From: Opitutales bacterium
Lineage (GTDB): Bacteria > Verrucomicrobiota > Verrucomicrobiia > Opitutales > PNEW01
Assembly (NCBI GenBank): GCA_965197745.1
Contig: CBDANS010000004.1
Coordinates: 128,001-192,000 of the forward strand
Reading direction: 5' to 3'
Length of the DNA: 64,000 nucleotides
In this document: piece after piece, positions 1-64,000 of the stretch
How the letters are laid out: each line of letters opens with the position of its first letter
Numbering within the stretch: position 1 is the first letter of the stretch
The notes under the pieces: model-generated
The model's input: only the letters and a program-made list of their open reading frames with translations
Databases searched by the model: none
Told to the model about the DNA's origin: nothing
Translations under genes and position numbers: made by a program

Positions 1-421
1 CCTTTTCACTGAGCATACGATTCAGTGTTGCGAAATTTGAGTTTGAACGGGCATCAAGCGAACCGAATACAATAGCATCAGCTTTTTGGACAATCTCGAG
101 CAGTGCATCGCTTAAGACGATTCGATCCCAGGCTACGTCTTCGTGAATAGTATAACAGGCATTGCCCTTATTATCGAGAATGACCTTAACGGTGCCTGTT
201 GGTAAATCGTCATGTTGTTCCACGAATTGGGTGTTGACCCGGTTTATCTTCATCCTTTCGAGCGCTTCATCACCGAGGAAATCCTTTCCCACGGCCGAAG
301 CCATATATGCTTCGACTCCAAGTTTAGATAAATGAGAGGCGACATTGAGGGGGGCGCCCCCAAAATAAATACCTCGCGGGAGTACATCCCACAAGACTGC
401 TCCGAAAGACACAACTTTCAT
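1..421 (-). CDS. PfkB-family carbohydrate kinase (fructokinase-like), 3' end outside window
   Basis: Manual translation from ATG at 421: MKVVSFGAVLWDVLPRGIYFGGAPLNVASHLSKLG, the typical PfkB N-terminal GGAPxNVA motif. Confidence 0.85.
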   Translation of the reverse strand, partial: MKVVSFGAVLWDVLPRGIYFGGAPLNVASHLSKLGVEAYMASAVGKDFLGDEALERMKINRVNTQFVEQHDDLPTGTVKVILDNKGNACYTIHEDVAWDRIVLSDALLEIVQKADAIVFGSLDARSNSNFATLNRMLSEK

Positions 422-629
422 ATGTCCATAAAGGCATAGGGCTATTGATTAAATGCTTCAAGATTTTCCCAACGTTTATTTTTCAACGCATACCCGAGAA
501 TGCGCAGTTTATAAAAAAAGGGATTAGGATTTAGAAAAAGATTACGATTATAGGTATAAGGGTGAGAAGAAAAGAGCAATGGCAGATCCATGCTTGCTTC
601 AAATATGAAGGCATCTAAATTCGGTGTAT

Positions 630-2741
630 ATGGATCCTGAAGCAGCATTACGGAAGTACTTTGGATTCGATGCGTTCAGACCCGGCCAGGATGAAGTTAT
701 AGATGCGCTCATTGCCGGTGAGGATGTTCTTGTTGTTATGCCCACGGGTGGGGGCAAGTCACTCTGTTACCAACTGCCGGCCCTAATCAAGGACGGTGTC
801 GCCGTGGTGGTGTCACCTCTCATCGCCTTAATGAAAGACCAGGTTGATAGCCTGAACACCCAGGGGATCGCCGCTTCATTTATTAACAGCAGCATAACCC
901 CCAGTGAACAAGGGCGTGTTTTAGATGACGTGTCCGCGGGAAAAATCAAGCTCCTTTATATCGCGCCAGAAAGATTTCGCGACCTGCGTTTTACCCGCGC
1001 GATGGCTGGCATTAATATTTTATTTTTTGCCATTGATGAAGCGCATTGTGTGTCGATGTGGGGGCATGATTTTCGACCTGACTATCTACGGGTGGGCGAG
1101 GCGGTAAAGCGCCTGGGTAGACCGCCTGTCGCAGCTTTTACGGCCACCGCCACGCCGGAAGTGCGTGCCGATATTCTCACCGCGCTCCACTTGAAGGAAC
1201 CGCGGCAGTTTATCACCGGTTTCGAAAGGCCCAACCTTGAGTTTCGCGTTACCGAAGCGAGTAAAAACGCCGATAAGTATGCTCATCTCAGTGGCCTTAT
1301 TGATAAATATAAAACGGGCATTATATACTGCGCGACCCGAAAACGGGTCGAAGAGGTAACGGTGCAACTCAAGTCCTGGGATATTGCTCACACTTCCTAC
1401 CACGGTGGAATGGATGATAGTGCGCGCACTTCGGCGCAGGAGGCATTTTTAAACAAGAGCACAGACATCGTTGTCGCCACTAACGCTTTTGGCATGGGCA
1501 TTGACCGGGCCGACCTTCGATTCGTCGCTCATTTTGAAATGCCTGGTAGCGTGGAAGCGTATTACCAGGAGGCGGGACGTGCCGGACGTGATGGATTACC
1601 GGCAGTGTGTGATTTGTTCTTCCGTCACAATGATCGACGTATCCAGGAGTTTTTTATCGATGGGAACAATCCGGGGAAGGCATTTATTGTCGATCTCTAT
1701 GCCACATTGCGTCAACTGGCTGATGAAAGCAGTGAAGTGATTATTTCTATTAACGAATTGTCCGAAAAAATGGGGTGTTCCAACTCTATGGCCGTTGGGA
1801 CCTCGCTAGTCCATTTATGGCGTCATGGCACTATCGAGCGTTTCGATATACCGGGTCAGCGCATTCGTGGAACCCGCTTGCTGAACCCTGAAATAAAGCC
1901 CCATGATCTGGAGATCGATGCTGAAGCCCTCGCGGATAAAGAACAGTGCGATCGCGCAAAATTGGAAGCGATGCTGGAATACGCCCAGGCCCTTGAATGC
2001 CGGCAGATGTGGATTTTAAATTATTTTGGAGAGCACAATGCCCTGCCTTGCGGGCGTTGTGATCGCTGTCAGTTAATTGCTCCTGAAGGTATTCGCGATC
2101 CAAGCGATGAGGAATCAGTTATTTTGCAAAAAACTTTAAGCGGGGTCGCCCGCATGTCATACCGCACGCGAAGCGGGGAATGGCGGCCGCGCTTTGGCAA
2201 AACACGCATCATTGAAATGTTAATTGGAAGCCGACGGTCTGAAGTCTTACAAAACGATCTCGACCAATTATCAACCTATGGATTGTTCCAGGAACAGGGA
2301 GCTGAATATTTAAGGAGTCTGTTTGACGATATGTTTCGCGCGGGGTTATTAAGGCGAACCGGTGGGCGATATCCCTTAATTACGCTAACGCCCTTGGGTG
2401 ACGCGGTGATGAAAGGGGAAGAGAGTGTAAAGCTTGCCTGGCCGAATGTGCTGAAAGCCAATCCATCGTACCGCAAGCATGATGATCTCCCCCCTCAGCT
2501 TGAAGGTGATTTCGACCCTAATCTATTTGAAGCATTGAAGAAAAAACGGCTAGCGCTTGCTCTGCCGCGTAAACTACCTCCCCATTATATTTTTACCACG
2601 CGTACTTTAAAGGAGATGGCCACAGCAAAACCCTTAAGCATTGAGGAGGCACAACACCTTCACGGTATTGGTAAGATCAACGGCCGGAAATGGCTGCCAG
2701 AATTTATACCGCTCATTGCCAGGAATTTGGCGGATAAATAA
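630..2741 (+). CDS. recQ: ATP-dependent DNA helicase RecQ family
   Basis: MPTGGGKSLCYQ, DEAHCVSMWGHDFRP, YYQEAGRAGRDG, Zn-binding CGRCDRC, RQC and C-terminal HRDC-like region; ORF track starts at GTG 624. Confidence 0.93.
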   Translation: MDPEAALRKYFGFDAFRPGQDEVIDALIAGEDVLVVMPTGGGKSLCYQLPALIKDGVAVVVSPLIALMKDQVDSLNTQGIAASFINSSITPSEQGRVLDDVSAGKIKLLYIAPERFRDLRFTRAMAGINILFFAIDEAHCVSMWGHDFRPDYLRVGEAVKRLGRPPVAAFTATATPEVRADILTALHLKEPRQFITGFERPNLEFRVTEASKNADKYAHLSGLIDKYKTGIIYCATRKRVEEVTVQLKSWDIAHTSYHGGMDDSARTSAQEAFLNKSTDIVVATNAFGMGIDRADLRFVAHFEMPGSVEAYYQEAGRAGRDGLPAVCDLFFRHNDRRIQEFFIDGNNPGKAFIVDLYATLRQLADESSEVIISINELSEKMGCSNSMAVGTSLVHLWRHGTIERFDIPGQRIRGTRLLNPEIKPHDLEIDAEALADKEQCDRAKLEAMLEYAQALECRQMWILNYFGEHNALPCGRCDRCQLIAPEGIRDPSDEESVILQKTLSGVARMSYRTRSGEWRPRFGKTRIIEMLIGSRRSEVLQNDLDQLSTYGLFQEQGAEYLRSLFDDMFRAGLLRRTGGRYPLITLTPLGDAVMKGEESVKLAWPNVLKANPSYRKHDDLPPQLEGDFDPNLFEALKKKRLALALPRKLPPHYIFTTRTLKEMATAKPLSIEEAQHLHGIGKINGRKWLPEFIPLIARNLADK

Positions 2742-2876
2742 ACTGAATAGCTTTTTTGCGTAATAGCTTATCCGGCATAGAAGTATTTTTTATGACGAGA
2801 GGTTTCCCATTGTATTGCTTGCATTCAAGTGCATTTCTCTGAATATGATTAACTCTTGAAACATAAAAAGTAGAAG

Positions 2877-3749
2877 ATGCGTACAACCGTAACAGGAAAC
2901 TTTAATATTGGATTTTGCCGCTTAAACAGCCCCTGGCAAAAAAATTTAGACGAGCTTATAACCTGGGCTCAGGAGGTTGGATTCGGGGCTGTTGATCTGG
3001 GCAGAGACGGAGATGAAATTGCGGAGAGCGTGATCAAGGCAGGGCTTAAAGTGGGAACCGTCACCCTTCCGGAATGGCAGGGCATGCTCTCATCTGAAAG
3101 TAAAGAAAGAGATAAAGCGGTTGCTCTCAACAATGCATACATTGAAACCTGCTGCGCTCACGGAGTGAAAAACTTTTTCGTTGTTATGCTCCCCTCAGAT
3201 CCGAATAAAGAGCGTAAGGATAATTTTAGTTATATGGTTGATAGCTTTTCCCAGTTGGTGCCGGTATTAGAAAAATCTGACGGCCGTATTGTGATTGAAG
3301 GTTGGCCGGGGCCGGGTGCTCTTTGCACTACTCCCGAAACTTACCGTGCTTTTTTCAATGAAATTCCCTCTCCTACCATGGGTGTCAATTATGATCCCTC
3401 GCATCTTTTGCGAATGGGTATTGATCCCATGAGGTTTCTCCATGAATTCATCGAACGGGTATACCATCTTCACGGAAAGGATACGGAATTAATGGCAGAA
3501 AGATTATATGAATATGGCCACGAACAGGATTCTGCTTTTACCGATAAGATCCCTTTTGGAAATCAAGCCTGGCGCTACACCATACCGGGTCATGGGGTGA
3601 TGCGCTGGAGTGAAGCTTTTGAATTCCTCGAAGAGAGTGGTTATCAAGGGTGTGTTTCGGTGGAACTGGAGGATGCCAATTTTAACGGGAGCGAAGATGG
3701 CGAAAAGTTTGGATTGCTTAAATCTCTACAGTTTCTCGAGGGTTGTTAA
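2877..3749 (+). CDS. Sugar phosphate isomerase/epimerase (xylose isomerase-like TIM barrel)
   Basis: IVIEGW, NYDPSH, HLHGKD and SVELE metal-ligand pattern. Confidence 0.85.
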   Translation: MRTTVTGNFNIGFCRLNSPWQKNLDELITWAQEVGFGAVDLGRDGDEIAESVIKAGLKVGTVTLPEWQGMLSSESKERDKAVALNNAYIETCCAHGVKNFFVVMLPSDPNKERKDNFSYMVDSFSQLVPVLEKSDGRIVIEGWPGPGALCTTPETYRAFFNEIPSPTMGVNYDPSHLLRMGIDPMRFLHEFIERVYHLHGKDTELMAERLYEYGHEQDSAFTDKIPFGNQAWRYTIPGHGVMRWSEAFEFLEESGYQGCVSVELEDANFNGSEDGEKFGLLKSLQFLEGC

Positions 3750-3758
3750 CGGGCGAAT

Positions 3759-4526
3759 ATGCCAGATGTCACGATGGATAAGAATGTCTACGAAAGTGAA
3801 CAACAATTAAACGAGTATTTACTTTTCCACTATGGCAATCCTTCTGAAATATTACCTTATGATTTCGGGCCGATTGAAGCCTTGAATTTTCCCTCCCGTT
3901 GTGTAAACGAATGCGTCGATTTTGAGAATTTATCGCCACAGGCACGAGCCTTAGACCTGGGATGCGCGGTAGGTCGCGCCAGTTTTGAATTGGCCAATCA
4001 TTGCGTGGAAGTTCTCGGGTTCGATTACTCGGAAAGTTTTATCCGTGCCGCGAATTTCTTAAAGAAAGAAGGAAGTTTACCTTACACTATAAAATTAACC
4101 GGCAATATCACTGGGCCTGCCAGCGCTGAAATATCATCGCATATAAACCGGGAGCGTGTTGTCTTTGAGGTTGCTGATGCCCACGCGCTACCGCCTGATC
4201 TCAGTGACTTTGACGTCGTTCTTGCCGCGAACCTTCTCTGCCGCATGAACAATCCAAGGAAGTTGCTTTTACGCCTTCCTCAACTCGTTAAAAAAGGTGG
4301 ACAACTTATTATAACAACCCCTCACACATGGTTGGATACCTTTACACCCCGTGAAAACTGGTTAGGCGCTACACCGGAGTCAGGTCAACCGCTTGATGCG
4401 ATTAAACAATTACTGTCACCGGCCTTTAATCTCACCACCTGTAAGGATATGCCATTTTTAATCCGTGAACATGCCAGAAAATACCAGTGGAGCGTAGCTC
4501 AAGCATCAATGTGGCACCGGCTTTAA
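3759..4526 (+). CDS. Putative 4-mercaptohistidine N1-methyltransferase (stand-alone OvoA C-terminal-like SAM methyltransferase)
   Basis: NVYESEQQLNEYLLFHYG, ALDLGCAVGRASFELA, ANLLCR, PFLIREHARKYQW resemble the OvoA MT domain. Confidence 0.8.
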   Translation: MPDVTMDKNVYESEQQLNEYLLFHYGNPSEILPYDFGPIEALNFPSRCVNECVDFENLSPQARALDLGCAVGRASFELANHCVEVLGFDYSESFIRAANFLKKEGSLPYTIKLTGNITGPASAEISSHINRERVVFEVADAHALPPDLSDFDVVLAANLLCRMNNPRKLLLRLPQLVKKGGQLIITTPHTWLDTFTPRENWLGATPESGQPLDAIKQLLSPAFNLTTCKDMPFLIREHARKYQWSVAQASMWHRL

Positions 4527-4591
4527 TGATCCTGTTATTACTCAATCATCGCGTCCATCGTTAAGCCCATTTTCAATATCTCACTATAGAG

Positions 4592-4633
4592 AAAAAAAAA
4601 GCCACCTTCCAAGGGGGAGGGGGAAGGTGGCTT
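4592..4633 (-). terminator. Rho-independent terminator
   Basis: Stem aagccaccttcc/ggaaggtggctt with 11-nt loop, followed by T9 on the minus strand. Confidence 0.8.
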
Positions 4634-4835
4634 AGGGAGTAAGGTCAGCCGTTCTCTAAACTAACCTAACTTTAACTGTCGCTTTATTATCACTTGGGCA
4701 TGAGCCCATTTGGCTTTTTATAGCAGCCAAAATCCTATGCTTTGGGTTAATATTAAAAATTCAGTGAACACGCTATTTTCTATCACACTGACAGGGTGTC
4801 TGCTTATCACGGTTCATAACAGGTATCGCTAAAAG

Positions 4836-5456
4836 TTAGAATGATATGCCCGGTGAATTATTCCCTGAATCAACGATAATTTTACGCAATGCCGGTAATA
4901 AATTGATAATGATCGCCGGGTCATTTCGAATTTTAGCTTGTAAAATAAGGCCGCAAAAATAACTGAATACAGCATCGACAATATCATTGAGATTACCGCT
5001 CAATTCACCGGTTTCTCTGGCCTCATTTATAGCGAATGCTATATATACTTTATAGCGATCGAATATCTCCTCTATTTTTATTCGTACCGATTCGTCCTGC
5101 GCACTTAATTCGATGCCAAGATTGCAGAATGGACAGCCAGGAACGCGTCCTATTTCCTTTTGTTTCTGTTTCTGATAATCGTATTGATTGCGAAAAAGGT
5201 TTTCAATTCGGTCCAGGGGGGCGACTTCAGGATCAAAAGCGGGTTCAATTACCAGTACTTGCAACTCTTTCCACCAGGCATCAATTGCAGCATGAATAAT
5301 GGCCGATTTTGAGTTAAAGAAGTGGTAAATGCTCCCTTTATTCACTCCCGCTTCCAGACAGAGAGCATCGACACTAACCGAACCACAACTTTTATTCCAA
5401 AAGCTACTCTTAGCAGCTGCGATGATACGCTCTCTGGCGTTGCTTTTGCGTCCCAT
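4836..5456 (-). CDS. TetR/AcrR family transcriptional regulator
   Basis: N-terminal HTH AGVNKGSIYHFFNSK; GCPFCNLGIE C-terminal motif. Confidence 0.9.
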   Translation of the reverse strand: MGRKSNARERIIAAAKSSFWNKSCGSVSVDALCLEAGVNKGSIYHFFNSKSAIIHAAIDAWWKELQVLVIEPAFDPEVAPLDRIENLFRNQYDYQKQKQKEIGRVPGCPFCNLGIELSAQDESVRIKIEEIFDRYKVYIAFAINEARETGELSGNLNDIVDAVFSYFCGLILQAKIRNDPAIIINLLPALRKIIVDSGNNSPGISF

Positions 5457-5510
5457 TTACGATATACTTGACTAATAAGTATAGAAAATCGCAAATGATA
5501 GAGCAAGTAA

Positions 5511-6167
5511 TTAATAGGGAGCGTTAATATTCATCTTTCGGTGTGACAAAGGGACCCCCCTCGCGGGTTTTTTCCCGGGAATCGATTTTTTTTCTTTTTC
5601 ATACGAACTTTCAATGGGGGGACGTTTTTGAATTTGATTTTCCCGAGCCCGGTGAATAATTTCACGATGGTATCGGTGTCGTTCCTGAGGGGACATATGC
5701 TGCATTTTTCTTCGTTCGTTAATACGCTCTTCGTGTGTCATTCCAAGCCAGTGGTGGCGCATAAGCTCACGATCTTCTAAGGACATACTATCAAAGCGTC
5801 TGCGCATATCCTCTTGTTGTCTAGGGTGGAGTTTCTTGAAAGCTTGTATTTGATTGCGTAAAGCTTCCCTTTCTTCCAGTGGCATATTTTCAATCTTCTC
5901 AATGGTCAGCCGGATTTGCCGTAATTTATCAGGGGGTAATCTAAGGAAACGATCGAGCATAGTCATTTCATTGATTTTTCTCTGACGCTCTTGAGGTGAA
6001 AGATCGCGGAAATTGTTAGCATATGTGGGTGAGGAATCAGGAGACAACTTGCTTACAGATTTTTCATCCTGTTGATCATTGGCGATGATAAAAGGGGTGT
6101 TAAAAAGCATTAATCCGACAAGGATAAACCCTCTTCTCATCAGTGTACTTAATCGGTTATTATTCAT
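5511..6167 (-). CDS. Exported helical-repeat protein (DUF3106-like), third gene of the ECF operon
   Basis: Signal peptide; repeated F..LSPQER / LPPDK / MSLEDR units; follows sigma and anti-sigma genes. Confidence 0.6.
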   Translation of the reverse strand: MNNNRLSTLMRRGFILVGLMLFNTPFIIANDQQDEKSVSKLSPDSSPTYANNFRDLSPQERQRKINEMTMLDRFLRLPPDKLRQIRLTIEKIENMPLEEREALRNQIQAFKKLHPRQQEDMRRRFDSMSLEDRELMRHHWLGMTHEERINERRKMQHMSPQERHRYHREIIHRARENQIQKRPPIESSYEKEKKSIPGKKPARGVPLSHRKMNINAPY

Positions 6168-6200
6168 TGCCTGGCAGAATAGATAGAAAACAGGGTTCAG

Positions 6201-6704
6201 TTACTGGATGAAGATTTCCAGGGTTTCGAAGGTATTATTATCGAGGAGAAAGTTTACATCGCTGAGAGACTCGGCAAGGACAAACAATTCGTTCATGGTG
6301 GGCTCATCCCTATCATCTATGACGAACTGCGAAGGGAGTAATACTTTTGTAGCATCCACCTGGCTGCCAATATCACCATCGGTCTGCTTAGAATTAACGA
6401 AATACAGGGTTAAGAAAGTAACAACGATAACTGCCGCAGCCGCTATACTTTGCAATGCGCTCAAGAAACGGGTCTTTTTTACGCTGCGAACTTTATTGAG
6501 CGTATCATCGATAAATTCGCTTGAGGTTGAAATGGGGTGGTCTGCCAGCAACTGGTCGAGCTTGTCATCATTTTCGATGAGCCCAATCTCATCCTTGAGG
6601 CGCTTCAACGTTCTCTCCACGAAATCGGGCGTAGCCTCAACTGACCGGGCAGCGAGCAATGCATCGATTTTATTGTCGTTGTAATCTGTATTCTGGTCAC
6701 TCAC
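6201..6704 (-). CDS. Putative membrane-bound anti-sigma factor
   Basis: Single TM segment (IAAAAVIVVTFLTLYFV); start overlaps the sigma stop codon; duplicated N-terminal D.LLA..FV/I..TL unit. Confidence 0.6.
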   Translation of the reverse strand: MSDQNTDYNDNKIDALLAARSVEATPDFVERTLKRLKDEIGLIENDDKLDQLLADHPISTSSEFIDDTLNKVRSVKKTRFLSALQSIAAAAVIVVTFLTLYFVNSKQTDGDIGSQVDATKVLLPSQFVIDDRDEPTMNELFVLAESLSDVNFLLDNNTFETLEIFIQ

Positions 6705-7240
6705 AGGAGATCCTTTAATTCATTTTTAAGGTACTGACGTGCGCGAAAGACCCAGGATTTTACCGCACTTACGGTTGCCTCCATAATTTCCGCAATTTCC
6801 AGATAACTTAATTCCTGTTGTTTCAGTAAAAGTATGGCTGTCCTTTGATTTTCCGGTAAGCCATATAAGGCAAGGGTGAAGGCTTCTTCAATTTCCATTA
6901 TATTGAGATTGTCTCGGCCCGAATCGATTGCCGTTAGTTCAGCGGGGTCAACCGTTTCGAGGGGTTTACGCTTCATGCGGCGGTATTCATTGATGAGCAG
7001 TCGTCTCGCGATATGGAATAGAAAAGTAGAAAATTTGGCTCTGGGTTGGTAGTTGGGGGCCGCTCGATAGAGGCGAATGAAAACCTGTTGAGCGAGGTCT
7101 TCTGACTGCTCAACCGATCCCAGCGAGCGGTAGAAAAAATTAATCAATGGGTTTTTCCATTTTTTAATGAGAATCGCTAATGAAGCTTCATTCCCGACCC
7201 CTATTTGCTGCATTAGAGCGATATCGGTATCAGCTCCCGT
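6701..7240 (-). CDS. ECF sigma-70 factor, 3' portion (5' end separated by the island; internal ATG at 7213)
   Basis: EDLAQQVFIRLY, FSTFLFHIARR, LSYLEIAEIM..VKSWVFRAR; frame stays open upstream as TGADTDIAL with no start codon and meets TAG at 7243-7241. Confidence 0.9.
   Translation of the reverse strand, partial: TGADTDIALMQQIGVGNEASLAILIKKWKNPLINFFYRSLGSVEQSEDLAQQVFIRLYRAAPNYQPRAKFSTFLFHIARRLLINEYRRMKRKPLETVDPAELTAIDSGRDNLNIMEIEEAFTLALYGLPENQRTAILLLKQQELSYLEIAEIMEATVSAVKSWVFRARQYLKNELKDLL
7224..7240. repeat. Left attachment site of island (attL-like)
   Basis: tcggtatcagctcccgt matches tcgatatcagcttccgt at 37882-37898 (15/17, core TATCAGCT); adjacent to the integrase. Confidence 0.75.
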
Positions 7241-7285
7241 CTATTATAATATATACCAATGGTTTATAATATTCCTTCCCAATTA

Positions 7286-7315
7286 TTGACAAAATTGCTT
7301 GCAAGTAAGCATGAT
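7286..7315 (+). promoter_or_regulatory. Putative sigma70 promoter of the integrase
   Basis: TTGACA-18 nt-CATGAT upstream of ATG 7332. Confidence 0.4.
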
Positions 7316-8588
7316 TGAGGCATTAGTGTACATGATGCAGGCAACTGAAGGAAAACATAAAAAATTTAGTCCCCTTAATTCCTGGGAACACCCCAAAAAA
7401 AGTTCTATCAAAGTAAGGGAAGTCATCAACCGTAACGCCGGTGACGATTACGGATTTTCCTACCAGGTCTTCATTCCCTCGAAGTTAGCCGGCAAGCGAA
7501 TCAGAAAACAGTTCAAGCATAAAGATGCCGCTTTTGCATGGGCAAAAGAACAACACGAACAATTGCTCCAATACGGGCAGCATCATTATAACCTGGACTA
7601 TAACCAATTAAGGGATGCATTCAATGCGCTCGAAAAACTTGAAGGTTTCGACATTACCCTCTCAGAGGCAGCGGAGTTTGCAAAGATCCATTTGCATCCC
7701 CTTGCCGGTGATATCTCAGTGTTGGAATTGACGGCAATAATGATTGAAGAAAAGGAGAAACAGAACCTGCGCGCCCGTTCCATTAATGATATCCGCTCAC
7801 GGATGGGAATCTTTTCAAGAAGCTTTGGGAGACGACTGGTCAAAGAGATTTCACAGTCGGAAATAGAGGAGTGGCTCAATACCCTCAGTGCCCTCTCGAT
7901 GAGGAGTATTATAAACTACCGCTTGTGCTTAAGCTCCTTTTTTAACTATGCCGTCACCCAGGGCTACCGGATCGATAATCCCGTGACGAGAATCCCTATG
8001 CCTAAAATAGACTGGAAGCCCCCTGTCATTCTCAAAGTCACTCAAGCGGAAGACTTGGTATTGCATGCGGCAAAGACCGATGAAGAAAAGGGGCTTTTGC
8101 CTGTGGTCGCATTAGGACTGTTCGCAGGTTTAAGGAGCACTGAAATCTCGCGGCTTGACTGGTCGGCGATCGACCTGGAGCGCAAGTTACTGACGGTTGG
8201 GCCACAGATAGCTAAGAAGCGCCAGTTAAGGGTGGTTGATCTAATGGACAATTGTGTGGCGTGGCTGCAGAGGTGTGATCAAAAGACAGGGCGTATATCA
8301 CCAACCAATTATTTTAAAAGCTTTGCAGAACTTACCAGACAAGCGGGCCTCGCCAAGTGGGGGGAAAAATACAGTAATGCGATGCGCCACAGCTTCGGCA
8401 GCTACTATTATGCGCTGACAAGTGATGCGGGTAAAACAGCAGCGATGCTGGGCCATAAATCGAACGACCAGGTGCTATTTGATCACTACCGAAGCCTGGT
8501 GGGCAGATCGGAGGGGGAAAAGTATTTCTCAATCCTACCGGCAGATAAAGAGCAAACGGTTGTCGCATTTAAACCTTTAGATAAGTAG
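7299..8588 (+). CDS. Site-specific tyrosine recombinase/integrase
   Basis: GLRSTEI (R), AKK (K), NAMRHSF, MLGH, HY (Tyr); N-terminal arm-binding-like and core-binding regions; likely start is ATG 7332. Confidence 0.92.
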   Translation: MQVSMIEALVYMMQATEGKHKKFSPLNSWEHPKKSSIKVREVINRNAGDDYGFSYQVFIPSKLAGKRIRKQFKHKDAAFAWAKEQHEQLLQYGQHHYNLDYNQLRDAFNALEKLEGFDITLSEAAEFAKIHLHPLAGDISVLELTAIMIEEKEKQNLRARSINDIRSRMGIFSRSFGRRLVKEISQSEIEEWLNTLSALSMRSIINYRLCLSSFFNYAVTQGYRIDNPVTRIPMPKIDWKPPVILKVTQAEDLVLHAAKTDEEKGLLPVVALGLFAGLRSTEISRLDWSAIDLERKLLTVGPQIAKKRQLRVVDLMDNCVAWLQRCDQKTGRISPTNYFKSFAELTRQAGLAKWGEKYSNAMRHSFGSYYYALTSDAGKTAAMLGHKSNDQVLFDHYRSLVGRSEGEKYFSILPADKEQTVVAFKPLDK

Positions 8589-8858
8589 CGCACGTGAGCT
8601 TATTAATCTACAATCCGTGCAAGTATAGAATAGCAGCGAGTGGGTTGAGCGGACTTTGGGTTGCACCGGTAGTGGGTCAGTTTGAAAAATATTGAGTTTG
8701 CACCGCGTCGATTTTCTGTCATAATCATTCGCTGTGAAAGAGAGAGAAGAACATTCCCGCGATGGCAAGCAGTTTGCCAAGTCTGTCGTGGAGTTGGATG
8801 CGGGCGAGCGAGAAATCAGTCTTAAGGTTACCCCAGTGCATAAGTTTGGGCAGAAGGG

Positions 8859-10145
8859 TGGTCGTGACCACGAAAACTGGTCCACTTGAAAAGTTAGTCT
8901 GGTCCAACTAGAAAGGACACAGACAATGAAAGGCAAAAGATACACGACCGAAGAGAAAATACGGATGCTGCGCCAGGCGGACAAAGGGAAAACGATCCTG
9001 GAAGCATGCCGCGAGAACAACATAAGCGAACAGACCTTCCACCGCTGGAAACGTGAGTTTGGGATGATTGATGTCAACCAGGCCAAGCGGATGAAGGAGC
9101 TCTTTGAAGGAGAACGCGCGGTTAAAACGGATGCTGGCGGACAAGATGCTGGGGATAGAGATCCTGCAGGAGACCCTCGAAAAAAAACTGTAAGCCCTGG
9201 GCACAAGCGGCAAGTGGCAGAGAGACTTGTGACTCGGGGCCAGTGTTCGATGCGAGCGGGGTGCCGGTACTTTCGGCTGCACCGTTCCACCTATGCGTAT
9301 AGGGCCAAGCATCCGGATGCCTGGCTAACGAAACTAAAAGCGGCAGTAAGGCGGTTATCACGGCAATACGCGAGGTGGGGCTATCCCAAGATCACGAAGC
9401 TGTTGAAGGACGAAGGCTGGCAGGTGGGTAAACGTCTCGTGCAAGGTCTGCGACGTGAACTGGGTCTGGCGATCCCCCCACGCAAGCCAAGACGCCGGCG
9501 CAGGGGTGTCTGCACCGGGCTACCGACAAAGGCCGAACATCCCGACCATGTTTGGACCTGGGATTTTATCCACGATAAGACGGTTCGCGGCGGCAGTCTA
9601 AAAATGCTGACCGTGCTCGATGAGTACACCCGCGAGTGCCGGGTGATCCATGTTGATCGCCATATCAATGCGGAAACGGTGCGCGGTATCATGCAAAAAC
9701 TGCTCGACCGGCATGGGCCGCCAAAATATATTCGTAGCGACAACGGTTCCGAGTTTATTGAAAGCCAATTGAGAGCCTGGCTAACTGCGATGAAAATCAA
9801 AACCCTCTATATCGAACCAGCAAGCCCTTGGCAGAACGGATACATTGAATCGTTCCATGCCCGTTTTCGCGAGGAGTGTTTAAACCGTGAACAGTTATGG
9901 ACTTTGACCGAAGCCCGCGTGGTCATCGAAGATTGGCGCTGGCTTTACAATCATGTCCGACCCCACCGCAGCCTCGGCAACATCACTCCACGGCACTTCA
10001 CTGAAAACCTCAATACCGAAGGCTCGGGCTCCATTCGGGCTACGCCCTCATTGCGCCCAAGCCTTGACTTCCTCTACCAACTTAACTTCAACATTAACCT
10101 CTCCAGACTAACTCTCCCGGTGGACCAGTTTGTGTAACCCGACCA
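8859..10145 (+). mobile_element. IS3-family (IS407-like) insertion sequence, copy 1
   Basis: Terminal IRs TGGTCGTGACCACGAAAACTGGTCCAC / GTGGACCAGTTTGTGTAACCCGACCA; flanks aaggg/gaggg (near-TSD). Confidence 0.92.
8926..10137 (+). CDS. IS3 transposase, OrfA N-terminus fused in frame to OrfB
   Basis: HTH N-terminus; WTWDF, SDNGSEF, PWQNGYIESF DDE motifs; RPHRSLG. Confidence 0.9.
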   Translation: MKGKRYTTEEKIRMLRQADKGKTILEACRENNISEQTFHRWKREFGMIDVNQAKRMKELFEGERAVKTDAGGQDAGDRDPAGDPRKKTVSPGHKRQVAERLVTRGQCSMRAGCRYFRLHRSTYAYRAKHPDAWLTKLKAAVRRLSRQYARWGYPKITKLLKDEGWQVGKRLVQGLRRELGLAIPPRKPRRRRRGVCTGLPTKAEHPDHVWTWDFIHDKTVRGGSLKMLTVLDEYTRECRVIHVDRHINAETVRGIMQKLLDRHGPPKYIRSDNGSEFIESQLRAWLTAMKIKTLYIEPASPWQNGYIESFHARFREECLNREQLWTLTEARVVIEDWRWLYNHVRPHRSLGNITPRHFTENLNTEGSGSIRATPSLRPSLDFLYQLNFNINLSRLTLPVDQFV

Positions 10146-10311
10146 GAGGGAAGGAGATGTTATTAGCATTGGATTTTGTTCATAGATTATTCGATCTAAT
10201 ACAATTTTGTGAATCTCCTGATAAGAATCTTGTAAACTAAGTCTAGTTGTTATTTTTAACCAAAATTTACAAAGCTTATATTTATTAGAAACGTAATAAC
10301 GTGTTGGACTA

Positions 10312-11629
10312 TGGTCGTGACCACGAAAACTGGTACACTTGAAAAGTTAGTCTGGGTAACCTAGAAAGGACTCAGACAATGAAAGGCAAAAGATACACAA
10401 CTGAAGAGAAAATACGGATGCTGCGGCAGGCGGACAAAGGGAAAACGATCCTGGAAGCATGCCGCGAGAACAACATTAGCGAACAGACTTTCCACCGCTG
10501 GAAGCGTGAGTTTGGGATGATTGATGTCGACCAGGCCAAGCGGATGAAGGAACTCTTTGAAGGAGAACGCGCGGTTAAAACGGATGCTGGCGGACAAGAT
10601 GCTGGGGATAGAGATCCTGCAGGAGACCCTCGAAAAAAAACTGTAAGCCCTGGGCACAAGCGGCAAGTGGCAGAGAGACTTGTGGCTCGGGGCCAGTGTT
10701 CGATGCGAGCGGGGTGCCGGTACTTTCGGCTGCACCGTTCCACCTATGCGTATAAGGCGAAGCATCCGGATGCTTGGTTAATGAAACTGAAGGCGGCAGT
10801 AAGGCGGTTATCACGGCAATATGCCAGGTGGGGCTATCCGAAGATCACGAAGCTGTTGAAAGACGAAGGCTGGGAGGTGGGTAAACGTCTCGTGCAAGGT
10901 CTACGACGCGAACTGGGCTTGGCGATCCCCCAACGCAAGCCAAGACGTCGGGGCAGGGGTGTTTCCACCGGGCTGCCGACCAAGGCCGAACATCCCGGCC
11001 ATGTTTGGACCTGGGATTTTATCCACGATAAGACGGTCCGCGGTGGCAGTTTAAAAATGTTGACCGTGCTCGATGAGTACACCCGCGAGTGTCGAGTGAT
11101 CCATGTTGATCGCCATATCAATGCGGAAACGGTGCGCGGTATCATGCAAAAACTGCTTGCCCGTCATGGGCCGCCACAATATATTCGCAGTGACAACGGT
11201 TCCGTTCCGAGGAGCGAAGCGACGACATGCGAAGCCATTCATTGAAAAGGAATTGAGAGCCTGGCTAACTGCGATGAAAATCAAAACCCTCTATATCGAA
11301 CCAGGAAGCCCTTGGCAGAACGGATACATCGAATCGTTGCATGCCCGTTTTCGCGAGGAGTGTTTAAACCGTGAACAGCTATGGACTTTGACCGAAGCCC
11401 GCGTGGTGATCGAGGACTGGCGCTGGCTTTACAATAATGTCCGACCCCACCGCAGCCTCGGCAATATCACCCCACGGTGCTTCGCTGAAGACATTAATAC
11501 CGAAGGCTTGGGCTCCATTCGGGCTACGCCCTCATTGCGCCCAAGCCTTGACTTCCTCTACCAACTTAACTTCAACATTAACCTCTCCAGACTAACTCTC
11601 TCGGTGGACCAGTTTACGTAACCCGATCA
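10312..11629 (+). mobile_element. IS3-family insertion sequence, copy 2 (transposase frameshifted by a 31-nt insertion)
   Basis: Same IRs as copy 1; 1318 bp vs 1287 bp; ORFs 10379-11245 and 11103-11621. Confidence 0.92.
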
Positions 11630-11637
11630 GAATTTAT

Positions 11638-12594
11638 ATGAGACGCTGTTTTGCAATAACTTTTTCAATGTTTTTTTCTTTATTGGCATTTTCGAGTAGT
11701 GATGATTCTCTGCATGATCAGGTAAAAGAAATAAACGCTCTTCCTATTATCGATGTCGGTGAGGAATTCAGTGAACGGTATATCCCGTTTCATATCCATG
11801 ACTCCAAAGTTTTTCGACCTCCTGACGAGAGAGGTAGATTCGTGGTCATGTCAACATTTCCGAATATACCCGATTTTATCTGCGATTCGTGGTGCTATGA
11901 ATCGGATGTGTATCTTATTGAGGCACGATCGCTCGATGGCAGCAGAATAGAACTCCGGCATCGTTCCCGTAAATATCCGAATGTTATCGTTATTACCACT
12001 GTTACGCCCGAACCCGGAGCATTGGAATTCTCCGCCCGTATGGAATTGGAAAAAGAGGATATCGGTAGTTTGCCTGAGAATAATGTAAATCTCAATCTGT
12101 GCTGGCAACTCAAACGTGCTCCGGGATTTTGCAGCAAACCGGATCCATACCCTGATTTTATAAAGCGATGTTTCATTTTCACCGAAAAAGGACGGGTTTT
12201 CCTCGATAAAACTGAACGCCGTAACCTTCCCAGCCGTGTTGCAGATGATTTCCGCAATAATCCGCCATGGGTACAGTCGTATGTTGACACCTGGAAGGAG
12301 ATTCCGGAGGTTTCTCCGACAGCCTGGCAAGACAACTACAGCCCGGACAAGTATGTAACAACGGTTATAGGAGCTGTTTCCAGAGATGGAAAATATCTTG
12401 CAGCATTGACCAATGACTCGGCAACTTACATGGAACAGGCATGGCATGACTGCATGCACAATAATCCGTTGTGGCTACCTGCCGTTGCACCTCCTTCTGA
12501 ACGCAGGTGGCGGTTGAAACTTTATGTGATGGAGAATGATCCCGATGCACTGCTGAAACGGGCACATAAGGATTTTCCCAACATTCATCGATAG
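11638..12594 (+). CDS. Hypothetical secreted protein (possible gene-cassette ORF)
   Basis: 318-aa ORF with signal peptide, followed by an attC-like site. Confidence 0.7.
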   Translation: MRRCFAITFSMFFSLLAFSSSDDSLHDQVKEINALPIIDVGEEFSERYIPFHIHDSKVFRPPDERGRFVVMSTFPNIPDFICDSWCYESDVYLIEARSLDGSRIELRHRSRKYPNVIVITTVTPEPGALEFSARMELEKEDIGSLPENNVNLNLCWQLKRAPGFCSKPDPYPDFIKRCFIFTEKGRVFLDKTERRNLPSRVADDFRNNPPWVQSYVDTWKEIPEVSPTAWQDNYSPDKYVTTVIGAVSRDGKYLAALTNDSATYMEQAWHDCMHNNPLWLPAVAPPSERRWRLKLYVMENDPDALLKRAHKDFPNIHR

Positions 12595-12645
12595 AATCAA
12601 ATCCAGTCTAAACCAAAGAAAGAAAAATAGCATATGAAAAGCTAT

Positions 12646-12708
12646 TTCGAACAACGGCATGCAGTCGGATGGCCGCTTCGCGACCCCCGCTGATGCCGAG
12701 CGTAAGCA
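12646..12708 (+). other. Degenerate integron attC-like recombination site
   Basis: ttcgAAC-aacgg-catgcag...gctgatg-ccgagc-GTAagca; ggcatGca/tgatgcc arms with extrahelical G; R' GTT changed to GTA. Confidence 0.6.
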
Positions 12709-12782
12709 GAATCCGCTTATTCTAAGCTGCAGCAAACAATCGAGGAGGATGACTGCAACCGCTAAGCGTGTATCAAATTAAT

Positions 12783-13265
12783 TCAGGCGATCCTTTCTCC
12801 GCGCCGGTCATACTCTCCCAACGGATCATAAAACCCCGGCCTATCGGTGAGCTTGATCCACACCCGCTGGGTTCTCTTCAGAACAATCCTTCCTAATCTC
12901 CTCAATAGTCCCTGACTACCATCGGGAAATTCAATAACGTATACCCAGTTATTAAGCGGGTCATCATTAACAATTACTGCTGAAATCCCAGGCCATTTTT
13001 TGTCGTCAGCGCGACCATCTTTTTGTTTTGAATGATCAAGGTGCTTTTCCATTAGCTGCTTTGGATTCAAGCCGTTCTTCCACAATAAGTTAACCTCTTT
13101 TATTAGCCTCTCGGGGAAACACTTTTCTTGCACGCGTAGGACCTTAATTCGGCCTCGTTCCCCCCTTATAGGTAACCCCGCTATGGCTTTTTCGTATGCT
13201 GAGTGCTCATACCAGCTGAAGTCGCTCTCATAGGTTACTGGACCAGAGTTGGTTACAGTTGACAT
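12783..13265 (-). CDS. Hypothetical protein
   Basis: 160-aa ORF, no recognised motif. Confidence 0.5.
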   Translation of the reverse strand: MSTVTNSGPVTYESDFSWYEHSAYEKAIAGLPIRGERGRIKVLRVQEKCFPERLIKEVNLLWKNGLNPKQLMEKHLDHSKQKDGRADDKKWPGISAVIVNDDPLNNWVYVIEFPDGSQGLLRRLGRIVLKRTQRVWIKLTDRPGFYDPLGEYDRRGERIA

Positions 13266-13591
13266 TAACTATTTTTAAAAAATGTTTTAATAGACTTAAT
13301 CGACAAAACTCAATTTAAGATATCATAGATTTTAAATTTATATAGTCCTCATTAACAATGACTTGATTATAATTTTTATCTCAAACTGAATTTCAAATAT
13401 TAGCGGTTTCTATTTTGCTGGTCTCAATTACACACAAATGGATTATTATCGTCATAAATTACACATGTAAATTTTGGTTAATAATATTCCTCTTTAAATT
13501 AATAAATGAAATAATAATATACCACATTGGGATCAATAATTGGCGGTCACAACATATATTGTAAGGAGTAAGGCCAGGGCTAGATAGGAAG

Positions 13592-13888
13592 ATGGAAAGT
13601 AACAATAAGCTGGTAATCTCGAGCCAGCGAATGGCCGAGCACGGGGAAGTTTATACTTCCAATAAGGAAGTGAATGCTATGCTTGATCTTGTTAAGCAAG
13701 AGACAGATCGTATCGATTCTCGCTTTTTTGAACCAGCATGCGGGAAAGGTAATTTTCTCGTTGAAGTATTGACCCGCAAGCTCGCGGTTGTAGCGAACCG
13801 CTATGGAAAGAGCCAGTATGAATATGAGCGTTATGCAGTTATAGCAGTTTCAAGTATCTATGGAATCGATATTCTGCATCTTTGGTGA
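13592..13888 (+). pseudogene. Truncated SAM-dependent DNA methyltransferase (RM-associated) N-terminus
   Basis: HGEVYT...EPACGKGNFL...SIYGIDI, then stop at 98 aa. Confidence 0.7.
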
Positions 13889-14051
13889 TCTATGGGATGA
13901 AAACCCAGCATGCTTTAATGGGCCAACACTCCAACTCAATATGGTTCAATAGATAGCCGTTGCCTCTAGAAATCGTTTTGATTAGAAGGTGATTCTAGAT
14001 ATACTCGAGAGTGTCAATTCACTTTATTCAATCAAGTAAGTATATTACACC

Positions 14052-15923
14052 ATGAAATTATTCTCAATTATATTTCTATCTGCCTATCTTGTCATTTCCA
14101 GTTTTGCTCAGGATCCAATTAATATTGGTTCACGTCTGGAGTTATTTGTCGATGATTATTTAATCGACGAGCTATCCGGTGGAGCCCGAATAATTTTACA
14201 TCATCCCACGCCGCAGGAGGTGGTGATTGTGCACGATGAACCCTGGGAAGGCAACGGCAGCCATAATCACAGTATCTTCCAAGACGGTGATCTTTATCGC
14301 TTATACTACTTGGGGTACCAGTATACCACCACGGATGGGAAATTAACCACCCCTCACCCTATTACCTATTGTTACGCGGAAAGTGACGACGGTATTCACT
14401 GGCGCAAACCCGAATTGGGTCTCATTGAGTTCAACGGCTCAAAGAAAAACAATATTTTGTGGGCCGACAACCAGACCGATCGGGAAGTGCCGTCCGCTAC
14501 CGCGGTAGTTATTTCCATTGTCGTAAAAGGTGACGGTCTCAAATATCAATGGTATATCGGCAAACCCGGTGACACTTCTAAGCCCATCGCAGGTGCAACC
14601 AGCAACACACTGAATACCGGCCCTCTCAATGAGAGCACAAACTTCTGGGTCCAGATAACAACGAAAGCAGGAGTTTATATTAACAGTGATACCTCGGTCA
14701 TCACCGTTACGGCTCCCTCCGTCCCTTCGGTCGATGAAGGTTCGCGTGATTCTGACAGCGCCGTGTTTGGTCCGATATTTCTCAATGCCGTCGACGCCGG
14801 ACATACCGCGGTGTTTAAAGACACAAATCCAGATGCACCACCAGATGCTCGTTACAAAGCTGTCCGCGTATCCGGTGATTTCGAGGGATTAATGGTTTTT
14901 AAGTCTGCTGATGGCATTCATTGGACTGCAATGACTCACAAAAAAATTATTTCAGAAAGCGAAATGAAAATTTTTGAACCATCGGTAAAAAGTGTTTATT
15001 TCGATTCGCAGAACCTAGCTTTCTGGGATGCTATTAACGGAGTTTACCGTCTCTACTTTCGCTACTGGCCGGATGACCGTCGTGACATCATGACGATGAC
15101 CTCGAAAGACTTTGTGAACTGGGTCGATCCCGTTCGACTCAAATACCCAGGCGCGCGTCCCGATCATTTATACACCAACCAGATTAAACCCTACTACCGG
15201 GCGCCTCACATTCTCATTGGCTTTCCGACCCGCTTTATCAATCGAGGATGGACGGAATCAACACGAGCACTGCCGGATTTATTAGAACGCCGTCAACGAG
15301 CGGGGCCGGATGTCGACACTGAAGGAAATGAGCATGAACTTCATTTCAGCAGCGCTGTTACCGAAGCTGTATTCATGACCAGCCGAGACGGGCAAACTTT
15401 CAAGCGATGGGATGAAGCGTTTCTGCGACCGGGCATCGAGAGAAAGGATAGTTGGGCTTACGGTAACCAGTACATTGCCTGGCAACTGGTTGAAACAAAG
15501 TCGAGGTTTGAAGACGCCCCGAATGAGTTGTCTCTCTATGCCACCGAGGGATATTGGACCGGCACCAGCACTCATCTTCGCCGCTATACCTTGCGCATCG
15601 ATGGATTCGTTTCGGTTAATGCCCCCCTCAGTGGCGGTGAACTGCTCACCAAACCGCTTGTTTTCGATGGTGACGAGATGGTAATTAATTTTTCGAGCTC
15701 CGCAGCGGGCGGCGTCCAGGTAGAAATCCAAGATGTATCGGGTGAACCCATAGAAGGGTTTACTCTGGCGGATTGTCTACCGGTATTCGGCGATTCCATC
15801 GAACGCAAAGTAAACTGGAATAATTCGCCCAACTTAGACAAGTTGTCAGGACAACCCGTCCGTTTACGTTTCGTTTGCAAAGACGCGGACCTCTATTCTT
15901 TTCGCTTTCGTCCTGCGCCGTAA
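14052..15923 (+). CDS. Secreted beta-propeller/glycoside hydrolase-like protein with inserted Ig-like domain
   Basis: Signal peptide; ELFVDDYLI, YAESDDGIHWRKP, SADGIHW and SRDGQTF Asp-box-like repeats; LRIDGFVS; internal YQWY.G..GDTS.PIAGAT Ig module. Confidence 0.75.
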   Translation: MKLFSIIFLSAYLVISSFAQDPINIGSRLELFVDDYLIDELSGGARIILHHPTPQEVVIVHDEPWEGNGSHNHSIFQDGDLYRLYYLGYQYTTTDGKLTTPHPITYCYAESDDGIHWRKPELGLIEFNGSKKNNILWADNQTDREVPSATAVVISIVVKGDGLKYQWYIGKPGDTSKPIAGATSNTLNTGPLNESTNFWVQITTKAGVYINSDTSVITVTAPSVPSVDEGSRDSDSAVFGPIFLNAVDAGHTAVFKDTNPDAPPDARYKAVRVSGDFEGLMVFKSADGIHWTAMTHKKIISESEMKIFEPSVKSVYFDSQNLAFWDAINGVYRLYFRYWPDDRRDIMTMTSKDFVNWVDPVRLKYPGARPDHLYTNQIKPYYRAPHILIGFPTRFINRGWTESTRALPDLLERRQRAGPDVDTEGNEHELHFSSAVTEAVFMTSRDGQTFKRWDEAFLRPGIERKDSWAYGNQYIAWQLVETKSRFEDAPNELSLYATEGYWTGTSTHLRRYTLRIDGFVSVNAPLSGGELLTKPLVFDGDEMVINFSSSAAGGVQVEIQDVSGEPIEGFTLADCLPVFGDSIERKVNWNNSPNLDKLSGQPVRLRFVCKDADLYSFRFRPAP

Positions 15924-16161
15924 GCTTAATTAGTATTTTAAGTGAAAGACTGAGGCGAAATTCTTTGTCAAATCATGGATTTATACGTCCCAGTTTTGTG
16001 AATGTTGAACCAATTCGAGTAAAAGGTGATGGTCCAGAGCCACCAAGTCCAGGGATGAGTGAAATACCATTGTTTACTGAAAAATATCATGAATGGATCG
16101 AAAAAGAAAATTCAGAAGAACCCAATAGATCCTAGCACATCAACCTCCCGCATTTTTCACC

Positions 16162-16440
16162 TCAGCCGTTGCTTTTAACCCATTCTGTTTTCCGTCTCAT
16201 AGCTTCGGCGATTTGTGCTCCGGTCATCTTTGAAGTTAACTCTTTCAATATATTTTCTGCCGCTTTTTCTTTTTCTCCTAAATCTTCTCCTCCTGTCATA
16301 ATGATTCTAAACCATTTAAAGGCCTCAATATAATCATCAACTTTGTAATAGTACACCCCAAGGTTGTATGGGGCTGAAGCGTCTCCCTGTTCAGCCGCTT
16401 TGCGATACCACTTAACCGCTTCTGTATTATTCTTAGTTAC
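16162..16440 (-). pseudogene. Sel1-repeat protein C-terminal fragment
   Basis: Manual extension gives VTKNNTEAVKWYRKAAEQGDASAPYNLGVYY...MTGAQIAEA; 5' part missing. Confidence 0.75.
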
Positions 16441-16510
16441 CCTGGGTATACCCCCACTCCTAAAAGCGCCGTCACGGCTTTACAGCACTCGAGAATGCTA
16501 AGCTGTAAAT

Positions 16511-16600
16511 ATCACCTCCGCCGCATACAGGTTTATGGATTATCGATTGATGAGGGATGCGTTTATGCATACCCCGGCCCTCCCTTTTTATCAGGGGTAA
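16511..16600. repeat. ~90-bp dispersed non-coding repeat, copy A
   Basis: First 18 nt atcacctccgccgcatac identical to 25686; alignable through ...atacccc...ttatcagggg. Confidence 0.75.
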
Positions 16601-16717
16601 CATACAAGGCATAGCCCGACATCCCTCATCTAACGCTGATCGACAACAAAACGCTGAAGTAATAGTCTGATCTGTTCTGAATCGTGTGGATAGAACACTA
16701 AGAGGGAGCGATCAGTT

Positions 16718-17245
16718 ATGGAACGCAAGCTAACGGCCATACTCAGTGCTGACGTCGAGGGTTACAGTCGCCTTATGGGGGAAGACGAAGAGGCGACGGT
16801 AAAAACCCTCAACACTTATCGTGATGCGATGAGTCGGCTAATTAAAGAACATAAAGGCCATGTGATAGATTCTCCCGGTGATAATCTTCTCGCCGAGTTT
16901 ACAAGCGCGGTGAACGCAGTTCAATGTGCCGCTGTGATACAGGGAGAGTTAAGGGCTCGCAATGCAGCAATACCTAAAGATCGCCGTATGAACTACCGTA
17001 TCGGAATTAATCTAGGCGATGTGATTGTAGATGGTGATCGAATCTACGGTGATGGTGTCAACGTGGCGGCTCGCATAATGAAAGCGGGCACCTCCCCCCT
17101 AGCTAGCGTATCGAGTGGCTCTGGATACTCCTCGAGAATCGATTTCAAATCAGCTTCAACTGGAAGCCATTGTGCAGTTGTCGTCATTGTTAAAGAAAGA
17201 GTCGAAGGTTATTTCGATTGTCGATTGTCGATTGAAAAAAATTAA
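16718..17245 (+). pseudogene. Class III adenylate/guanylate cyclase N-terminal fragment
   Basis: MERKLTAILSADVEGYSRLM, PGDNLLAEF, RIGINLGDV, GDGVNVAAR; similarity ends near 17080. Confidence 0.8.
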
Positions 17246-17346
17246 CTACAAGAGGCACAAGAAAGAAAATTGAAACTCAGGAACTCAGGATTTAAAATTG
17301 ATGAACCGCAGAGACGCAGAGATCGCGGAGATTATAATTTGGAATA

Positions 17347-17515
17347 TATCAGGTGAATCACGGTGCTTAATCGCAATTGCTCAGCAATAGCTGAGCCTCG
17401 GCTGATCCTTACCGCTTTTTTAAAATCTTGATTTAAAAAAAGGGTAAGGGATTATCCGTATCAGCCCCTTAACCGCGGGATGACATTGCGATTAAGTACC
17501 TTGTTTCACCTGATA
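17347..17515. mobile_element. MITE-like element (169 bp)
   Basis: 31-bp terminal IRs with 3 mismatches, TA at both ends, inner palindrome, no ORF. Confidence 0.65.
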
Positions 17516-17694
17516 ATACTTAATTATCTTTCTTAATTAACAATCTTGTTTTGTGCCTTTTGTGGCCAATCAAATTCTCTTTAAATTACATTCGTGTTTA
17601 TTCGTGGTTAATTCTCTCCCCAAAACGCAATCTTAATTCTGAAATTGACACACCCTTTTGGTTATTCATAAAGGAATTCAAAACCAATAAGGGC

Positions 17695-18564
17695 ATGGAA
17701 AAAAAATTACAGGTCACGATCGCTGCTCCGGAAAAACTTAACCAACTCATTACTGAGGGCTTCTGCGTCTTTAAATATGTTCTCGAACCCGAGATGGTTG
17801 AAAAACTGAATGCCATGAGTGAATGGACAACCGCTCAGGAGGATCCCGCTCACTTCGAGGATCACCGTTCCCAGGGCTGTATCATTTCTTACTATAAATT
17901 TCCTCATCCCACTTTTGCTGAGCTCATCGCTTATCCGCGCGCGATGGCAGTTTGGGCCGAATTGGAATTTAACGACCCCAAAGTCTGGAGCGGTTTTGTC
18001 ATCAGTAAACCACCGCATTCCCCGCCGCTCTACTGGCACCAGGATTGCATGATGTGGGGTCATCCCATCAGTGTCACGGATAAGCCACAGCAGTATTTTA
18101 TGATGTACTACCTGGTCGATACCAACCGGCTCAACGGTTGTCTGCGCGTCATTCCAGGCTCTCACTTGAAACGTCACGTCCTGCATGACGTGCCACGAAC
18201 GGCTCACGAAGACGACGAAATTCGTCGCGCCACCGACCTCGATCATCCAACCTTGCAGCCTGCCGAGGGCGAAGTCGATGTCCCGGTCAAAGCCGGTGAT
18301 GTAGTCATCGGTGACTCACGCCTGTTGCACTCCGCTCATGCCAACCAAACCGGTGAAAGGAGAACCGTGCTCACCATCTGGTACTGGCCGGCATACGACA
18401 GTTTACCCGATGATGTTAAAAGTATGGTTGCCGGTAGTATCACTGAAAATCCTCAATGGGTAACCTGGACTGAAGAGACGCGATCCATCACTCAGTCGTT
18501 GATACCGATCTACGAAGGCGATGCCGAGCCAACTCCCAGGAACAAAACCTGCGCCTTGCGCTGA
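17695..18564 (+). CDS. Phytanoyl-CoA dioxygenase (PhyH) family Fe/2OG oxygenase
   Basis: WHQD, NGCLRVIPGSH, LLHSAHAN, RR motifs. Confidence 0.88.
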   Translation: MEKKLQVTIAAPEKLNQLITEGFCVFKYVLEPEMVEKLNAMSEWTTAQEDPAHFEDHRSQGCIISYYKFPHPTFAELIAYPRAMAVWAELEFNDPKVWSGFVISKPPHSPPLYWHQDCMMWGHPISVTDKPQQYFMMYYLVDTNRLNGCLRVIPGSHLKRHVLHDVPRTAHEDDEIRRATDLDHPTLQPAEGEVDVPVKAGDVVIGDSRLLHSAHANQTGERRTVLTIWYWPAYDSLPDDVKSMVAGSITENPQWVTWTEETRSITQSLIPIYEGDAEPTPRNKTCALR

Positions 18565-18753
18565 AGCGCGAAGCGCTTTTTAGGTTAAAAGGTTCACGGT
18601 TCAACGTTCACAGTTGAAATATATCGAGCCTCACCCTCGGCACAGGTGTCAGTAAAAGATAATTGTAACCGTCAGGATCAATCCGCATTCACGCATATTC
18701 GCATTTACTCATCTTCGAATAATAACAGACGTTTTGACATTTTGACTAATGCG

Positions 18754-19376
18754 ATGGGCATCAGTATCGGTTTAGTCGGCCTGGGACAGTTCGGTAAAGC
18801 GTTTACTGATCTATATCGAAGTCATCCCGGGGTAGACCGTGTCGCCCTCTGCGACCGTGAACCTGAAAGGATGGATTATGTCGCTTCAAAACCGCAATGG
18901 GACAATAAATTTAATCCACGCGACAAGTACACATCGTTTGAAGATTTGCTTAAGACCGACGTCGATGCGGTCGTCATCATCACTCAACCCTGGCTTCATG
19001 CGCCTCAATGCATCCAGGCAATGGAGGCGGGTAAACATGTCTACAGTGCAGTGCCGATTATGTGCGTGCCCGACAGTGACGAAATTCTCGACTGGTGTGA
19101 ACGTATTGTTAAAACGACCCGGCGCACCGGCCAGTACTACATGCTGGGAGAGACAACGTATTTATCATGCCGATACCATGTTCTGCCGGCGCAAGGCTGC
19201 CGAAGATGCTTTTGGCCACTTCGTCTATGCTGAAGGTGAATACTTCCATGATCTCGATGAATACAATTGCAGTCTGCGCGAAGTCTTCCGTGCGCGAACA
19301 TCGAGCGCCTCGGGTAAGGAGTGGCTCGAAATTAAGCGCCGCTACCTGGAAGCCGGAATAGGGGAAGCCCATAGCA
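18754..19376 (+). pseudogene. Gfo/Idh/MocA oxidoreductase, frameshifted and truncated
   Basis: IGLVGLGQFG, HAPQCIQAMEAGKHVYSAVP; frameshift near 19160 into YAEGEYFHD; ends at a REP-like palindrome. Confidence 0.8.
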
Positions 19377-19470
19377 GGGGTCAGGCCGTGTATTTATAGA
19401 TTATTCAGTTTTCAATAACAGTGTGATATTATTTTCTAATTTGAAATCTATAAATACACAGCCTGACACT
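19377..19470. repeat. REP-doublet/MITE-like inverted repeat
   Basis: gtcaggccgtgtatttatagatt (19380-19402) and aatctataaatacacagcctgac (19445-19467), 22/23 complementary. Confidence 0.75.
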
Positions 19471-19479
19471 TTTTCATTT

Positions 19480-19933
19480 GCCCTGTTTGACCTGCTCAAT
19501 TTGCCGTGTCCGGAAAACGTGCAGGGACGGAGCTTTGCGGAATTCTTCCGCCATGAGCAAGCAGTTCCATCGCGTAATGCGGTATCTGCCATGATGCAAG
19601 CGGATGGTAAATTTGTCGAGGCACGTTGTGTCCGCACAGCACAATACAAGCTCATCCGTAATTTTTCCCCAAGCCGTGTTCCGGAAACGCCCTTTCAACT
19701 CGGTCAGGGCGCATTGCGGGAACGCCCGGTAATGGAGCTCTATGAATTTGCACACGGATCCCTATGAACTGAGCAACCTCGGGTCGGATTCTCGACTCAA
19801 ACAGGTACGCAAGGATCTCAACGAGCGACTTTTGCGTTGGCTCGAAGAGGTAAAGGACCCCATTCTCCAAGGGCCTACCCCTACCGCTTACTACAAAATG
19901 GCCATAGCTGACCTGACGACGGGCAACACCTGA
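19480..19933 (+). pseudogene. Sulfatase C-terminal fragment, frameshifted
   Basis: P.NVQGRSF, RCVRTAQYKLIRN, ELY / LHTDPYELSNL, LLRWLEEVKDP. Confidence 0.75.
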
Positions 19934-20079
19934 GGAGGGTCGTCTACGGAAGCCACGCGAACCAACGGATGCACACATCTTATATCATTCCATCACTAAA
20001 ACTTGAGCCCTGAATACCCTGAGCATAGTCAAAGAGTTTGACTCCTTTTAAAACTGATGCAAAGAAAAGAAAAAAAACG

Positions 20080-22080
20080 ATGTCAGACACAGTAGCCGGT
20101 AGAGTAGAGCAGGTCGGAGACTCCCTCTTTCACAATCGAGATGGTGAAACGATTTCCATTACACCGTGGGGTCCCGACGGCCTGCGGGTCCGTGTCACTG
20201 CAGGTGGTACCATTATCGATACTGCCTGGGCATTGACCGAAAAGGTTGCCCCCTCTGAATCAAAGATCACTATCAACGACGCCGAAGCTACTATTCGAAA
20301 CGGAAAGATCTCGGCATCGATAAGCGATATAAAAACGCAGCCCGGGTACCTGCAGTTTTTTCGCCACACAGGAGACGGTGAAAAAACCTGCATCCTCAGT
20401 GAGCATGACTATGTCGCCCCCGCGCACAACCCGGGAACGCGCATTTTCCAGCCTCGGGATGACGGCCTCTTTTACACGGAAACGCACTTTACGGCGAAGG
20501 ATGGGGAAAGGCTATACGGTATGGGGTTGAATGCCACGGGGCGGGTGAACCTGAAAGGCTGTGTCATCGACCTCTACCAGAGCCATGTGAAACATGTCGT
20601 GCCATTCCTCGTTTCCAGCGAAAGATACGGGTTCCTTTGGAACAACCCCTCGATGGGGCGGGCAGAATTTGGCAACAATATGACACGCTGGATCTCTCGC
20701 GGTTGCAGACAGGTCGACTACTACCTGACGACCGGTGATTCCTACGCCGAGATCATGGAGCACTACGCTGAGGTGACGGGTCACGCACCGGTGTTGCCTT
20801 ACTGGGCTTCTGGCTTCTGGCAGTGCAAGAACCGCTACAAAACCCAGGAGGAATTTCTGGAGGTGGCGCGGGAGTTCAAGCGGCTTGGCCTTCCCCTCTC
20901 GGTGCTGGTTATTGATTACCTTCATTGGAATTGCACCGGTGACTGGAAGCTTGATCCGGAGTTCTGGCCCGATCCAGAGGCGATGGTTAAAGAGCTCGAT
21001 GAGATGGGCGTTCGTATCATGATCTCGCCCTGGCCCGTGGTCGACAAAACGAGCGAAAATTATGAGCCTATGAAAAAGCAGGGGTTGTTTACCGGTTCCA
21101 TCGATGGCAAGAAGGACACCGTCAGATTCCGCGGAATACCGGGTGAAGATCCACAGAAGTACTCATACGACCCGACTAATCCCGAAGCTGGAAAGTATCT
21201 CTGGGATAAGTGGAAGAAAAATTACTTCGATATCGGTATAAAAACATTCTGGCTTGATTCCTGTGACGATTTACACCAGATACAAGATTACGAACAGGTG
21301 CTCTATCATATCGGACCGGGAATTGAAGCAAACTGCTACTATCCCATCGCCCACCAGAAGAACATCTACGAGGGTCTGCTTTCAGCCGGAGAAAACGAGG
21401 TCGTAACCATCTGCCGCAGTTCCTGGGCAGGTTCTCAGCGTTACGGCGCCTCGCCCGCGGCCCACGATATCATGTGTTCCTTCGAGCACCTGCATGAGTA
21501 CATGATGGCGGGGCTCAACCTGTCGATGAGTGGCATCCCTTGGGGAGCATCAGAAATTGGCGGGTTTGTCACACCCGATACTGCGAGCGACCGTTTTCAT
21601 GAGATCATGATACGTTGGTACCAATACGGCATTTTTACGCCCATTTTTCGCTCGCATGGTCATAGCCATAACAACGAGGCCTGGACCGTAGGTGGCGACT
21701 CTTACAAATACATCAGGGCCGCAATGATGTTAAGAGAGCGACTGCGCCCCTACGTGATGGATCAAATGAAGTTGGCATCAGAGCGGGGAATTCCACCCAT
21801 GCGCCCGCTCTTTTTCGACTTCGATGACGATGAGAATACGGCCGAGATAGAAGACGCGTTTCTCTTCGGACCGGATCTTCTCGTAGCCCCGATCACCAAG
21901 TATCAAGCCAGGGAGCGCGAGGTTTACTTGCCAGCCGATTGTCGGTGGGTGGATGCCTGGACAGGTGAGACTATGGCTGGTGGATCCACTGTCACCGTCG
22001 ATGCTCCACTTGAACGCATCCCGGTTTTTTCACCTAACGAAAAACTGTTGAGCTTGTTCCAGGGTTTGTATGACCTGTAA
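20080..22080 (+). CDS. Glycoside hydrolase family 31 (alpha-xylosidase/glucosidase-like)
   Basis: GFWQCKNRY, VIDYLHW, KTFWLD, RWYQYGIFTPIFRSHG, PPMRPLFFDF, LLVAP. Confidence 0.9.
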   Translation: MSDTVAGRVEQVGDSLFHNRDGETISITPWGPDGLRVRVTAGGTIIDTAWALTEKVAPSESKITINDAEATIRNGKISASISDIKTQPGYLQFFRHTGDGEKTCILSEHDYVAPAHNPGTRIFQPRDDGLFYTETHFTAKDGERLYGMGLNATGRVNLKGCVIDLYQSHVKHVVPFLVSSERYGFLWNNPSMGRAEFGNNMTRWISRGCRQVDYYLTTGDSYAEIMEHYAEVTGHAPVLPYWASGFWQCKNRYKTQEEFLEVAREFKRLGLPLSVLVIDYLHWNCTGDWKLDPEFWPDPEAMVKELDEMGVRIMISPWPVVDKTSENYEPMKKQGLFTGSIDGKKDTVRFRGIPGEDPQKYSYDPTNPEAGKYLWDKWKKNYFDIGIKTFWLDSCDDLHQIQDYEQVLYHIGPGIEANCYYPIAHQKNIYEGLLSAGENEVVTICRSSWAGSQRYGASPAAHDIMCSFEHLHEYMMAGLNLSMSGIPWGASEIGGFVTPDTASDRFHEIMIRWYQYGIFTPIFRSHGHSHNNEAWTVGGDSYKYIRAAMMLRERLRPYVMDQMKLASERGIPPMRPLFFDFDDDENTAEIEDAFLFGPDLLVAPITKYQAREREVYLPADCRWVDAWTGETMAGGSTVTVDAPLERIPVFSPNEKLLSLFQGLYDL

Positions 22081-22193
22081 TCCGAATCACCACGTCATGT
22101 CTATTTTATGCAGGTTAAAGCAAGTTATAAAATTCACGGTTCACGTTTAAAACGATCTCGGATCTTTAATATTTTAATCGAGGAAAACCTATT

Positions 22194-23072
22194 ATGCAGA
22201 TAACTCATCCCTACGAAAACTTAAATGACGGTTCCTGGCTTCGAGGAAATTTGCACACGCATACAACGAACAGTGACGGCAGATGCGATATGCAGGAGGT
22301 AATTAATACCTATTCTGACCACGGGTACCAGTTTCTCTCAATTACCGATCATGACATATTCACCGACTATCCAACCTATGAAAAAATCGACAATAAGGGC
22401 CTCGTGCTCATACCGGGAAATGAAATTACGAGGAATGGTCAGCATTTAGTTCACGTAAATGGTGACCGCCTGATTGAACCCAATGCCGACCGACAACGCG
22501 TGATCGACGATGTAAATTCCACTCAGGGTTTTATCGTCGTTGCCCATCCAAACCTGGATTATAATTTTAATTTTTGTCCACTTGAACTATTGCAGCAATG
22601 GACGGATTATGTGGGTATGGAAATTTTTAACGCGGTGGCGGGGATGTGCACTGGCAGCCCTTACGCAACAAACAAATGGGATATGCTCCTGTCTGAAGGA
22701 CGTCGCCTATGGGGTTTTGCCCATGATGATGCTCATTTCATGCCGGGAAATGTTGATGTCGGAGTTGGATGGAATGTTGTTTATGCTGATTCATCTAGCC
22801 CTGAAAACATTATAGAGTCTTTACGAAATGGACGCTTTTATTGTTCTACCGGTGTTGTCATTAAAACCATTCAAGTGGAAGGACCCGAAGTTTTCATAGA
22901 ATGTGAAAATGCGAGCAGAATCGTAGGAATAACCCTAAATGGGCAACGCATTGCCTGGAGTGACAGCGGTTCGATTAAAGTGGATGTATCCGATTTGACT
23001 CGTTATCTGCGTTTTGAGTGTTGGGGTGATGGAGAAAGAAACGCCTGGACCCAACCCTTTTTCCTTAAATGA
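22194..23072 (+). CDS. PHP-domain metallohydrolase (CehA/McbA-like)
   Basis: GNLHTHTTNSDG, ITDHD, GNE, VAHP, DDAH. Confidence 0.85.
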   Translation: MQITHPYENLNDGSWLRGNLHTHTTNSDGRCDMQEVINTYSDHGYQFLSITDHDIFTDYPTYEKIDNKGLVLIPGNEITRNGQHLVHVNGDRLIEPNADRQRVIDDVNSTQGFIVVAHPNLDYNFNFCPLELLQQWTDYVGMEIFNAVAGMCTGSPYATNKWDMLLSEGRRLWGFAHDDAHFMPGNVDVGVGWNVVYADSSSPENIIESLRNGRFYCSTGVVIKTIQVEGPEVFIECENASRIVGITLNGQRIAWSDSGSIKVDVSDLTRYLRFECWGDGERNAWTQPFFLK

Positions 23073-23389
23073 TCAAAGTCCCGGCATTTATTTAGCGCAA
23101 AGATTATAAGATCCATTGAATGGTCGTTAAATAAGGGTATCTGTAATGTTTAAAGTGACTCAGGACAGGGTGCTTCCTACCACTACGACCGGTTCATATC
23201 CCAAACCGAACTGGTTTAACCAGTATTAAGTAATCCAAGGTTGCCACCTCGATCGATTATCGACAACAGCCCTCAACTTTAATTTAATAATGATTAGATT
23301 AAATAACTAACCAAACCGGTAAAGGATAATGCGCCAAAAGTGCAAATTCCTCTACACATCTTTGGAGTCACTCTAATCGGTATAACAAT

Positions 23390-25651
23390 ATGAAAAGAAA
23401 ACATATAAAAATATTTACGATTCTTATTCTCTTGCTCTGTTTACCGGCCAGTCTCTATGCCCTTCCTCAAGACCAGGAAGTATTTCTCGATTTTGAAGAT
23501 GCCGAAGGATCGGGTGATTTTACCCTTGGTGAACCACCGAATACCATCCAGTTTGTCGGCTTCACGGTAGAGACTTTAGAAGATCCCGCGCTATTACACT
23601 CAGGAACGAAAGCTATAACCCTTGGGCCCGGTCAGGAAGGGAAAATTATAAGCTTTCGCGGGATTAATACCTTGGAATTTTACGCGGCCGAATCAACGGG
23701 GGGCGGCAAAATCGAGATTAGAGGAGATAAAAACAGCGAGGGAGGACTTGCTGGTGGATTTCCTGAAGTTATAACCGTGATAGGAGATAATGGCGAAGTT
23801 GTTGGACTGCCGGCTAACATCAGCCCGGGAGCCAACCCTGTCTTGCAAAGCTTTCTCGCTGACAGCGGCAATTTTCTTGATGCTACGGACCTGGAATTCC
23901 TTGAAGGTATAAAAGAAGTAAGGATTCTCAATGTTACAGGAAAATTTTCCATTGATGATCTTGGCTACACGCCCACGGATAAACCTGTCAATAATACGGT
24001 CTATACCCGTTTTGAGTCGAGTGAAGGATTTGGGGTAGGTGATGGTGCACTGGAACCTATTACTATTGGGACTTCTCCTTATACCGCTACTTTTACCAGT
24101 ACTGGTGGTGTTGGAGGTAGAATTAGAGCTAGTGGCGGCGGCTTCGCAGTTCATTCTGGTAACCAATCTTTGATTGTCCAGACGTCAGGAGGGGAATTCA
24201 CCATCACTTTTGAAACGCCTGCTTATGAGGTGGATTTTTATGCAAATTGTGAACCTATATTGGGGCAGACAGGAGAAATCGATTGCACGATTGAAGTCTT
24301 CGATACTAATGATAACCTGCTCGTAACCGAAACAAATTTGGAGACGTCTGTTGAAGCGACATTTAAACCCTTTTTTTTTACCTTTAATGCAAATGAATTG
24401 GGAGCACCGGGAGGCATTGGGAAGATTGTTTATAGTGATGAAGAAGATGTTAACGCTGGTGTATTTACCCGTAATGGTATCGACGATTTCGGATTCACCC
24501 CGATCGGTGCCCCGGGAAGCGGAACGGGCGGACCGCCTCCTACGCAAGGCCCCACCATCACCACCCAGCCCGCGAGCCAGGAGGTACAGTCAGGTACAGC
24601 TGTCGTTCTATCGGTAGTGGCAAGCGGTGACGATCTCACCTACCAGTGGTATACCGGCAACAGCGGTGACACCGCAAGTCCCGTCGCCGGCGCTACCAGC
24701 GGCACGTTAGACACGGGCGCTCTCACCGCGAACACCAGCTTCTGGGTACAGATTACTAACGCCGGGGGTACCGCGAATAGTGAAACCGCGGTTGTCACCG
24801 TAGCGGCACCTTCCCTACCCCTCGTTCTTGAAGGCACGGGTGATATTGCCGGTGAAAACATTCAGCATGCCAACGGGAATGTCTTCGACCAGATTTTACT
24901 CACCGGAGAGTCCGTCCAACTCCAAGCCAAACCGGGACAGATCACCCGCGTCTCTTTCATGGACGAAAACGAGGACATTGTGCAGGTAGAGTTCTCCGGC
25001 AACGGTACCTTTACCGTATCCCTCGACCCGGCCACCTTCCTGCCGCCAGCCGTCCCCCCACGCTACAACCAGGCCGTTGAGTATGTGACGGGCAAGCCGA
25101 GCGTGGTCATCGATGGAGCGGACGCCAATACCTTCTTCAGCATTTTCACGGTGGGCAGGATCAACGCCTTTAACCAGGCACTGTTTCCCGAAGGACAGGT
25201 CTATGACGCCCAGGCCGACGTGGCCCTCGTGGAAGTAGTCAACTCCACGGGACTGGGAGGGGTACAGTTATCGAACACCGTGTTCAGTGGTAGCACCGGC
25301 AAGGTCGGCTTCGATGCGCGTGGAGTACCGATCGCGGTACGCTTAACAGTAGGTGACATCGATGCCAGTGGCGATGCAGTACCGCACCTCTTGTTCGGTG
25401 AAGGATCGTTCACAGTAGCAGCGGGCAACCCTGGTTTACGCATCACCGGTGGAGACCTAGAACAGACAAACGGTGCTTCGATCGTAGTGGCAGAGAGCGG
25501 ATCGACAACAACCGGGTTTGAGACCCTGATCTCTCAGAACAACTTCAAGTCCGACAACACCCCGCAACCAACTCAGAGTGTCGGTGCGACCTTCGCTAAC
25601 GAGGATGGGGATGAGATAACAGTGACAACCGAAGAAGTGACGATCGAATAA
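23390..25651 (+). CDS. Large secreted/surface protein: two tandem beta-rich repeats, Ig-like domain, conserved C-terminal domain
   Basis: Signal peptide; repeats ending IDDLGYTP / IDDFGFTP; PTITTQP..YQWY Ig module; C-terminal domain also present as pseudogene at 28710. Confidence 0.8.
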   Translation: MKRKHIKIFTILILLLCLPASLYALPQDQEVFLDFEDAEGSGDFTLGEPPNTIQFVGFTVETLEDPALLHSGTKAITLGPGQEGKIISFRGINTLEFYAAESTGGGKIEIRGDKNSEGGLAGGFPEVITVIGDNGEVVGLPANISPGANPVLQSFLADSGNFLDATDLEFLEGIKEVRILNVTGKFSIDDLGYTPTDKPVNNTVYTRFESSEGFGVGDGALEPITIGTSPYTATFTSTGGVGGRIRASGGGFAVHSGNQSLIVQTSGGEFTITFETPAYEVDFYANCEPILGQTGEIDCTIEVFDTNDNLLVTETNLETSVEATFKPFFFTFNANELGAPGGIGKIVYSDEEDVNAGVFTRNGIDDFGFTPIGAPGSGTGGPPPTQGPTITTQPASQEVQSGTAVVLSVVASGDDLTYQWYTGNSGDTASPVAGATSGTLDTGALTANTSFWVQITNAGGTANSETAVVTVAAPSLPLVLEGTGDIAGENIQHANGNVFDQILLTGESVQLQAKPGQITRVSFMDENEDIVQVEFSGNGTFTVSLDPATFLPPAVPPRYNQAVEYVTGKPSVVIDGADANTFFSIFTVGRINAFNQALFPEGQVYDAQADVALVEVVNSTGLGGVQLSNTVFSGSTGKVGFDARGVPIAVRLTVGDIDASGDAVPHLLFGEGSFTVAAGNPGLRITGGDLEQTNGASIVVAESGSTTTGFETLISQNNFKSDNTPQPTQSVGATFANEDGDEITVTTEEVTIE

Positions 25652-25685
25652 TCCATTAAGGTTTATCGTATTCCCTCGCGGAAAA

Positions 25686-25776
25686 ATCACCTCCGCCGCA
25701 TACGGGCTAATCGATTTTCGATTGTGAAGGATGTGTATTTTTATACCCCCCCCGCCACCTAAATTATCAGGGGAAA
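25686..25776. repeat. ~90-bp dispersed non-coding repeat, copy B
   Basis: Alignable to 16511-16600. Confidence 0.75.
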
Positions 25777-25884
25777 AGTAATTAATATTAGTCTGCGTTA
25801 TCCTTGGATATCGGCGAATCTATTGTAACTATCATTGTAACTTTGACTAAATCCTTAATCTATTAATTACATAAACATTGAAAA

Positions 25885-25943
25885 GTGACATGAGGTTTGG
25901 TAACCGGTGACAGAGGTTTGGTAACTTTTGTAAAAAAAGTTAC
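25885..25943. repeat. Iteron-like direct repeats plus inverted repeat
   Basis: GTGACA(T)GAGGTTTGGTAAC x2 (25885, 25907); GGTAACTTTT/AAAAGTTACC palindrome. Confidence 0.6.
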
Positions 25944-26018
25944 CCTTACCGAGCCCCATTATCGTCATTTCAGGGGAGTGTTTTACAGCTCTTGAAGGGG
26001 CCGTTTTCGACCGTTTCT

Positions 26019-26342
26019 GGCTTTGTTGAAAAGCTCTGGTACAAATGAGAAAAAGAGTTAAATGGGGCAAGCATGAGCGAAGGAGGGCTTGTGCCATTGG
26101 TAAAAGTAGCAGTAGAGGTAGGTGAAGAGGTGATCGCACCCGACAGGCATAAATTTTCGCCGCAGCGCTGCACCCAGCCACAGTTGTCGGCCGTCTTGTG
26201 TTTGATGCGCTACGAGGATTGGACGTTGCGCGCGTCGGAGAGGCGGTTGAACGCACACAGTGAGTTGTCCCAGCCGTTGCGAGTGAAGCAGACGCCGGAT
26301 CACACCACGGGGTATCGCTTTTTTGAACGGGTTGAAGAGGCG
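26019..26342 (+). mobile_element. IS5-family remnant (left end plus transposase N-terminus), truncated by IS3 copy 3
   Basis: GGCTTTGTTGAAAA IS903-like terminus; ORF 26073 with TQPQL..L.L and TPDHTT motifs. Confidence 0.65.
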
Positions 26343-27660
26343 TGATCGGGTTACGTAAACTGGTCCACCGAGAGAGTTAGTCTGGAGAGGTTAATGTTGA
26401 AGTTAAGTTGGTAGAGGAAGTCAAGGCTTGGGCGCAATGAGGGCGTAGCCCGAATGGAGCCCAAGCCTTCGGTATTAATGTCTTCAGCGAAGCACCGTGG
26501 GGTGATATTGCCGAGGCTGCGGTGGGGTCGGACATTATTGTAAAGCCAGCGCCAGTCCTCGATCACCACGCGGGCTTCGGTCAAAGTCCATAGCTGTTCA
26601 CGGTTTAAACACTCCTCGCGAAAACGGGCATGCAACGATTCGATGTATCCGTTCTGCCAAGGGCTTCCTGGTTCGATATAGAGGGTTTTGATTTTCATCG
26701 CAGTTAGCCAGGCTCTCAATTCCTTTTCAATGAATGGCTTCGCATGTCGTCGCTTCGCTCCTCGGAACGGAACCGTTGTCACTGCGAATATATTGTGGCG
26801 GCCCATGACGGGCAAGCAGTTTTTGCATGATACCGCGCACCGTTTCCGCATTGATATGGCGATCAACATGGATCACTCGACACTCGCGGGTGTACTCATC
26901 GAGCACGGTCAACATTTTTAAACTGCCACCGCGGACCGTCTTATCGTGGATAAAATCCCAGGTCCAAACATGGCCGGGATGTTCGGCCTTGGTCGGCAGC
27001 CCGGTGGAAACACCCCTGCCCCGACGTCTTGGCTTGCGTTGGGGGATCGCCAAGCCCAGTTCGCGTCGTAGACCTTGCACGAGACGTTTACCCACCTCCC
27101 AGCCTTCGTCTTTCAACAGCTTCGTGATCTTCGGATAGCCCCACCTGGCATATTGCCGTGATAACCGCCTTACTGCCGCCTTCAGTTTCATTAACCAAGC
27201 ATCCGGATGCTTCGCCTTATACGCATAGGTGGAACGGTGCAGCCGAAAGTACCGGCACCCCGCTCGCATCGAACACTGGCCCCGAGCCACAAGTCTCTCT
27301 GCCACTTGCCGCTTGTGCCCAGGGCTTACAGTTTTTTTTCGAGGGTCTCCTGCAGGATCTCTATCCCCAGCATCTTGTCCGCCAGCATCCGTTTTAACCG
27401 CGCGTTCTCCTTCAAAGAGTTCCTTCATCCGCTTGGCCTGGTCGACATCAATCATCCCAAACTCACGCTTCCAGCGGTGGAAAGTCTGTTCGCTAATGTT
27501 GTTCTCGCGGCATGCTTCCAGGATCGTTTTCCCTTTGTCCGCCTGCCGCAGCATCCGTATTTTCTCTTCAGTTGTGTATCTTTTGCCTTTCATTGTCTGA
27601 GTCCTTTCTAGGTTACCCAGACTAACTTTTCAAGTGTACCAGTTTTCGTGGTCACGACCA
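26343..27660 (-). mobile_element. IS3-family insertion sequence, copy 3 (inverted, apparently identical to copy 2)
   Basis: 1318 bp, identical ORF translations, same 31-nt insertion at 26735-26768. Confidence 0.92.
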
Positions 27661-27759
27661 GTTCCTTTCCAGGGTGTAGGCCAGATTCAGTCGAGATCCC
27701 AGGTTGATGCCCTCGCCGTCGTCTCGAAAACACGCTGCAGCTTACGCGGTATTGCCGAA

Positions 27760-28260
27760 GCTCACTGGACGACGTGAAAGCTTTGCTGGAACTGCAACAA
27801 GAAGGGGAAGAGGTCCATGCGAAGCTGCAGGAGGAAGTCGAGGCACTGGAAAGGATTCTCTCTCGCATGGAAACCCGGACCCTCCTTTCGGGACCTCACG
27901 ATGAAACAACGCCATTGTGACCATTCATCCCGGTGCTGGAGGAACTGAAAGTCAAGATTGGGCCTCCATGCTGATGCGCATGTATCTCCGGTGGGCAGAA
28001 AGAAAGGGTTATCAGACTGAAGTTACCGATTTTCAGGCTGAGGATGAGGCAGGCATCAAATCGGTCACTTTCCTGGTAGAGAATGAATTTGCCTATGGGT
28101 ATCTCTTAGCCGAGATCGGGTGCACCGATTGGTTCGCATCTCTCCCTCTGACGCCGGTTCACGAAATCACACCTCTTTCGCTTCCGTCTTCGTAACATGG
28201 GAAGTCGACGACTCGGTGGATATTGATGTGGAGGGAAAGGATCTCCGGATCGAAAACCCC
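27760..28260 (+). pseudogene. prfB: Peptide chain release factor 2 internal fragment with frameshifts
   Basis: LLSGPHD / [27 protein letters not shown] / AGIKSVT / HRLVRISP / HTSFASVFV / KDLRI; ends before the GGQ motif. Confidence 0.85.
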
Positions 28261-28709
28261 TTTGACTGAACAACCTGTTGATCCATTCGATGGCCGGTGC
28301 GAGCGCCCAAGGAGAGAACCGCGTTCAATCTCCTGTCAAGCGGGGCCTCATCTCCCATTCGGCTATAAAAGAGATTAAGACAACGGGCGAAATCCGCCGG
28401 AAACAGCCACTCCCTCGACCTACGGCAGAGCGCGCCTCCCCTCGACTCTACTGCTCATCGTGGCCCCTCATACATGTGTGTTTCATGGTATGTTGCCACG
28501 TTAAGGATTCGCACTAATGAGCAGTGGCAATTTTAGGGAATAATTCGTTTTAATTGCTCCTACACTAGAGGTGGTTTTTGCTATTACCAAATAGATGATG
28601 ACGCAGGTTAATTTATAGACAACATTACTGTTAGCGACGCCACTGAACTTATCGATTCAACAACAATCGATCTTGGCATATCTTCTTCAATGTACCTCAT
28701 GCATCAGGT

Positions 28710-29495
28710 ATGTTTGCACTACAAGTCAGAGGAATCGGATGGGAAACTTTTCCATTAGAATTCGGACCCACTCATATCGTGCAAGTGATCGAAGTTGAAG
28801 CTAATAATGAACTTATCGTAGGTGGTTCGGGTGATTTAGTCGGGGAGAACATTCAGCATCCCAATAGAAACGTCTTTGACCAGATCCTGCTCACTGGACC
28901 ATCCATCAAGCTCAAGGCGAAGCCAGGTCAGATCATGAGAGTGTCGTTTATGGATGAAGACGAGGATATTGTCTAGGTGGAGTTCCCAGGCAAAGGCACT
29001 TTTACTGTAACTTTAGATCCAGCGACTTACGTATCTCCGAGGTTACCCCCGCACTATAACCAGCAGGTTGGGTATGTAACAGGTAAACCCAGAGTGGTCA
29101 TTGACGGTGCAGACTCCAGCACTTTCTTCAGTATCTTCACGTTGGGAAGGATCAACGCGGTGAACCAGGCATTATTTCCTGAAGGTCAGGCTTATGATGC
29201 TGAAGCCGATGTTATCCTCGTGGAAGTGATCGACTCCACCCGGAATAGGGGGGGATGCAACTTTCAAATACGGTCTTCAGCGGAAGCTCAGGAAAGGTAG
29301 GTTTGGATGCGCGAGGAGTTCCGATCGCTGTGTGCTTAACGATAGAAGACATTGACGCCAGCGAAATGCGCATCCGCATTTATTATTTGGTACGGGTTCC
29401 TTCACTGTGCTTGTAGGCAATCCAGGGTTGCGCATCACCGGAGGAGACTTGAAGCAAACAAACAGGGCATCAATTGTAGTCGCGGAGTGCGGATC
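28710..29495 (+). pseudogene. Degraded paralog of the C-terminal domain of the 23390-25651 protein
   Basis: GENIQHPNRNVFDQILLTG, VSFMDEDEDIV*, GKPRVVIDGAD, NQALFPEGQ; in-frame stop and frameshifts; joined to an IS remnant. Confidence 0.8.
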
Positions 29496-30055
29496 GATGA
29501 ATACACGCGTCAATGTCTGGATATCAGAGTAGCTCGTCAACTCACCTCTAAGGACATCCGCACTGTTCTCAGCAAGACCATTGAAAAAGAGGGTGTTTCC
29601 AGCTATATCCGTAGTGACAACGGCAGTGAGTTCATTGCTCATCAAGTGCAGCAGTGGTTATCCAACAAAAAGATCAAGGCGATCTATAGCGATCCGGGCA
29701 GTCCCTGGCTACCGAGCGAAGCGACTCCTCAACGAGCGATAGCGAGAATAACAAACGGTTTCATCGAGTCATTTCACAACCGCTTACCCGATGAGTCTTT
29801 GAACCGTGAAGTGTTGCTCAGCGTGGCTGAAGCCCAATGGGTAATCGAACAATGGCGTCAGACCTACAATAATGAACATCCCTACAGTCATTTAGGCTTT
29901 AATAGCCCACAAGAGTTTGTCAGATTCCTTTCCGATCCTGGCGAAGTGAGGGCGTAGCCCGAACGTGGCCAGGATCTCTCCTATTCATCAACCCTAAAAC
30001 CATTAATCCCCGATACTCTTTAACTTAAACGTATACAAATAATGGAGCCCGATCA
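29496..30055 (+). mobile_element. IS3-family remnant (3' half of OrfB plus right end)
   Basis: DEYTRQCL, IRSDNGSEF, PGSPW..NGFIESF; ends ...gagcccgatca like the other IS3 ends. Confidence 0.8.
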
Positions 30056-30160
30056 GTGTTTTAATCAGTTGTTGCAGTTGATGTAAGTTTTCTATAGGAA
30101 CTTTTCAGATGTGGTATTCTTCTATCAAAAGAATCCAAATCATTGTTAAACAGCCCTATT

Positions 30161-31414
30161 TTAGAATTTAATATCAGTCTGCAGCCAGAACTTCTGCCGA
30201 TCTGCAAAACCATTTTCACCGTTAAAATAACTGTATTTCGCCAGTATTGACCAGTGCTTATTCATCTTTCTGGAGATGACAGCATCTATCTCATAGCCGT
30301 AGTCCTGACTACCTTCCTCAGCTGTGAACCAATGGCCAGTAATTTTAGCTGGCAGATCTTTCATTAAAGAAATTCCTGCCATCAAATAAATATCTTCCAG
30401 CCCTTGAGATGGGGTAGAGAGAAAAACATCACTCCATCCATTAAATTTATGCAAAGTGGCTAATGGGGTACGAAAACCCTGGTTGTTGTCGCTACCCAAA
30501 AGTTCGTAACCGGCACCCAATGTCAAACACTTATAGGTTGATGCGGTAACATGAAAATAATTGGCTTCGTAATTTGATGGATTATTGTTGGCATCTGTCT
30601 GATGTGCAAACTCGACATGCCATTTGAGGATCATTTCATTTTCGCTTTTGCGCGAACCTGAATACTGCATTCCATAGGTATTGCTTGAATTAGCTGCAGC
30701 ATTATTGAGATCCAGAAGATAGGCATAAAGGGTAAGTTTAGTGGATTTCTGGCCCTTGTAATCCATTTTGATCAAATGTGAACTGGATTTAAATTCCCGT
30801 TGCGCGGGTTGGGGAGCATCGTCTCCAAAAATACGATGCACCGTGTCGATATAACCATAATAAAAAATAAAATCGGGTATACTTTGATTTGTTACCGTGA
30901 CCGCATCATAGGTCTGTTCATTTTGACGGAATCCGACATTGCCGATAAAACGGGCATTATCCAAGATGATCCGTTGTCGACCAATTATTGTTGTCGTATC
31001 AAATCCTGTAATACTAACTTGAGCTCGATTTAATTCAGTTCCTTCAGGATCGGCAATTACCGTTCGGCCTGGTTGTGGGTAGGGATTAAAATTACCCTCC
31101 GATCCAATCACCCGAATATCCTCCATTTCTATCAAGGCAGAAATTCCGTTAAAACTACCAGTTTTAAAGCCCAACCGCGTACGTAACGTTACAGCGTTAG
31201 AATCATCACGGCCATCCTGATCGGCAGTTTCATAGCGCGGGCGGACATTTAGAATAATTTTGCTCTCCTTGAGCAAAGGGGGCATCTCTTTTTGTAAAAT
31301 TCGCCCTAATTCAAGTCCTTCTTGTCCCTCACAATAAAACACGAACAGGTTGAAAAGTCCGGTGGTAATTAAAAGCCTGTTAAGCCACATACATTTTAAT
31401 GCGATCAGTTTCAT
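30161..31414 (-). CDS. Alginate export family outer-membrane porin
   Basis: RPRYE, TLRTRLG, GRQRI.LDN.RFIGNVGFRQNEQTYD, FRTPLATLHKFNGWSD, terminal F. Confidence 0.85.
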   Translation of the reverse strand: MKLIALKCMWLNRLLITTGLFNLFVFYCEGQEGLELGRILQKEMPPLLKESKIILNVRPRYETADQDGRDDSNAVTLRTRLGFKTGSFNGISALIEMEDIRVIGSEGNFNPYPQPGRTVIADPEGTELNRAQVSITGFDTTTIIGRQRIILDNARFIGNVGFRQNEQTYDAVTVTNQSIPDFIFYYGYIDTVHRIFGDDAPQPAQREFKSSSHLIKMDYKGQKSTKLTLYAYLLDLNNAAANSSNTYGMQYSGSRKSENEMILKWHVEFAHQTDANNNPSNYEANYFHVTASTYKCLTLGAGYELLGSDNNQGFRTPLATLHKFNGWSDVFLSTPSQGLEDIYLMAGISLMKDLPAKITGHWFTAEEGSQDYGYEIDAVISRKMNKHWSILAKYSYFNGENGFADRQKFWLQTDIKF

Positions 31415-31490
31415 TGAGGATCATATTCTTTAATAACGTTATTTTCTCAAAAATAGCGAAATACTGCTGTGCATGGTTTCATTTATATAT

Positions 31491-31950
31491 TGACCTGCCC
31501 CCGTTTACTGTACCAGAGCCAGTGTTAGATCCGGCAGGATGGTAAGAGTTTTGATTTGATTAGTCCAGAGAACTGTAATCTTTGGATATTATAATTGAGC
31601 CGCCAGGATTCAACTTTTTTTTATTCTTTAACTTCAGTCGATATGCAAAATATCTCGGTGTTAAGAAGTTCATGGTTGGACCCCGTTTTTCGTACCAATT
31701 TTTAAGTGAGAGAGTTACCGGGTGTGACCTGCTCCCGTTTACTGTACCAGAGCCAGTGTTAGTTCCGGCAGGGTGGTATGGGTTTAAATTTGCTTAGACA
31801 TGGCTCTGTGGGCGTATTCGGCCGGAGGCCGATAGCCCAGAGAACTGTGTGGTCTTTGAGTATTATAATCAAGCTGTAAAAGGCTTCAAGTTTTTCTTTC
31901 ACTTCAGCCGGTATACATAATATTTCGGTGTTAAGAAATTCATCTCATAA
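31491..31950 (-). mobile_element. Two tandem decayed IS3 3'-end remnants
   Basis: TGACCTGCYCCCGTTTACTGTACCAGAGCCAGTGTTAG at 31491 and 31725; minus strand retains EFLNTEI and YNTQRPHSSLGYRPP-like residues. Confidence 0.65.
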
Positions 31951-31977
31951 GCGTCAATGGACGGCTAACAGCTCTGC

Positions 31978-32991
31978 CTACTGCATATTCAAGTAATATT
32001 CCAGTAAGGTCTCCGTTCCTCCTGGTATTAGGGCCTGTCGGTTGTTCGTGGTCGGAGTATAGCCGTGTTCACGCTCGAAGCTATCGGGGAGTCCATCTTT
32101 ATTGACATCTTCAAAAAGTGGGTTGCTTTTCGTTATACGTAGATTTCCTAAAGTCGTATAAAATTCAGACCCCAGGGTGATGATTATATTATTTTCTCCG
32201 GCAACGTAGTCTAAGTCCGCGAGCCATAGTATTTCATAAATATAAAGATCCAAATAAAGATCCCAAATACCCGCTTCGCTATCCAAACGTAAGGTAAGCG
32301 TCTTCGGTACTTTTGCTTTCCCGCCTGGCTCAAGCCCAAAATAGATACCCGTGTTAATCCATTCGTCACCGTCCAGGACTCTGATGTATCCGCTCGGGAT
32401 ATTGTCCTCATTGGCATACCATTGAAAATCTAAAACCGCTCCGGCAACATTCAATCTGGTGGGATTCTCGGAATTTACGCTCACCGATGGAATGATGGTA
32501 AAAGAGCAGAAAATTACTTCCTCCTCCAAAGGCACTTCTATTTGCACTTCTCCTATCCCGCTCATGATTACAGATCTGAGGGCCCCCTGCTCATCATTCG
32601 CTTTCGCATCCACCACCGCGTTACCCGTAGTCGTAACAGCACCCGGTAAAATTCTGTCTGAGGATCCACTCGCTGTTACCTCTATCGGCTTTGGCGTCGA
32701 GAACGCGCTCCAACTCCCCGTCGAACCTGTGCGATAACTAACCCATAGATAGGGAATCTTCGCCGTTATTTCCTCCGGGTCGTCAGACCAGGAAGGAGGA
32801 AAGTATTCATCTCGATCCCTCGCACTCGCAGGAATGGGCGGGCGGATTGAAGTGACCGTGCGGCGATAAATATATTCGATTCCATCGCCGTCTTCATTAA
32901 CATTGGCGGTAATATCAGTACTTTGAGCATTAGCTAATTGGTATACTGAAAATATGAATATACAAAGACTGGATCCCCATTGTGCTTTCAT
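31978..32991 (-). CDS. Hypothetical secreted protein with C-terminal Ca-binding-like DxNxDGLPD motif
   Basis: Signal peptide; DVNKDGLPDSFE. Confidence 0.65.
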   Translation of the reverse strand: MKAQWGSSLCIFIFSVYQLANAQSTDITANVNEDGDGIEYIYRRTVTSIRPPIPASARDRDEYFPPSWSDDPEEITAKIPYLWVSYRTGSTGSWSAFSTPKPIEVTASGSSDRILPGAVTTTGNAVVDAKANDEQGALRSVIMSGIGEVQIEVPLEEEVIFCSFTIIPSVSVNSENPTRLNVAGAVLDFQWYANEDNIPSGYIRVLDGDEWINTGIYFGLEPGGKAKVPKTLTLRLDSEAGIWDLYLDLYIYEILWLADLDYVAGENNIIITLGSEFYTTLGNLRITKSNPLFEDVNKDGLPDSFEREHGYTPTTNNRQALIPGGTETLLEYYLNMQ

Positions 32992-33274
32992 TATTTTTAC
33001 TCTCTTTTGTTTAGAAATAGCATTAATTTCTATCCAATATCTCCCATATGAATATTCATAATCGTTGAAAATCGCAATTTTCTAATATTTCGAAGGAAAT
33101 TGCTGCTTCCAATATAATGTGGCAATCTCTTCTTTCGTTACTTGATGATTAAATCGGCAGTATTTAATAATTATTGCTGAATTTCCCTCTGCCTTGGTTT
33201 TTATGAGTTTATACCTTAAAGCTCTAATTATCAAGTGTTTTACCTTTTAGGGAAGGATTAACTGGTGCATGAAG

Positions 33275-33350
33275 TGATCGTACCCCTTTATTCGTACCAA
33301 TTTAAGTGAGAGAGTTACCGTGTATTTGACCTGCTCCCATTTACTGTACC
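33275..33350. repeat. IS3-end-derived ~75-bp repeat (also at ~31677-31750)
   Basis: cgtaccaatttaagtgagagagttaccg followed by tgacctgctccc.tttactgtacc. Confidence 0.65.
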
Positions 33351-33662
33351 TGATAATGCCTTTTGAAACTGCCGAGGGCCAAGATGAATTAAGTGCCTAT
33401 CAGATTATGGATATGCAAATGGCTCAGGAACTTGAAGCAGCGCTAAATGAAGGACTGAGGAAAAAACCGGTAGATGAAATTGGCCTGCAAGCTTTAAAAT
33501 CAAGAGTTCAGGCCATTAGAAATAGCGTTCTCCCTCAGGAGATGCATGCACCTGTTGTGCCCCCTGAAAGAACACCGAAACTGGAACCGACTGAGTAACG
33601 CAAGCTGCAGGTGAAACCAACATCGCTATGATCCGTAGAGGGCACAGACAAAAGACATTCCA

Positions 33663-34817
33663 ATGCTCATAGCAGATCAAAATGAAGCTCATGGCGTTAC
33701 CCTTGAGGAGTATATAGCACTTCCCGCGGATGAGAAGAAACAGGTGTTGCGTGAGGGGCCAGAAAAAGTTCTCGATGACCTCTCGATGCTGCTTGAACTG
33801 CACACGATCAGCCTGCGAGATGAATCCTCGATGATAGTTCGGCTAATGGCAGCAGAATCTTCAGGCAGGCTTATGCACGAGCTTCAATGGGACAAAGCGA
33901 GGAATGTCTCCCTCCTCCCTGAATTTTCCCATGAAGATTCAGCCGCGTTCCAAGAGGCCCTGGTTGCCGCGTTATGGGATGATCATAAACAAGTTCGTGG
34001 ATCTGCTGTGGACGCCTTACCCCTTTTAGCACCCCCGAATCCACAGATTGAAGCGATTATTATAGAGGCCTATGAAGAAAACAGAATCCTAGTAGCCGAA
34101 CCCTACGAAAGTATGGCGCAAGTTGGATTCAACTCCGACCGTTTTGTGGCATTAGCCCTGAAACTGGTGCAGTCGAAATATACTTATTTTATAGCAGCCA
34201 AAGTCCTGGCTAAGTTCACACAGGAGGTTGCCTTGGATACGCTCATTGAATTGGCGGGATCAAAGGAAGTGCCCGCCAGCATGCGAGATGCTGCAGTGGA
34301 GGCATTGGCGGCTTATGGTCGGAGAGCGATGCGCGCCAAACCTGTGCTCGAAAGAATAATCGAGGATCACCCCAAACGTGGGGAAACACGGAAATATACT
34401 TACAAGGTTCCAGCTAGCGAGCTGCAACCCGGCCAAAGCTTTATTAGGTTCTTAGTAGACTACGAAACCATGAAATCTGACAGTATTGGTGTCACTGCAG
34501 CCCGCACGCTGGAGGCGATTACCTTAGACAAGCCCAAAGTCGCTAGTCATTACATGAATCCGAAAAAATTAGTTCAATTATGGCCTTTAGCTCTGCCTGA
34601 AGAGGCTCAGGTACTGAATGCGAGTTCCACTGAGTTGGATAAGCCGAATAAGCTCCCCTCTCAGATAGCCTATAAACAAGAACGATCCAAGGAAGAGCCT
34701 GAAACTGGTTACAGGGCGGATTCTCCAGAAAATCTACGGGAGCATACCTGGATATGGCTGGGAGATTTAGTTCTGGTGATAATTGCAGTTTGGATAGTGC
34801 TCAAGCCCCGCAGGTGA
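33663..34817 (+). CDS. HEAT-repeat-like protein with C-terminal membrane anchor
   Basis: VRGSAVDAL, MRDAAVEALAAYG..A.PVL repeats; terminal hydrophobic segment followed by KPRR. Confidence 0.65.
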   Translation: MLIADQNEAHGVTLEEYIALPADEKKQVLREGPEKVLDDLSMLLELHTISLRDESSMIVRLMAAESSGRLMHELQWDKARNVSLLPEFSHEDSAAFQEALVAALWDDHKQVRGSAVDALPLLAPPNPQIEAIIIEAYEENRILVAEPYESMAQVGFNSDRFVALALKLVQSKYTYFIAAKVLAKFTQEVALDTLIELAGSKEVPASMRDAAVEALAAYGRRAMRAKPVLERIIEDHPKRGETRKYTYKVPASELQPGQSFIRFLVDYETMKSDSIGVTAARTLEAITLDKPKVASHYMNPKKLVQLWPLALPEEAQVLNASSTELDKPNKLPSQIAYKQERSKEEPETGYRADSPENLREHTWIWLGDLVLVIIAVWIVLKPRR

Positions 34818-35231
34818 GAAATGCAGTTGCTGTCAATCAAGTTTCAATCGCATTAACCGGAAGAATCGACAACAAGCGATCTATAACGCAGATGAGAACC
34901 TCATAACAGCAGGGAATAGAAGCTGGGACATGAACGGATTGCACAGCCTCGAGCACTAGTCCTACTGGACGATGCTGGGCATGTAAGTAGAGGATGTTCG
35001 ACCCTTTATCCGGGCAGCGCAGTCAGACGGTAATCCGGTGGAGGGAACTGTCCTATTACTTTTTGATATACCTGTAAATCTCACCCATCCTTTCTATCCC
35101 TTAATGCATCAGGGGGAGCGAATTTAAATCAACACTTCCAATTGCGTCCAATAACGGCTTGCCCATCCCAGGTTCCAAGCTACTGTCCTCCGCAGCAGCA
35201 ATCCGAGTAATCCCTTCAATCAATGTATACC

Positions 35232-36146
35232 ATGAAAAAAAGACAAAAAGTTACCATCATCCTCTTGTTGGCTATTATGGTTCTTGGAGGAGCGTTTCTA
35301 TCTATCAGGACTCTCAATCGAAAGGATTTGCGGGTGAAGGTAGGCACGGGCGAATTCCCCCTTATTTTTGAAGATGGCGATTATGAGGATCTCGACAGGG
35401 CCAGGTTAATCTGGACGGTCAATAACCTCTATGAATCTGTTTATGATTACGAGGTTATTCCGACAGATTCTTATAAATTTTACGTGGGTGGACGTGTAGT
35501 GGAATTAAAATTCTTTCTACATGAATTAGGAAGGAGATATGGTCCTAAGATTTCATATGAAATTGGCTACTACGGCATTGTTGAAGAGGATGGAATTCAT
35601 CACCTTATTTTGACTCGGGAGTTCATCGAAGCGTTTATCGAGGCCTCATCAAAGTATGTGGAAGTCACCGATGAATTAAACAACTTCATCGACCGGCTCA
35701 ATCGGATAAATTCGGCAGAGATCGATAACCTAACTGAAGCCGAGGTCGATTCCATGTACTATATCGATCCTAATATCAATGAAGACGATTCTGATCTAGA
35801 GGATAGGAGGGAAGGTCTAAGAGTATTTACAGTAGATAAGCACTACCAATCTACCAATGTTTTATGGATTGAAGAGAGCATAGAAGTAGGGCGTTACTTG
35901 TTTGGAGAGAATGCAAAACCTATGATTGTTGGGGAAGCGATCTTTTATACGAATAAGGACAATCTTCCATGGTGGTATTCGGATGATACCACGGATTTTA
36001 ATGCGCTTTCCCCACCGTTGAACTTTGATTCGCGCATACATACCGATCCGGATACAGAACCCTTTGTTTGGGTGCCTGCTGACAAGTGCGCATTCCTCTA
36101 CGTTAATGGACAATGGAAGATAGCAGATATCATGCCGGGAACATAA
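35232..36146 (+). CDS. Hypothetical membrane-anchored acidic protein
   Basis: N-terminal TM after MKKRQK; ORF of about 304 aa. Confidence 0.65.
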   Translation: MKKRQKVTIILLLAIMVLGGAFLSIRTLNRKDLRVKVGTGEFPLIFEDGDYEDLDRARLIWTVNNLYESVYDYEVIPTDSYKFYVGGRVVELKFFLHELGRRYGPKISYEIGYYGIVEEDGIHHLILTREFIEAFIEASSKYVEVTDELNNFIDRLNRINSAEIDNLTEAEVDSMYYIDPNINEDDSDLEDRREGLRVFTVDKHYQSTNVLWIEESIEVGRYLFGENAKPMIVGEAIFYTNKDNLPWWYSDDTTDFNALSPPLNFDSRIHTDPDTEPFVWVPADKCAFLYVNGQWKIADIMPGT

Positions 36147-37742
36147 TTCGATCGACTGGGATGAAGCAGTTGACCGAGTAAGCTAGCAAAGACAGCCATG
36201 GTTAAGGAAGAGAAGCTAAAGGATGATGGGATTAATCATGTTTAATCTACGTGCTTCAGTATTGAGTCGGCATTCACCAACCTTACAAAGTATATCCATT
36301 ATTTTGTATGGTTGATACTATTGCAATTTCCAGTAACCCCGACGCTTGAATGGAACCTGGCTTTCTGCTTGATCTCGCGAATAACCTCCCATGTCAATCA
36401 GAGCGTTTCAGTTATGCTTGAGCAAATTCCGGGTTGTACATAATATCTCGTCGCTCTGAAGTGGCAGGACATTTTGGATCCCTGCATTACCTGTGGATAG
36501 CGTCTCACTTCGCCTGCTAACTCATGTTCCTCTTGCGAAGGGAGGACAGAGACTGCCCATTCATCGACTTCACCGCTCTCGAACAGTTGGTTGCGTACCT
36601 CGCCGGGAAAGCCTGGATGGATAGTGTATCGGCTGCCTCAGAATTTTCAGCCAACGAGAGAATCTTTAGCAGATCAATGGGTGAGCCCGGTTCCCTCAGC
36701 CATTGCAACCTCTTTCTCTTTTATATCAGCGATCGAAGTGACCTCATGCTCCATCCCGCTGGTATATCTTGCTGTTAATTGCTACCTTTGCGGGTATGTG
36801 CAATCTGTTGGTAAGGCATAGAGTTTGTCCTTGAGCGAAGGCAGTTTGGATTGTTGATAGAGCCAACGTCGATAGCCTCCGCATATGCGCCGATGAAAAC
36901 TTCAGGGTTCTACGGTTCAGTCTTAAAACAACCAGCCAAAGCACCCCTGGCACGAGTAGGACTGAAATGATATTAACTTGAGACTTCATCATCATTCTGT
37001 ACTTGTCCTAATCCTGGTCGGGCGGAGAGCTTTTTTAAGCATTCTTTGCTGTCTTTTGGTTGTGCTTTCCGGAAAGCCAGTAGCAAGCGTGAAGTCGGCT
37101 CCATCGCCATCAGCGCCATTGCCATAAGGGGTGCGCAGTGAAGTCCAGTAACAGCTAACAAGGATCATTTGAAGAACGGATCCTCGGTCCCGTTTACCCT
37201 ATGAATACATTCCGTAGATATCTCTCCAGGAGAAACTCGTGGAAGAGGCAACAGTGTAACCTCGGAGTTGACTAATCCCTGCTGGAGTCTGCCGTACTGC
37301 ATAAACGGTGAGTGTGGGTTAGCTAGCAAACTCATTGCTTGCAGTTGTGAGCAACATCTCGGTTTTGGGGCGTACAGCTTCATACTCAAATACAGATTAC
37401 TTTTTCTAATGCAAATACCTACCCCGCTAGCGGCAAAGGAAGAGCCAAAAGAGAAATTTACATACGGGAATGTATTAAATAAAAAGAACCCTCAAACCAT
37501 CAGTTAAATAATGCATTTTTTACCTGTAACCCGAACAACTGATCTGAAACCTGAGTTTCTGTGAATCTGCTTCTTCAGGAAATCTGGAGGTGTCATTAGA
37601 ACTAGAGGTCCAGTTGCGATTGGACTTGTCTCTACTGGGCGCATAAATTTATTGTTTTTCATCACAAGGGTCACTTAATGGACATTAAATCTATTCAAAA
37701 ATTCTTGGCCGATTCCTGGCTGAAGATCACCAAAAAAGTATG

Positions 37743-37762
37743 ATTCCTGCCCATTCCTGCCA
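37743..37762. repeat. Tandem 10-bp repeats, candidate integrase arm-type sites
   Basis: ATTCCTGCCC ATTCCTGCCA; related ATTCCTTCCC at 7271-7280. Confidence 0.5.
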
Positions 37763-37881
37763 AACATTTTGAAGCAACGCCGGGAAATCAAAGGAAAACA
37801 TAAGTTATTATTGAATCGCTATTTAAGTGTAACTCATTATTATTAAATAACTTCTGATATTTTACTAATTCCAGTTCATAG

Positions 37882-37898
37882 TCGATATCAGCTTCCGT
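37882..37898. repeat. Right attachment site of island (attR-like)
   Basis: tcgatatcagcttccgt, see 7224-7240. Confidence 0.75.
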
Positions 37899-37919
37899 TG
37901 AGCACTCTTTCTCAGCCAT
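37887..37919 (-). CDS. 5' fragment (MAEKECSTEAD) of the split ECF sigma gene
   Basis: ATG at 37919; joins in frame through the att core to TDIALMQQIG at 7228. Confidence 0.7.
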
Positions 37920-38464
37920 AGTATAATAATCCAGGCATGGTTGAAGTCCCTGCCATGATATAATTTGCAGGTTCTGCGGGTTCACAACCTATTAATCACA
38001 CACTACCGGTAAAAGTTGCAGAAATTATTCGATATGCAAGGCAGGTTAAGAACGGTAAGAAGGCCTGATTATGGAGGTCTTTAAGATCCTGATACAAGGG
38101 GATACAGTATTTTCTATGTATTAACAATTGCACAGAGCGGACGACTTTCAACGCCCTGCTTTAAACCGTGTAACTTTGAGCAGGTTTTTCACAAAGCATT
38201 ACATTTCTGCATCACAATAAGATGTGAATAGTGTTAATAAGTTGATTTTTAAAGGCTTGAAGCGGTGTATAAATATCTGAACAAGGCGTCAGTAACAAAT
38301 AATAACTCTGCCTTGCTGCCTGCAATTAAATTGCAGATACCTATAATTAGACCTTACCGAATAATCTTAAAAAAGGAGAAAATCAGTCAATCGAGACCCC
38401 GAATATGCGTATAAGCTTCATCGTAAACAAAAAAAAGTTTATTTTTATTAATCAAAAACTATTG

Positions 38465-38512
38465 ACACTACATCTTGTGTTGTTAGTAAGTGGTTTCCCC
38501 AATATGTTGTGG
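38465..38512 (+). promoter_or_regulatory. Tandem NrdR boxes overlapping a TTGACA -35
   Basis: acactacatcttgtgt (38465) and ccccaatatgttgtgg (38497), 32 bp apart, upstream of nrdB. Confidence 0.8.
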
Positions 38513-38700
38513 CCGTTCTCAATAAAAACCACCCTTAAAAGAATTTATTTCAAAAATATAGCCTTTCTATTGGGGCCGTCACCATTGCGACGCATCACTT
38601 GTTCTTTATATTGGATGAATGCAGCCAGTAACCGTGGCTGCAGTTCATATACCCTGTAGTCCCAGCCTGGGGATAATCTTCAACCGTTCTTTCACCACTC

Positions 38701-39783
38701 ATGCAAACTACTTACACAATTGGTAGTAAGACGTTCGTCCTGGACCGCGATAAGGCTGAAGCAGCGTTCGCGGCTAAAAAGATCATTAATGGTCGTGAGA
38801 CGATGTATTTCAATATACTCCCTCTAAAATACCAGTGGGCCTACGAACTGTATAAAAGAATGAAGGCCAATCATTGGGAACCTGAAGATATTCCCATGCA
38901 AAAAGACTGCGAGCACTGGCGCTCCAGTGAAATCTCCGATATTGAGCGATGGATCATAAAAATGGGAATTGGTTACTTTTCCGCGGCTGAGGGCATCGTG
39001 GGTGACAATTTACTCCATGTTGTCAGGGAAGCGGTCACCGCGCCGGAACTCAAAATGGTGATAGGCAGGCATGCCCACGAAGAAAATATTCACGCTGATT
39101 CGCTTATTTACATGCTCAGTTCTCTCGGAATCAATCCCCATGAAGCAGAAGCGATGTTTGATGATGTAGAGACAATAAAGCGAAAAAATGACTTTGTCGT
39201 AAGCAATTCCAAGGATCTGCGGCGAAACCTTGATCTAACAAAAACCGAAAACAAGCAATTATTAGCTAAAAATATATTCCTGTTCGGCCAGTGTATGGAG
39301 GGGACTCAATTTTACGGGTTATTTGGGATGATACTCGCTCTCTACCGCCAGAATAAATTTCCCGGTATCGGGCAGATGTTCCGTTACACCCTGCGTGATG
39401 AATCCAATCATATTGAGCTTCAGCGCTATTTACTGATGGACCTGGTGGAGGAAAATCCAGACGTCTGGACCCCGGAGTTTAAGCAGGAATTAACCGAAAC
39501 GATGGCTGAAGCTGTGAAATTGGAAAAAGAATTTATACTGGATTGCCTGCCTGTTAACGCGGTGGGCCTAAGTGCAGATGAGTTTATCCAGTACATAGAC
39601 TTCATAGCCGATCGCCGCATGGAGGGGGTAGGGTTGAAACCCTTTAATCCGGGAGTGAAGAATCCATTCCCCTGGCTGGCTGAATTGATGGACATTAAGA
39701 AGGAGCAAAACTTTTTCGAAGGTCGTGTCACCGAATATCAGAAATCATCCGCTCTGGAAGCGGGTGATGACGACGAATTGTAA
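38701..39783 (+). CDS. nrdB: Ribonucleotide reductase class I beta subunit (class Ic-type residues)
   Basis: HWEPEDI, AAEGIV, EENIH, MEG, RDESNH, NFFEGRVTEY. Confidence 0.93.
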   Translation: MQTTYTIGSKTFVLDRDKAEAAFAAKKIINGRETMYFNILPLKYQWAYELYKRMKANHWEPEDIPMQKDCEHWRSSEISDIERWIIKMGIGYFSAAEGIVGDNLLHVVREAVTAPELKMVIGRHAHEENIHADSLIYMLSSLGINPHEAEAMFDDVETIKRKNDFVVSNSKDLRRNLDLTKTENKQLLAKNIFLFGQCMEGTQFYGLFGMILALYRQNKFPGIGQMFRYTLRDESNHIELQRYLLMDLVEENPDVWTPEFKQELTETMAEAVKLEKEFILDCLPVNAVGLSADEFIQYIDFIADRRMEGVGLKPFNPGVKNPFPWLAELMDIKKEQNFFEGRVTEYQKSSALEAGDDDEL

Positions 39784-39869
39784 TACCCCCTTTCACCTTT
39801 ACCTGTTCAATTATGTTATGGCTATAGACTACTCTGCCCTCACTTATTTGAACCCGAAAAATTAAGAAG

Positions 39870-42800
39870 ATGATTCGCCACTTTACCCATGATGAAGACG
39901 TAGAACTGAAGCGTTTTGCCAATACGCCCAAAGACCAGAAACCACAATTCAATTGGCGCGATGTGATTCTTGAAGAGCGTATCCTACAGCCGGAGATTAA
40001 GGTCAATGTGAACGGCAAGGATCTTGATTTTGACCTTGCTGAAGTCGCCGAAACTATCGGCAACGCACTGACGGATTTGCATTTGTCGCGAAAGGATGAG
40101 GATATATTTAATGAAAAAAACCAGAATTTCGTAGCCTTTATTGCGCGTGTCGTGGGCGAGCGTCTGGCTGAACAACTGGAAGAAGGCGATCCTCTCAAAC
40201 TTTCACCCTATGATATATACCTCCTAATTGAAAAAGCGCTTATCGAAAGTAATGCTCACGATGTAGCAAAGAGTCTTGTTTTCAAACGGTCAGTTTCGGA
40301 AGCGGGAAACGGAAAGAACGGTGGAGTAGAGGGAGGTATTGAAACAATCAAGGTCCGCGTAATTCGGCGCAACGGGATGGTCGTTTCCTGGAATGAAAAT
40401 AAAATTGAAATTGCCGTGCGCATGGCATTCCTCTCGCGTGAACTTGATTCCGATCCTGCTATTGATATTGCCCGAGCAGTGACCGAACACATTCGCGGTC
40501 TCGACCCTGAATTTATCCATATCGAAGACCTCCAGGATCTTGTGCAGGAGGAACTCATGCGGCAGGGGCATTTCAAAGTAGCGGAAACTTATATTCGCTA
40601 CCGTTATCATCGTGCTCAGTTGCGTGAAGATACGGCGCAAGTCGGCGATGAAGATGTGCGCCAGGAATCCATGATTCTGGTCAAGCGGTCTGACGATGAA
40701 ACTTTTTTCTGGGATGGTATTGATCTGAGAAAGCGCGTGGATTTTGCCTCCATCGGGCTCGATCTTTGTCTGAATAAAGATGAGATCGAGGCTGAACTGC
40801 GCCGATCCCTATATCCCGAGATGGGAATCGAGGAATTAAATAAAACGATCATCCTGAATGCTAAGTCACTTATTGAAAAAGATGCCGATTTCGCGAAGTT
40901 TGCCGGACGTATTCTGCTCTCTTTCATTTACGAAGAAGTCCTCGATTGGAACATCGTTCGTGATGGAATTGAATCACTGAAAGATTTTCACCGCAAAGCC
41001 TTCAAGAAATTCCTTCATCGCGGAATAGAAATAGAGCGGATCGACAAACGATTAATCGATTACGATGTTGATAAACTGGCTAACGCACTCGACCCCTCGG
41101 CCGATCTTGATTTTGATTATCTCGGAATCCAGACACTTTATGACCGTTATCTTATAGTTGATAAAACTTTGAAAAAATCACGCCGTCTGGAAACACCACA
41201 ATTATTCTGGATGCGTGTGGCGATGGGGCTTTTCCCCTTGGAAAAGGATGATCGCGAAAATAAAGTAATTGCCCTTTACGGACTTTATAAAAGTCGTCGC
41301 TTCTGTTCATCAACGCCCACCCTCTTTAACTCGGGCACGCTTCATTCACAGCTTTCCTCATGCTATCTTTACAAAGTTGATGACAACATAGAATCAATCA
41401 TGATGCGTGGTATCGCGGAAAACGCTTTTCTATCAAAATGGGCCGGAGGCCTGGGGGGGAGCTGGACATCGGTGCGCGGTACCGGGAGCTACATCAAAGG
41501 AACAAATGGTGAAAGCCAGGGGGTTATCCCTTTTTTAAAATTACACAATGATCAACTTGTCGCAGTCAATCAGGGCGGCAAGCGGCGGGGATCAGGCTGT
41601 GCCTATCTGGAGAGCTGGCATAATGACATTTCCGATTTTCTGGAATTACGTAAGAATACGGGAGATGACCGGCGTCGTACCCATGATATGAATACGGCCA
41701 ACTGGATTCCCGATCTATTTATGAAACGAATGGAAGCGCGCCAGGAATGGACACTGTTTCGCACCAATGACACTCCCGATTTACACGAACTTTACGGCAA
41801 GAAATTTGAAGAACGCTACCTTGACTACGAAGCTCAAGCATTGCGCGGCGAAATTTTCAGCAAAAAAGTTAAAGCGATCGACATGTGGAAGGAAATGCTG
41901 CGAATGATTTTCGAAACAGGTCATCCATGGATAACATTTAAAGATACATGCAATGTGCGAAGCCCCCAGGACCATGTCGGGGTCATTCACAGTTCAAATC
42001 TATGCACTGAAATCACGCTCAATACAAGTGACGATGAAACGGCGGTATGTAATCTGGGGTCCATCGTTCTTGATTCTCATGTCAAGGATGACGGTAAACT
42101 TGACCATAAAAAATTACGTGAAACTATTCAAGTAGCGGTACGCGCCCTCGACAATGTTATCGATATAAATTTCTACCCGACCAAGGCGGCAGAAACCTCT
42201 AACAATCGCCACCGACCTATTGGTCTTGGCGTGATGGGGTTACATAATGCTCTTTACAAAAAAAATATCAGCTTCGCATCGCACGAAGCCATTGCCTTTA
42301 ATGATGAATTCATGGAAGCTGTTGCCTACTACGCCTACGAAGCATCGAGTGAACTTGCCGCTGAACGTGGAACATACAGCTCCTATCGTGGATCAAAGTG
42401 GGATCGCGGGAGTTTCCCACAGGATACCATTGACCTTCTCGAGGAACAACGCGGAGCCATAATTGATGTGCCCAGAGACAGCCGGATGGATTGGGCCCCC
42501 CTGCGCGAAAAAGTAAAGAAGCAGGGAATGCGCAACAGCAATGTTATCGCCATCGCTCCCACTGCGACGATCTCTAATATCATGGGGACATCACCCTGTA
42601 TTGAACCGTCCTATAAAAACCTGTTTGTAAAAAGCAATTTATCGGGAGATTTCATTGTCCTGAATCAATATCTCGTCCGCGATCTTAAAATACACGGTCT
42701 CTGGAATGCGGAGATGCTCGACCAGCTGAAGTATTTCGACGGTGAATTAACTGACATCGAGGACGTCCCGGAAGAATTGAAGGACAGATACCTTACCGCC

Positions 42801-43136
42801 TTTGGCATTGAGTACCGCTATTTAATAGAGGCCGCGGCCCGCCGGCAGAAATGGATAGACCAGTCACAGTCTGTTAATCTTTTTCTCAGTAAACCGGAAC
42901 TTAAAACGCTATCACATATGTATCGCGCGGCATGGCATAAAGGGCTGAAAACGACCTATTACCTGCGGACATTGGGCGCTTCAAACATTGAAAAAGCCAC
43001 GGTAAATGTGAAAAAAAATGTAAGTATTGCCATGGATGATAATGACGTAAATTCCCGTGAATATACGGATGAAGAGAAAAAGGCGTGCAATATAGAAGCG
43101 ATGCGCAACGGCGAAGATTGCGATGCCTGCCAGTAA
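39870..43136 (+). CDS. nrdA: Ribonucleotide reductase class I alpha subunit with multiple ATP-cone domains
   Basis: STPTLFN, SSCY, SNLCTEI, VCNLGS, TTYYLRT, C-terminal CDACQ. Confidence 0.95.
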   Translation: MIRHFTHDEDVELKRFANTPKDQKPQFNWRDVILEERILQPEIKVNVNGKDLDFDLAEVAETIGNALTDLHLSRKDEDIFNEKNQNFVAFIARVVGERLAEQLEEGDPLKLSPYDIYLLIEKALIESNAHDVAKSLVFKRSVSEAGNGKNGGVEGGIETIKVRVIRRNGMVVSWNENKIEIAVRMAFLSRELDSDPAIDIARAVTEHIRGLDPEFIHIEDLQDLVQEELMRQGHFKVAETYIRYRYHRAQLREDTAQVGDEDVRQESMILVKRSDDETFFWDGIDLRKRVDFASIGLDLCLNKDEIEAELRRSLYPEMGIEELNKTIILNAKSLIEKDADFAKFAGRILLSFIYEEVLDWNIVRDGIESLKDFHRKAFKKFLHRGIEIERIDKRLIDYDVDKLANALDPSADLDFDYLGIQTLYDRYLIVDKTLKKSRRLETPQLFWMRVAMGLFPLEKDDRENKVIALYGLYKSRRFCSSTPTLFNSGTLHSQLSSCYLYKVDDNIESIMMRGIAENAFLSKWAGGLGGSWTSVRGTGSYIKGTNGESQGVIPFLKLHNDQLVAVNQGGKRRGSGCAYLESWHNDISDFLELRKNTGDDRRRTHDMNTANWIPDLFMKRMEARQEWTLFRTNDTPDLHELYGKKFEERYLDYEAQALRGEIFSKKVKAIDMWKEMLRMIFETGHPWITFKDTCNVRSPQDHVGVIHSSNLCTEITLNTSDDETAVCNLGSIVLDSHVKDDGKLDHKKLRETIQVAVRALDNVIDINFYPTKAAETSNNRHRPIGLGVMGLHNALYKKNISFASHEAIAFNDEFMEAVAYYAYEASSELAAERGTYSSYRGSKWDRGSFPQDTIDLLEEQRGAIIDVPRDSRMDWAPLREKVKKQGMRNSNVIAIAPTATISNIMGTSPCIEPSYKNLFVKSNLSGDFIVLNQYLVRDLKIHGLWNAEMLDQLKYFDGELTDIEDVPEELKDRYLTAFGIEYRYLIEAAARRQKWIDQSQSVNLFLSKPELKTLSHMYRAAWHKGLKTTYYLRTLGASNIEKATVNVKKNVSIAMDDNDVNSREYTDEEKKACNIEAMRNGEDCDACQ

Positions 43137-43377
43137 AAAGGCTATAAATTATTGAGGCGCTGAGAATTTTTGCCTGTCTTATGGGCCAAGTGATTAATCT
43201 TGCACTTAGAAATCACCCTGTGACCTGCCATTTATCGGACTCACCATGAAATTATCCTTTCGAATGGATACAATAATTGTTCGTCACGATAAAGGTTAAT
43301 CCCTGATAATCAGCTTGGAATTATAACCGCTATTCAGTTATTAATACTGATTAGATTAAGGTAATAACGAATATTAT

Positions 43378-44136
43378 ATGAATGTAATCTGGTTAGCTTC
43401 TTATCCGAAATCAGGGAATACCTATTTGCGGTTTTTGATCTACAATTATCTTTATGCCGAGGTTACTGAGAGCATGGAGGTTGAAAAAATAATGCCGGAC
43501 ATTCATAAATTACTCTCTACCGGTAGAGCATTGAATACGGAAATTAAGCAGACGATATTTGTAAAATCACATTTTCTTTATAGTCCCAAACACCCGTGTT
43601 ATAAAGAGACACAAGGATTTATCTATATAATTAGAAATCCGCGTGATGTATTGCTCAGTAACAGCCGCTATTCAGGAATCACAGGAAACCGGCCCATTGA
43701 TCTTAAAACTTTTGCTCAACAATTTATAAAGACGATGGGGGTCCCCCGATGGAAGAAAATGAATATGGGCACATGGCCGGAACATGTCTCCAGTTGGCTG
43801 AGCGCTACCAGTCAGCACCCCCATTTATTTATAAAATATGAAGATTTAAGAAATGATCCTTCTACTTGTTTTAAACATATAATAAATTTTTTAAAATTAG
43901 ACCTGGATGAAGAGAGAATCAAAAACGCGATTGAAAAGAGTTCACTGCAATCGATGAAGGAATTAGAAAAAAAGGAAAAAGATAATTCCACCGAAACGCT
44001 TTTCGATAACCAGGGGAAAGATAACTATTTCGTGGGTGAAGGAAAGACCAACCAATCCCTGACACACCTGGGTGATGATATTGAAGAATTTTTCCAAAAA
44101 AGATTCGGAAAGATTACAGGAATATTCGGCTACTGA
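43378..44136 (+). CDS. Sulfotransferase
   Basis: LASYPKSGNTYLR (5'-PSB), RNPRDVLLS, KYEDL. Confidence 0.88.
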   Translation: MNVIWLASYPKSGNTYLRFLIYNYLYAEVTESMEVEKIMPDIHKLLSTGRALNTEIKQTIFVKSHFLYSPKHPCYKETQGFIYIIRNPRDVLLSNSRYSGITGNRPIDLKTFAQQFIKTMGVPRWKKMNMGTWPEHVSSWLSATSQHPHLFIKYEDLRNDPSTCFKHIINFLKLDLDEERIKNAIEKSSLQSMKELEKKEKDNSTETLFDNQGKDNYFVGEGKTNQSLTHLGDDIEEFFQKRFGKITGIFGY

Positions 44137-44140
44137 AAAA

Positions 44141-45955
44141 TCAGTCGATATCGGACTCGATAAACTGCCGATAGAGGTTTGTATAAATACCTTCGATGTT
44201 AAGAATTTCAGAATGAGTGCCGCGTTCGACAATGTGACCATGATCAAGGACCAGGACGAGATCTGCATTGCGGATAGTGCTCAGGCGATGGGCGACTACG
44301 AAACTGGTGCGACCGGCGAACAGGGTAGCCATTGATTCTTGCAGGCGGGACTCTGTTATCATGTCAATTGAACTGGTGGCTTCATCGAGGACGAGAATGC
44401 GTGGGTTGGCGATGAATGCGCGCGCGAAACATATGAGTTGTTGCTGACCGAGGGAGAGACCGGAGCCCTTTTCCGAAACTTTAGTCCTGATACCATCCGA
44501 CATGGCACCGATCAGGTCGAGGCAGTTTAACTGACGAACAGCTTCAATGACTTCATCATCGGTAGCATCCAGTTTTCCCAGGCGGATATTGTCTAACACC
44601 GTTCCGCTAAACATAAAGTTGTTTTGAAGGACAATCCCCATTTTCTGATGTAAGGACTCGCTCTTGATTTTTCTTATCTCCATCCCATCGATTAAAATTT
44701 CTCCCGCTGTGGGCAGGTAGAATTTGCTGATGAGATTGATAATTGAAGTTTTCCCGCCTCCGGTATGGCCAACAAGGGCGATAGTCTGTCCCGGCTCAGC
44801 CTTGAAATTAATGTCATGGAGGACGGGAATTTCAGGTTCATAAGCAAAAGTTACATTTCGAAACTCGACTTCTCCTTTTATCGAGTCGAGACGTTTTGCA
44901 TCGTGCATATCCGACCATTCCGGTTCAGCATCGAGCAGACGAAATACCCTTTCGGCCCCCGCCATCGCAGAGAGAGCGTCAGTAAATCGTAAACCCAGGT
45001 GAGCAATAGGACTGAAAAAAAGATTAGCGAGAAAGAAAAACGAAATTAAATCTGCCACCGGCATATTCCAGTTGGGATTCAAGGCGCCGTAACCTCCGAT
45101 CATGAGGATGGAAGCGATAAAAAACTGGGAATTGAGTTCAAGAAGAGGGATGTAAATAGCGGTGTTCCGGCTGGCTTTAAGATTATAGCTTGAGTGGTCC
45201 TGAACCAGGCGTCTGAAGATGCCGGCGTTGAGGGTTTCGCGAACAAAACCCTGGGTGACACGAATGCCTTTGACAGATTCGACGAGAGAAGCAGTCACCC
45301 GACTGAAGCTTTCCTGCAGTTCGCGCGATGCGATACTTATCTTTTTATGAAAATACTGGTTAATGATCCAGAGGATGGGAGTCATGATAAGGATTACGCA
45401 AAAAAGGACAGCATTGTAATAAGCCATAAAGATACCGGAACAGAGCATTTGGATTAACCCAACGATGGTGACGAATAACACGTTTTGAACACCTACCCGA
45501 AGGGTATCAATGTCGGTAGTCAAACGGCTGATAATACGGCCAAGGCGGGTTTTATTAAAATAACTCATAGGCATACGCATGAGCTGCCTGAAGAGCAGGT
45601 TTCTCAAGTCCTGAACCACAGATTCCCCTAATTCGAGGGCAAGCTTCTGTCGATAAACAAGCGTTATTTGAACAAAAATAGCAAAAACGCCGAAACCGAT
45701 TGCATACTGCAATATTCCGACCGGATCTTTATTAGTAATTGGGCCGTTAATCGTGATCCCCACCATTAACGCCAGGAGTGGAATAAGGGCGCCGCGCAGG
45801 ATGACGAGGAAAAAAAGTATGTTTCGCTTTAGCGCGTAAGGTCGAGTGTAAGTGAAGAGGCGCTTGATTAATTTGAACTCTAAAGGTCGCTGCTCTCTTT
45901 CCCTTGCATGCGATTTTTCAGCTCTCGCAAAGGACAAATCGTGCCTGACGCTCAT
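44141..45955 (-). CDS. ABC exporter, fused permease/ATPase subunit
   Basis: GHTGGGKT, LSLGQQQ, LVLDEATS. Confidence 0.92.
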   Translation of the reverse strand: MSVRHDLSFARAEKSHAREREQRPLEFKLIKRLFTYTRPYALKRNILFFLVILRGALIPLLALMVGITINGPITNKDPVGILQYAIGFGVFAIFVQITLVYRQKLALELGESVVQDLRNLLFRQLMRMPMSYFNKTRLGRIISRLTTDIDTLRVGVQNVLFVTIVGLIQMLCSGIFMAYYNAVLFCVILIMTPILWIINQYFHKKISIASRELQESFSRVTASLVESVKGIRVTQGFVRETLNAGIFRRLVQDHSSYNLKASRNTAIYIPLLELNSQFFIASILMIGGYGALNPNWNMPVADLISFFFLANLFFSPIAHLGLRFTDALSAMAGAERVFRLLDAEPEWSDMHDAKRLDSIKGEVEFRNVTFAYEPEIPVLHDINFKAEPGQTIALVGHTGGGKTSIINLISKFYLPTAGEILIDGMEIRKIKSESLHQKMGIVLQNNFMFSGTVLDNIRLGKLDATDDEVIEAVRQLNCLDLIGAMSDGIRTKVSEKGSGLSLGQQQLICFARAFIANPRILVLDEATSSIDMITESRLQESMATLFAGRTSFVVAHRLSTIRNADLVLVLDHGHIVERGTHSEILNIEGIYTNLYRQFIESDID

Positions 45956-47838
45956 AATACCCCCTCTTGTTTTCCCCGTCCTGCTTTTAACAGTTTCATG
46001 CTCGCTGGATCTATAGCCTGAATATTTATGGCCTGACTATAGGTTCCTTTTTGGCGCATAAGTTCATCATGCTTCCCCATCTCAACAATACTTCCATTAT
46101 CAAGGACAATAATACGGTCGGCTCGGCGCAGGGTACTGAGACGATGGGCGACAATAAAGGTGGTTCGGCCTTGAATCGCATTCTCGATGGCTTCAAGTAT
46201 TTCATGCTCGGTTTCCGGATCGACAGCTGCGGTTGGATCATCGAGCAATAAAATGGTAGGTTCCAAGAGTAGTGCGCGGGCAATGGCCAATCGCTGTCGC
46301 TGGCCTCCGGAAAGATTAACTCCACTTTCACTGATAATACTATCATAACCATCGGGCATTTCTTCTATAAATTCGTGGGCGGCAGCTATCGTTGCCGCCT
46401 TTACGATTTGTTCGCGTGTCGCATCGGGATAACCAAAAGCAATGTTCGAAGCGATGGTATTGCTGAAGAGGAAACTCTCCTGAAAGACGAGGCCGATATT
46501 ATGTCGAATATCTTCCAATCGCAGGTTTCTTAGATCGTGACCGTCAAGAAGAATGCGACCCTCGTTGGGATCGTAAAAACGCGGGATCAAACTCATGAGC
46601 GCGCTTTTTCCAGATCCGGTGACCCCGGCAATGGCAATGACTTCTCCAGGAGCAACCGAAAAATCGACATCATTTAAAACGACATTGGTCTCATGGTATT
46701 TGAAATGAACATGCTCAAAGCGGATAGCACCCCTGGCTTGTTCCAGAGGGTGGGGATTCTCGGGCTGTGTTACTTCTATCGGGGCATCGAGTATTTCAAA
46801 AACGCGGCGTGCACCGGTTAAACTTTGCTGTATACTATCGACGATCCCGGCGAGATTCGCTATCTGACCGGAAAACTGCTGCAGGAGACCGGCAAAGACG
46901 ACGATGCCGGTACCGATGGATAATTCACCGTTCACGACAAGATAGCCCCCATAGCCTAGAAGAATTACCAGATTGAACTGGGTGAGTAATCCAACGAAAG
47001 GAGTGAAGATGGTGACATTATTGAATATCTTCTGTCTTTGTTTACGAACACTTGCAGTGGTCCGCTCAAATTTTTCGATACTGTCTTCTTCAAGGTTAAA
47101 TCCTTTAATCGTATTTATCCCTTGATTGTGTTCGACAAAGGTCATTACCAGATCATCCATGAGGATGCGGTTTTCCATGTAAAGAGGACGGGTCTTTTTA
47201 GAAAATATTGCCGAGATCACCCAGAGCAGAGGTGTTGTTGCCAGGCATGCGAAGGTGAGGGGAACATGGATATTGAGCATGTAGACAAGGTAAACAACGA
47301 GGGAGAGGAGCATAATGAAACTCTGGATAAAAACCCCTTCCATAAACCTGCGCAAAGCACCGACATCACTGGCTACACGATTGATGATCGTTCCGCTGGC
47401 ATTAGCGTCAAAAAAACGAAAGCTGAGCTTTTGCATTTTTTCGAAAACCAACGCTCGCAAGGTGGCTACGATGTCAACATAGATCAGTTTGGACATCGAC
47501 ATGGTATAGAGATAATTTAAGCATGAGCGAAAGAGGGCGAAACCGAGAATAATAGAAGCGATCGCCACAATTACGGACAATGGCGCGAGCTCAGCGGGTG
47601 GCTCGAGCCCAAAGGGCCAGTGAGGTGGATCCGTATCAGGCACAACCTGGTAACGGAGATAATCAATGCCTAATCCCGTGAGTCCCAATCCGCTCAGACC
47701 CATGAATAGCATGATCAGCTGGTAGCTCAGGACTTGAATACAACGTAATTTGTATTGCCAGCTAAACTTTAAGAGCCGAACGGTTAATGCCCAATTCGAT
47801 ATATCGTTTACTGCCGTGGTTTGTTCAGTTGCGTTCAT
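45952..47838 (-). CDS. ABC exporter, fused permease/ATPase subunit (heterodimer partner)
   Basis: GVTGSGKS, LSGGQRQR, LLLDDPT (degenerate site); overlaps the next gene by 4 nt. Confidence 0.92.
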   Translation of the reverse strand: MNATEQTTAVNDISNWALTVRLLKFSWQYKLRCIQVLSYQLIMLFMGLSGLGLTGLGIDYLRYQVVPDTDPPHWPFGLEPPAELAPLSVIVAIASIILGFALFRSCLNYLYTMSMSKLIYVDIVATLRALVFEKMQKLSFRFFDANASGTIINRVASDVGALRRFMEGVFIQSFIMLLSLVVYLVYMLNIHVPLTFACLATTPLLWVISAIFSKKTRPLYMENRILMDDLVMTFVEHNQGINTIKGFNLEEDSIEKFERTTASVRKQRQKIFNNVTIFTPFVGLLTQFNLVILLGYGGYLVVNGELSIGTGIVVFAGLLQQFSGQIANLAGIVDSIQQSLTGARRVFEILDAPIEVTQPENPHPLEQARGAIRFEHVHFKYHETNVVLNDVDFSVAPGEVIAIAGVTGSGKSALMSLIPRFYDPNEGRILLDGHDLRNLRLEDIRHNIGLVFQESFLFSNTIASNIAFGYPDATREQIVKAATIAAAHEFIEEMPDGYDSIISESGVNLSGGQRQRLAIARALLLEPTILLLDDPTAAVDPETEHEILEAIENAIQGRTTFIVAHRLSTLRRADRIIVLDNGSIVEMGKHDELMRQKGTYSQAINIQAIDPASMKLLKAGRGKQEGVL

Positions 47839-48026
47839 GAAGACGGGTAGTGATTAAACTATACCCGTGTATGGTTTTGGGTAGAGAAAATATATATTAG
47901 GTGGTCGTCTGATAAGTCGAGATAAAGACACGTCTGTTATGAATTCCCCGCCACGACCTAGAATCATCGATGTATAAAATGCAATCACCCACAACCGAAA
48001 GGTCAGAATTTATGATGCAATTTTTA

Positions 48027-49352
48027 TCAAACCATCATTAGGGCGGGAGTTTCGAGGATGTCTTTGAGCGACGATAAATACTGTGCCCCGACTGATCCGT
48101 CAACCACGCGGTGGTCTCCACTGAAGCCAATAGTCATGTACTGGCCAATAGAAATATTATCTTTTTCATCAACGACAGGTTTTTTAGCAATGGTGCCGAC
48201 ACTGAGAATAGCTGCGTTAGGGGGATTAATGATGGCGTGGAAACTGGTGATACCATACATGCCAAGATTGGTCACCGTAAATGTGCTCCCCGTCATATCA
48301 CCAGGGCTGAGTTTTTTATTTTTGGCTTTCAAGACGAGCGCTTTAACTTCGGAACTGATTTGACTTATACTCTTAAGGTGGGCGTCCCGAACAACGGGAG
48401 TGACAAGGCCGTCTTCCACGGTAATGGCCACGGCGAGATGAACCCCACCATGTTGCTTAATGGTCTTTACCATCCATGAGACGTTGACCTCCGGCACCTG
48501 CTGCAGGGTTTTAGCGCTGGCTTTGAGAATGAAGTCATTAATGGTAAGTTTTATGCCTCCTGTTTCAGGGGACATTGCGGCAAGTCCTTTATTGAGGGAA
48601 GCGCGCATCTCGAGAAGAGGCGCGGCATTTATCTCTATCTCCAGATAATAGTGAGGTATCGTAATCTTGGATTCGAGGAGACGTTTAGCGATGACGCTCC
48701 GCATATTTGAGATGGGAATGCTTTTCTCTAAGGCGTTCGGTGTCTCTCGAGAGGTCTCGGGAAGGGAGGAACTCGCAGCCGCAGGCGGTAAAATCCCTCT
48801 TCCTTCTGCCGCTAAAATATCAGCTTTTAAGATCCGGCCATCGGGTCCGGTTCCCACTATGGCTTCAAGGGAAATACCTTTATCAGCAGCAATTTTTCGC
48901 GCCAGGGGAGAAGCTTTTATCCGGTCACCACTCGTATCTTTTATGGGTGGATGAGAGGGTGGGGAATCAGGTTGCGATGTCTTTTCCAATTCTTTGACCG
49001 CTTGTTTTTCAAGCGTGGGGTCTCTCAACTCATCGACGGCATCGGGTTTTATTGCATCCTTTGCTGAGGCGCTGACCTTGGAAATTTTATCGGGTAATGG
49101 AGGTGGATTTTCTCCTTCTTCACCAATCGCACAGATCGGGGCGCCGATTTCCACTTCTTCACTTTCACTTACATATTGGACCAGGAGAATGCCATGAGTG
49201 AAAGTTTCCAGTTCCATCGTGGCTTTGTCCGTTTCGATCTCGGCAATCAATTCACCTTCATGGATTTTGTCTCCTGTTTTTTTCAACCATTTAACCAATG
49301 TACCCACGGTCTGGGTATCACTGAGTTTCGGCATTTCTATAATCTCAGCCAT
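48027..49352 (-). CDS. pdhC: Pyruvate dehydrogenase E2 dihydrolipoamide acetyltransferase
   Basis: Lipoyl ETDKAT, ASPLARK..GTGPDGRI, DHRVVDG. Confidence 0.93.
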   Translation of the reverse strand: MAEIIEMPKLSDTQTVGTLVKWLKKTGDKIHEGELIAEIETDKATMELETFTHGILLVQYVSESEEVEIGAPICAIGEEGENPPPLPDKISKVSASAKDAIKPDAVDELRDPTLEKQAVKELEKTSQPDSPPSHPPIKDTSGDRIKASPLARKIAADKGISLEAIVGTGPDGRILKADILAAEGRGILPPAAASSSLPETSRETPNALEKSIPISNMRSVIAKRLLESKITIPHYYLEIEINAAPLLEMRASLNKGLAAMSPETGGIKLTINDFILKASAKTLQQVPEVNVSWMVKTIKQHGGVHLAVAITVEDGLVTPVVRDAHLKSISQISSEVKALVLKAKNKKLSPGDMTGSTFTVTNLGMYGITSFHAIINPPNAAILSVGTIAKKPVVDEKDNISIGQYMTIGFSGDHRVVDGSVGAQYLSSLKDILETPALMMV

Positions 49353-49496
49353 ATCAGGTAAACGACGAAGGAGGGATAATCAAATTAAGGGGCCAGAAAT
49401 CTCTTATTGCCAGTGAATTTATTCAAATTGGAAGATAAAATTGGGACAAACTATTCTCCGGGCGGGTAGGGGTTTTATCTTGGGTTAAAATAAGAA

Positions 49497-50471
49497 TTAC
49501 AAAATACTCAAAGCCGTTTGCACCACACGTTGTGGATAGGGGATCTGTTCTTTCTCCAAAGCGGGGCTGTATATCTGAGGAGCATCAATCGCGGAGACAC
49601 GCTTTATCGGAGCATCGAGAGAATCAAATACTTTATCCTGGATGATATAGGCGATTTGAGCGTCGGTCCCGCAATAAGGTTTGTTTTCTTCAACAAGGAC
49701 TACACGATTAGTCTTCTTCACCGAGTTGCATATCATCTCTTCATCAAGCGGACGTAGACTGCGGAGATCTAAAACCTCGGCACTGATCTCATATTCAGCT
49801 TCCAATATCTCCGCGGCTTTCAAGCAAGTATAGACCGCGTGACCGTGAGCGATGAGGGAGATGTCCGTTCCTTCCTTTTTAATATCCGCCTTGCCGAGGG
49901 GGATAAGGTATTCCTCATCCGGCACCTCGCATGTCATCCCATAGAGGAGGGTATTTTCCATGACACAGACGGGGTCATTGTCTCGGATCGCCGTTTTGAG
50001 AAGGCCTTTAGCGTCATAAGCGGTGGTGGGACTGACGACTTTTAATCCGGGTGTCGCCGCGGCAAAATTTTCCGGTGTATGCGAATGGGTCGCGCCCACA
50101 CCGGTCCCTCCGTTTGCCGGACCACGGATGACAAGAGGAATATTGAGTAATCCCCCGGACATATATCGTATATTAGCGGCATTATTAAAAACCTGATCAA
50201 AGGCGACATAGACGAAACTCCAAAACATGAATTCAATGACGGGACGAAGCCCCATCATGGCTGCACCGATTCCCAATCCTGTAAACCCAGACTCACTAAT
50301 AGGGGTGTCAATCACTCGGGTGGAGCCAAATTTATCGAGCAAGCCTTTAGTAACTTTATAGGCGCCATTGTATTCGGATACCTCTTCTCCCATGATGAAA
50401 ACGCGGTCATCTCGCTCCATCTCTTCGGCTAAGGCATCATTAAGGGCTTCGCGGTAATGAATAACGGGCAT
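49497..50471 (-). CDS. pdhB: Pyruvate dehydrogenase E1 beta
   Basis: GEEVSEYNGAYKVT, DTPISE, DLRSLRPLD. Confidence 0.93.
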   Translation of the reverse strand: MPVIHYREALNDALAEEMERDDRVFIMGEEVSEYNGAYKVTKGLLDKFGSTRVIDTPISESGFTGLGIGAAMMGLRPVIEFMFWSFVYVAFDQVFNNAANIRYMSGGLLNIPLVIRGPANGGTGVGATHSHTPENFAAATPGLKVVSPTTAYDAKGLLKTAIRDNDPVCVMENTLLYGMTCEVPDEEYLIPLGKADIKKEGTDISLIAHGHAVYTCLKAAEILEAEYEISAEVLDLRSLRPLDEEMICNSVKKTNRVVLVEENKPYCGTDAQIAYIIQDKVFDSLDAPIKRVSAIDAPQIYSPALEKEQIPYPQRVVQTALSIL

Positions 50472-50524
50472 GGCTTATACAGGGATCAAAGTGATCATGA
50501 TAATTGATTCTTTCTGGGGGACTA

Positions 50525-51607
50525 TTACTCAAAGAATATAGTACCCTGCGACGTCTTGCTTTCAGGATGGTCCTCTTCCCAATAGACGTCACGCGTCAGT
50601 TCTTCAGTGGGTGGATTAGGGCTTTCATCAGCATATATGGCCGCATCTTCAGCTTCCTTGTGTGCTTCTTCTTCCATTGCTTTAGCCATATTCTCGTCGA
50701 TTACAGCTTCTTTCTCCAGCTGATGATAAAATAAGGTAATAGGGTCTTTTGTTTTACGATATTCTTCGATTTCTTCTTTTGATCGATAACTTAAACCTGT
50801 ATCTGAGACTGAGTGACCGCGGTAACGGTAGGTATCCATCTCCAACAGGGTGGGGCGGCTTTCTTCACGTGCGCGTTTCATGGCCATAAAGGTTTTCACG
50901 CGAACCTCGTAAAGGTTATTGCCGTTACAGGTATCCCATGCCATGTCGACGGTTTCAGCACGCTTGGCCAGTGGCATGCCAATGGAGTGACGTTCTACAC
51001 TCGTGCCCATCGAATATCGGTTGTTTTCTATGATATAGACAACGGGGAGATCCCATAGTGAGGCGAGATTGAGAGATTCGTAAAAGGGTCCCTGATTAGT
51101 TGCACCATCACCCAAAAAGCATAGACAGCATCCTTTTTTATTTTCATATTTCAGAGCGAAAGCGATACCAGCGCCGAGGGGGACTTGCCCGGCAACAATA
51201 CCATGGCCACCCCAGTAATTTTTATCGGGAGCGAAAAAATGCATGGATCCGCCTTTGCCTTTCGAACATCCGGTGTATTTTCCATATAGCTCAGCCATAC
51301 ATTCATTCATGCTCATACCTAAGGTCAGGGCGTAGCCATGATCGCGATAGGCAGTGATCAGGTGGTCTTCCCTATCCATGACCGATTTAACGCCCACGGC
51401 TATGGCTTCCTGCCCGGAGTAGAGATGAAGAAATCCTGCGATTTTACCCTGTTGATAAGAATGAAGTGAGCGGTCTTCGAAATGACGTATACGCAACATC
51501 TGGCGGTAAAACGCTGCTTTTTCTTCAGCGGTCAGCCGGGCATTGATAGCATCGCTCGCGAAACGGCATACACCGGATTCATCCAGCGATTCTGTCGTAT
51601 TTTCCAT
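50525..51607 (-). CDS. pdhA: Pyruvate dehydrogenase E1 alpha
   Basis: GFLHLYSGQEA, GKGGSMH, GDGA..ENN, TYRYRGHS. Confidence 0.93.
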   Translation of the reverse strand: MENTTESLDESGVCRFASDAINARLTAEEKAAFYRQMLRIRHFEDRSLHSYQQGKIAGFLHLYSGQEAIAVGVKSVMDREDHLITAYRDHGYALTLGMSMNECMAELYGKYTGCSKGKGGSMHFFAPDKNYWGGHGIVAGQVPLGAGIAFALKYENKKGCCLCFLGDGATNQGPFYESLNLASLWDLPVVYIIENNRYSMGTSVERHSIGMPLAKRAETVDMAWDTCNGNNLYEVRVKTFMAMKRAREESRPTLLEMDTYRYRGHSVSDTGLSYRSKEEIEEYRKTKDPITLFYHQLEKEAVIDENMAKAMEEEAHKEAEDAAIYADESPNPPTEELTRDVYWEEDHPESKTSQGTIFFE

Positions 51608-51716
51608 AATATTTTCGTTACTCTATCCTCAACGGGTACAATGAGGAGTGAAATTAGAAGATGAGAATTAAAAAGGCATACATCGCCTTTTTTGCAAGAG
51701 ACAGATAATGGACTAT

Positions 51717-52214
51717 CTATTGCAATTCTTCAATGATTATTTCCAATTTCTTTCCGGGAATACAATCTGCTCTCATTGCTACAAATCGTTGTCTGTAATG
51801 AAAATAGATATCCCATAAACTGTCACGATCCGTTTCCGGGATGGGGATTTCCTTAATTTTTTCCGGTTCAAAAAAAGCGAATATCCCCTCCTCAATGGTA
51901 TCGGGCAAGTCCTGAATCGGACGAAGACAATCAAAGAGAAACATCAGCCAATGACCTGTCCCTTCGTAGCTTTTCTCGCTGATGATGGCAAAGAGATGAA
52001 GGTCTTTTTCGCTGATCTCAAGTTTTATTTCCTCGTGAGCCTCGCGGATAGCACATTCGAATGGACTTTCCCCCAGATCCATATTGAGCTTGCCGCCGAT
52101 GGGGCTCCACAATCCCTGATTAGGCATTTTGTTGCGCTGTATTAAAAGCAACTGGCCCACATGATTGCGGACAAAGATGAGTGTGCTGATGCGAAAGGGA
52201 AGGTTACTGGCCAT
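51717..52214 (-). CDS. NUDIX hydrolase
   Basis: GGKLNMDLGESPFECAIREAHEE Nudix box. Confidence 0.88.
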   Translation of the reverse strand: MASNLPFRISTLIFVRNHVGQLLLIQRNKMPNQGLWSPIGGKLNMDLGESPFECAIREAHEEIKLEISEKDLHLFAIISEKSYEGTGHWLMFLFDCLRPIQDLPDTIEEGIFAFFEPEKIKEIPIPETDRDSLWDIYFHYRQRFVAMRADCIPGKKLEIIIEELQ

Positions 52215-52269
52215 TTCGTCCTTGCTCTACAACAAGGATAGGGATGGAGAGCAAGAACTTTTCACTTCT

Positions 52270-53640
52270 TTAACCACTCCTTTCCAGAAAATGAGTTTTC
52301 CCCTCAACGGCGTACTTCATGGAGGCCTGCATGATAGTGTCGAGTCCGAAGCGGTTGTTAATCTTATCCATGGCAAAATACATCCGAGCTAATTTCTCGT
52401 CTTCGCGAAAGAAAAGTTCGAGCTGGTTGTTTTCATTCATTTCAACGGTATGGAGTCCGATCCCGCGTATCTTATGCCCTTCTCGAAGGAATCTCGCAAA
52501 TAACGGCTTGGCGATTTCGAGGCAGGCCTTCAGCACATAATCATCCAGGTTTGTCAGCCCTTCGGTCGCAAAGCTAAACGAAATTCCCTCCCAAGTGTTG
52601 TCCTGAAAGCGGATATACCCTCCGTACTTCTCTGCCTTCCGGTTATAGCCCCGCATGCGATAGCACAATTGCCGAACGGCTTTGGCGATTTCTCCCCTCA
52701 GCCTCGGGATCTCGACCGTCCAGTCAGAAAAAGTGTGCATGTAAGTAATCTCCCGAGGAATGTGTTCAGAGGTGTCCATCACCTTCGCGCAATCTTTGCC
52801 GCAGGTTGTTTCAAAAAGTATTTTGCCGAAATAGGCTCCAAAGAGTTTTTGGAATACTCCCGGTCCCCGCTCGACGGCATCCCGGATCGTTTCGACACCC
52901 TCGTTCTTAAGTTTTTTGTAACGCCTATGCCCGATTCCCCAAACCTCATCGAGGGGAAACGGGTAGAGAAATCGGGCAGCCTCCTCTGTGTTCAGGACTA
53001 TCGTCAGGCCATCAGGTTTATGCAGGTCGGAGGCGAGTTTGGCGTAGGTCTTTGAAAAAGAAATCCCCACCGAACAGATCAGTTTTGTTTTGCCGTAGAT
53101 GGCATTTTTTAAACGCATGCCAAAGGCGGCGATTTCCCGACGATCCCGCTCGAGGAGAAAACTTACCTCAAGGAAATACTCGTCCATGGAATAAGCCTCT
53201 ACTTCATAGGCAAAGGTGCTCAGCACGGCATTAATCTCACGGGAAATCGCCTGGTATTTTTCGTAATGGACCTGCAGGGGAACAATGTAGGGACAGATCT
53301 GACCGGCTTCGTAGGCGCTCATCCCTGTTTTAATTCCCAATTTACGCGCTTCATAACTGGAAGTGGCGACAATCCCTCTCATGATCCCATTGCCCTTGCG
53401 CCAACCACCGATAATCAGGGGAATGCCGTAAAGGTTATAGCACTGTTGCTCTACCTGGGCGTAAAAACAGTCCATGTCCATGTGAAGATACAGCCGCTTT
53501 CGCTGATTGCCGGGATGCTGATGAGCGGAGGCAACGGTGTTATAAAGGGTCATCCGGTGGACATTGCGCTTTAAGTCATAGTCGCCGGTGGACTGCCAGG
53601 TATTAAAAAAATTGGCTTTTTTTTGGGTAAATGCTTGCAT
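52270..53640 (-). CDS. dinB: Y-family DNA polymerase (Pol IV/DinB-like)
   Basis: HMDMDCFYAQVE, SYEAR, SMDE, AKLASDLHKPDG, QLELF clamp motif, DKINNRFG. Confidence 0.9.
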   Translation of the reverse strand: MQAFTQKKANFFNTWQSTGDYDLKRNVHRMTLYNTVASAHQHPGNQRKRLYLHMDMDCFYAQVEQQCYNLYGIPLIIGGWRKGNGIMRGIVATSSYEARKLGIKTGMSAYEAGQICPYIVPLQVHYEKYQAISREINAVLSTFAYEVEAYSMDEYFLEVSFLLERDRREIAAFGMRLKNAIYGKTKLICSVGISFSKTYAKLASDLHKPDGLTIVLNTEEAARFLYPFPLDEVWGIGHRRYKKLKNEGVETIRDAVERGPGVFQKLFGAYFGKILFETTCGKDCAKVMDTSEHIPREITYMHTFSDWTVEIPRLRGEIAKAVRQLCYRMRGYNRKAEKYGGYIRFQDNTWEGISFSFATEGLTNLDDYVLKACLEIAKPLFARFLREGHKIRGIGLHTVEMNENNQLELFFREDEKLARMYFAMDKINNRFGLDTIMQASMKYAVEGKTHFLERSG

Positions 53641-53642
53641 CG

Positions 53643-53671
53643 TTAATAGATGAACATATGTTCACTATTAA
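53643..53671. promoter_or_regulatory. Palindromic operator (GAAC-N4-GTTC SOS-box-like) in the divergent dinB promoter
   Basis: TTAATAG-A-TGAACATATGTTCA-CTATTAA; overlaps minus-strand TTGACC-16-TATGTT. Confidence 0.65.
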
Positions 53672-53682
53672 TAAGGTCAAGC

Positions 53683-53973
53683 ATGCACAATACGCAAGTG
53701 AGGAAAATCAATGTCACGGCTTTATTTGCCGCCTTTAAAACCGGTGATATCAAACGGCGTGTCACGCCGTTAAGCTTTACGCTGCCCACGGGGGAAGACC
53801 ATAGAATCACGGCCGTCCGCAGAAGTTATACTGATAAAGTCGGCACCAGCGAGCATCTGCACTTTGTCGTTCAAACGCGGGGTCAACGCTACTTCGACAT
53901 TGTCTTCGACACCAGAAAAATATCCTGGTGGCTGGTCATTGAAATAGAAGATCCGATGATTTTTCATGAATAA
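53683..53973 (+). CDS. Small protein, likely Y-polymerase accessory factor
   Basis: INVTALF..TPLSF....HRITAV pattern resembles small genes found next to PolY genes; lies between dinB and SRAP. Confidence 0.55.
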   Translation: MHNTQVRKINVTALFAAFKTGDIKRRVTPLSFTLPTGEDHRITAVRRSYTDKVGTSEHLHFVVQTRGQRYFDIVFDTRKISWWLVIEIEDPMIFHE

Positions 53974-54040
53974 GACAAAGACGATAGCGGACCGAGTTGG
54001 GGCTGGACTTGATCCTGCCGACGACACACAGTAATTTGCC

Positions 54041-54787
54041 ATGTGCGGGCGCTACACCTTAACCGCGAAGAAGGAAGAATTAGTGCGAAAGTTTCTTCTT
54101 ACACAGATAGCGGAAGAACTAATGAAGGATCTCAAGCCCCGTTACAACATTGCACCGAGTCAAACAACACTGGCCGTAAGACAGTCGCCTGAGCATGGGG
54201 AGAAAGAAATCGGGGCGTTTACCTGGGGGCTTGTTCCCTTCTGGGCCAAGGATCCAAAAATCGGCTACAAAATGATTAACGCCCGTTCCGAAACAGCGGC
54301 GGAAAAACCGGCCTTCCGTGCGGCGATGAAATCCCGGCGCTGCCTCATCCCGGTGAGCGGTTTCTATGAGTGGCAGCGACAGGAGAAGAGCAGGCATAAA
54401 CAGCCCTATTATTTTTCGACAGCTTCGGGAGATCTTTTTGCCATGGCCGGACTATGGGAGTACTGGAAAAGCCCGGAGGGATCGGTCATTGTCTCGTGTA
54501 GTATTCTTACTACTTCGGCAAATGAAATAATGGAACCGGTCCACCATCGCATGCCCGTTATTATTGGCGAGGAGAACTATGATTGCTGGCTCGACCCTGA
54601 AGAAAAAAATCCGGAAAAACTGAAGTCACTGTTTAAACCTTTCCCCGGTAAACATATGACTTGCGTCCCGATCTCTACACTTGTGAACAGTCCGAAAAAC
54701 GATGCTCCCGATCTGTTATTGGAAGTAGATCTTAAAACAGGGGATTTTAAAAATCCACCCCGTGATGACCTTTTCCATGTTCAGTGA
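54041..54787 (+). CDS. SOS response-associated peptidase (SRAP/YedK/HMCES family)
   Basis: MCGRY, RYNIAP, WGLVP, INARSE, FYEW, HHRMP. Confidence 0.93.
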   Translation: MCGRYTLTAKKEELVRKFLLTQIAEELMKDLKPRYNIAPSQTTLAVRQSPEHGEKEIGAFTWGLVPFWAKDPKIGYKMINARSETAAEKPAFRAAMKSRRCLIPVSGFYEWQRQEKSRHKQPYYFSTASGDLFAMAGLWEYWKSPEGSVIVSCSILTTSANEIMEPVHHRMPVIIGEENYDCWLDPEEKNPEKLKSLFKPFPGKHMTCVPISTLVNSPKNDAPDLLLEVDLKTGDFKNPPRDDLFHVQ

Positions 54788-54988
54788 TACGGAGGTCCGC
54801 TTTTTTTTCTGCCGGGTTTAACAGCTCTGGAGAAGCCCACTGTCGATGAACAGGTTCTGATTGATGAGATTAGCACTGCATCAACTAAGAACTGATCATG
54901 CTCCCGAACTGTTTCAGCTCAATGCCCGGAACATTATGCGTCATCCCACTGGGCTCGACATCCATACCAATCGGGTATAACTTAAAAT

Positions 54989-55333
54989 ATGCCTCACCTG
55001 AAAATTCACACCAATATCGATGTAGACGAAGACCATCGCCATAACATTCTTCATAAGTCATCCGGGTTAGTAGCGGGAGAACTGGGTAAACCGGAAGATT
55101 TAGTGATGATAACGATTAAGCCATCAGCTCATATGATTTTTGCCGGGACCCGGGACCCGGTAGCCTTTCTTGAATTAACCAGTGTGGGACTGCCGGCTAA
55201 GAAAACAAAAGAACTTTCCCGCGTCCTCTGTAAATTGATTGAGTCCGAACTCAATATTCAAAAAGATCGTGTTTACGTTAAGTTTATAGACGTCAATCAC
55301 AGTATGTGGGGTTGGAAGGGCGATACTTTTTAA
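54989..55333 (+). CDS. MIF/phenylpyruvate tautomerase family protein
   Basis: N-terminal catalytic Pro (MPHLKIHTN), LGKPE, RVYVKF, WGWKGDTF. Confidence 0.88.
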   Translation: MPHLKIHTNIDVDEDHRHNILHKSSGLVAGELGKPEDLVMITIKPSAHMIFAGTRDPVAFLELTSVGLPAKKTKELSRVLCKLIESELNIQKDRVYVKFIDVNHSMWGWKGDTF

Positions 55334-55394
55334 AGGGAAATAATTTAGCGTTACATTGGGCTCATCAATTAATCTTTGTTCTTGTCACCGTTAT

Positions 55395-55421
55395 AAAAAT
55401 GGCAATCCGGGTTGGGTTGCC
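55395..55421 (-). terminator. Putative Rho-independent terminator
   Basis: ggcaaccc/ggattgcc stem followed by ATTTTT on the minus strand. Confidence 0.5.
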
Positions 55422-55541
55422 GCGCATCTACATTTACCTCACAATCAGACACCTTGACAGGCAGTAAACGGCCGTAGGGACTCGAACAGAGACGAAGTGT
55501 TTCGATACTACGCCCTTTCAGGGTAGCAATAAACAACGCCG

Positions 55542-56021
55542 TTAATTTTTAGTGGGTTCTTCCGCTTCAATTTCATTATCATCCAGTTCTGATCGCCCAA
55601 ACATGTAATAATCAAGTGATAACAAACCCGGTCCATAAACGAAAATGAGTATGAGTAGAATGAGTACGAGGGAGGAAAATTCCAATGATTGGCCTAGAGC
55701 GATAAGCCCTTCTTCCCAATGAACAAAAAATACAGCGCCCAAAAGGACGGGGATTTGGATGAGCGCAGCGAGGCGGGTAAGAAGCCCAAGAGTGAGAAAA
55801 GCACCGCCACATAAATGAGCGAAGATAACATAATCGAGAATCCAGGAAGGCCAGCTTCTGTCATAGGCATCCAATAATATGGCGGTTGTTGGATGACCGG
55901 AAGGGGTAAACTGAATTAACCCCCGCAATAAAAGAATGAGGCCTAAATAAATGCGGATAAATTCAAACCCATATTCTTTATGAGAATTGAGCCATCGGAA
56001 AATATTTTTTAGGCGATTCAC
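55542..56021 (-). CDS. DoxX family membrane protein
   Basis: IRIYLG, GLLTRLAA, GPGLLSLD. Confidence 0.85.
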   Translation of the reverse strand: MNRLKNIFRWLNSHKEYGFEFIRIYLGLILLLRGLIQFTPSGHPTTAILLDAYDRSWPSWILDYVIFAHLCGGAFLTLGLLTRLAALIQIPVLLGAVFFVHWEEGLIALGQSLEFSSLVLILLILIFVYGPGLLSLDYYMFGRSELDDNEIEAEEPTKN

Positions 56022-56206
56022 AAATTATTCCCTCCCTGAGTTGTAATATGCCAATTAGGATAATGTTATTTCAACCTTCTCTATTAAAAGAGTATGGCAT
56101 TGATCGTATTTCGCAACTTTAGACATTATATATTTTGAAGGTTGAGATGATTTCACATCGCACTTCAATTACGCGAGCGTTTGGCAGAAATTTATTAGGG
56201 GAGGTC

Positions 56207-57139
56207 TTAATGATTTTTGGTCAGCCGAACTATCATATCATCCGCCATTGCCTCGAGACCGTATTTAGGTGACCAACCCCAGTCTCTGCGGGCTGAGGTA
56301 TCTTCTATTTCATCCGGCCAGTTTTCTACTATCGTATCGACCTCCTCGCTGGGCTCGTAATAAATCTCTACATCTTTAACGCGTTTGCATACCGCACGGG
56401 CGATTTCCTCAGCGGTTGGTGATATAGCGTGGACATTATAGACCTGTTTAGTTAATTGCTCAGGGGGTGCTTTCAATAGATCGCTAATTCCGTTTATGGC
56501 GTCATGCACGTACATTAATGAAGCACGGGTATGAGGATTGACTTTAAAGGTGTAGCGTCTCTGCTCGACAGCTTCGACAAACACCCGCGAGGCATAAGAA
56601 CTGGCAGCTCCAGCAGGAGAGAAGGGTGAAACGACGACGGGGAGTCGAAGACAGCGAAAATCCAGTCCGTGCTGGCGATGGTAATAGACTCCGAGGCGTT
56701 CGATGGCCAATTTAGTTACACCGTAAAGACCATCTGACCATTGGGGCGTGTCCTCGGTAAGATAACTTGGCAGTTTGCCGCCATAAGAGGCCAGCGAGCT
56801 GGGAAAAAAGAACCGCTCGACTCCGAATTCCAGAGCGAGTTCAAAGAGGGCAAAGGCGCCATCCATGTTTACTTCCCAGGCCATTTGACGATTCATTTCA
56901 GAACTACCGCTTAAAAGAGAGGCAAAGTGGACAATTGAATGGGGACGATGCCGCTGTAAAATCTGGCGAAGGTGTTCTTTATCGTTAAGATTTCCCTGAA
57001 CATAGACGCAATTTTCAGCGGTGTGGGTAACGGGTTCTTTGGCAATATCCATGAGGATAATCTGATTGCTAAAACCCTTCATTTCAAATGTGAGTTGGCA
57101 GGCGAGATTACCGGCACCTCCGGTTATTAAGACAGTCAT
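56207..57139 (-). CDS. NAD-dependent epimerase/dehydratase (L-threonine dehydrogenase-like extended SDR)
   Basis: ITGGAGNL, FPSS, YGVTK, DFRCLRLP, ARRDWGW. Confidence 0.8.
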   Translation of the reverse strand: MTVLITGGAGNLACQLTFEMKGFSNQIILMDIAKEPVTHTAENCVYVQGNLNDKEHLRQILQRHRPHSIVHFASLLSGSSEMNRQMAWEVNMDGAFALFELALEFGVERFFFPSSLASYGGKLPSYLTEDTPQWSDGLYGVTKLAIERLGVYYHRQHGLDFRCLRLPVVVSPFSPAGAASSYASRVFVEAVEQRRYTFKVNPHTRASLMYVHDAINGISDLLKAPPEQLTKQVYNVHAISPTAEEIARAVCKRVKDVEIYYEPSEEVDTIVENWPDEIEDTSARRDWGWSPKYGLEAMADDMIVRLTKNH

Positions 57140-57140
57140 T

Positions 57141-58418
57141 TTATAGAGATTCTCCGTCCGGCTTTAATTGACAATCGAGGAAGATCAGAGGCTCATTGCC
57201 GGTTGCCCTCAGTGTCGCTTCGATGCCTGAAGGAATACCAAAGTGATCATGGGCTTCTATGGCTTGTTCTATTCCAGCCATCTTGATCATACCCGAGCCG
57301 CGCACAATTGAGACCGCGTTAAAGCTTCGTTCTTTCATTGCCATTCCGCTTTGAGTGGTGCGCCCTACACATAACTCTAACCCCCCGACACCATTTCGGG
57401 CTGTTGCCGAGGCCGGGATTATACGATAATGACAATTTCCGTGGCGATGAGCAGCTTTCTCTAGCTCGCGCTCTAAAAAAATTGTCTGATTCATCTGCCT
57501 GCTCTGAACACGCACTTCTTTCATCGTTTTAAAATCATAGGGGCGTGGTTCTACGTCAAGAAATACACCCCACCCGCCATGCTTCAGTGAACCGAAAATA
57601 AACGGGACGTTATGCATATGGGGGGAGTCATTTACATATCCGTGCCGTGTTTCTGGTGGAATAGGCATGGCGTATCCCTCCTCAACGAGGGCGTAATAAT
57701 CACCCAGTATCGTATAGCCTCGCATCGGGTTGTAACCGAGATGGATTTCCACCCCTTCATGGTGTAAATGAGTTGGCACATCACAGCGCTCGACATCACC
57801 CAACCACGCCAGAGCCCAACTGTGATAGTCACCATAGATGAGCGGGACGATGGTTATACCGAGGTTGGGAACAATAAAACTTGCTTGTTCGGGAACTTCA
57901 TTATCTCTGGTTAGTTCGATGCCATTGCAATTGCGGATGGTGTTCATTACTTCAATAAAGCGTTGGGCAAGCTGGTCTACTTCATTATTGCTGCTGGCTG
58001 AAGCGTCTTCGACCATCGCTTCAATCACGCGGTGGATCAAAGTATCGTAACGATGCAAGGTTGATATAAGCGCACGGAAATCTTCAGGAACCGGATCCAT
58101 CGACTGATTGGCTAAATCGGTCAGCATCGCGGAAGCGTTGTGTCTATGCACCATGGCGACTTCATTGCTGCTCGCTGGCTTTTGATCCAGTAAATCACGC
58201 GTGGCGTGAAAGGCTCCGATTGTATGTCGGCGAAAAGCATAACAATAAAGGCGCGCCAACGAGATGTCCTCTTCGCTGATTCCGCGAGGGCTGCGCCCTT
58301 GAGCATGGCTTTCTTTAGCTTTGTCGATTAACCTCGCGTAATTGGTATGTGCGAAAAGTTTTATTTTATGCTTATCAGCGATGACCATGAATGAAAGTGT
58401 AATTCTCGTAAATAGCAA
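57141..58418 (-). CDS. Uncharacterised bicupin-containing protein
   Basis: HLHHEGVEIH and IPPETRHG cupin metal motifs; second degenerate cupin at the C-terminus. Confidence 0.7.
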   Translation of the reverse strand: MLFTRITLSFMVIADKHKIKLFAHTNYARLIDKAKESHAQGRSPRGISEEDISLARLYCYAFRRHTIGAFHATRDLLDQKPASSNEVAMVHRHNASAMLTDLANQSMDPVPEDFRALISTLHRYDTLIHRVIEAMVEDASASSNNEVDQLAQRFIEVMNTIRNCNGIELTRDNEVPEQASFIVPNLGITIVPLIYGDYHSWALAWLGDVERCDVPTHLHHEGVEIHLGYNPMRGYTILGDYYALVEEGYAMPIPPETRHGYVNDSPHMHNVPFIFGSLKHGGWGVFLDVEPRPYDFKTMKEVRVQSRQMNQTIFLERELEKAAHRHGNCHYRIIPASATARNGVGGLELCVGRTTQSGMAMKERSFNAVSIVRGSGMIKMAGIEQAIEAHDHFGIPSGIEATLRATGNEPLIFLDCQLKPDGESL

Positions 58419-58448
58419 TTAATTCAAATTGAGTGAAAGCCCGGTTTA

Positions 58449-59291
58449 TTATAGATAATGATTCTTTATTTCATGGACTATGCAATCTTTTGCTTCCTCA
58501 ACGGAATCTATAATTTTGAATAGCAACAAATCCTCTTCAGAAATAACACCCCATTTAATCAGGTTTTCGAAATTTATGATATCATGCCAAAACTCAGAAC
58601 CAAATAAAACAATGGGTATGAATTTATTTGTTTTACGGGTCTGAAGTAAAGTAAGCATTTCGAACAGCTCATCTAAAGTCCCGAAACCGCCTGGAAATAC
58701 AATTAAAGCTTTGGCGAGGTAGAGAAACCAGAATTTGCGAATAAAAAAATAATGAAACTCAAACCCAAGTTCCTTCGTGATAAAAGGGTTTAAATCCTGT
58801 TCAAAGGGCAAACTTATTCCCAAAGCAATCGATTTTCCCGCGGCAAATGTAGCCCCTCGATTTGCTGCTTCCATTATTCCCGGTCCGCCTCCGGAACATA
58901 TGTAGAAACGATTATTCGGGTCTTCAATGGTGTGCGACCACTCGGTCAAAGTTTGAGACAAATTTAGAGCGGCATCGTAGTATTTCGCGTTTTCATTCTG
59001 TTGCTCGGCTCTGTGCAAGCGATTGTTTTGCTCCTTTGTAGGTATATCAGTTTTAGCAATTTCCTTTTTAATATTTTCTAAATCACGGTTTACCTGTTCC
59101 GGATCTTGAATTCGGGATGAGCCAAACATAACGATGGTGTTATGCACGCCATACTTCTGAAGTCGCTGTTCGGTTTCTAATAGTTCACACTGGACCCGAA
59201 TCGACCTTGCGATTGCGCTATTTATAAATTCGTGGTTATTATAGGCTTTTACCATAGACTTTTCAGATATTTTATTATTTTTATTTTTCAT
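58449..59291 (-). CDS. LOG family protein (nucleotide phosphoribohydrolase-like)
   Basis: SGGGPGIMEAANRGA, FHYFFIRK, PGGFGTLDE. Confidence 0.9.
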   Translation of the reverse strand: MKNKNNKISEKSMVKAYNNHEFINSAIARSIRVQCELLETEQRLQKYGVHNTIVMFGSSRIQDPEQVNRDLENIKKEIAKTDIPTKEQNNRLHRAEQQNENAKYYDAALNLSQTLTEWSHTIEDPNNRFYICSGGGPGIMEAANRGATFAAGKSIALGISLPFEQDLNPFITKELGFEFHYFFIRKFWFLYLAKALIVFPGGFGTLDELFEMLTLLQTRKTNKFIPIVLFGSEFWHDIINFENLIKWGVISEEDLLLFKIIDSVEEAKDCIVHEIKNHYL

Positions 59292-59538
59292 TTATTAACG
59301 GGTTCACAGGCAGAAAATAACTGATTTAAGTAAGTAATTATTGAAGGAATCTGCAATGTCATTGGGATATTGCTTCCCCATCAGTTCTCAAGTATTACAT
59401 GCTCAATAAAGGGAATCCGGGCGGTGAAGACAATATCAGCGAGGCTTCGCCACAGCAGGTATTTAAGGTCAGAGAACGGTTCTTTCTGACAGGGGCAATA
59501 GCTTATTGCGAATTATCCCAGTTGCCCCTTTCGCACAT

Positions 59539-60009
59539 TCAAGGAGAAGGGGAGGAGGCCTTTTCTTTCCTTCCTTCGCCAAAAACGTAGTAATCCAAAG
59601 ATAAACGGCCTGATCCTATAACAAAAAATAAAATGAGTAAAAAAAGAACGAGAGCAGAAAATTCGAGAGATTGACCCAGAGAAAAAAGGCCTTCATGCCA
59701 GTGAATGAGAAAGACAGCGCCAGCGAGAACGGGAATTTGCACAAATGCCGATATACGCGTCAGCAAACCAACGGCGAGCAGTGCGCCGCCACATAAATGG
59801 GCGATCATCACGTAGTGTAAGATTAATGCGGGGACACCCCAACTGTTATCCATATTTAATATCAAGTCGGAGGTTGTGGACCTCCCGGATGATGTGAATT
59901 GGATAACTCCTCTAACTAATAAGCCGATGCCGAGATAGATGCGAAGGATATCGACACCATAATCTCTGCGCGCATTAACCCATTCAAGTACTTTTATTGG
60001 ACTACTCAT
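59539..60009 (-). CDS. DoxX family membrane protein (paralog of 55542-56021)
   Basis: LRIYLG, AHLCGG, LGQSLEFS, GSGRLSLDYY. Confidence 0.85.
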   Translation of the reverse strand: MSSPIKVLEWVNARRDYGVDILRIYLGIGLLVRGVIQFTSSGRSTTSDLILNMDNSWGVPALILHYVMIAHLCGGALLAVGLLTRISAFVQIPVLAGAVFLIHWHEGLFSLGQSLEFSALVLFLLILFFVIGSGRLSLDYYVFGEGRKEKASSPSP

Positions 60010-60202
60010 AATAAATCCCTATCATTATTCTGAATTAGACAGCAATATAATAACGGTATAACAGCGACTGCTCTTGCTTAGATTTTAATGAATATTTCTG
60101 CCATTGCAAACGATTGTGATGGATAGTGGAAAATGTTTTCCAGATTAATCTTCAATCACGTATAATTTGACAGATATTGCCGGAATGCATAAAGGCTTTG
60201 GA

Positions 60203-61213
60203 ATGAAGTATAAATTATTAGGTAAAACGGGAGTAAAAGTTTCTTCTCTATGTTTTGGGACGATGTCATTTGGCGGGGATGCCGACGAGAAAGAATCGAC
60301 AAAGATGTTTCATCGTTGTCGCGATTTGGGTATCAATTTTTTCGATTGCGCAAATGTCTACGCCGAAGGGCTCTCGGAGGAAATTTTAGGTAGATTAATA
60401 GCTGATTGCAGGGATGAAGTAGTAATTACGAGTAAAGTATATGGTCGCACCGGACCGGGTGAAAACGAGAGAGGGTCATCCCGTAGAAATATTATTCTCG
60501 CCGTCGAAAAAAGCCTTCGGCGATTAAATACTGACCATCTCGACCTCTATTTTTTTCATGGTTTTGATAATGATACCCCCATTGAAGATTCGCTTCGAGC
60601 CATGGATGATCTCGTTAGTCAGGGTAAAATTCTTCATCCTGCCGTAAGTAATTGGGCCGCCTGGCAAATAGCAAAAGGATTAGGGATATCGAGCCGTGAT
60701 GGGCTCGCTCCTTTTGTGTGTGTTCAACCCATGTATAACCTTACGAAAAGGCAGGCAGAAGTAGAAATATTTCCCTTATGCCAGTCTGAACAACTCGGTG
60801 TCATCCCCTACAGTCCGTTGGGTGGTGGTCTGCTTACAGGTAAATATGGTGTTGGTCAGAAGCCGGATAGCGGAAGACTCCTGGAAAATAAAATGTACGA
60901 AACCAGGTATGGTGCCCCTTTTTATTATGAAGTAGCGGACCGTTATACTGAATATTGTCGTGAGAAGAAGGTGAATCCCGTAACCTTAGCAGTGGCATGG
61001 GTAATGGCCCATCCCGCAATTACGGCGCCTATCATTGGAGCCCGCAGCCTGGAACAATTGGAGCCATCCCTTGCTGCCCTGGAAGAAAATATAAATCCGG
61101 AAAGGTGGCTGGAAATCTCAGCGCTTTCACCTGCGCCTTCAATCGCCACGGACCGGCGAGAAGAACATAATGAGAGCCCATTTCCCATTTGCCTGATTTC
61201 ATTTGATTTGTAA
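60203..61213 (+). CDS. Aldo/keto reductase
   Basis: LGKTGVKVS.LCFGTM, FFDCANVY, SLRRL.TD, YSPLGGGLL. Confidence 0.92.
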   Translation: MKYKLLGKTGVKVSSLCFGTMSFGGDADEKESTKMFHRCRDLGINFFDCANVYAEGLSEEILGRLIADCRDEVVITSKVYGRTGPGENERGSSRRNIILAVEKSLRRLNTDHLDLYFFHGFDNDTPIEDSLRAMDDLVSQGKILHPAVSNWAAWQIAKGLGISSRDGLAPFVCVQPMYNLTKRQAEVEIFPLCQSEQLGVIPYSPLGGGLLTGKYGVGQKPDSGRLLENKMYETRYGAPFYYEVADRYTEYCREKKVNPVTLAVAWVMAHPAITAPIIGARSLEQLEPSLAALEENINPERWLEISALSPAPSIATDRREEHNESPFPICLISFDL

Positions 61214-61354
61214 GGCATGCCGATGGCAATATCGTCAATGGAGGACAAGCTTTCAATTTGGCGGTAGCACTTTCATCTTTCATTATTAGTCAGGGTATCG
61301 TTATCCAGCTGAAGATAGAGGTATTCTATCTCATACGGGAGATGCGCCAGGGTA

Positions 61355-62704
61355 ATGTTTGATTTAATAAAAATAAACATTTTTAAATTTATTTTGGGAT
61401 TATCTCTCGTTGGTATCTCCTCATATTTTTTTATTGATCGCGTCGGGGGTCTGTTTCAATCGCCTTATCAAAGTGCGATCAGAGGTTGGGATGATTCTTT
61501 CTATTTTTACTGGTTGAGATCTTTCATCGTCGATGGCGATTTTGATTTCTCCAATGATATTGTTTACTGCAATACCTTTGACGAAGAAACACGGCAACAT
61601 GCTTTATCCATGCCCCTCACCGAGAGTGGGTATTTACCCAACAAGTATCCGGTCGGATGGGCAATGAGCAGTGCTCCGTGGTATTTTGTGGGGGCGACGA
61701 TTACGAGGGTTATAAATTTTTTCGGGGTAAGTCTGCTGAAAGATGGGTACGGACCGTTTTATCAATTATTCATAATGATTGGTCAGTGGATATATGGGGG
61801 ATTAAGTTTATTTTTCGCATACAAAGTCTGCCGGCGTTTTTTTAATAGTGAGAACGCTTTTTTAGCGGTCGCCATTACCTGGTCGGCATCTTCCCTATTT
61901 TATTACCAGAATATTCAATTATCGATGACGCACAACCTCTCGTTTTTTGCTATTACCGGTTGCTATTGGGTCACGCTCACTATCAGGGAGAAGACAAATT
62001 CACTCTTTCTATGGACAGCTTTAGCGATGTTCAGTGCGACGGTCATTTTATCGCGGCTGCAAGGGGCCGTTTATCTCGTTTACCCGGCTGTGGTAATCCT
62101 GAAATTATTACATCATGATAAAAAATTAATACCCTTTATTATTATTTTTTTAATCGTTGGCACTCTCGCTTTACTCCCTCAAGTATATGCATGGAAAGTG
62201 CTTTATGGTCAGTATCTTCCATATACCTACGGTGACGAAGGGTTTAACTGGTTAGCGCCCGCGCTGGGGAAGGTTCTCTTTTCTTCATACCATGGCTGGG
62301 TTTACTGGACTCCTTTAATCCTTATTGCTCTTTTCGGATTCTTTTACTGGATCTGGAAATCAAGGAACATTGAGGCCACCACCTGGACCCTGGCATTACT
62401 TGCGACGGTCTACATAAATGCGTCCTGGCATGACTGGACATTTGGCGCGTCGTTTGGAGCTCGCGCTTTTGAAGGCGCTACTTTATTTGCCATGGTCGGA
62501 CTCGGTAATATTCTGCAATTAACTGAGGCCAGGATACAGCTAAGAAATCTGTTTATCATTCTATGTTTATTCTTTTCCCTGTGGAATATAAACCTGACTT
62601 TACTCGTTAGGTTTTGGAAATATTCGGGTATCACCTTAACGCAATCGGTTACCTACGAAGAGATCATTAATGGTTCTTACAAATTCTGGTTTGAGAAAGA
62701 CTGA
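61355..62704 (+). CDS. Polytopic membrane protein, GT-C glycosyltransferase-like
   Basis: GWDD..YFYWLRS..DGDFD, many TM segments, LFSSYHG, GASFGAR. Confidence 0.65.
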   Translation: MFDLIKINIFKFILGLSLVGISSYFFIDRVGGLFQSPYQSAIRGWDDSFYFYWLRSFIVDGDFDFSNDIVYCNTFDEETRQHALSMPLTESGYLPNKYPVGWAMSSAPWYFVGATITRVINFFGVSLLKDGYGPFYQLFIMIGQWIYGGLSLFFAYKVCRRFFNSENAFLAVAITWSASSLFYYQNIQLSMTHNLSFFAITGCYWVTLTIREKTNSLFLWTALAMFSATVILSRLQGAVYLVYPAVVILKLLHHDKKLIPFIIIFLIVGTLALLPQVYAWKVLYGQYLPYTYGDEGFNWLAPALGKVLFSSYHGWVYWTPLILIALFGFFYWIWKSRNIEATTWTLALLATVYINASWHDWTFGASFGARAFEGATLFAMVGLGNILQLTEARIQLRNLFIILCLFFSLWNINLTLLVRFWKYSGITLTQSVTYEEIINGSYKFWFEKD

Positions 62705-62940
62705 TTTACGCTCTCGACCGTAAAGGGGAAGGCGAGGTGATATTTCTCCTCAAGCCCAACAAACTGCCCTCCAACAATATAGTCCACATAATTTAGTTAA
62801 AAATACTGCTACTCCAGGCAACTGATTTAAAGATCATCTGGAGCTCATTCATAAATTTAAGAAATGTATTGTAACTTACCGAATCTGTTGTCTAATTAAT
62901 ATCTTAAGCCAGGTCAATTTTCTGGCTGTGGGGAAATAAA

Positions 62941-63790
62941 ATGAAACTGAGATACCTGAAATATTCGATGCCGACGGTGATCAGCGCGGCTATTCTGATA
63001 TTTTTAGGTACTGGTTTTCGCGGCTCCAGCTTGTCGGGTCGCAGTATCGTAGAAAAGCAAAGGGAGAAGTTTACGACCAGGGGACAAATCGAGATTTTTA
63101 AAATGGTGAGTCTCGACAAGCAGGGGAATATTATTTCGCGTGAAGCCATTCGTTTGGTGCGGATTGATAATAATGGCACCCGACGAATATTGCTGCGTCT
63201 GATCAATCCGGAGGAGGTGAAAGGAGTATCACTATTGAGCATACATATTTCTCCCAGCGAAACCGAACAATACCTTTACATGCCTGCGCTGAATACTGTT
63301 CAACGTATTAGCGGCAGCGGGAAAAAAGGTAATTTTATCGATTCGGATTTTGCCTATGAAGATCTTCTGCAAAGTACACCAAAAAATTACCTCTACGAGC
63401 GCAAGTTGGATGAGCGGCTAAACGGTGTCGTCTGTTACGTGATCGAGGCCAAAGTGCAAGACGAGGAGGCAAAAAAAATTCACAAACTATTCAAAGAGAG
63501 TGCTTTGGATTACACATGTGGATTTCACTCTGCAAAGGGTGGATCACTATGATCACCAGAGAAAACTGGTTAAGACTTTAACCCTTTCCGATTTCGAAAA
63601 AAAAGCGGAAAACCTCTTGGTGCCCACTCACATGGAAATGGTGCACCACCTTAAAAAGACCTCCTCGTTGTTCGTTATCACGAAAGGGAAATACAATTTA
63701 TCCTTGGAGAAAAAGTATTTCACCCCTGAAGGATTAAAAAATTGGAACGGGGATGATGAAGCCACTATCCTGGCAAACCTTGAGCCATAA
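62941..63790 (+). CDS. Outer-membrane lipoprotein-sorting (LolA-like) protein, frameshifted at an A8 run
   Basis: PEEVKGVSLL, QYLYMPAL..VQRI, DSDFAYEDL; continues as YSKRVLWI in another frame after 63471-63478. Confidence 0.8.
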
Positions 63791-63886
63791 TTAATTGCGA
63801 TCAGAGGCAAGCTTCACCTGCTTTAAATTTTTCAATTCGTGCGCCATCCGTATACCATTGTATTGTAATAAAGAGGACGCTCCCCG

Positions 63887-64000
63887 GTGTGGAGACTTAT
63901 AAAGTTCAGCTATCAGTATACCGCACCGGTTTTGGTGGTTATTACGGTCTTAATGATCTTAGCGGGATCGCAGCTTGATAAAATCCGCTTAGAGGTTTCA
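63887..64000 (+). CDS. Probable MMPL/RND transporter N-terminus (partial)
   Basis: GTG start after AGAGGA; MWRLIKFSYQYTAPVLVVITVLMILAGSQLDKIRLEVS; usual partner of LolA-like genes. Confidence 0.45.
   Translation, partial: MWRLIKFSYQYTAPVLVVITVLMILAGSQLDKIRLEVS

Follow-up and report, generated by a model that had tools for sequence, protein, structure and literature searches.

The skin elements of Bacillus subtilis (skinBs) and Clostridioides difficile (skinCd) are described as using the large serine recombinases SpoIVCA and CD1231 (PMC5025042). In Streptococcus pyogenes and relatives, SpyCI integrate at the very start of mutL and uncouple the gene and its downstream operon from the promoter; they are described as excising in early logarithmic growth, replicating as episomes and reintegrating, with precise excision restoring expression, and related islands of this type use the same mutL site in several species (PMC4129442). 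Reversible excision is likewise described as a switch (active lysogeny) for the comK prophage of Listeria monocytogenes and the hlb-converting Sa3int phages of Staphylococcus aureus, which are reported as complete or nearly complete prophages with regulatory circuits of their own (PMC7397523; PMC6597384). SPbeta in spsM and gin in gerE are described as being excised in the mother cells of sporulating Firmicutes, SPbeta by a serine-type integrase (PMC4191935; PMC5595907; PMC5499854).

Here we describe a 30.7-kb mobile island inserted in the first dozen codons of an ECF (stress-type) sigma factor gene of a marine Opitutales bacterium, found in a stretch of 64,000 nucleotides referred to below as the window. 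As with skin in sigK, a decayed mobile element splits a sigma gene, and a recombinase encoded beside one junction could rejoin the halves in frame. In contrast to skin, the island carries a tyrosine integrase, searches of it brought up no directionality factor, and it interrupts an ECF (group 4) sigma gene, at codon 11/12, of a verrucomicrobial host. The position at the very start of a gene with a downstream operon is that of SpyCI, but no replication function was detected in the island and its integrase has relatives in other sites. It shares an integrase and an interrupted gene with the comK and hlb elements, but no phage genes were found in it; as with SPbeta and gin, precise excision would reconstitute a split coding frame. 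With an integrase at one end, a short identical overlap, variable accessory cargo and accumulated insertion sequences (IS), it belongs to the ordinary tyrosine-integrase genomic islands, as do its sister elements in the genome under study (G000) and the two nearest genomes (G001 and G002). Islands of this class are usually found at the 3´ ends of genes, tRNA genes among them, which they rebuild, whereas members of this family have inserted into coding sequences, IS3 transposase genes and a palindromic repeat, and their overlap sequence varies between copies.

An island inside an ECF sigma factor gene

The body of the sigma gene (Table 1) encodes PF04542 at residues 15-82 and PF08281 at residues 111-161 according to the family search, scores above the family cutoff for TIGR02937, and is 83% and 82% identical to its counterparts in G001 and G002. 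It is parted from its first 11 codons, start codon and putative promoter, which lie at 37887-38018, 30,658 bp distant. Re-reading of the minus strand bore out the first-pass annotation in that the sigma frame has no ATG, GTG or TTG between TAG 7243 and ATG 7213. In the remnant before this Met, TDIAL is native sigma sequence, the codons for GAD run across the att core and its flank, and ACG and TAG are att flank and island end. The frame from ATG 37919, on the same strand, reads MAEKECSTEAD as had been noted and then enters island sequence (IDYELE...), stopping after 43 aa; 5 of these 11 residues are identical to MSEREHSMHED at the same position in G001.

The two att sites, TCGGTATCAGCTCCCGT (7224-7240) and TCGATATCAGCTTCCGT (37882-37898), are spaced by 30,658 bp and share 15 of their 17 positions, the 8-bp core being identical. 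The GAT codon occupies core positions 2-4 at both and the codon phase is therefore the same, again as claimed at first pass. Because 3 of 300 shuffles of the two 120-nt junction neighbourhoods also reached 15/17, the repeat alone amounts only to about p=0.01; no other repeats were found at the junctions. What we regard as decisive is the comparison with relatives and sister elements. In G001 and G002 the gene is uninterrupted (MSE[RK]EHSMHED-TDIAL-MQQIG), and homology to this locus leaves the island's right flank and continues in its left flank exactly at GATA of the core; the arm-core-arm layout recurs in sister elements. Taken with the relatives, we consider it settled that the island is an insertion into the sigma gene, as the first-pass annotation had held. 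Crossover in the core would rebuild a 186-aa frame, the same length as orthologue P0005 of the protein collection, with an N-terminus resembling those of G001 and G002, which extend before MQQIG and are not unrelated to it.

The intact gene is directly divergent from nrdB-nrdA in all six large relative loci, and from nrdB in 9 of 19 small loci within 1.5 kb; 15 island protein queries found no match in the six large loci. Downstream, the candidate anti-sigma gene is syntenic in G001 and G002 (38-41% identity), and we infer its role from its position, family searches with the 167-aa protein giving no match. The DUF3106 gene is likewise syntenic (56-57%), and the sigma, anti-sigma and DUF3106 frames are all undamaged.

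A survey of 401 Opitutales genomes, one per species and with no second species of the host genus among them, found the sigma site apparently occupied in 1 of 150 listed orthologues, that of G000. Open frames shorter than 184 aa among these 150 matches are confined to G000 (179 aa), G187 (170 aa, with a +1 frameshift just before the conserved Met and nrdB still adjacent) and G387 (a short frame at a contig end). Judged from these 150 sequences, the site does not look recurrently used by such islands.

Table 1. Features of the split sigma locus and of the island (window positions)
Feature	Position	Strand	Remarks
DUF3106 protein gene	5511-6167	minus	last of sigma operon; PF11304, E 2.3e-9
Candidate anti-sigma factor gene	6201-6704	minus	167 aa, one hydrophobic segment; start overlaps sigma stop
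ECF sigma gene body	6701-7213	minus	170 aa from conserved Met; sigma-2 and sigma-4 regions complete
In-frame remnant before Met 7213	7214-7243	minus	T-G-A-D-T-D-I-A-L; no start codon; closed by TAG 7243
attL	7224-7240		chromosomal half-site TCGG, 8-bp overlap TATCAGCT (7228-7235), element half-site CCCGT
Conserved left end of element	7236-7331		alignment of 9 copies
Tyrosine integrase	7332-8588	plus	418 aa from ATG 7332; 429 aa from TTG 7299
Integrase-adjacent segment, conserved in family	8632-8858		cut at 8858/8859 by IS3 insertion
IS3-family copy 1	8859-10145	plus	one fused 403-aa transposase ORF, 8926-10137; rve, rve_3, HTH_Tnp_1
IS3-family copy 2	10312-11629	plus	two ORFs; 100% identical to at least 6 other genome copies
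Cargo block	11638-26340		unknown ORFs, two large Ig-like secreted proteins, PhyH dioxygenase, GH31 glycosidase, PHP protein
MmeI-type methylase fragment	13592-13888		within cargo
Nucleotide cyclase fragment	16718-17245		within cargo
GFO/IDH/MocA oxidoreductase fragment	18646-19233		within cargo
Sulfatase-like C-terminal (SGSH_C) fragment	19423-19767		within cargo
IS3-family copy 3	26343-27660	minus	inverted
Release-factor (PCRF) fragment	27917-28195		debris block 27917-30058
Remnant of repeated C-terminal domain	28806-29500		debris block 27917-30058
Remnant of second IS3-like element	29489-30058		debris block 27917-30058
Further cargo block	30161-37434		
Porin-like gene	30161-31414		
Dispersed 235-290-nt repeat	31487-31961		
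Unknown ORF	31978-32991		
HEAT-repeat gene	33663-34817		
Unknown ORF	35223-36146		
Conserved right end of element family	37435-37885		ends in arm CCAGTTCATAGTCGA
attR	37882-37898		element half-site TCGA, overlap TATCAGCT (37886-37893), chromosomal half-site TCCGT
Displaced first 11 sigma codons (MAEKECSTEAD)	37887-37919	minus	now head of 43-aa hybrid ORF ending 37788
Stranded native ECF-type promoter-like motif	37992-38018	minus	CAACTTTT-N13-GATTAA
nrdB	38701-39783	plus	PF00268; conserved divergent neighbour of intact sigma gene
nrdA	39870-43136	plus	PF02867; conserved neighbour after nrdB (synteny)

The element family and its cargo

The integrase beside the left site is intact, in line with its first description: the ORF is full length, matches PF00589 (E 7.6e-12) and the phrog_1 integrase (E 9e-32), is XerC/XerD-like by NCBIfam and PDB, and retains the catalytic-type motif positions (Arg, Lys, Arg-His, His and Tyr), which are conserved in all eight copies aligned. 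The promoter scan found a promoter-like site for it, TTGACA-18-CATGAT, on the plus strand at 7286-7315, a consensus match only. Four further copies at 79-86% identity, five close copies in all, are present in G000; G002 and G001 have one each (91% and 85%), and none of these further copies lies beside the sigma gene. At the left end the nine aligned copies have the element arm CCCGTCT[AT]T in common; alignment begins at CCCGTCT, and the sequences preceding it differ. Fourteen further right ends occur in G000 (15 in all), with homology stopping at 37884-37890, or at 37898 in the most divergent copy; arm CCAGTTCATAGTCGA occurs only once in the window, and no consistently open reading frame was seen in the right end across 7 copies. 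The same arm-overlap-arm design is found in sister pairs with overlap sequences other than that of the island, as in the putative pair with TCTGCCTC ends at C7:150512 and C7:166014, 15.5 kb apart, and in the G002 element, which has overlap TAGAGATCA and splits a lipoprotein-like gene. Four family copies lie inside IS3 transposase genes and a further target is a palindromic repeat, so the sigma gene is one target among several. By its sequence, the island is a member of a multi-copy tyrosine-integrase element family with conserved ends.

The cargo is decayed, with three IS3 copies and several gene fragments. One of the IS3 copies cuts the integrase-adjacent segment, which now matches only residues 12-75 of 117 of a minus-strand ORF conserved in sister copies; for IS3 copy 1, G000 has 39 matches over the full length, two of them the other copies in the island. 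Phage structural, conjugation or replication families were not found in the island by Pfam-type and PHROGs searches, and none of its 66 ORFs of 55-140 aa matched excisionase families. An HTH_17/MerR protein, excisionase by PHROGs (E 3e-9), is present in two sister elements, but tblastn at E 1e-3 found no counterpart of it in the window. Two excisionase-like genes elsewhere in the genome might act in trans.

Fate of the sigma operon

The proposal that the operon was cut from its native promoter agrees with an ECF-type motif left on the nrdB side. Ten of 19 relatives have the motif some 145 nt ahead of the conserved Met, an eleventh has it at -114, and the window has it at the corresponding position, against a shuffle mean of 0.165 of 20; its function as a promoter is putative, because the pattern was derived from the same sequences. 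Conceivably, the insertion is tolerated and a 170-aa sigma factor is made from ATG 7213 by an outward promoter in the island's left end, so that regulation has changed through loss of autoregulation and the protein is not abolished. Both sigma domains lie within this ORF, all 19 relatives have its Met, annotations in other lineages include forms of 170 aa (P0008, P0048 and P0063), G187 keeps the ORF despite its frameshift, and an AT-rich TTGTCA-17-TTATAA stretch can be picked out by eye on the minus strand of the left end. However, the scan of the minus strand at 6600-7500 gave no sigma-70-type promoter-like site facing the sigma gene, no Shine-Dalgarno-like sequence was seen by reading at the usual distance from ATG 7213, and relatives conserve the acidic D/E-D-x-x-L stretch before that Met as protein sequence, which places the true start upstream. 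We consider such rewired expression unlikely. Some gene callers take the conserved Met as the sigma start (P0008, 170 aa).

The first-pass annotation had put forward a candidate skin-like switch, and a regulated or reversible device, whether of the skin or of the SpyCI and active-lysogeny type, would have the host keep the island for turning the operon on and off: a signal leads to excision by the integrase, the sigma gene is rejoined to its own promoter and its regulon comes on, and the element is lost or reintegrates. Excision at the identical overlap would indeed restore the frame precisely, by an intact integrase with a promoter-like site, and a target with a probably self-activated promoter would give a sharp switch; no damage is seen in the operon ORFs, excisionase-like genes elsewhere in the genome could serve in trans, and occupied and apparently unoccupied forms coexist in public samples. 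Precedents are described for skin in sigK (PMC5025042) and for SpyCI in the 5´ end of mutL (PMC4129442). Against this, the island has no detectable directionality factor and no function found for replicating or maintaining an episome, it is riddled with IS and gene debris to the point that a conserved module beside the integrase is cut, and close relatives of the integrase reside in unrelated sites, IS elements included. We know of no terminally differentiated cell type in Opitutales that could afford irreversible loss, which also counts against a switch. The single occupied site among the 150 listed orthologues differs from SpyCI-type islands, described as sharing the mutL site across species (PMC4129442). 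We judge a host-kept switch to be very improbable. The intact integrase, att sites and operon frames fit a maintained switch, and a recent insertion explains them equally well.

That the island was misjoined into the sigma gene at a repeat during assembly is barely credible. An assembler could be misled by the many IS copies and element ends of this genome, but the junctions have no repeats except the 17-bp att sites, both ends show the family-specific structure, and the left junction is spanned, without a single difference, by independent contigs assembled from the short reads of two studies (X1 record 1, 3500-7568; X2 record 9, 3500-7293; X6 record 21, 6562-7308). A 13,132-nt contig from a third study (X7) matches 3500-7240 with 16 differences and 1 gap and continues for 6,636 nt beyond 7240 unlike the window. 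From the end point of this match, the sample appears to hold a 99.6%-identical strain with an empty site, leaving the window sequence exactly at the att site; the contig could reflect excision as well as a site that was never occupied, and the insertion most likely varies between strains. Of the fixed insertional knockout offered earlier as the alternative to a switch, the knockout is the better reading, and "fixed" is doubtful because of this sample.

In conclusion, we think it likely that the island is an incidental site-specific insertion that silences the sigma operon, and it shows no sign of excision regulated or used by its host. A 30,658-bp integrative element entered between codons 11 and 12, its integrase presumably recombining an element site (arm CATAGTCGA, the overlap TATCAGCT and arm CCCGTCTATT) with a similar stretch of the gene. 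The sigma-2/sigma-4 coding body was left intact and, together with the co-transcribed anti-sigma candidate and DUF3106 gene, parted from the start codon, 11 codons and putative ECF-type promoter, which now lie 30.7 kb off, adjoining nrdB. Parted in this way, the operon is in all likelihood silent or expressed at a much lower level, and the element most likely struck the sigma gene incidentally and fairly recently. Since the integrase and both att sites are intact, precise excision is mechanistically possible, either with a directionality factor supplied by a sister element or with none. For this bacterium, the disruption of its sigma gene is real, probably recent, and possibly still reversible by excision.

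An ECF sigma gene divided by an integrative island

On the minus strand, the sigma reading frame continues upstream of its conserved methionine through nine in-frame codons (T-G-A-D-T-D-I-A-L), has no start codon there and is closed by a TAG at 7243. An ATG at 37919, also on the minus strand, begins M-A-E-K-E-C-S-T-E-A-D, and from there the frame continues into unrelated sequence, ending after 43 codons. The two junctions carry TCGGTATCAGCTCCCGT and TCGATATCAGCTTCCGT, which lie 30,658 bp apart, are identical at 15 of 17 positions and share an identical 8-bp core; the codon phase relative to this core is equal on both sides. The attL site can be written TCGG / TATCAGCT / CCCGT and attR TCGA / TATCAGCT / TCCGT, each with inverted half-sites that flank the short overlap common to the two. 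The first-pass annotation had described this frame, the displaced start, the shared repeat and its phase accurately, and its ORF and repeat coordinates were confirmed. When the two 120-nt junction neighbourhoods were shuffled, a match of 15/17 arose in 3 of 300 trials. Because the 17-bp repeat by itself is only moderately unlikely by chance, the case for an insertion rests on the relatives.

The sigma protein has matches to PF04542, PF08281 and PF07638, scores 86.3 bits with TIGR02937 (sigma70-ECF; cutoff 42.9) and contains sigma-2 and sigma-4 only, within the size range of about 170-210 aa of ECF (group 4) factors. An orthologue is present in 22 of 40 related genomes (E <= 1e-20), and in all 19 relatives with an extracted locus the frame extends upstream of the conserved methionine through an acidic stretch. 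In the two nearest relatives, G001 (83% identity) and G002 (82%), both of the same family, M-S-E-[RK]-E-H-S-M-H-E-D-T-D-I-A-L precedes MQQIG; the 11 displaced residues of the window match this pattern at 5/11 positions and TDIAL at 5/5. The N-terminus that had been rebuilt on paper across the core thus resembles that of the orthologues: a collection protein of 186 aa (P0005) begins at the equivalent methionine, and another (P0002, 85% identical) has the N-terminal pattern of G001 and G002. An intact, near-identical sigma protein is absent from the protein collection, where the best match beyond the window's own is 85% identical. The expected adjacency of sigma and nrdB also holds in relatives, with sigma directly divergent from nrdB-nrdA in 6/6 larger loci and nrdB at most 1.5 kb away in 9 of 19 small loci. 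Queries with 15 island proteins gave no match at the six larger loci, and DNA homology to G001 and G002 stops at the GATA of the core in the right flank and starts there in the left flank. The earlier proposal of an integrase-borne insertion splitting the sigma gene is borne out by these uninterrupted loci and by the switch of homology at the core. Downstream, the candidate anti-sigma ORF overlaps the sigma stop codon, has one hydrophobic segment and is syntenic; profile searches gave no family match for it.

A short sigma frame of another kind occurs in a further Opitutales genome, G187 (C102:80570-80730, locus L056, 73% identity). Its N-terminal extension, MPEEDHFNGAGQDEAL, is out of frame with the conserved methionine by one base, so that the open frame has 170 aa, which reflects a sequencing error or else a natural short form that begins at the conserved methionine.

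In the window, the sigma body is deprived of its upstream region together with the start codon and 11 codons. An ECF-promoter-type motif ([ACT]AAC[AT]T, 13-16 nt, G[AT]TT) is found in 10 of 19 relatives, about 145 nt ahead of the conserved methionine, and in the window it occupies the corresponding position, on that side of the island where nrdB lies; in total 11/20 regions carry it (shuffles give 0.165 of 20), and an eleventh relative has such a motif at -114. This is a putative native sigma promoter, suggestive only because the pattern was derived from the very sequences scored. Within the sigma leader (loci L002-L020), blocks conserved order-wide follow the motif, TGTGA[AG]C soon after it and CTTGGCA[GA]G some 60 nt on; they may represent leader structure or a second promoter element.

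Features of the island and its flanks, in window coordinates
Feature	Position	Strand	Remark
DUF3106 gene	5511-6167	minus	
Candidate anti-sigma ORF	6201-6704	minus	
ECF sigma body	6701-7213	minus	
attL repeat	7224-7240		
Tyrosine integrase gene	7332-8588 (7236-8588 with the left end)		
IS3 copy	8859-10145		transposase ORF 8926-10137
Sites inside IS3 transposase gene	9835-9860, 11319-11345		
MmeI-type methyltransferase fragment	13592-13888		98 aa
C-terminal region of Ig-like protein	24837-25651		
PCRF-domain peptide chain release factor fragment	27917-28195		92 aa, E 4e-25
Truncated remnant of Ig-like C-terminal region	28806-29500		
Two tandem repeat units	31487-31961		
Conserved right end of island	37435-37885		
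Semi-conserved peptide	37504-37674	minus	
attR repeat	37882-37898		
Sigma leader	37930-38020	minus	
ECF-promoter-type motif	37992-38018		
nrdB/nrdA	38701-43136		

The integrase family and its target sites

The left end of the island encodes a full-length tyrosine integrase (PF00589, E 7.6e-12, 45.8 bits vs a cutoff of 27.1; phrog_1 integrase, E 9e-32) that also matches the XerC/XerD models at E about 5e-13, under their equivalog cutoffs. The motifs AGLRSTE, AKKRQLR, NAMRHSF, LGHKS and DHYRS are common to 8/8 aligned copies, NAMRHSF having Asn where many family members have the first His. The first Arg was placed by alignment to XerD; the other catalytic-type positions (Lys, Arg, His, Tyr) are those we take to correspond to the family motif pattern.

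Further copies occur in G000, the window's own genome (four at 79-86% identity and one at 50%), in G002 (one at 91%) and in G001 (one at 85%). Together with the window's own, the close integrases of G000 number five (79-100% identity), the others lying on contig C7 at 944733-946079, 164668-166014, 1087486-1088832 and 1065044-1066388. In nine close left ends the alignment begins at CCCGTCT[AT]T and extends inward, the sequences outside being different, and the last 450 bp of the island are found 14 more times in G000, with homology always stopping at the arm ...CCGTTCATAGTCG[GA]T. The ends of sister elements consist of an element arm, an overlap of 8-9 bp shared exactly by the two ends, and a second arm, and the overlap varies between elements: it is TCTGCCTC at two C7 ends (150512 and 166014) that are 15.5 kb apart and were paired by position and orientation, and TAGAGATCA in a 24.9-kb G002 element with the closest integrase. 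The window contains a single element, since it has exactly one left and one right arm. Genome-wide, right ends (15) outnumber close integrases (5), and many copies are thus remnants or tandem pieces. A free attP in the assembly was sought and rejected: in a strict listing 0/15 right ends continue into a left arm, and the hundreds of chance matches to a looser pattern were discarded.

The targets of these elements are diverse. Four left ends and several right ends lie in IS3 transposase genes, and the G002 element (G002:C2:416376-441289; loci L047 and L055; integrase 91%) splits a lipoprotein-like gene after about 85 codons, with 14 bp identical at both junctions, such that excision would restore the lipoprotein-like frame. 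To judge from these insertion points, the integrase family is plainly promiscuous.

Four sister integrase elements, in addition to several right ends, are attached at a site inside the IS3 transposase gene (AACGGATACATCGAATCGTT...; 41 in G000), and some sister islands integrate into insertion sequences. Three sister elements are attached at a repeat of ~80 nt whose end is formed by a perfect 8-bp inverted repeat (CGAAGACG ... CGTCTTCG); about 12 empty copies of this palindromic repeat are found in G000, e.g. at C7:1034020-1034130, C7:997450-997560 and C7:1024070-1024180.

Cargo of the island and candidates for a directionality factor

Three copies of an IS3 element lie inside the island, one with at least six further copies in the genome that are 100% identical to it and one interrupting a conserved integrase-adjacent segment at 8858/8859. 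They fit the IS3 family, with an HTH_Tnp_1 plus rve (DDE) transposase in about 1.3 kb, and have 39 full-length matches in G000. The interrupting copy lacks ~30 nt relative to the common form, and its transposase is encoded by one fused ORF of 403 aa, not by two frames; at least three other G000 copies (C7:1901264, 1352652 and 408025) are 99.8-100% identical to it.

The remaining cargo comprises apparently whole genes (PhyH, GH31, PHP and two Ig-like proteins) and fragments of a methylase, a cyclase, an oxidoreductase and a release factor; the release-factor and methyltransferase fragments are debris of housekeeping or defence genes. Profile searches of the island ORFs gave no phage, conjugation, replication or partition family, and comparison of the unknown cargo ORFs with defence and phage libraries gave nothing beyond weak cyclase, methylase-fragment and repeat matches. 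In the 753-aa Ig-like protein, the C-terminal ~230-270 residues are found again 4 kb on as a truncated remnant and have about 70 matches across G000 at ~72% DNA identity. The two tandem units at 31487-31961 belong to a repeat of 235-290 nt with a dozen or more copies in G000, which at several other loci directly adjoins the right end of an element (e.g. C7:988094-988354 beside 988380-988580).

In two sister elements, a 91-aa HTH_17/MerR protein, an excisionase by PHROGs, is encoded ~1.4 kb after the integrase (G000 C7:947885-948157 and C7:1062914-1063162). It has no homologue in the window (E 1e-3), none of the 66 island ORFs of 55-140 aa matches an excisionase family, and a winged-helix-like ORF of 194 aa found in two sister elements is absent from the island. 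A novel small directionality factor could still be encoded there. At the conserved right end, no frame is open throughout the 7/7 copies compared. The semi-conserved peptide MKNNKFMRPVETS...PDFP.K has stops and frameshifts that vary among copies, and conservation at the DNA level would explain it equally well. Transcription from the stranded sigma promoter would enter it in the sense direction.

Occupancy of the site and the nature of the insertion

Among 401 Opitutales genomes, 164 have a sigma orthologue match, and among the 150 matches listed three open frames are shorter than 184 aa: those of G000, of G187 (+1 frameshift, nrdB still adjacent) and of one contig-end case. The first-pass annotation had asked whether homologous integrases sit in ECF sigma genes; the nearest ones sit at sites other than the sigma gene, which looks occupied in G000 alone among the 150 matches listed. 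In public sequencing runs, contigs of two studies (X1; X2 and X6) bridge the left junction with no difference. X1 and X2 list no loose ends at 7232-7240, which is uninformative on rare excised forms, as assembled contigs lose rare variants. A contig of 13,132 nt from a third study (X7) matches 3500-7240 with 16 differences and one gap, and its next 6,636 nt are unlike the compared stretch. A stop at 7240 is the expectation for an unoccupied site, because chromosome and island share the att repeat to that base. Another X7 contig, of 303 nt and depth 2, is identical to the 3´ end of the integrase gene (8397-8699) and may come from a minority that carries the island or from a copy elsewhere. We read the X7 pattern as between-strain variation, which would fit a recent insertion or occasional excision and would be uninformative on regulation. 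A check on whether X2 and X7 contigs end at genome repeats found none at 1-2500 or 42500-47000 and is uninformative for placing the X7 continuation. The exact 29-mer 7207-7235 has no match in JGI metagenome contigs, and the organism is apparently absent from that collection.

We consider it likely that the insertion is an incidental and probably recent integration of a multi-copy family member into the 5´ end of the sigma gene, which uncouples the operon from its promoter; the island may be able to leave by excision. In a consensus promoter scan, the left end of the island showed no promoter-like site directed towards the sigma gene, and we infer that expression of the sigma, anti-sigma-candidate and DUF3106 genes is abolished or strongly lowered. 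The other live alternative, a tolerated insertion with the 170-aa sigma factor still expressed, is unlikely; it would draw on the fact that the sigma protein is not truncated in any conserved region, since the 170-aa body keeps both sigma domains.

The skin-like switch put forward in the first-pass annotation would be a domesticated on/off device, used by the host, for an ECF sigma operon conserved in much of the order. The native, probably self-activated promoter would read into the conserved right arm of the island, a signal or a sister excisionase would trigger integrase-mediated excision, and the rebuilt sigma gene would then lock itself on. In favour of it are a suitable geometry, an intact integrase with two intact att sites, an operon free of damage, and excisionase-like genes that are available in trans. 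However, the island has no timing device, in that no directionality factor was found and no excisionase family matched, its cargo is decayed, and it has no means of persisting after excision; its integrase family chooses targets promiscuously, and recurrent use of the sigma site is not seen. We therefore regard such a switch as very unlikely.

Comparison with known systems points the same way. As in the skin type, a gene is split by an element and a precise crossover would restore the frame, here at the level of sequence; skinCd, however, carries its own directionality factor (PMC5025042), and none was found in the island. SpyCI-type islands use one mutL site in several species (PMC4129442). 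Unlike in SpyCI and active lysogeny, the attachment site here looks occupied in one genome among the 150 matches listed, and no replication, partition or phage family that could maintain an episome was found among the island ORFs. Among the literature matches listed, no ECF sigma gene split by an intervening element was found, which is a weak statement. The island belongs to a known class, the integrative islands, of which this copy is a new example.

If the switch were true, it would be the first counterpart of skin or SpyCI based on a tyrosine integrase and an ECF sigma gene, and it would be located in an uncultured marine verrucomicrobium, beyond Firmicutes and cyanobacteria. As an incidental integration, the island is a clean, fully delimited case in which an integrative island has separated a regulator from its promoter, in the IS-rich genome of an uncultured marine member of the Opitutales, and excision is testable by one PCR or read mapping because the exact att sites are given. 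The integrase family series and the sigma operon may prove more useful than the switch idea. The multi-copy family with its diversified 8-9-bp overlap is a natural series for studying target change in tyrosine integrases. The sigma / anti-sigma / DUF3106 operon, which is divergent from nrdBA and preceded by a conserved motif of ECF-promoter type, is retained in much of the order, and we know of no study of it. Natural strains with and without the insertion would be a ready-made knock-down pair for finding the sigma regulon.
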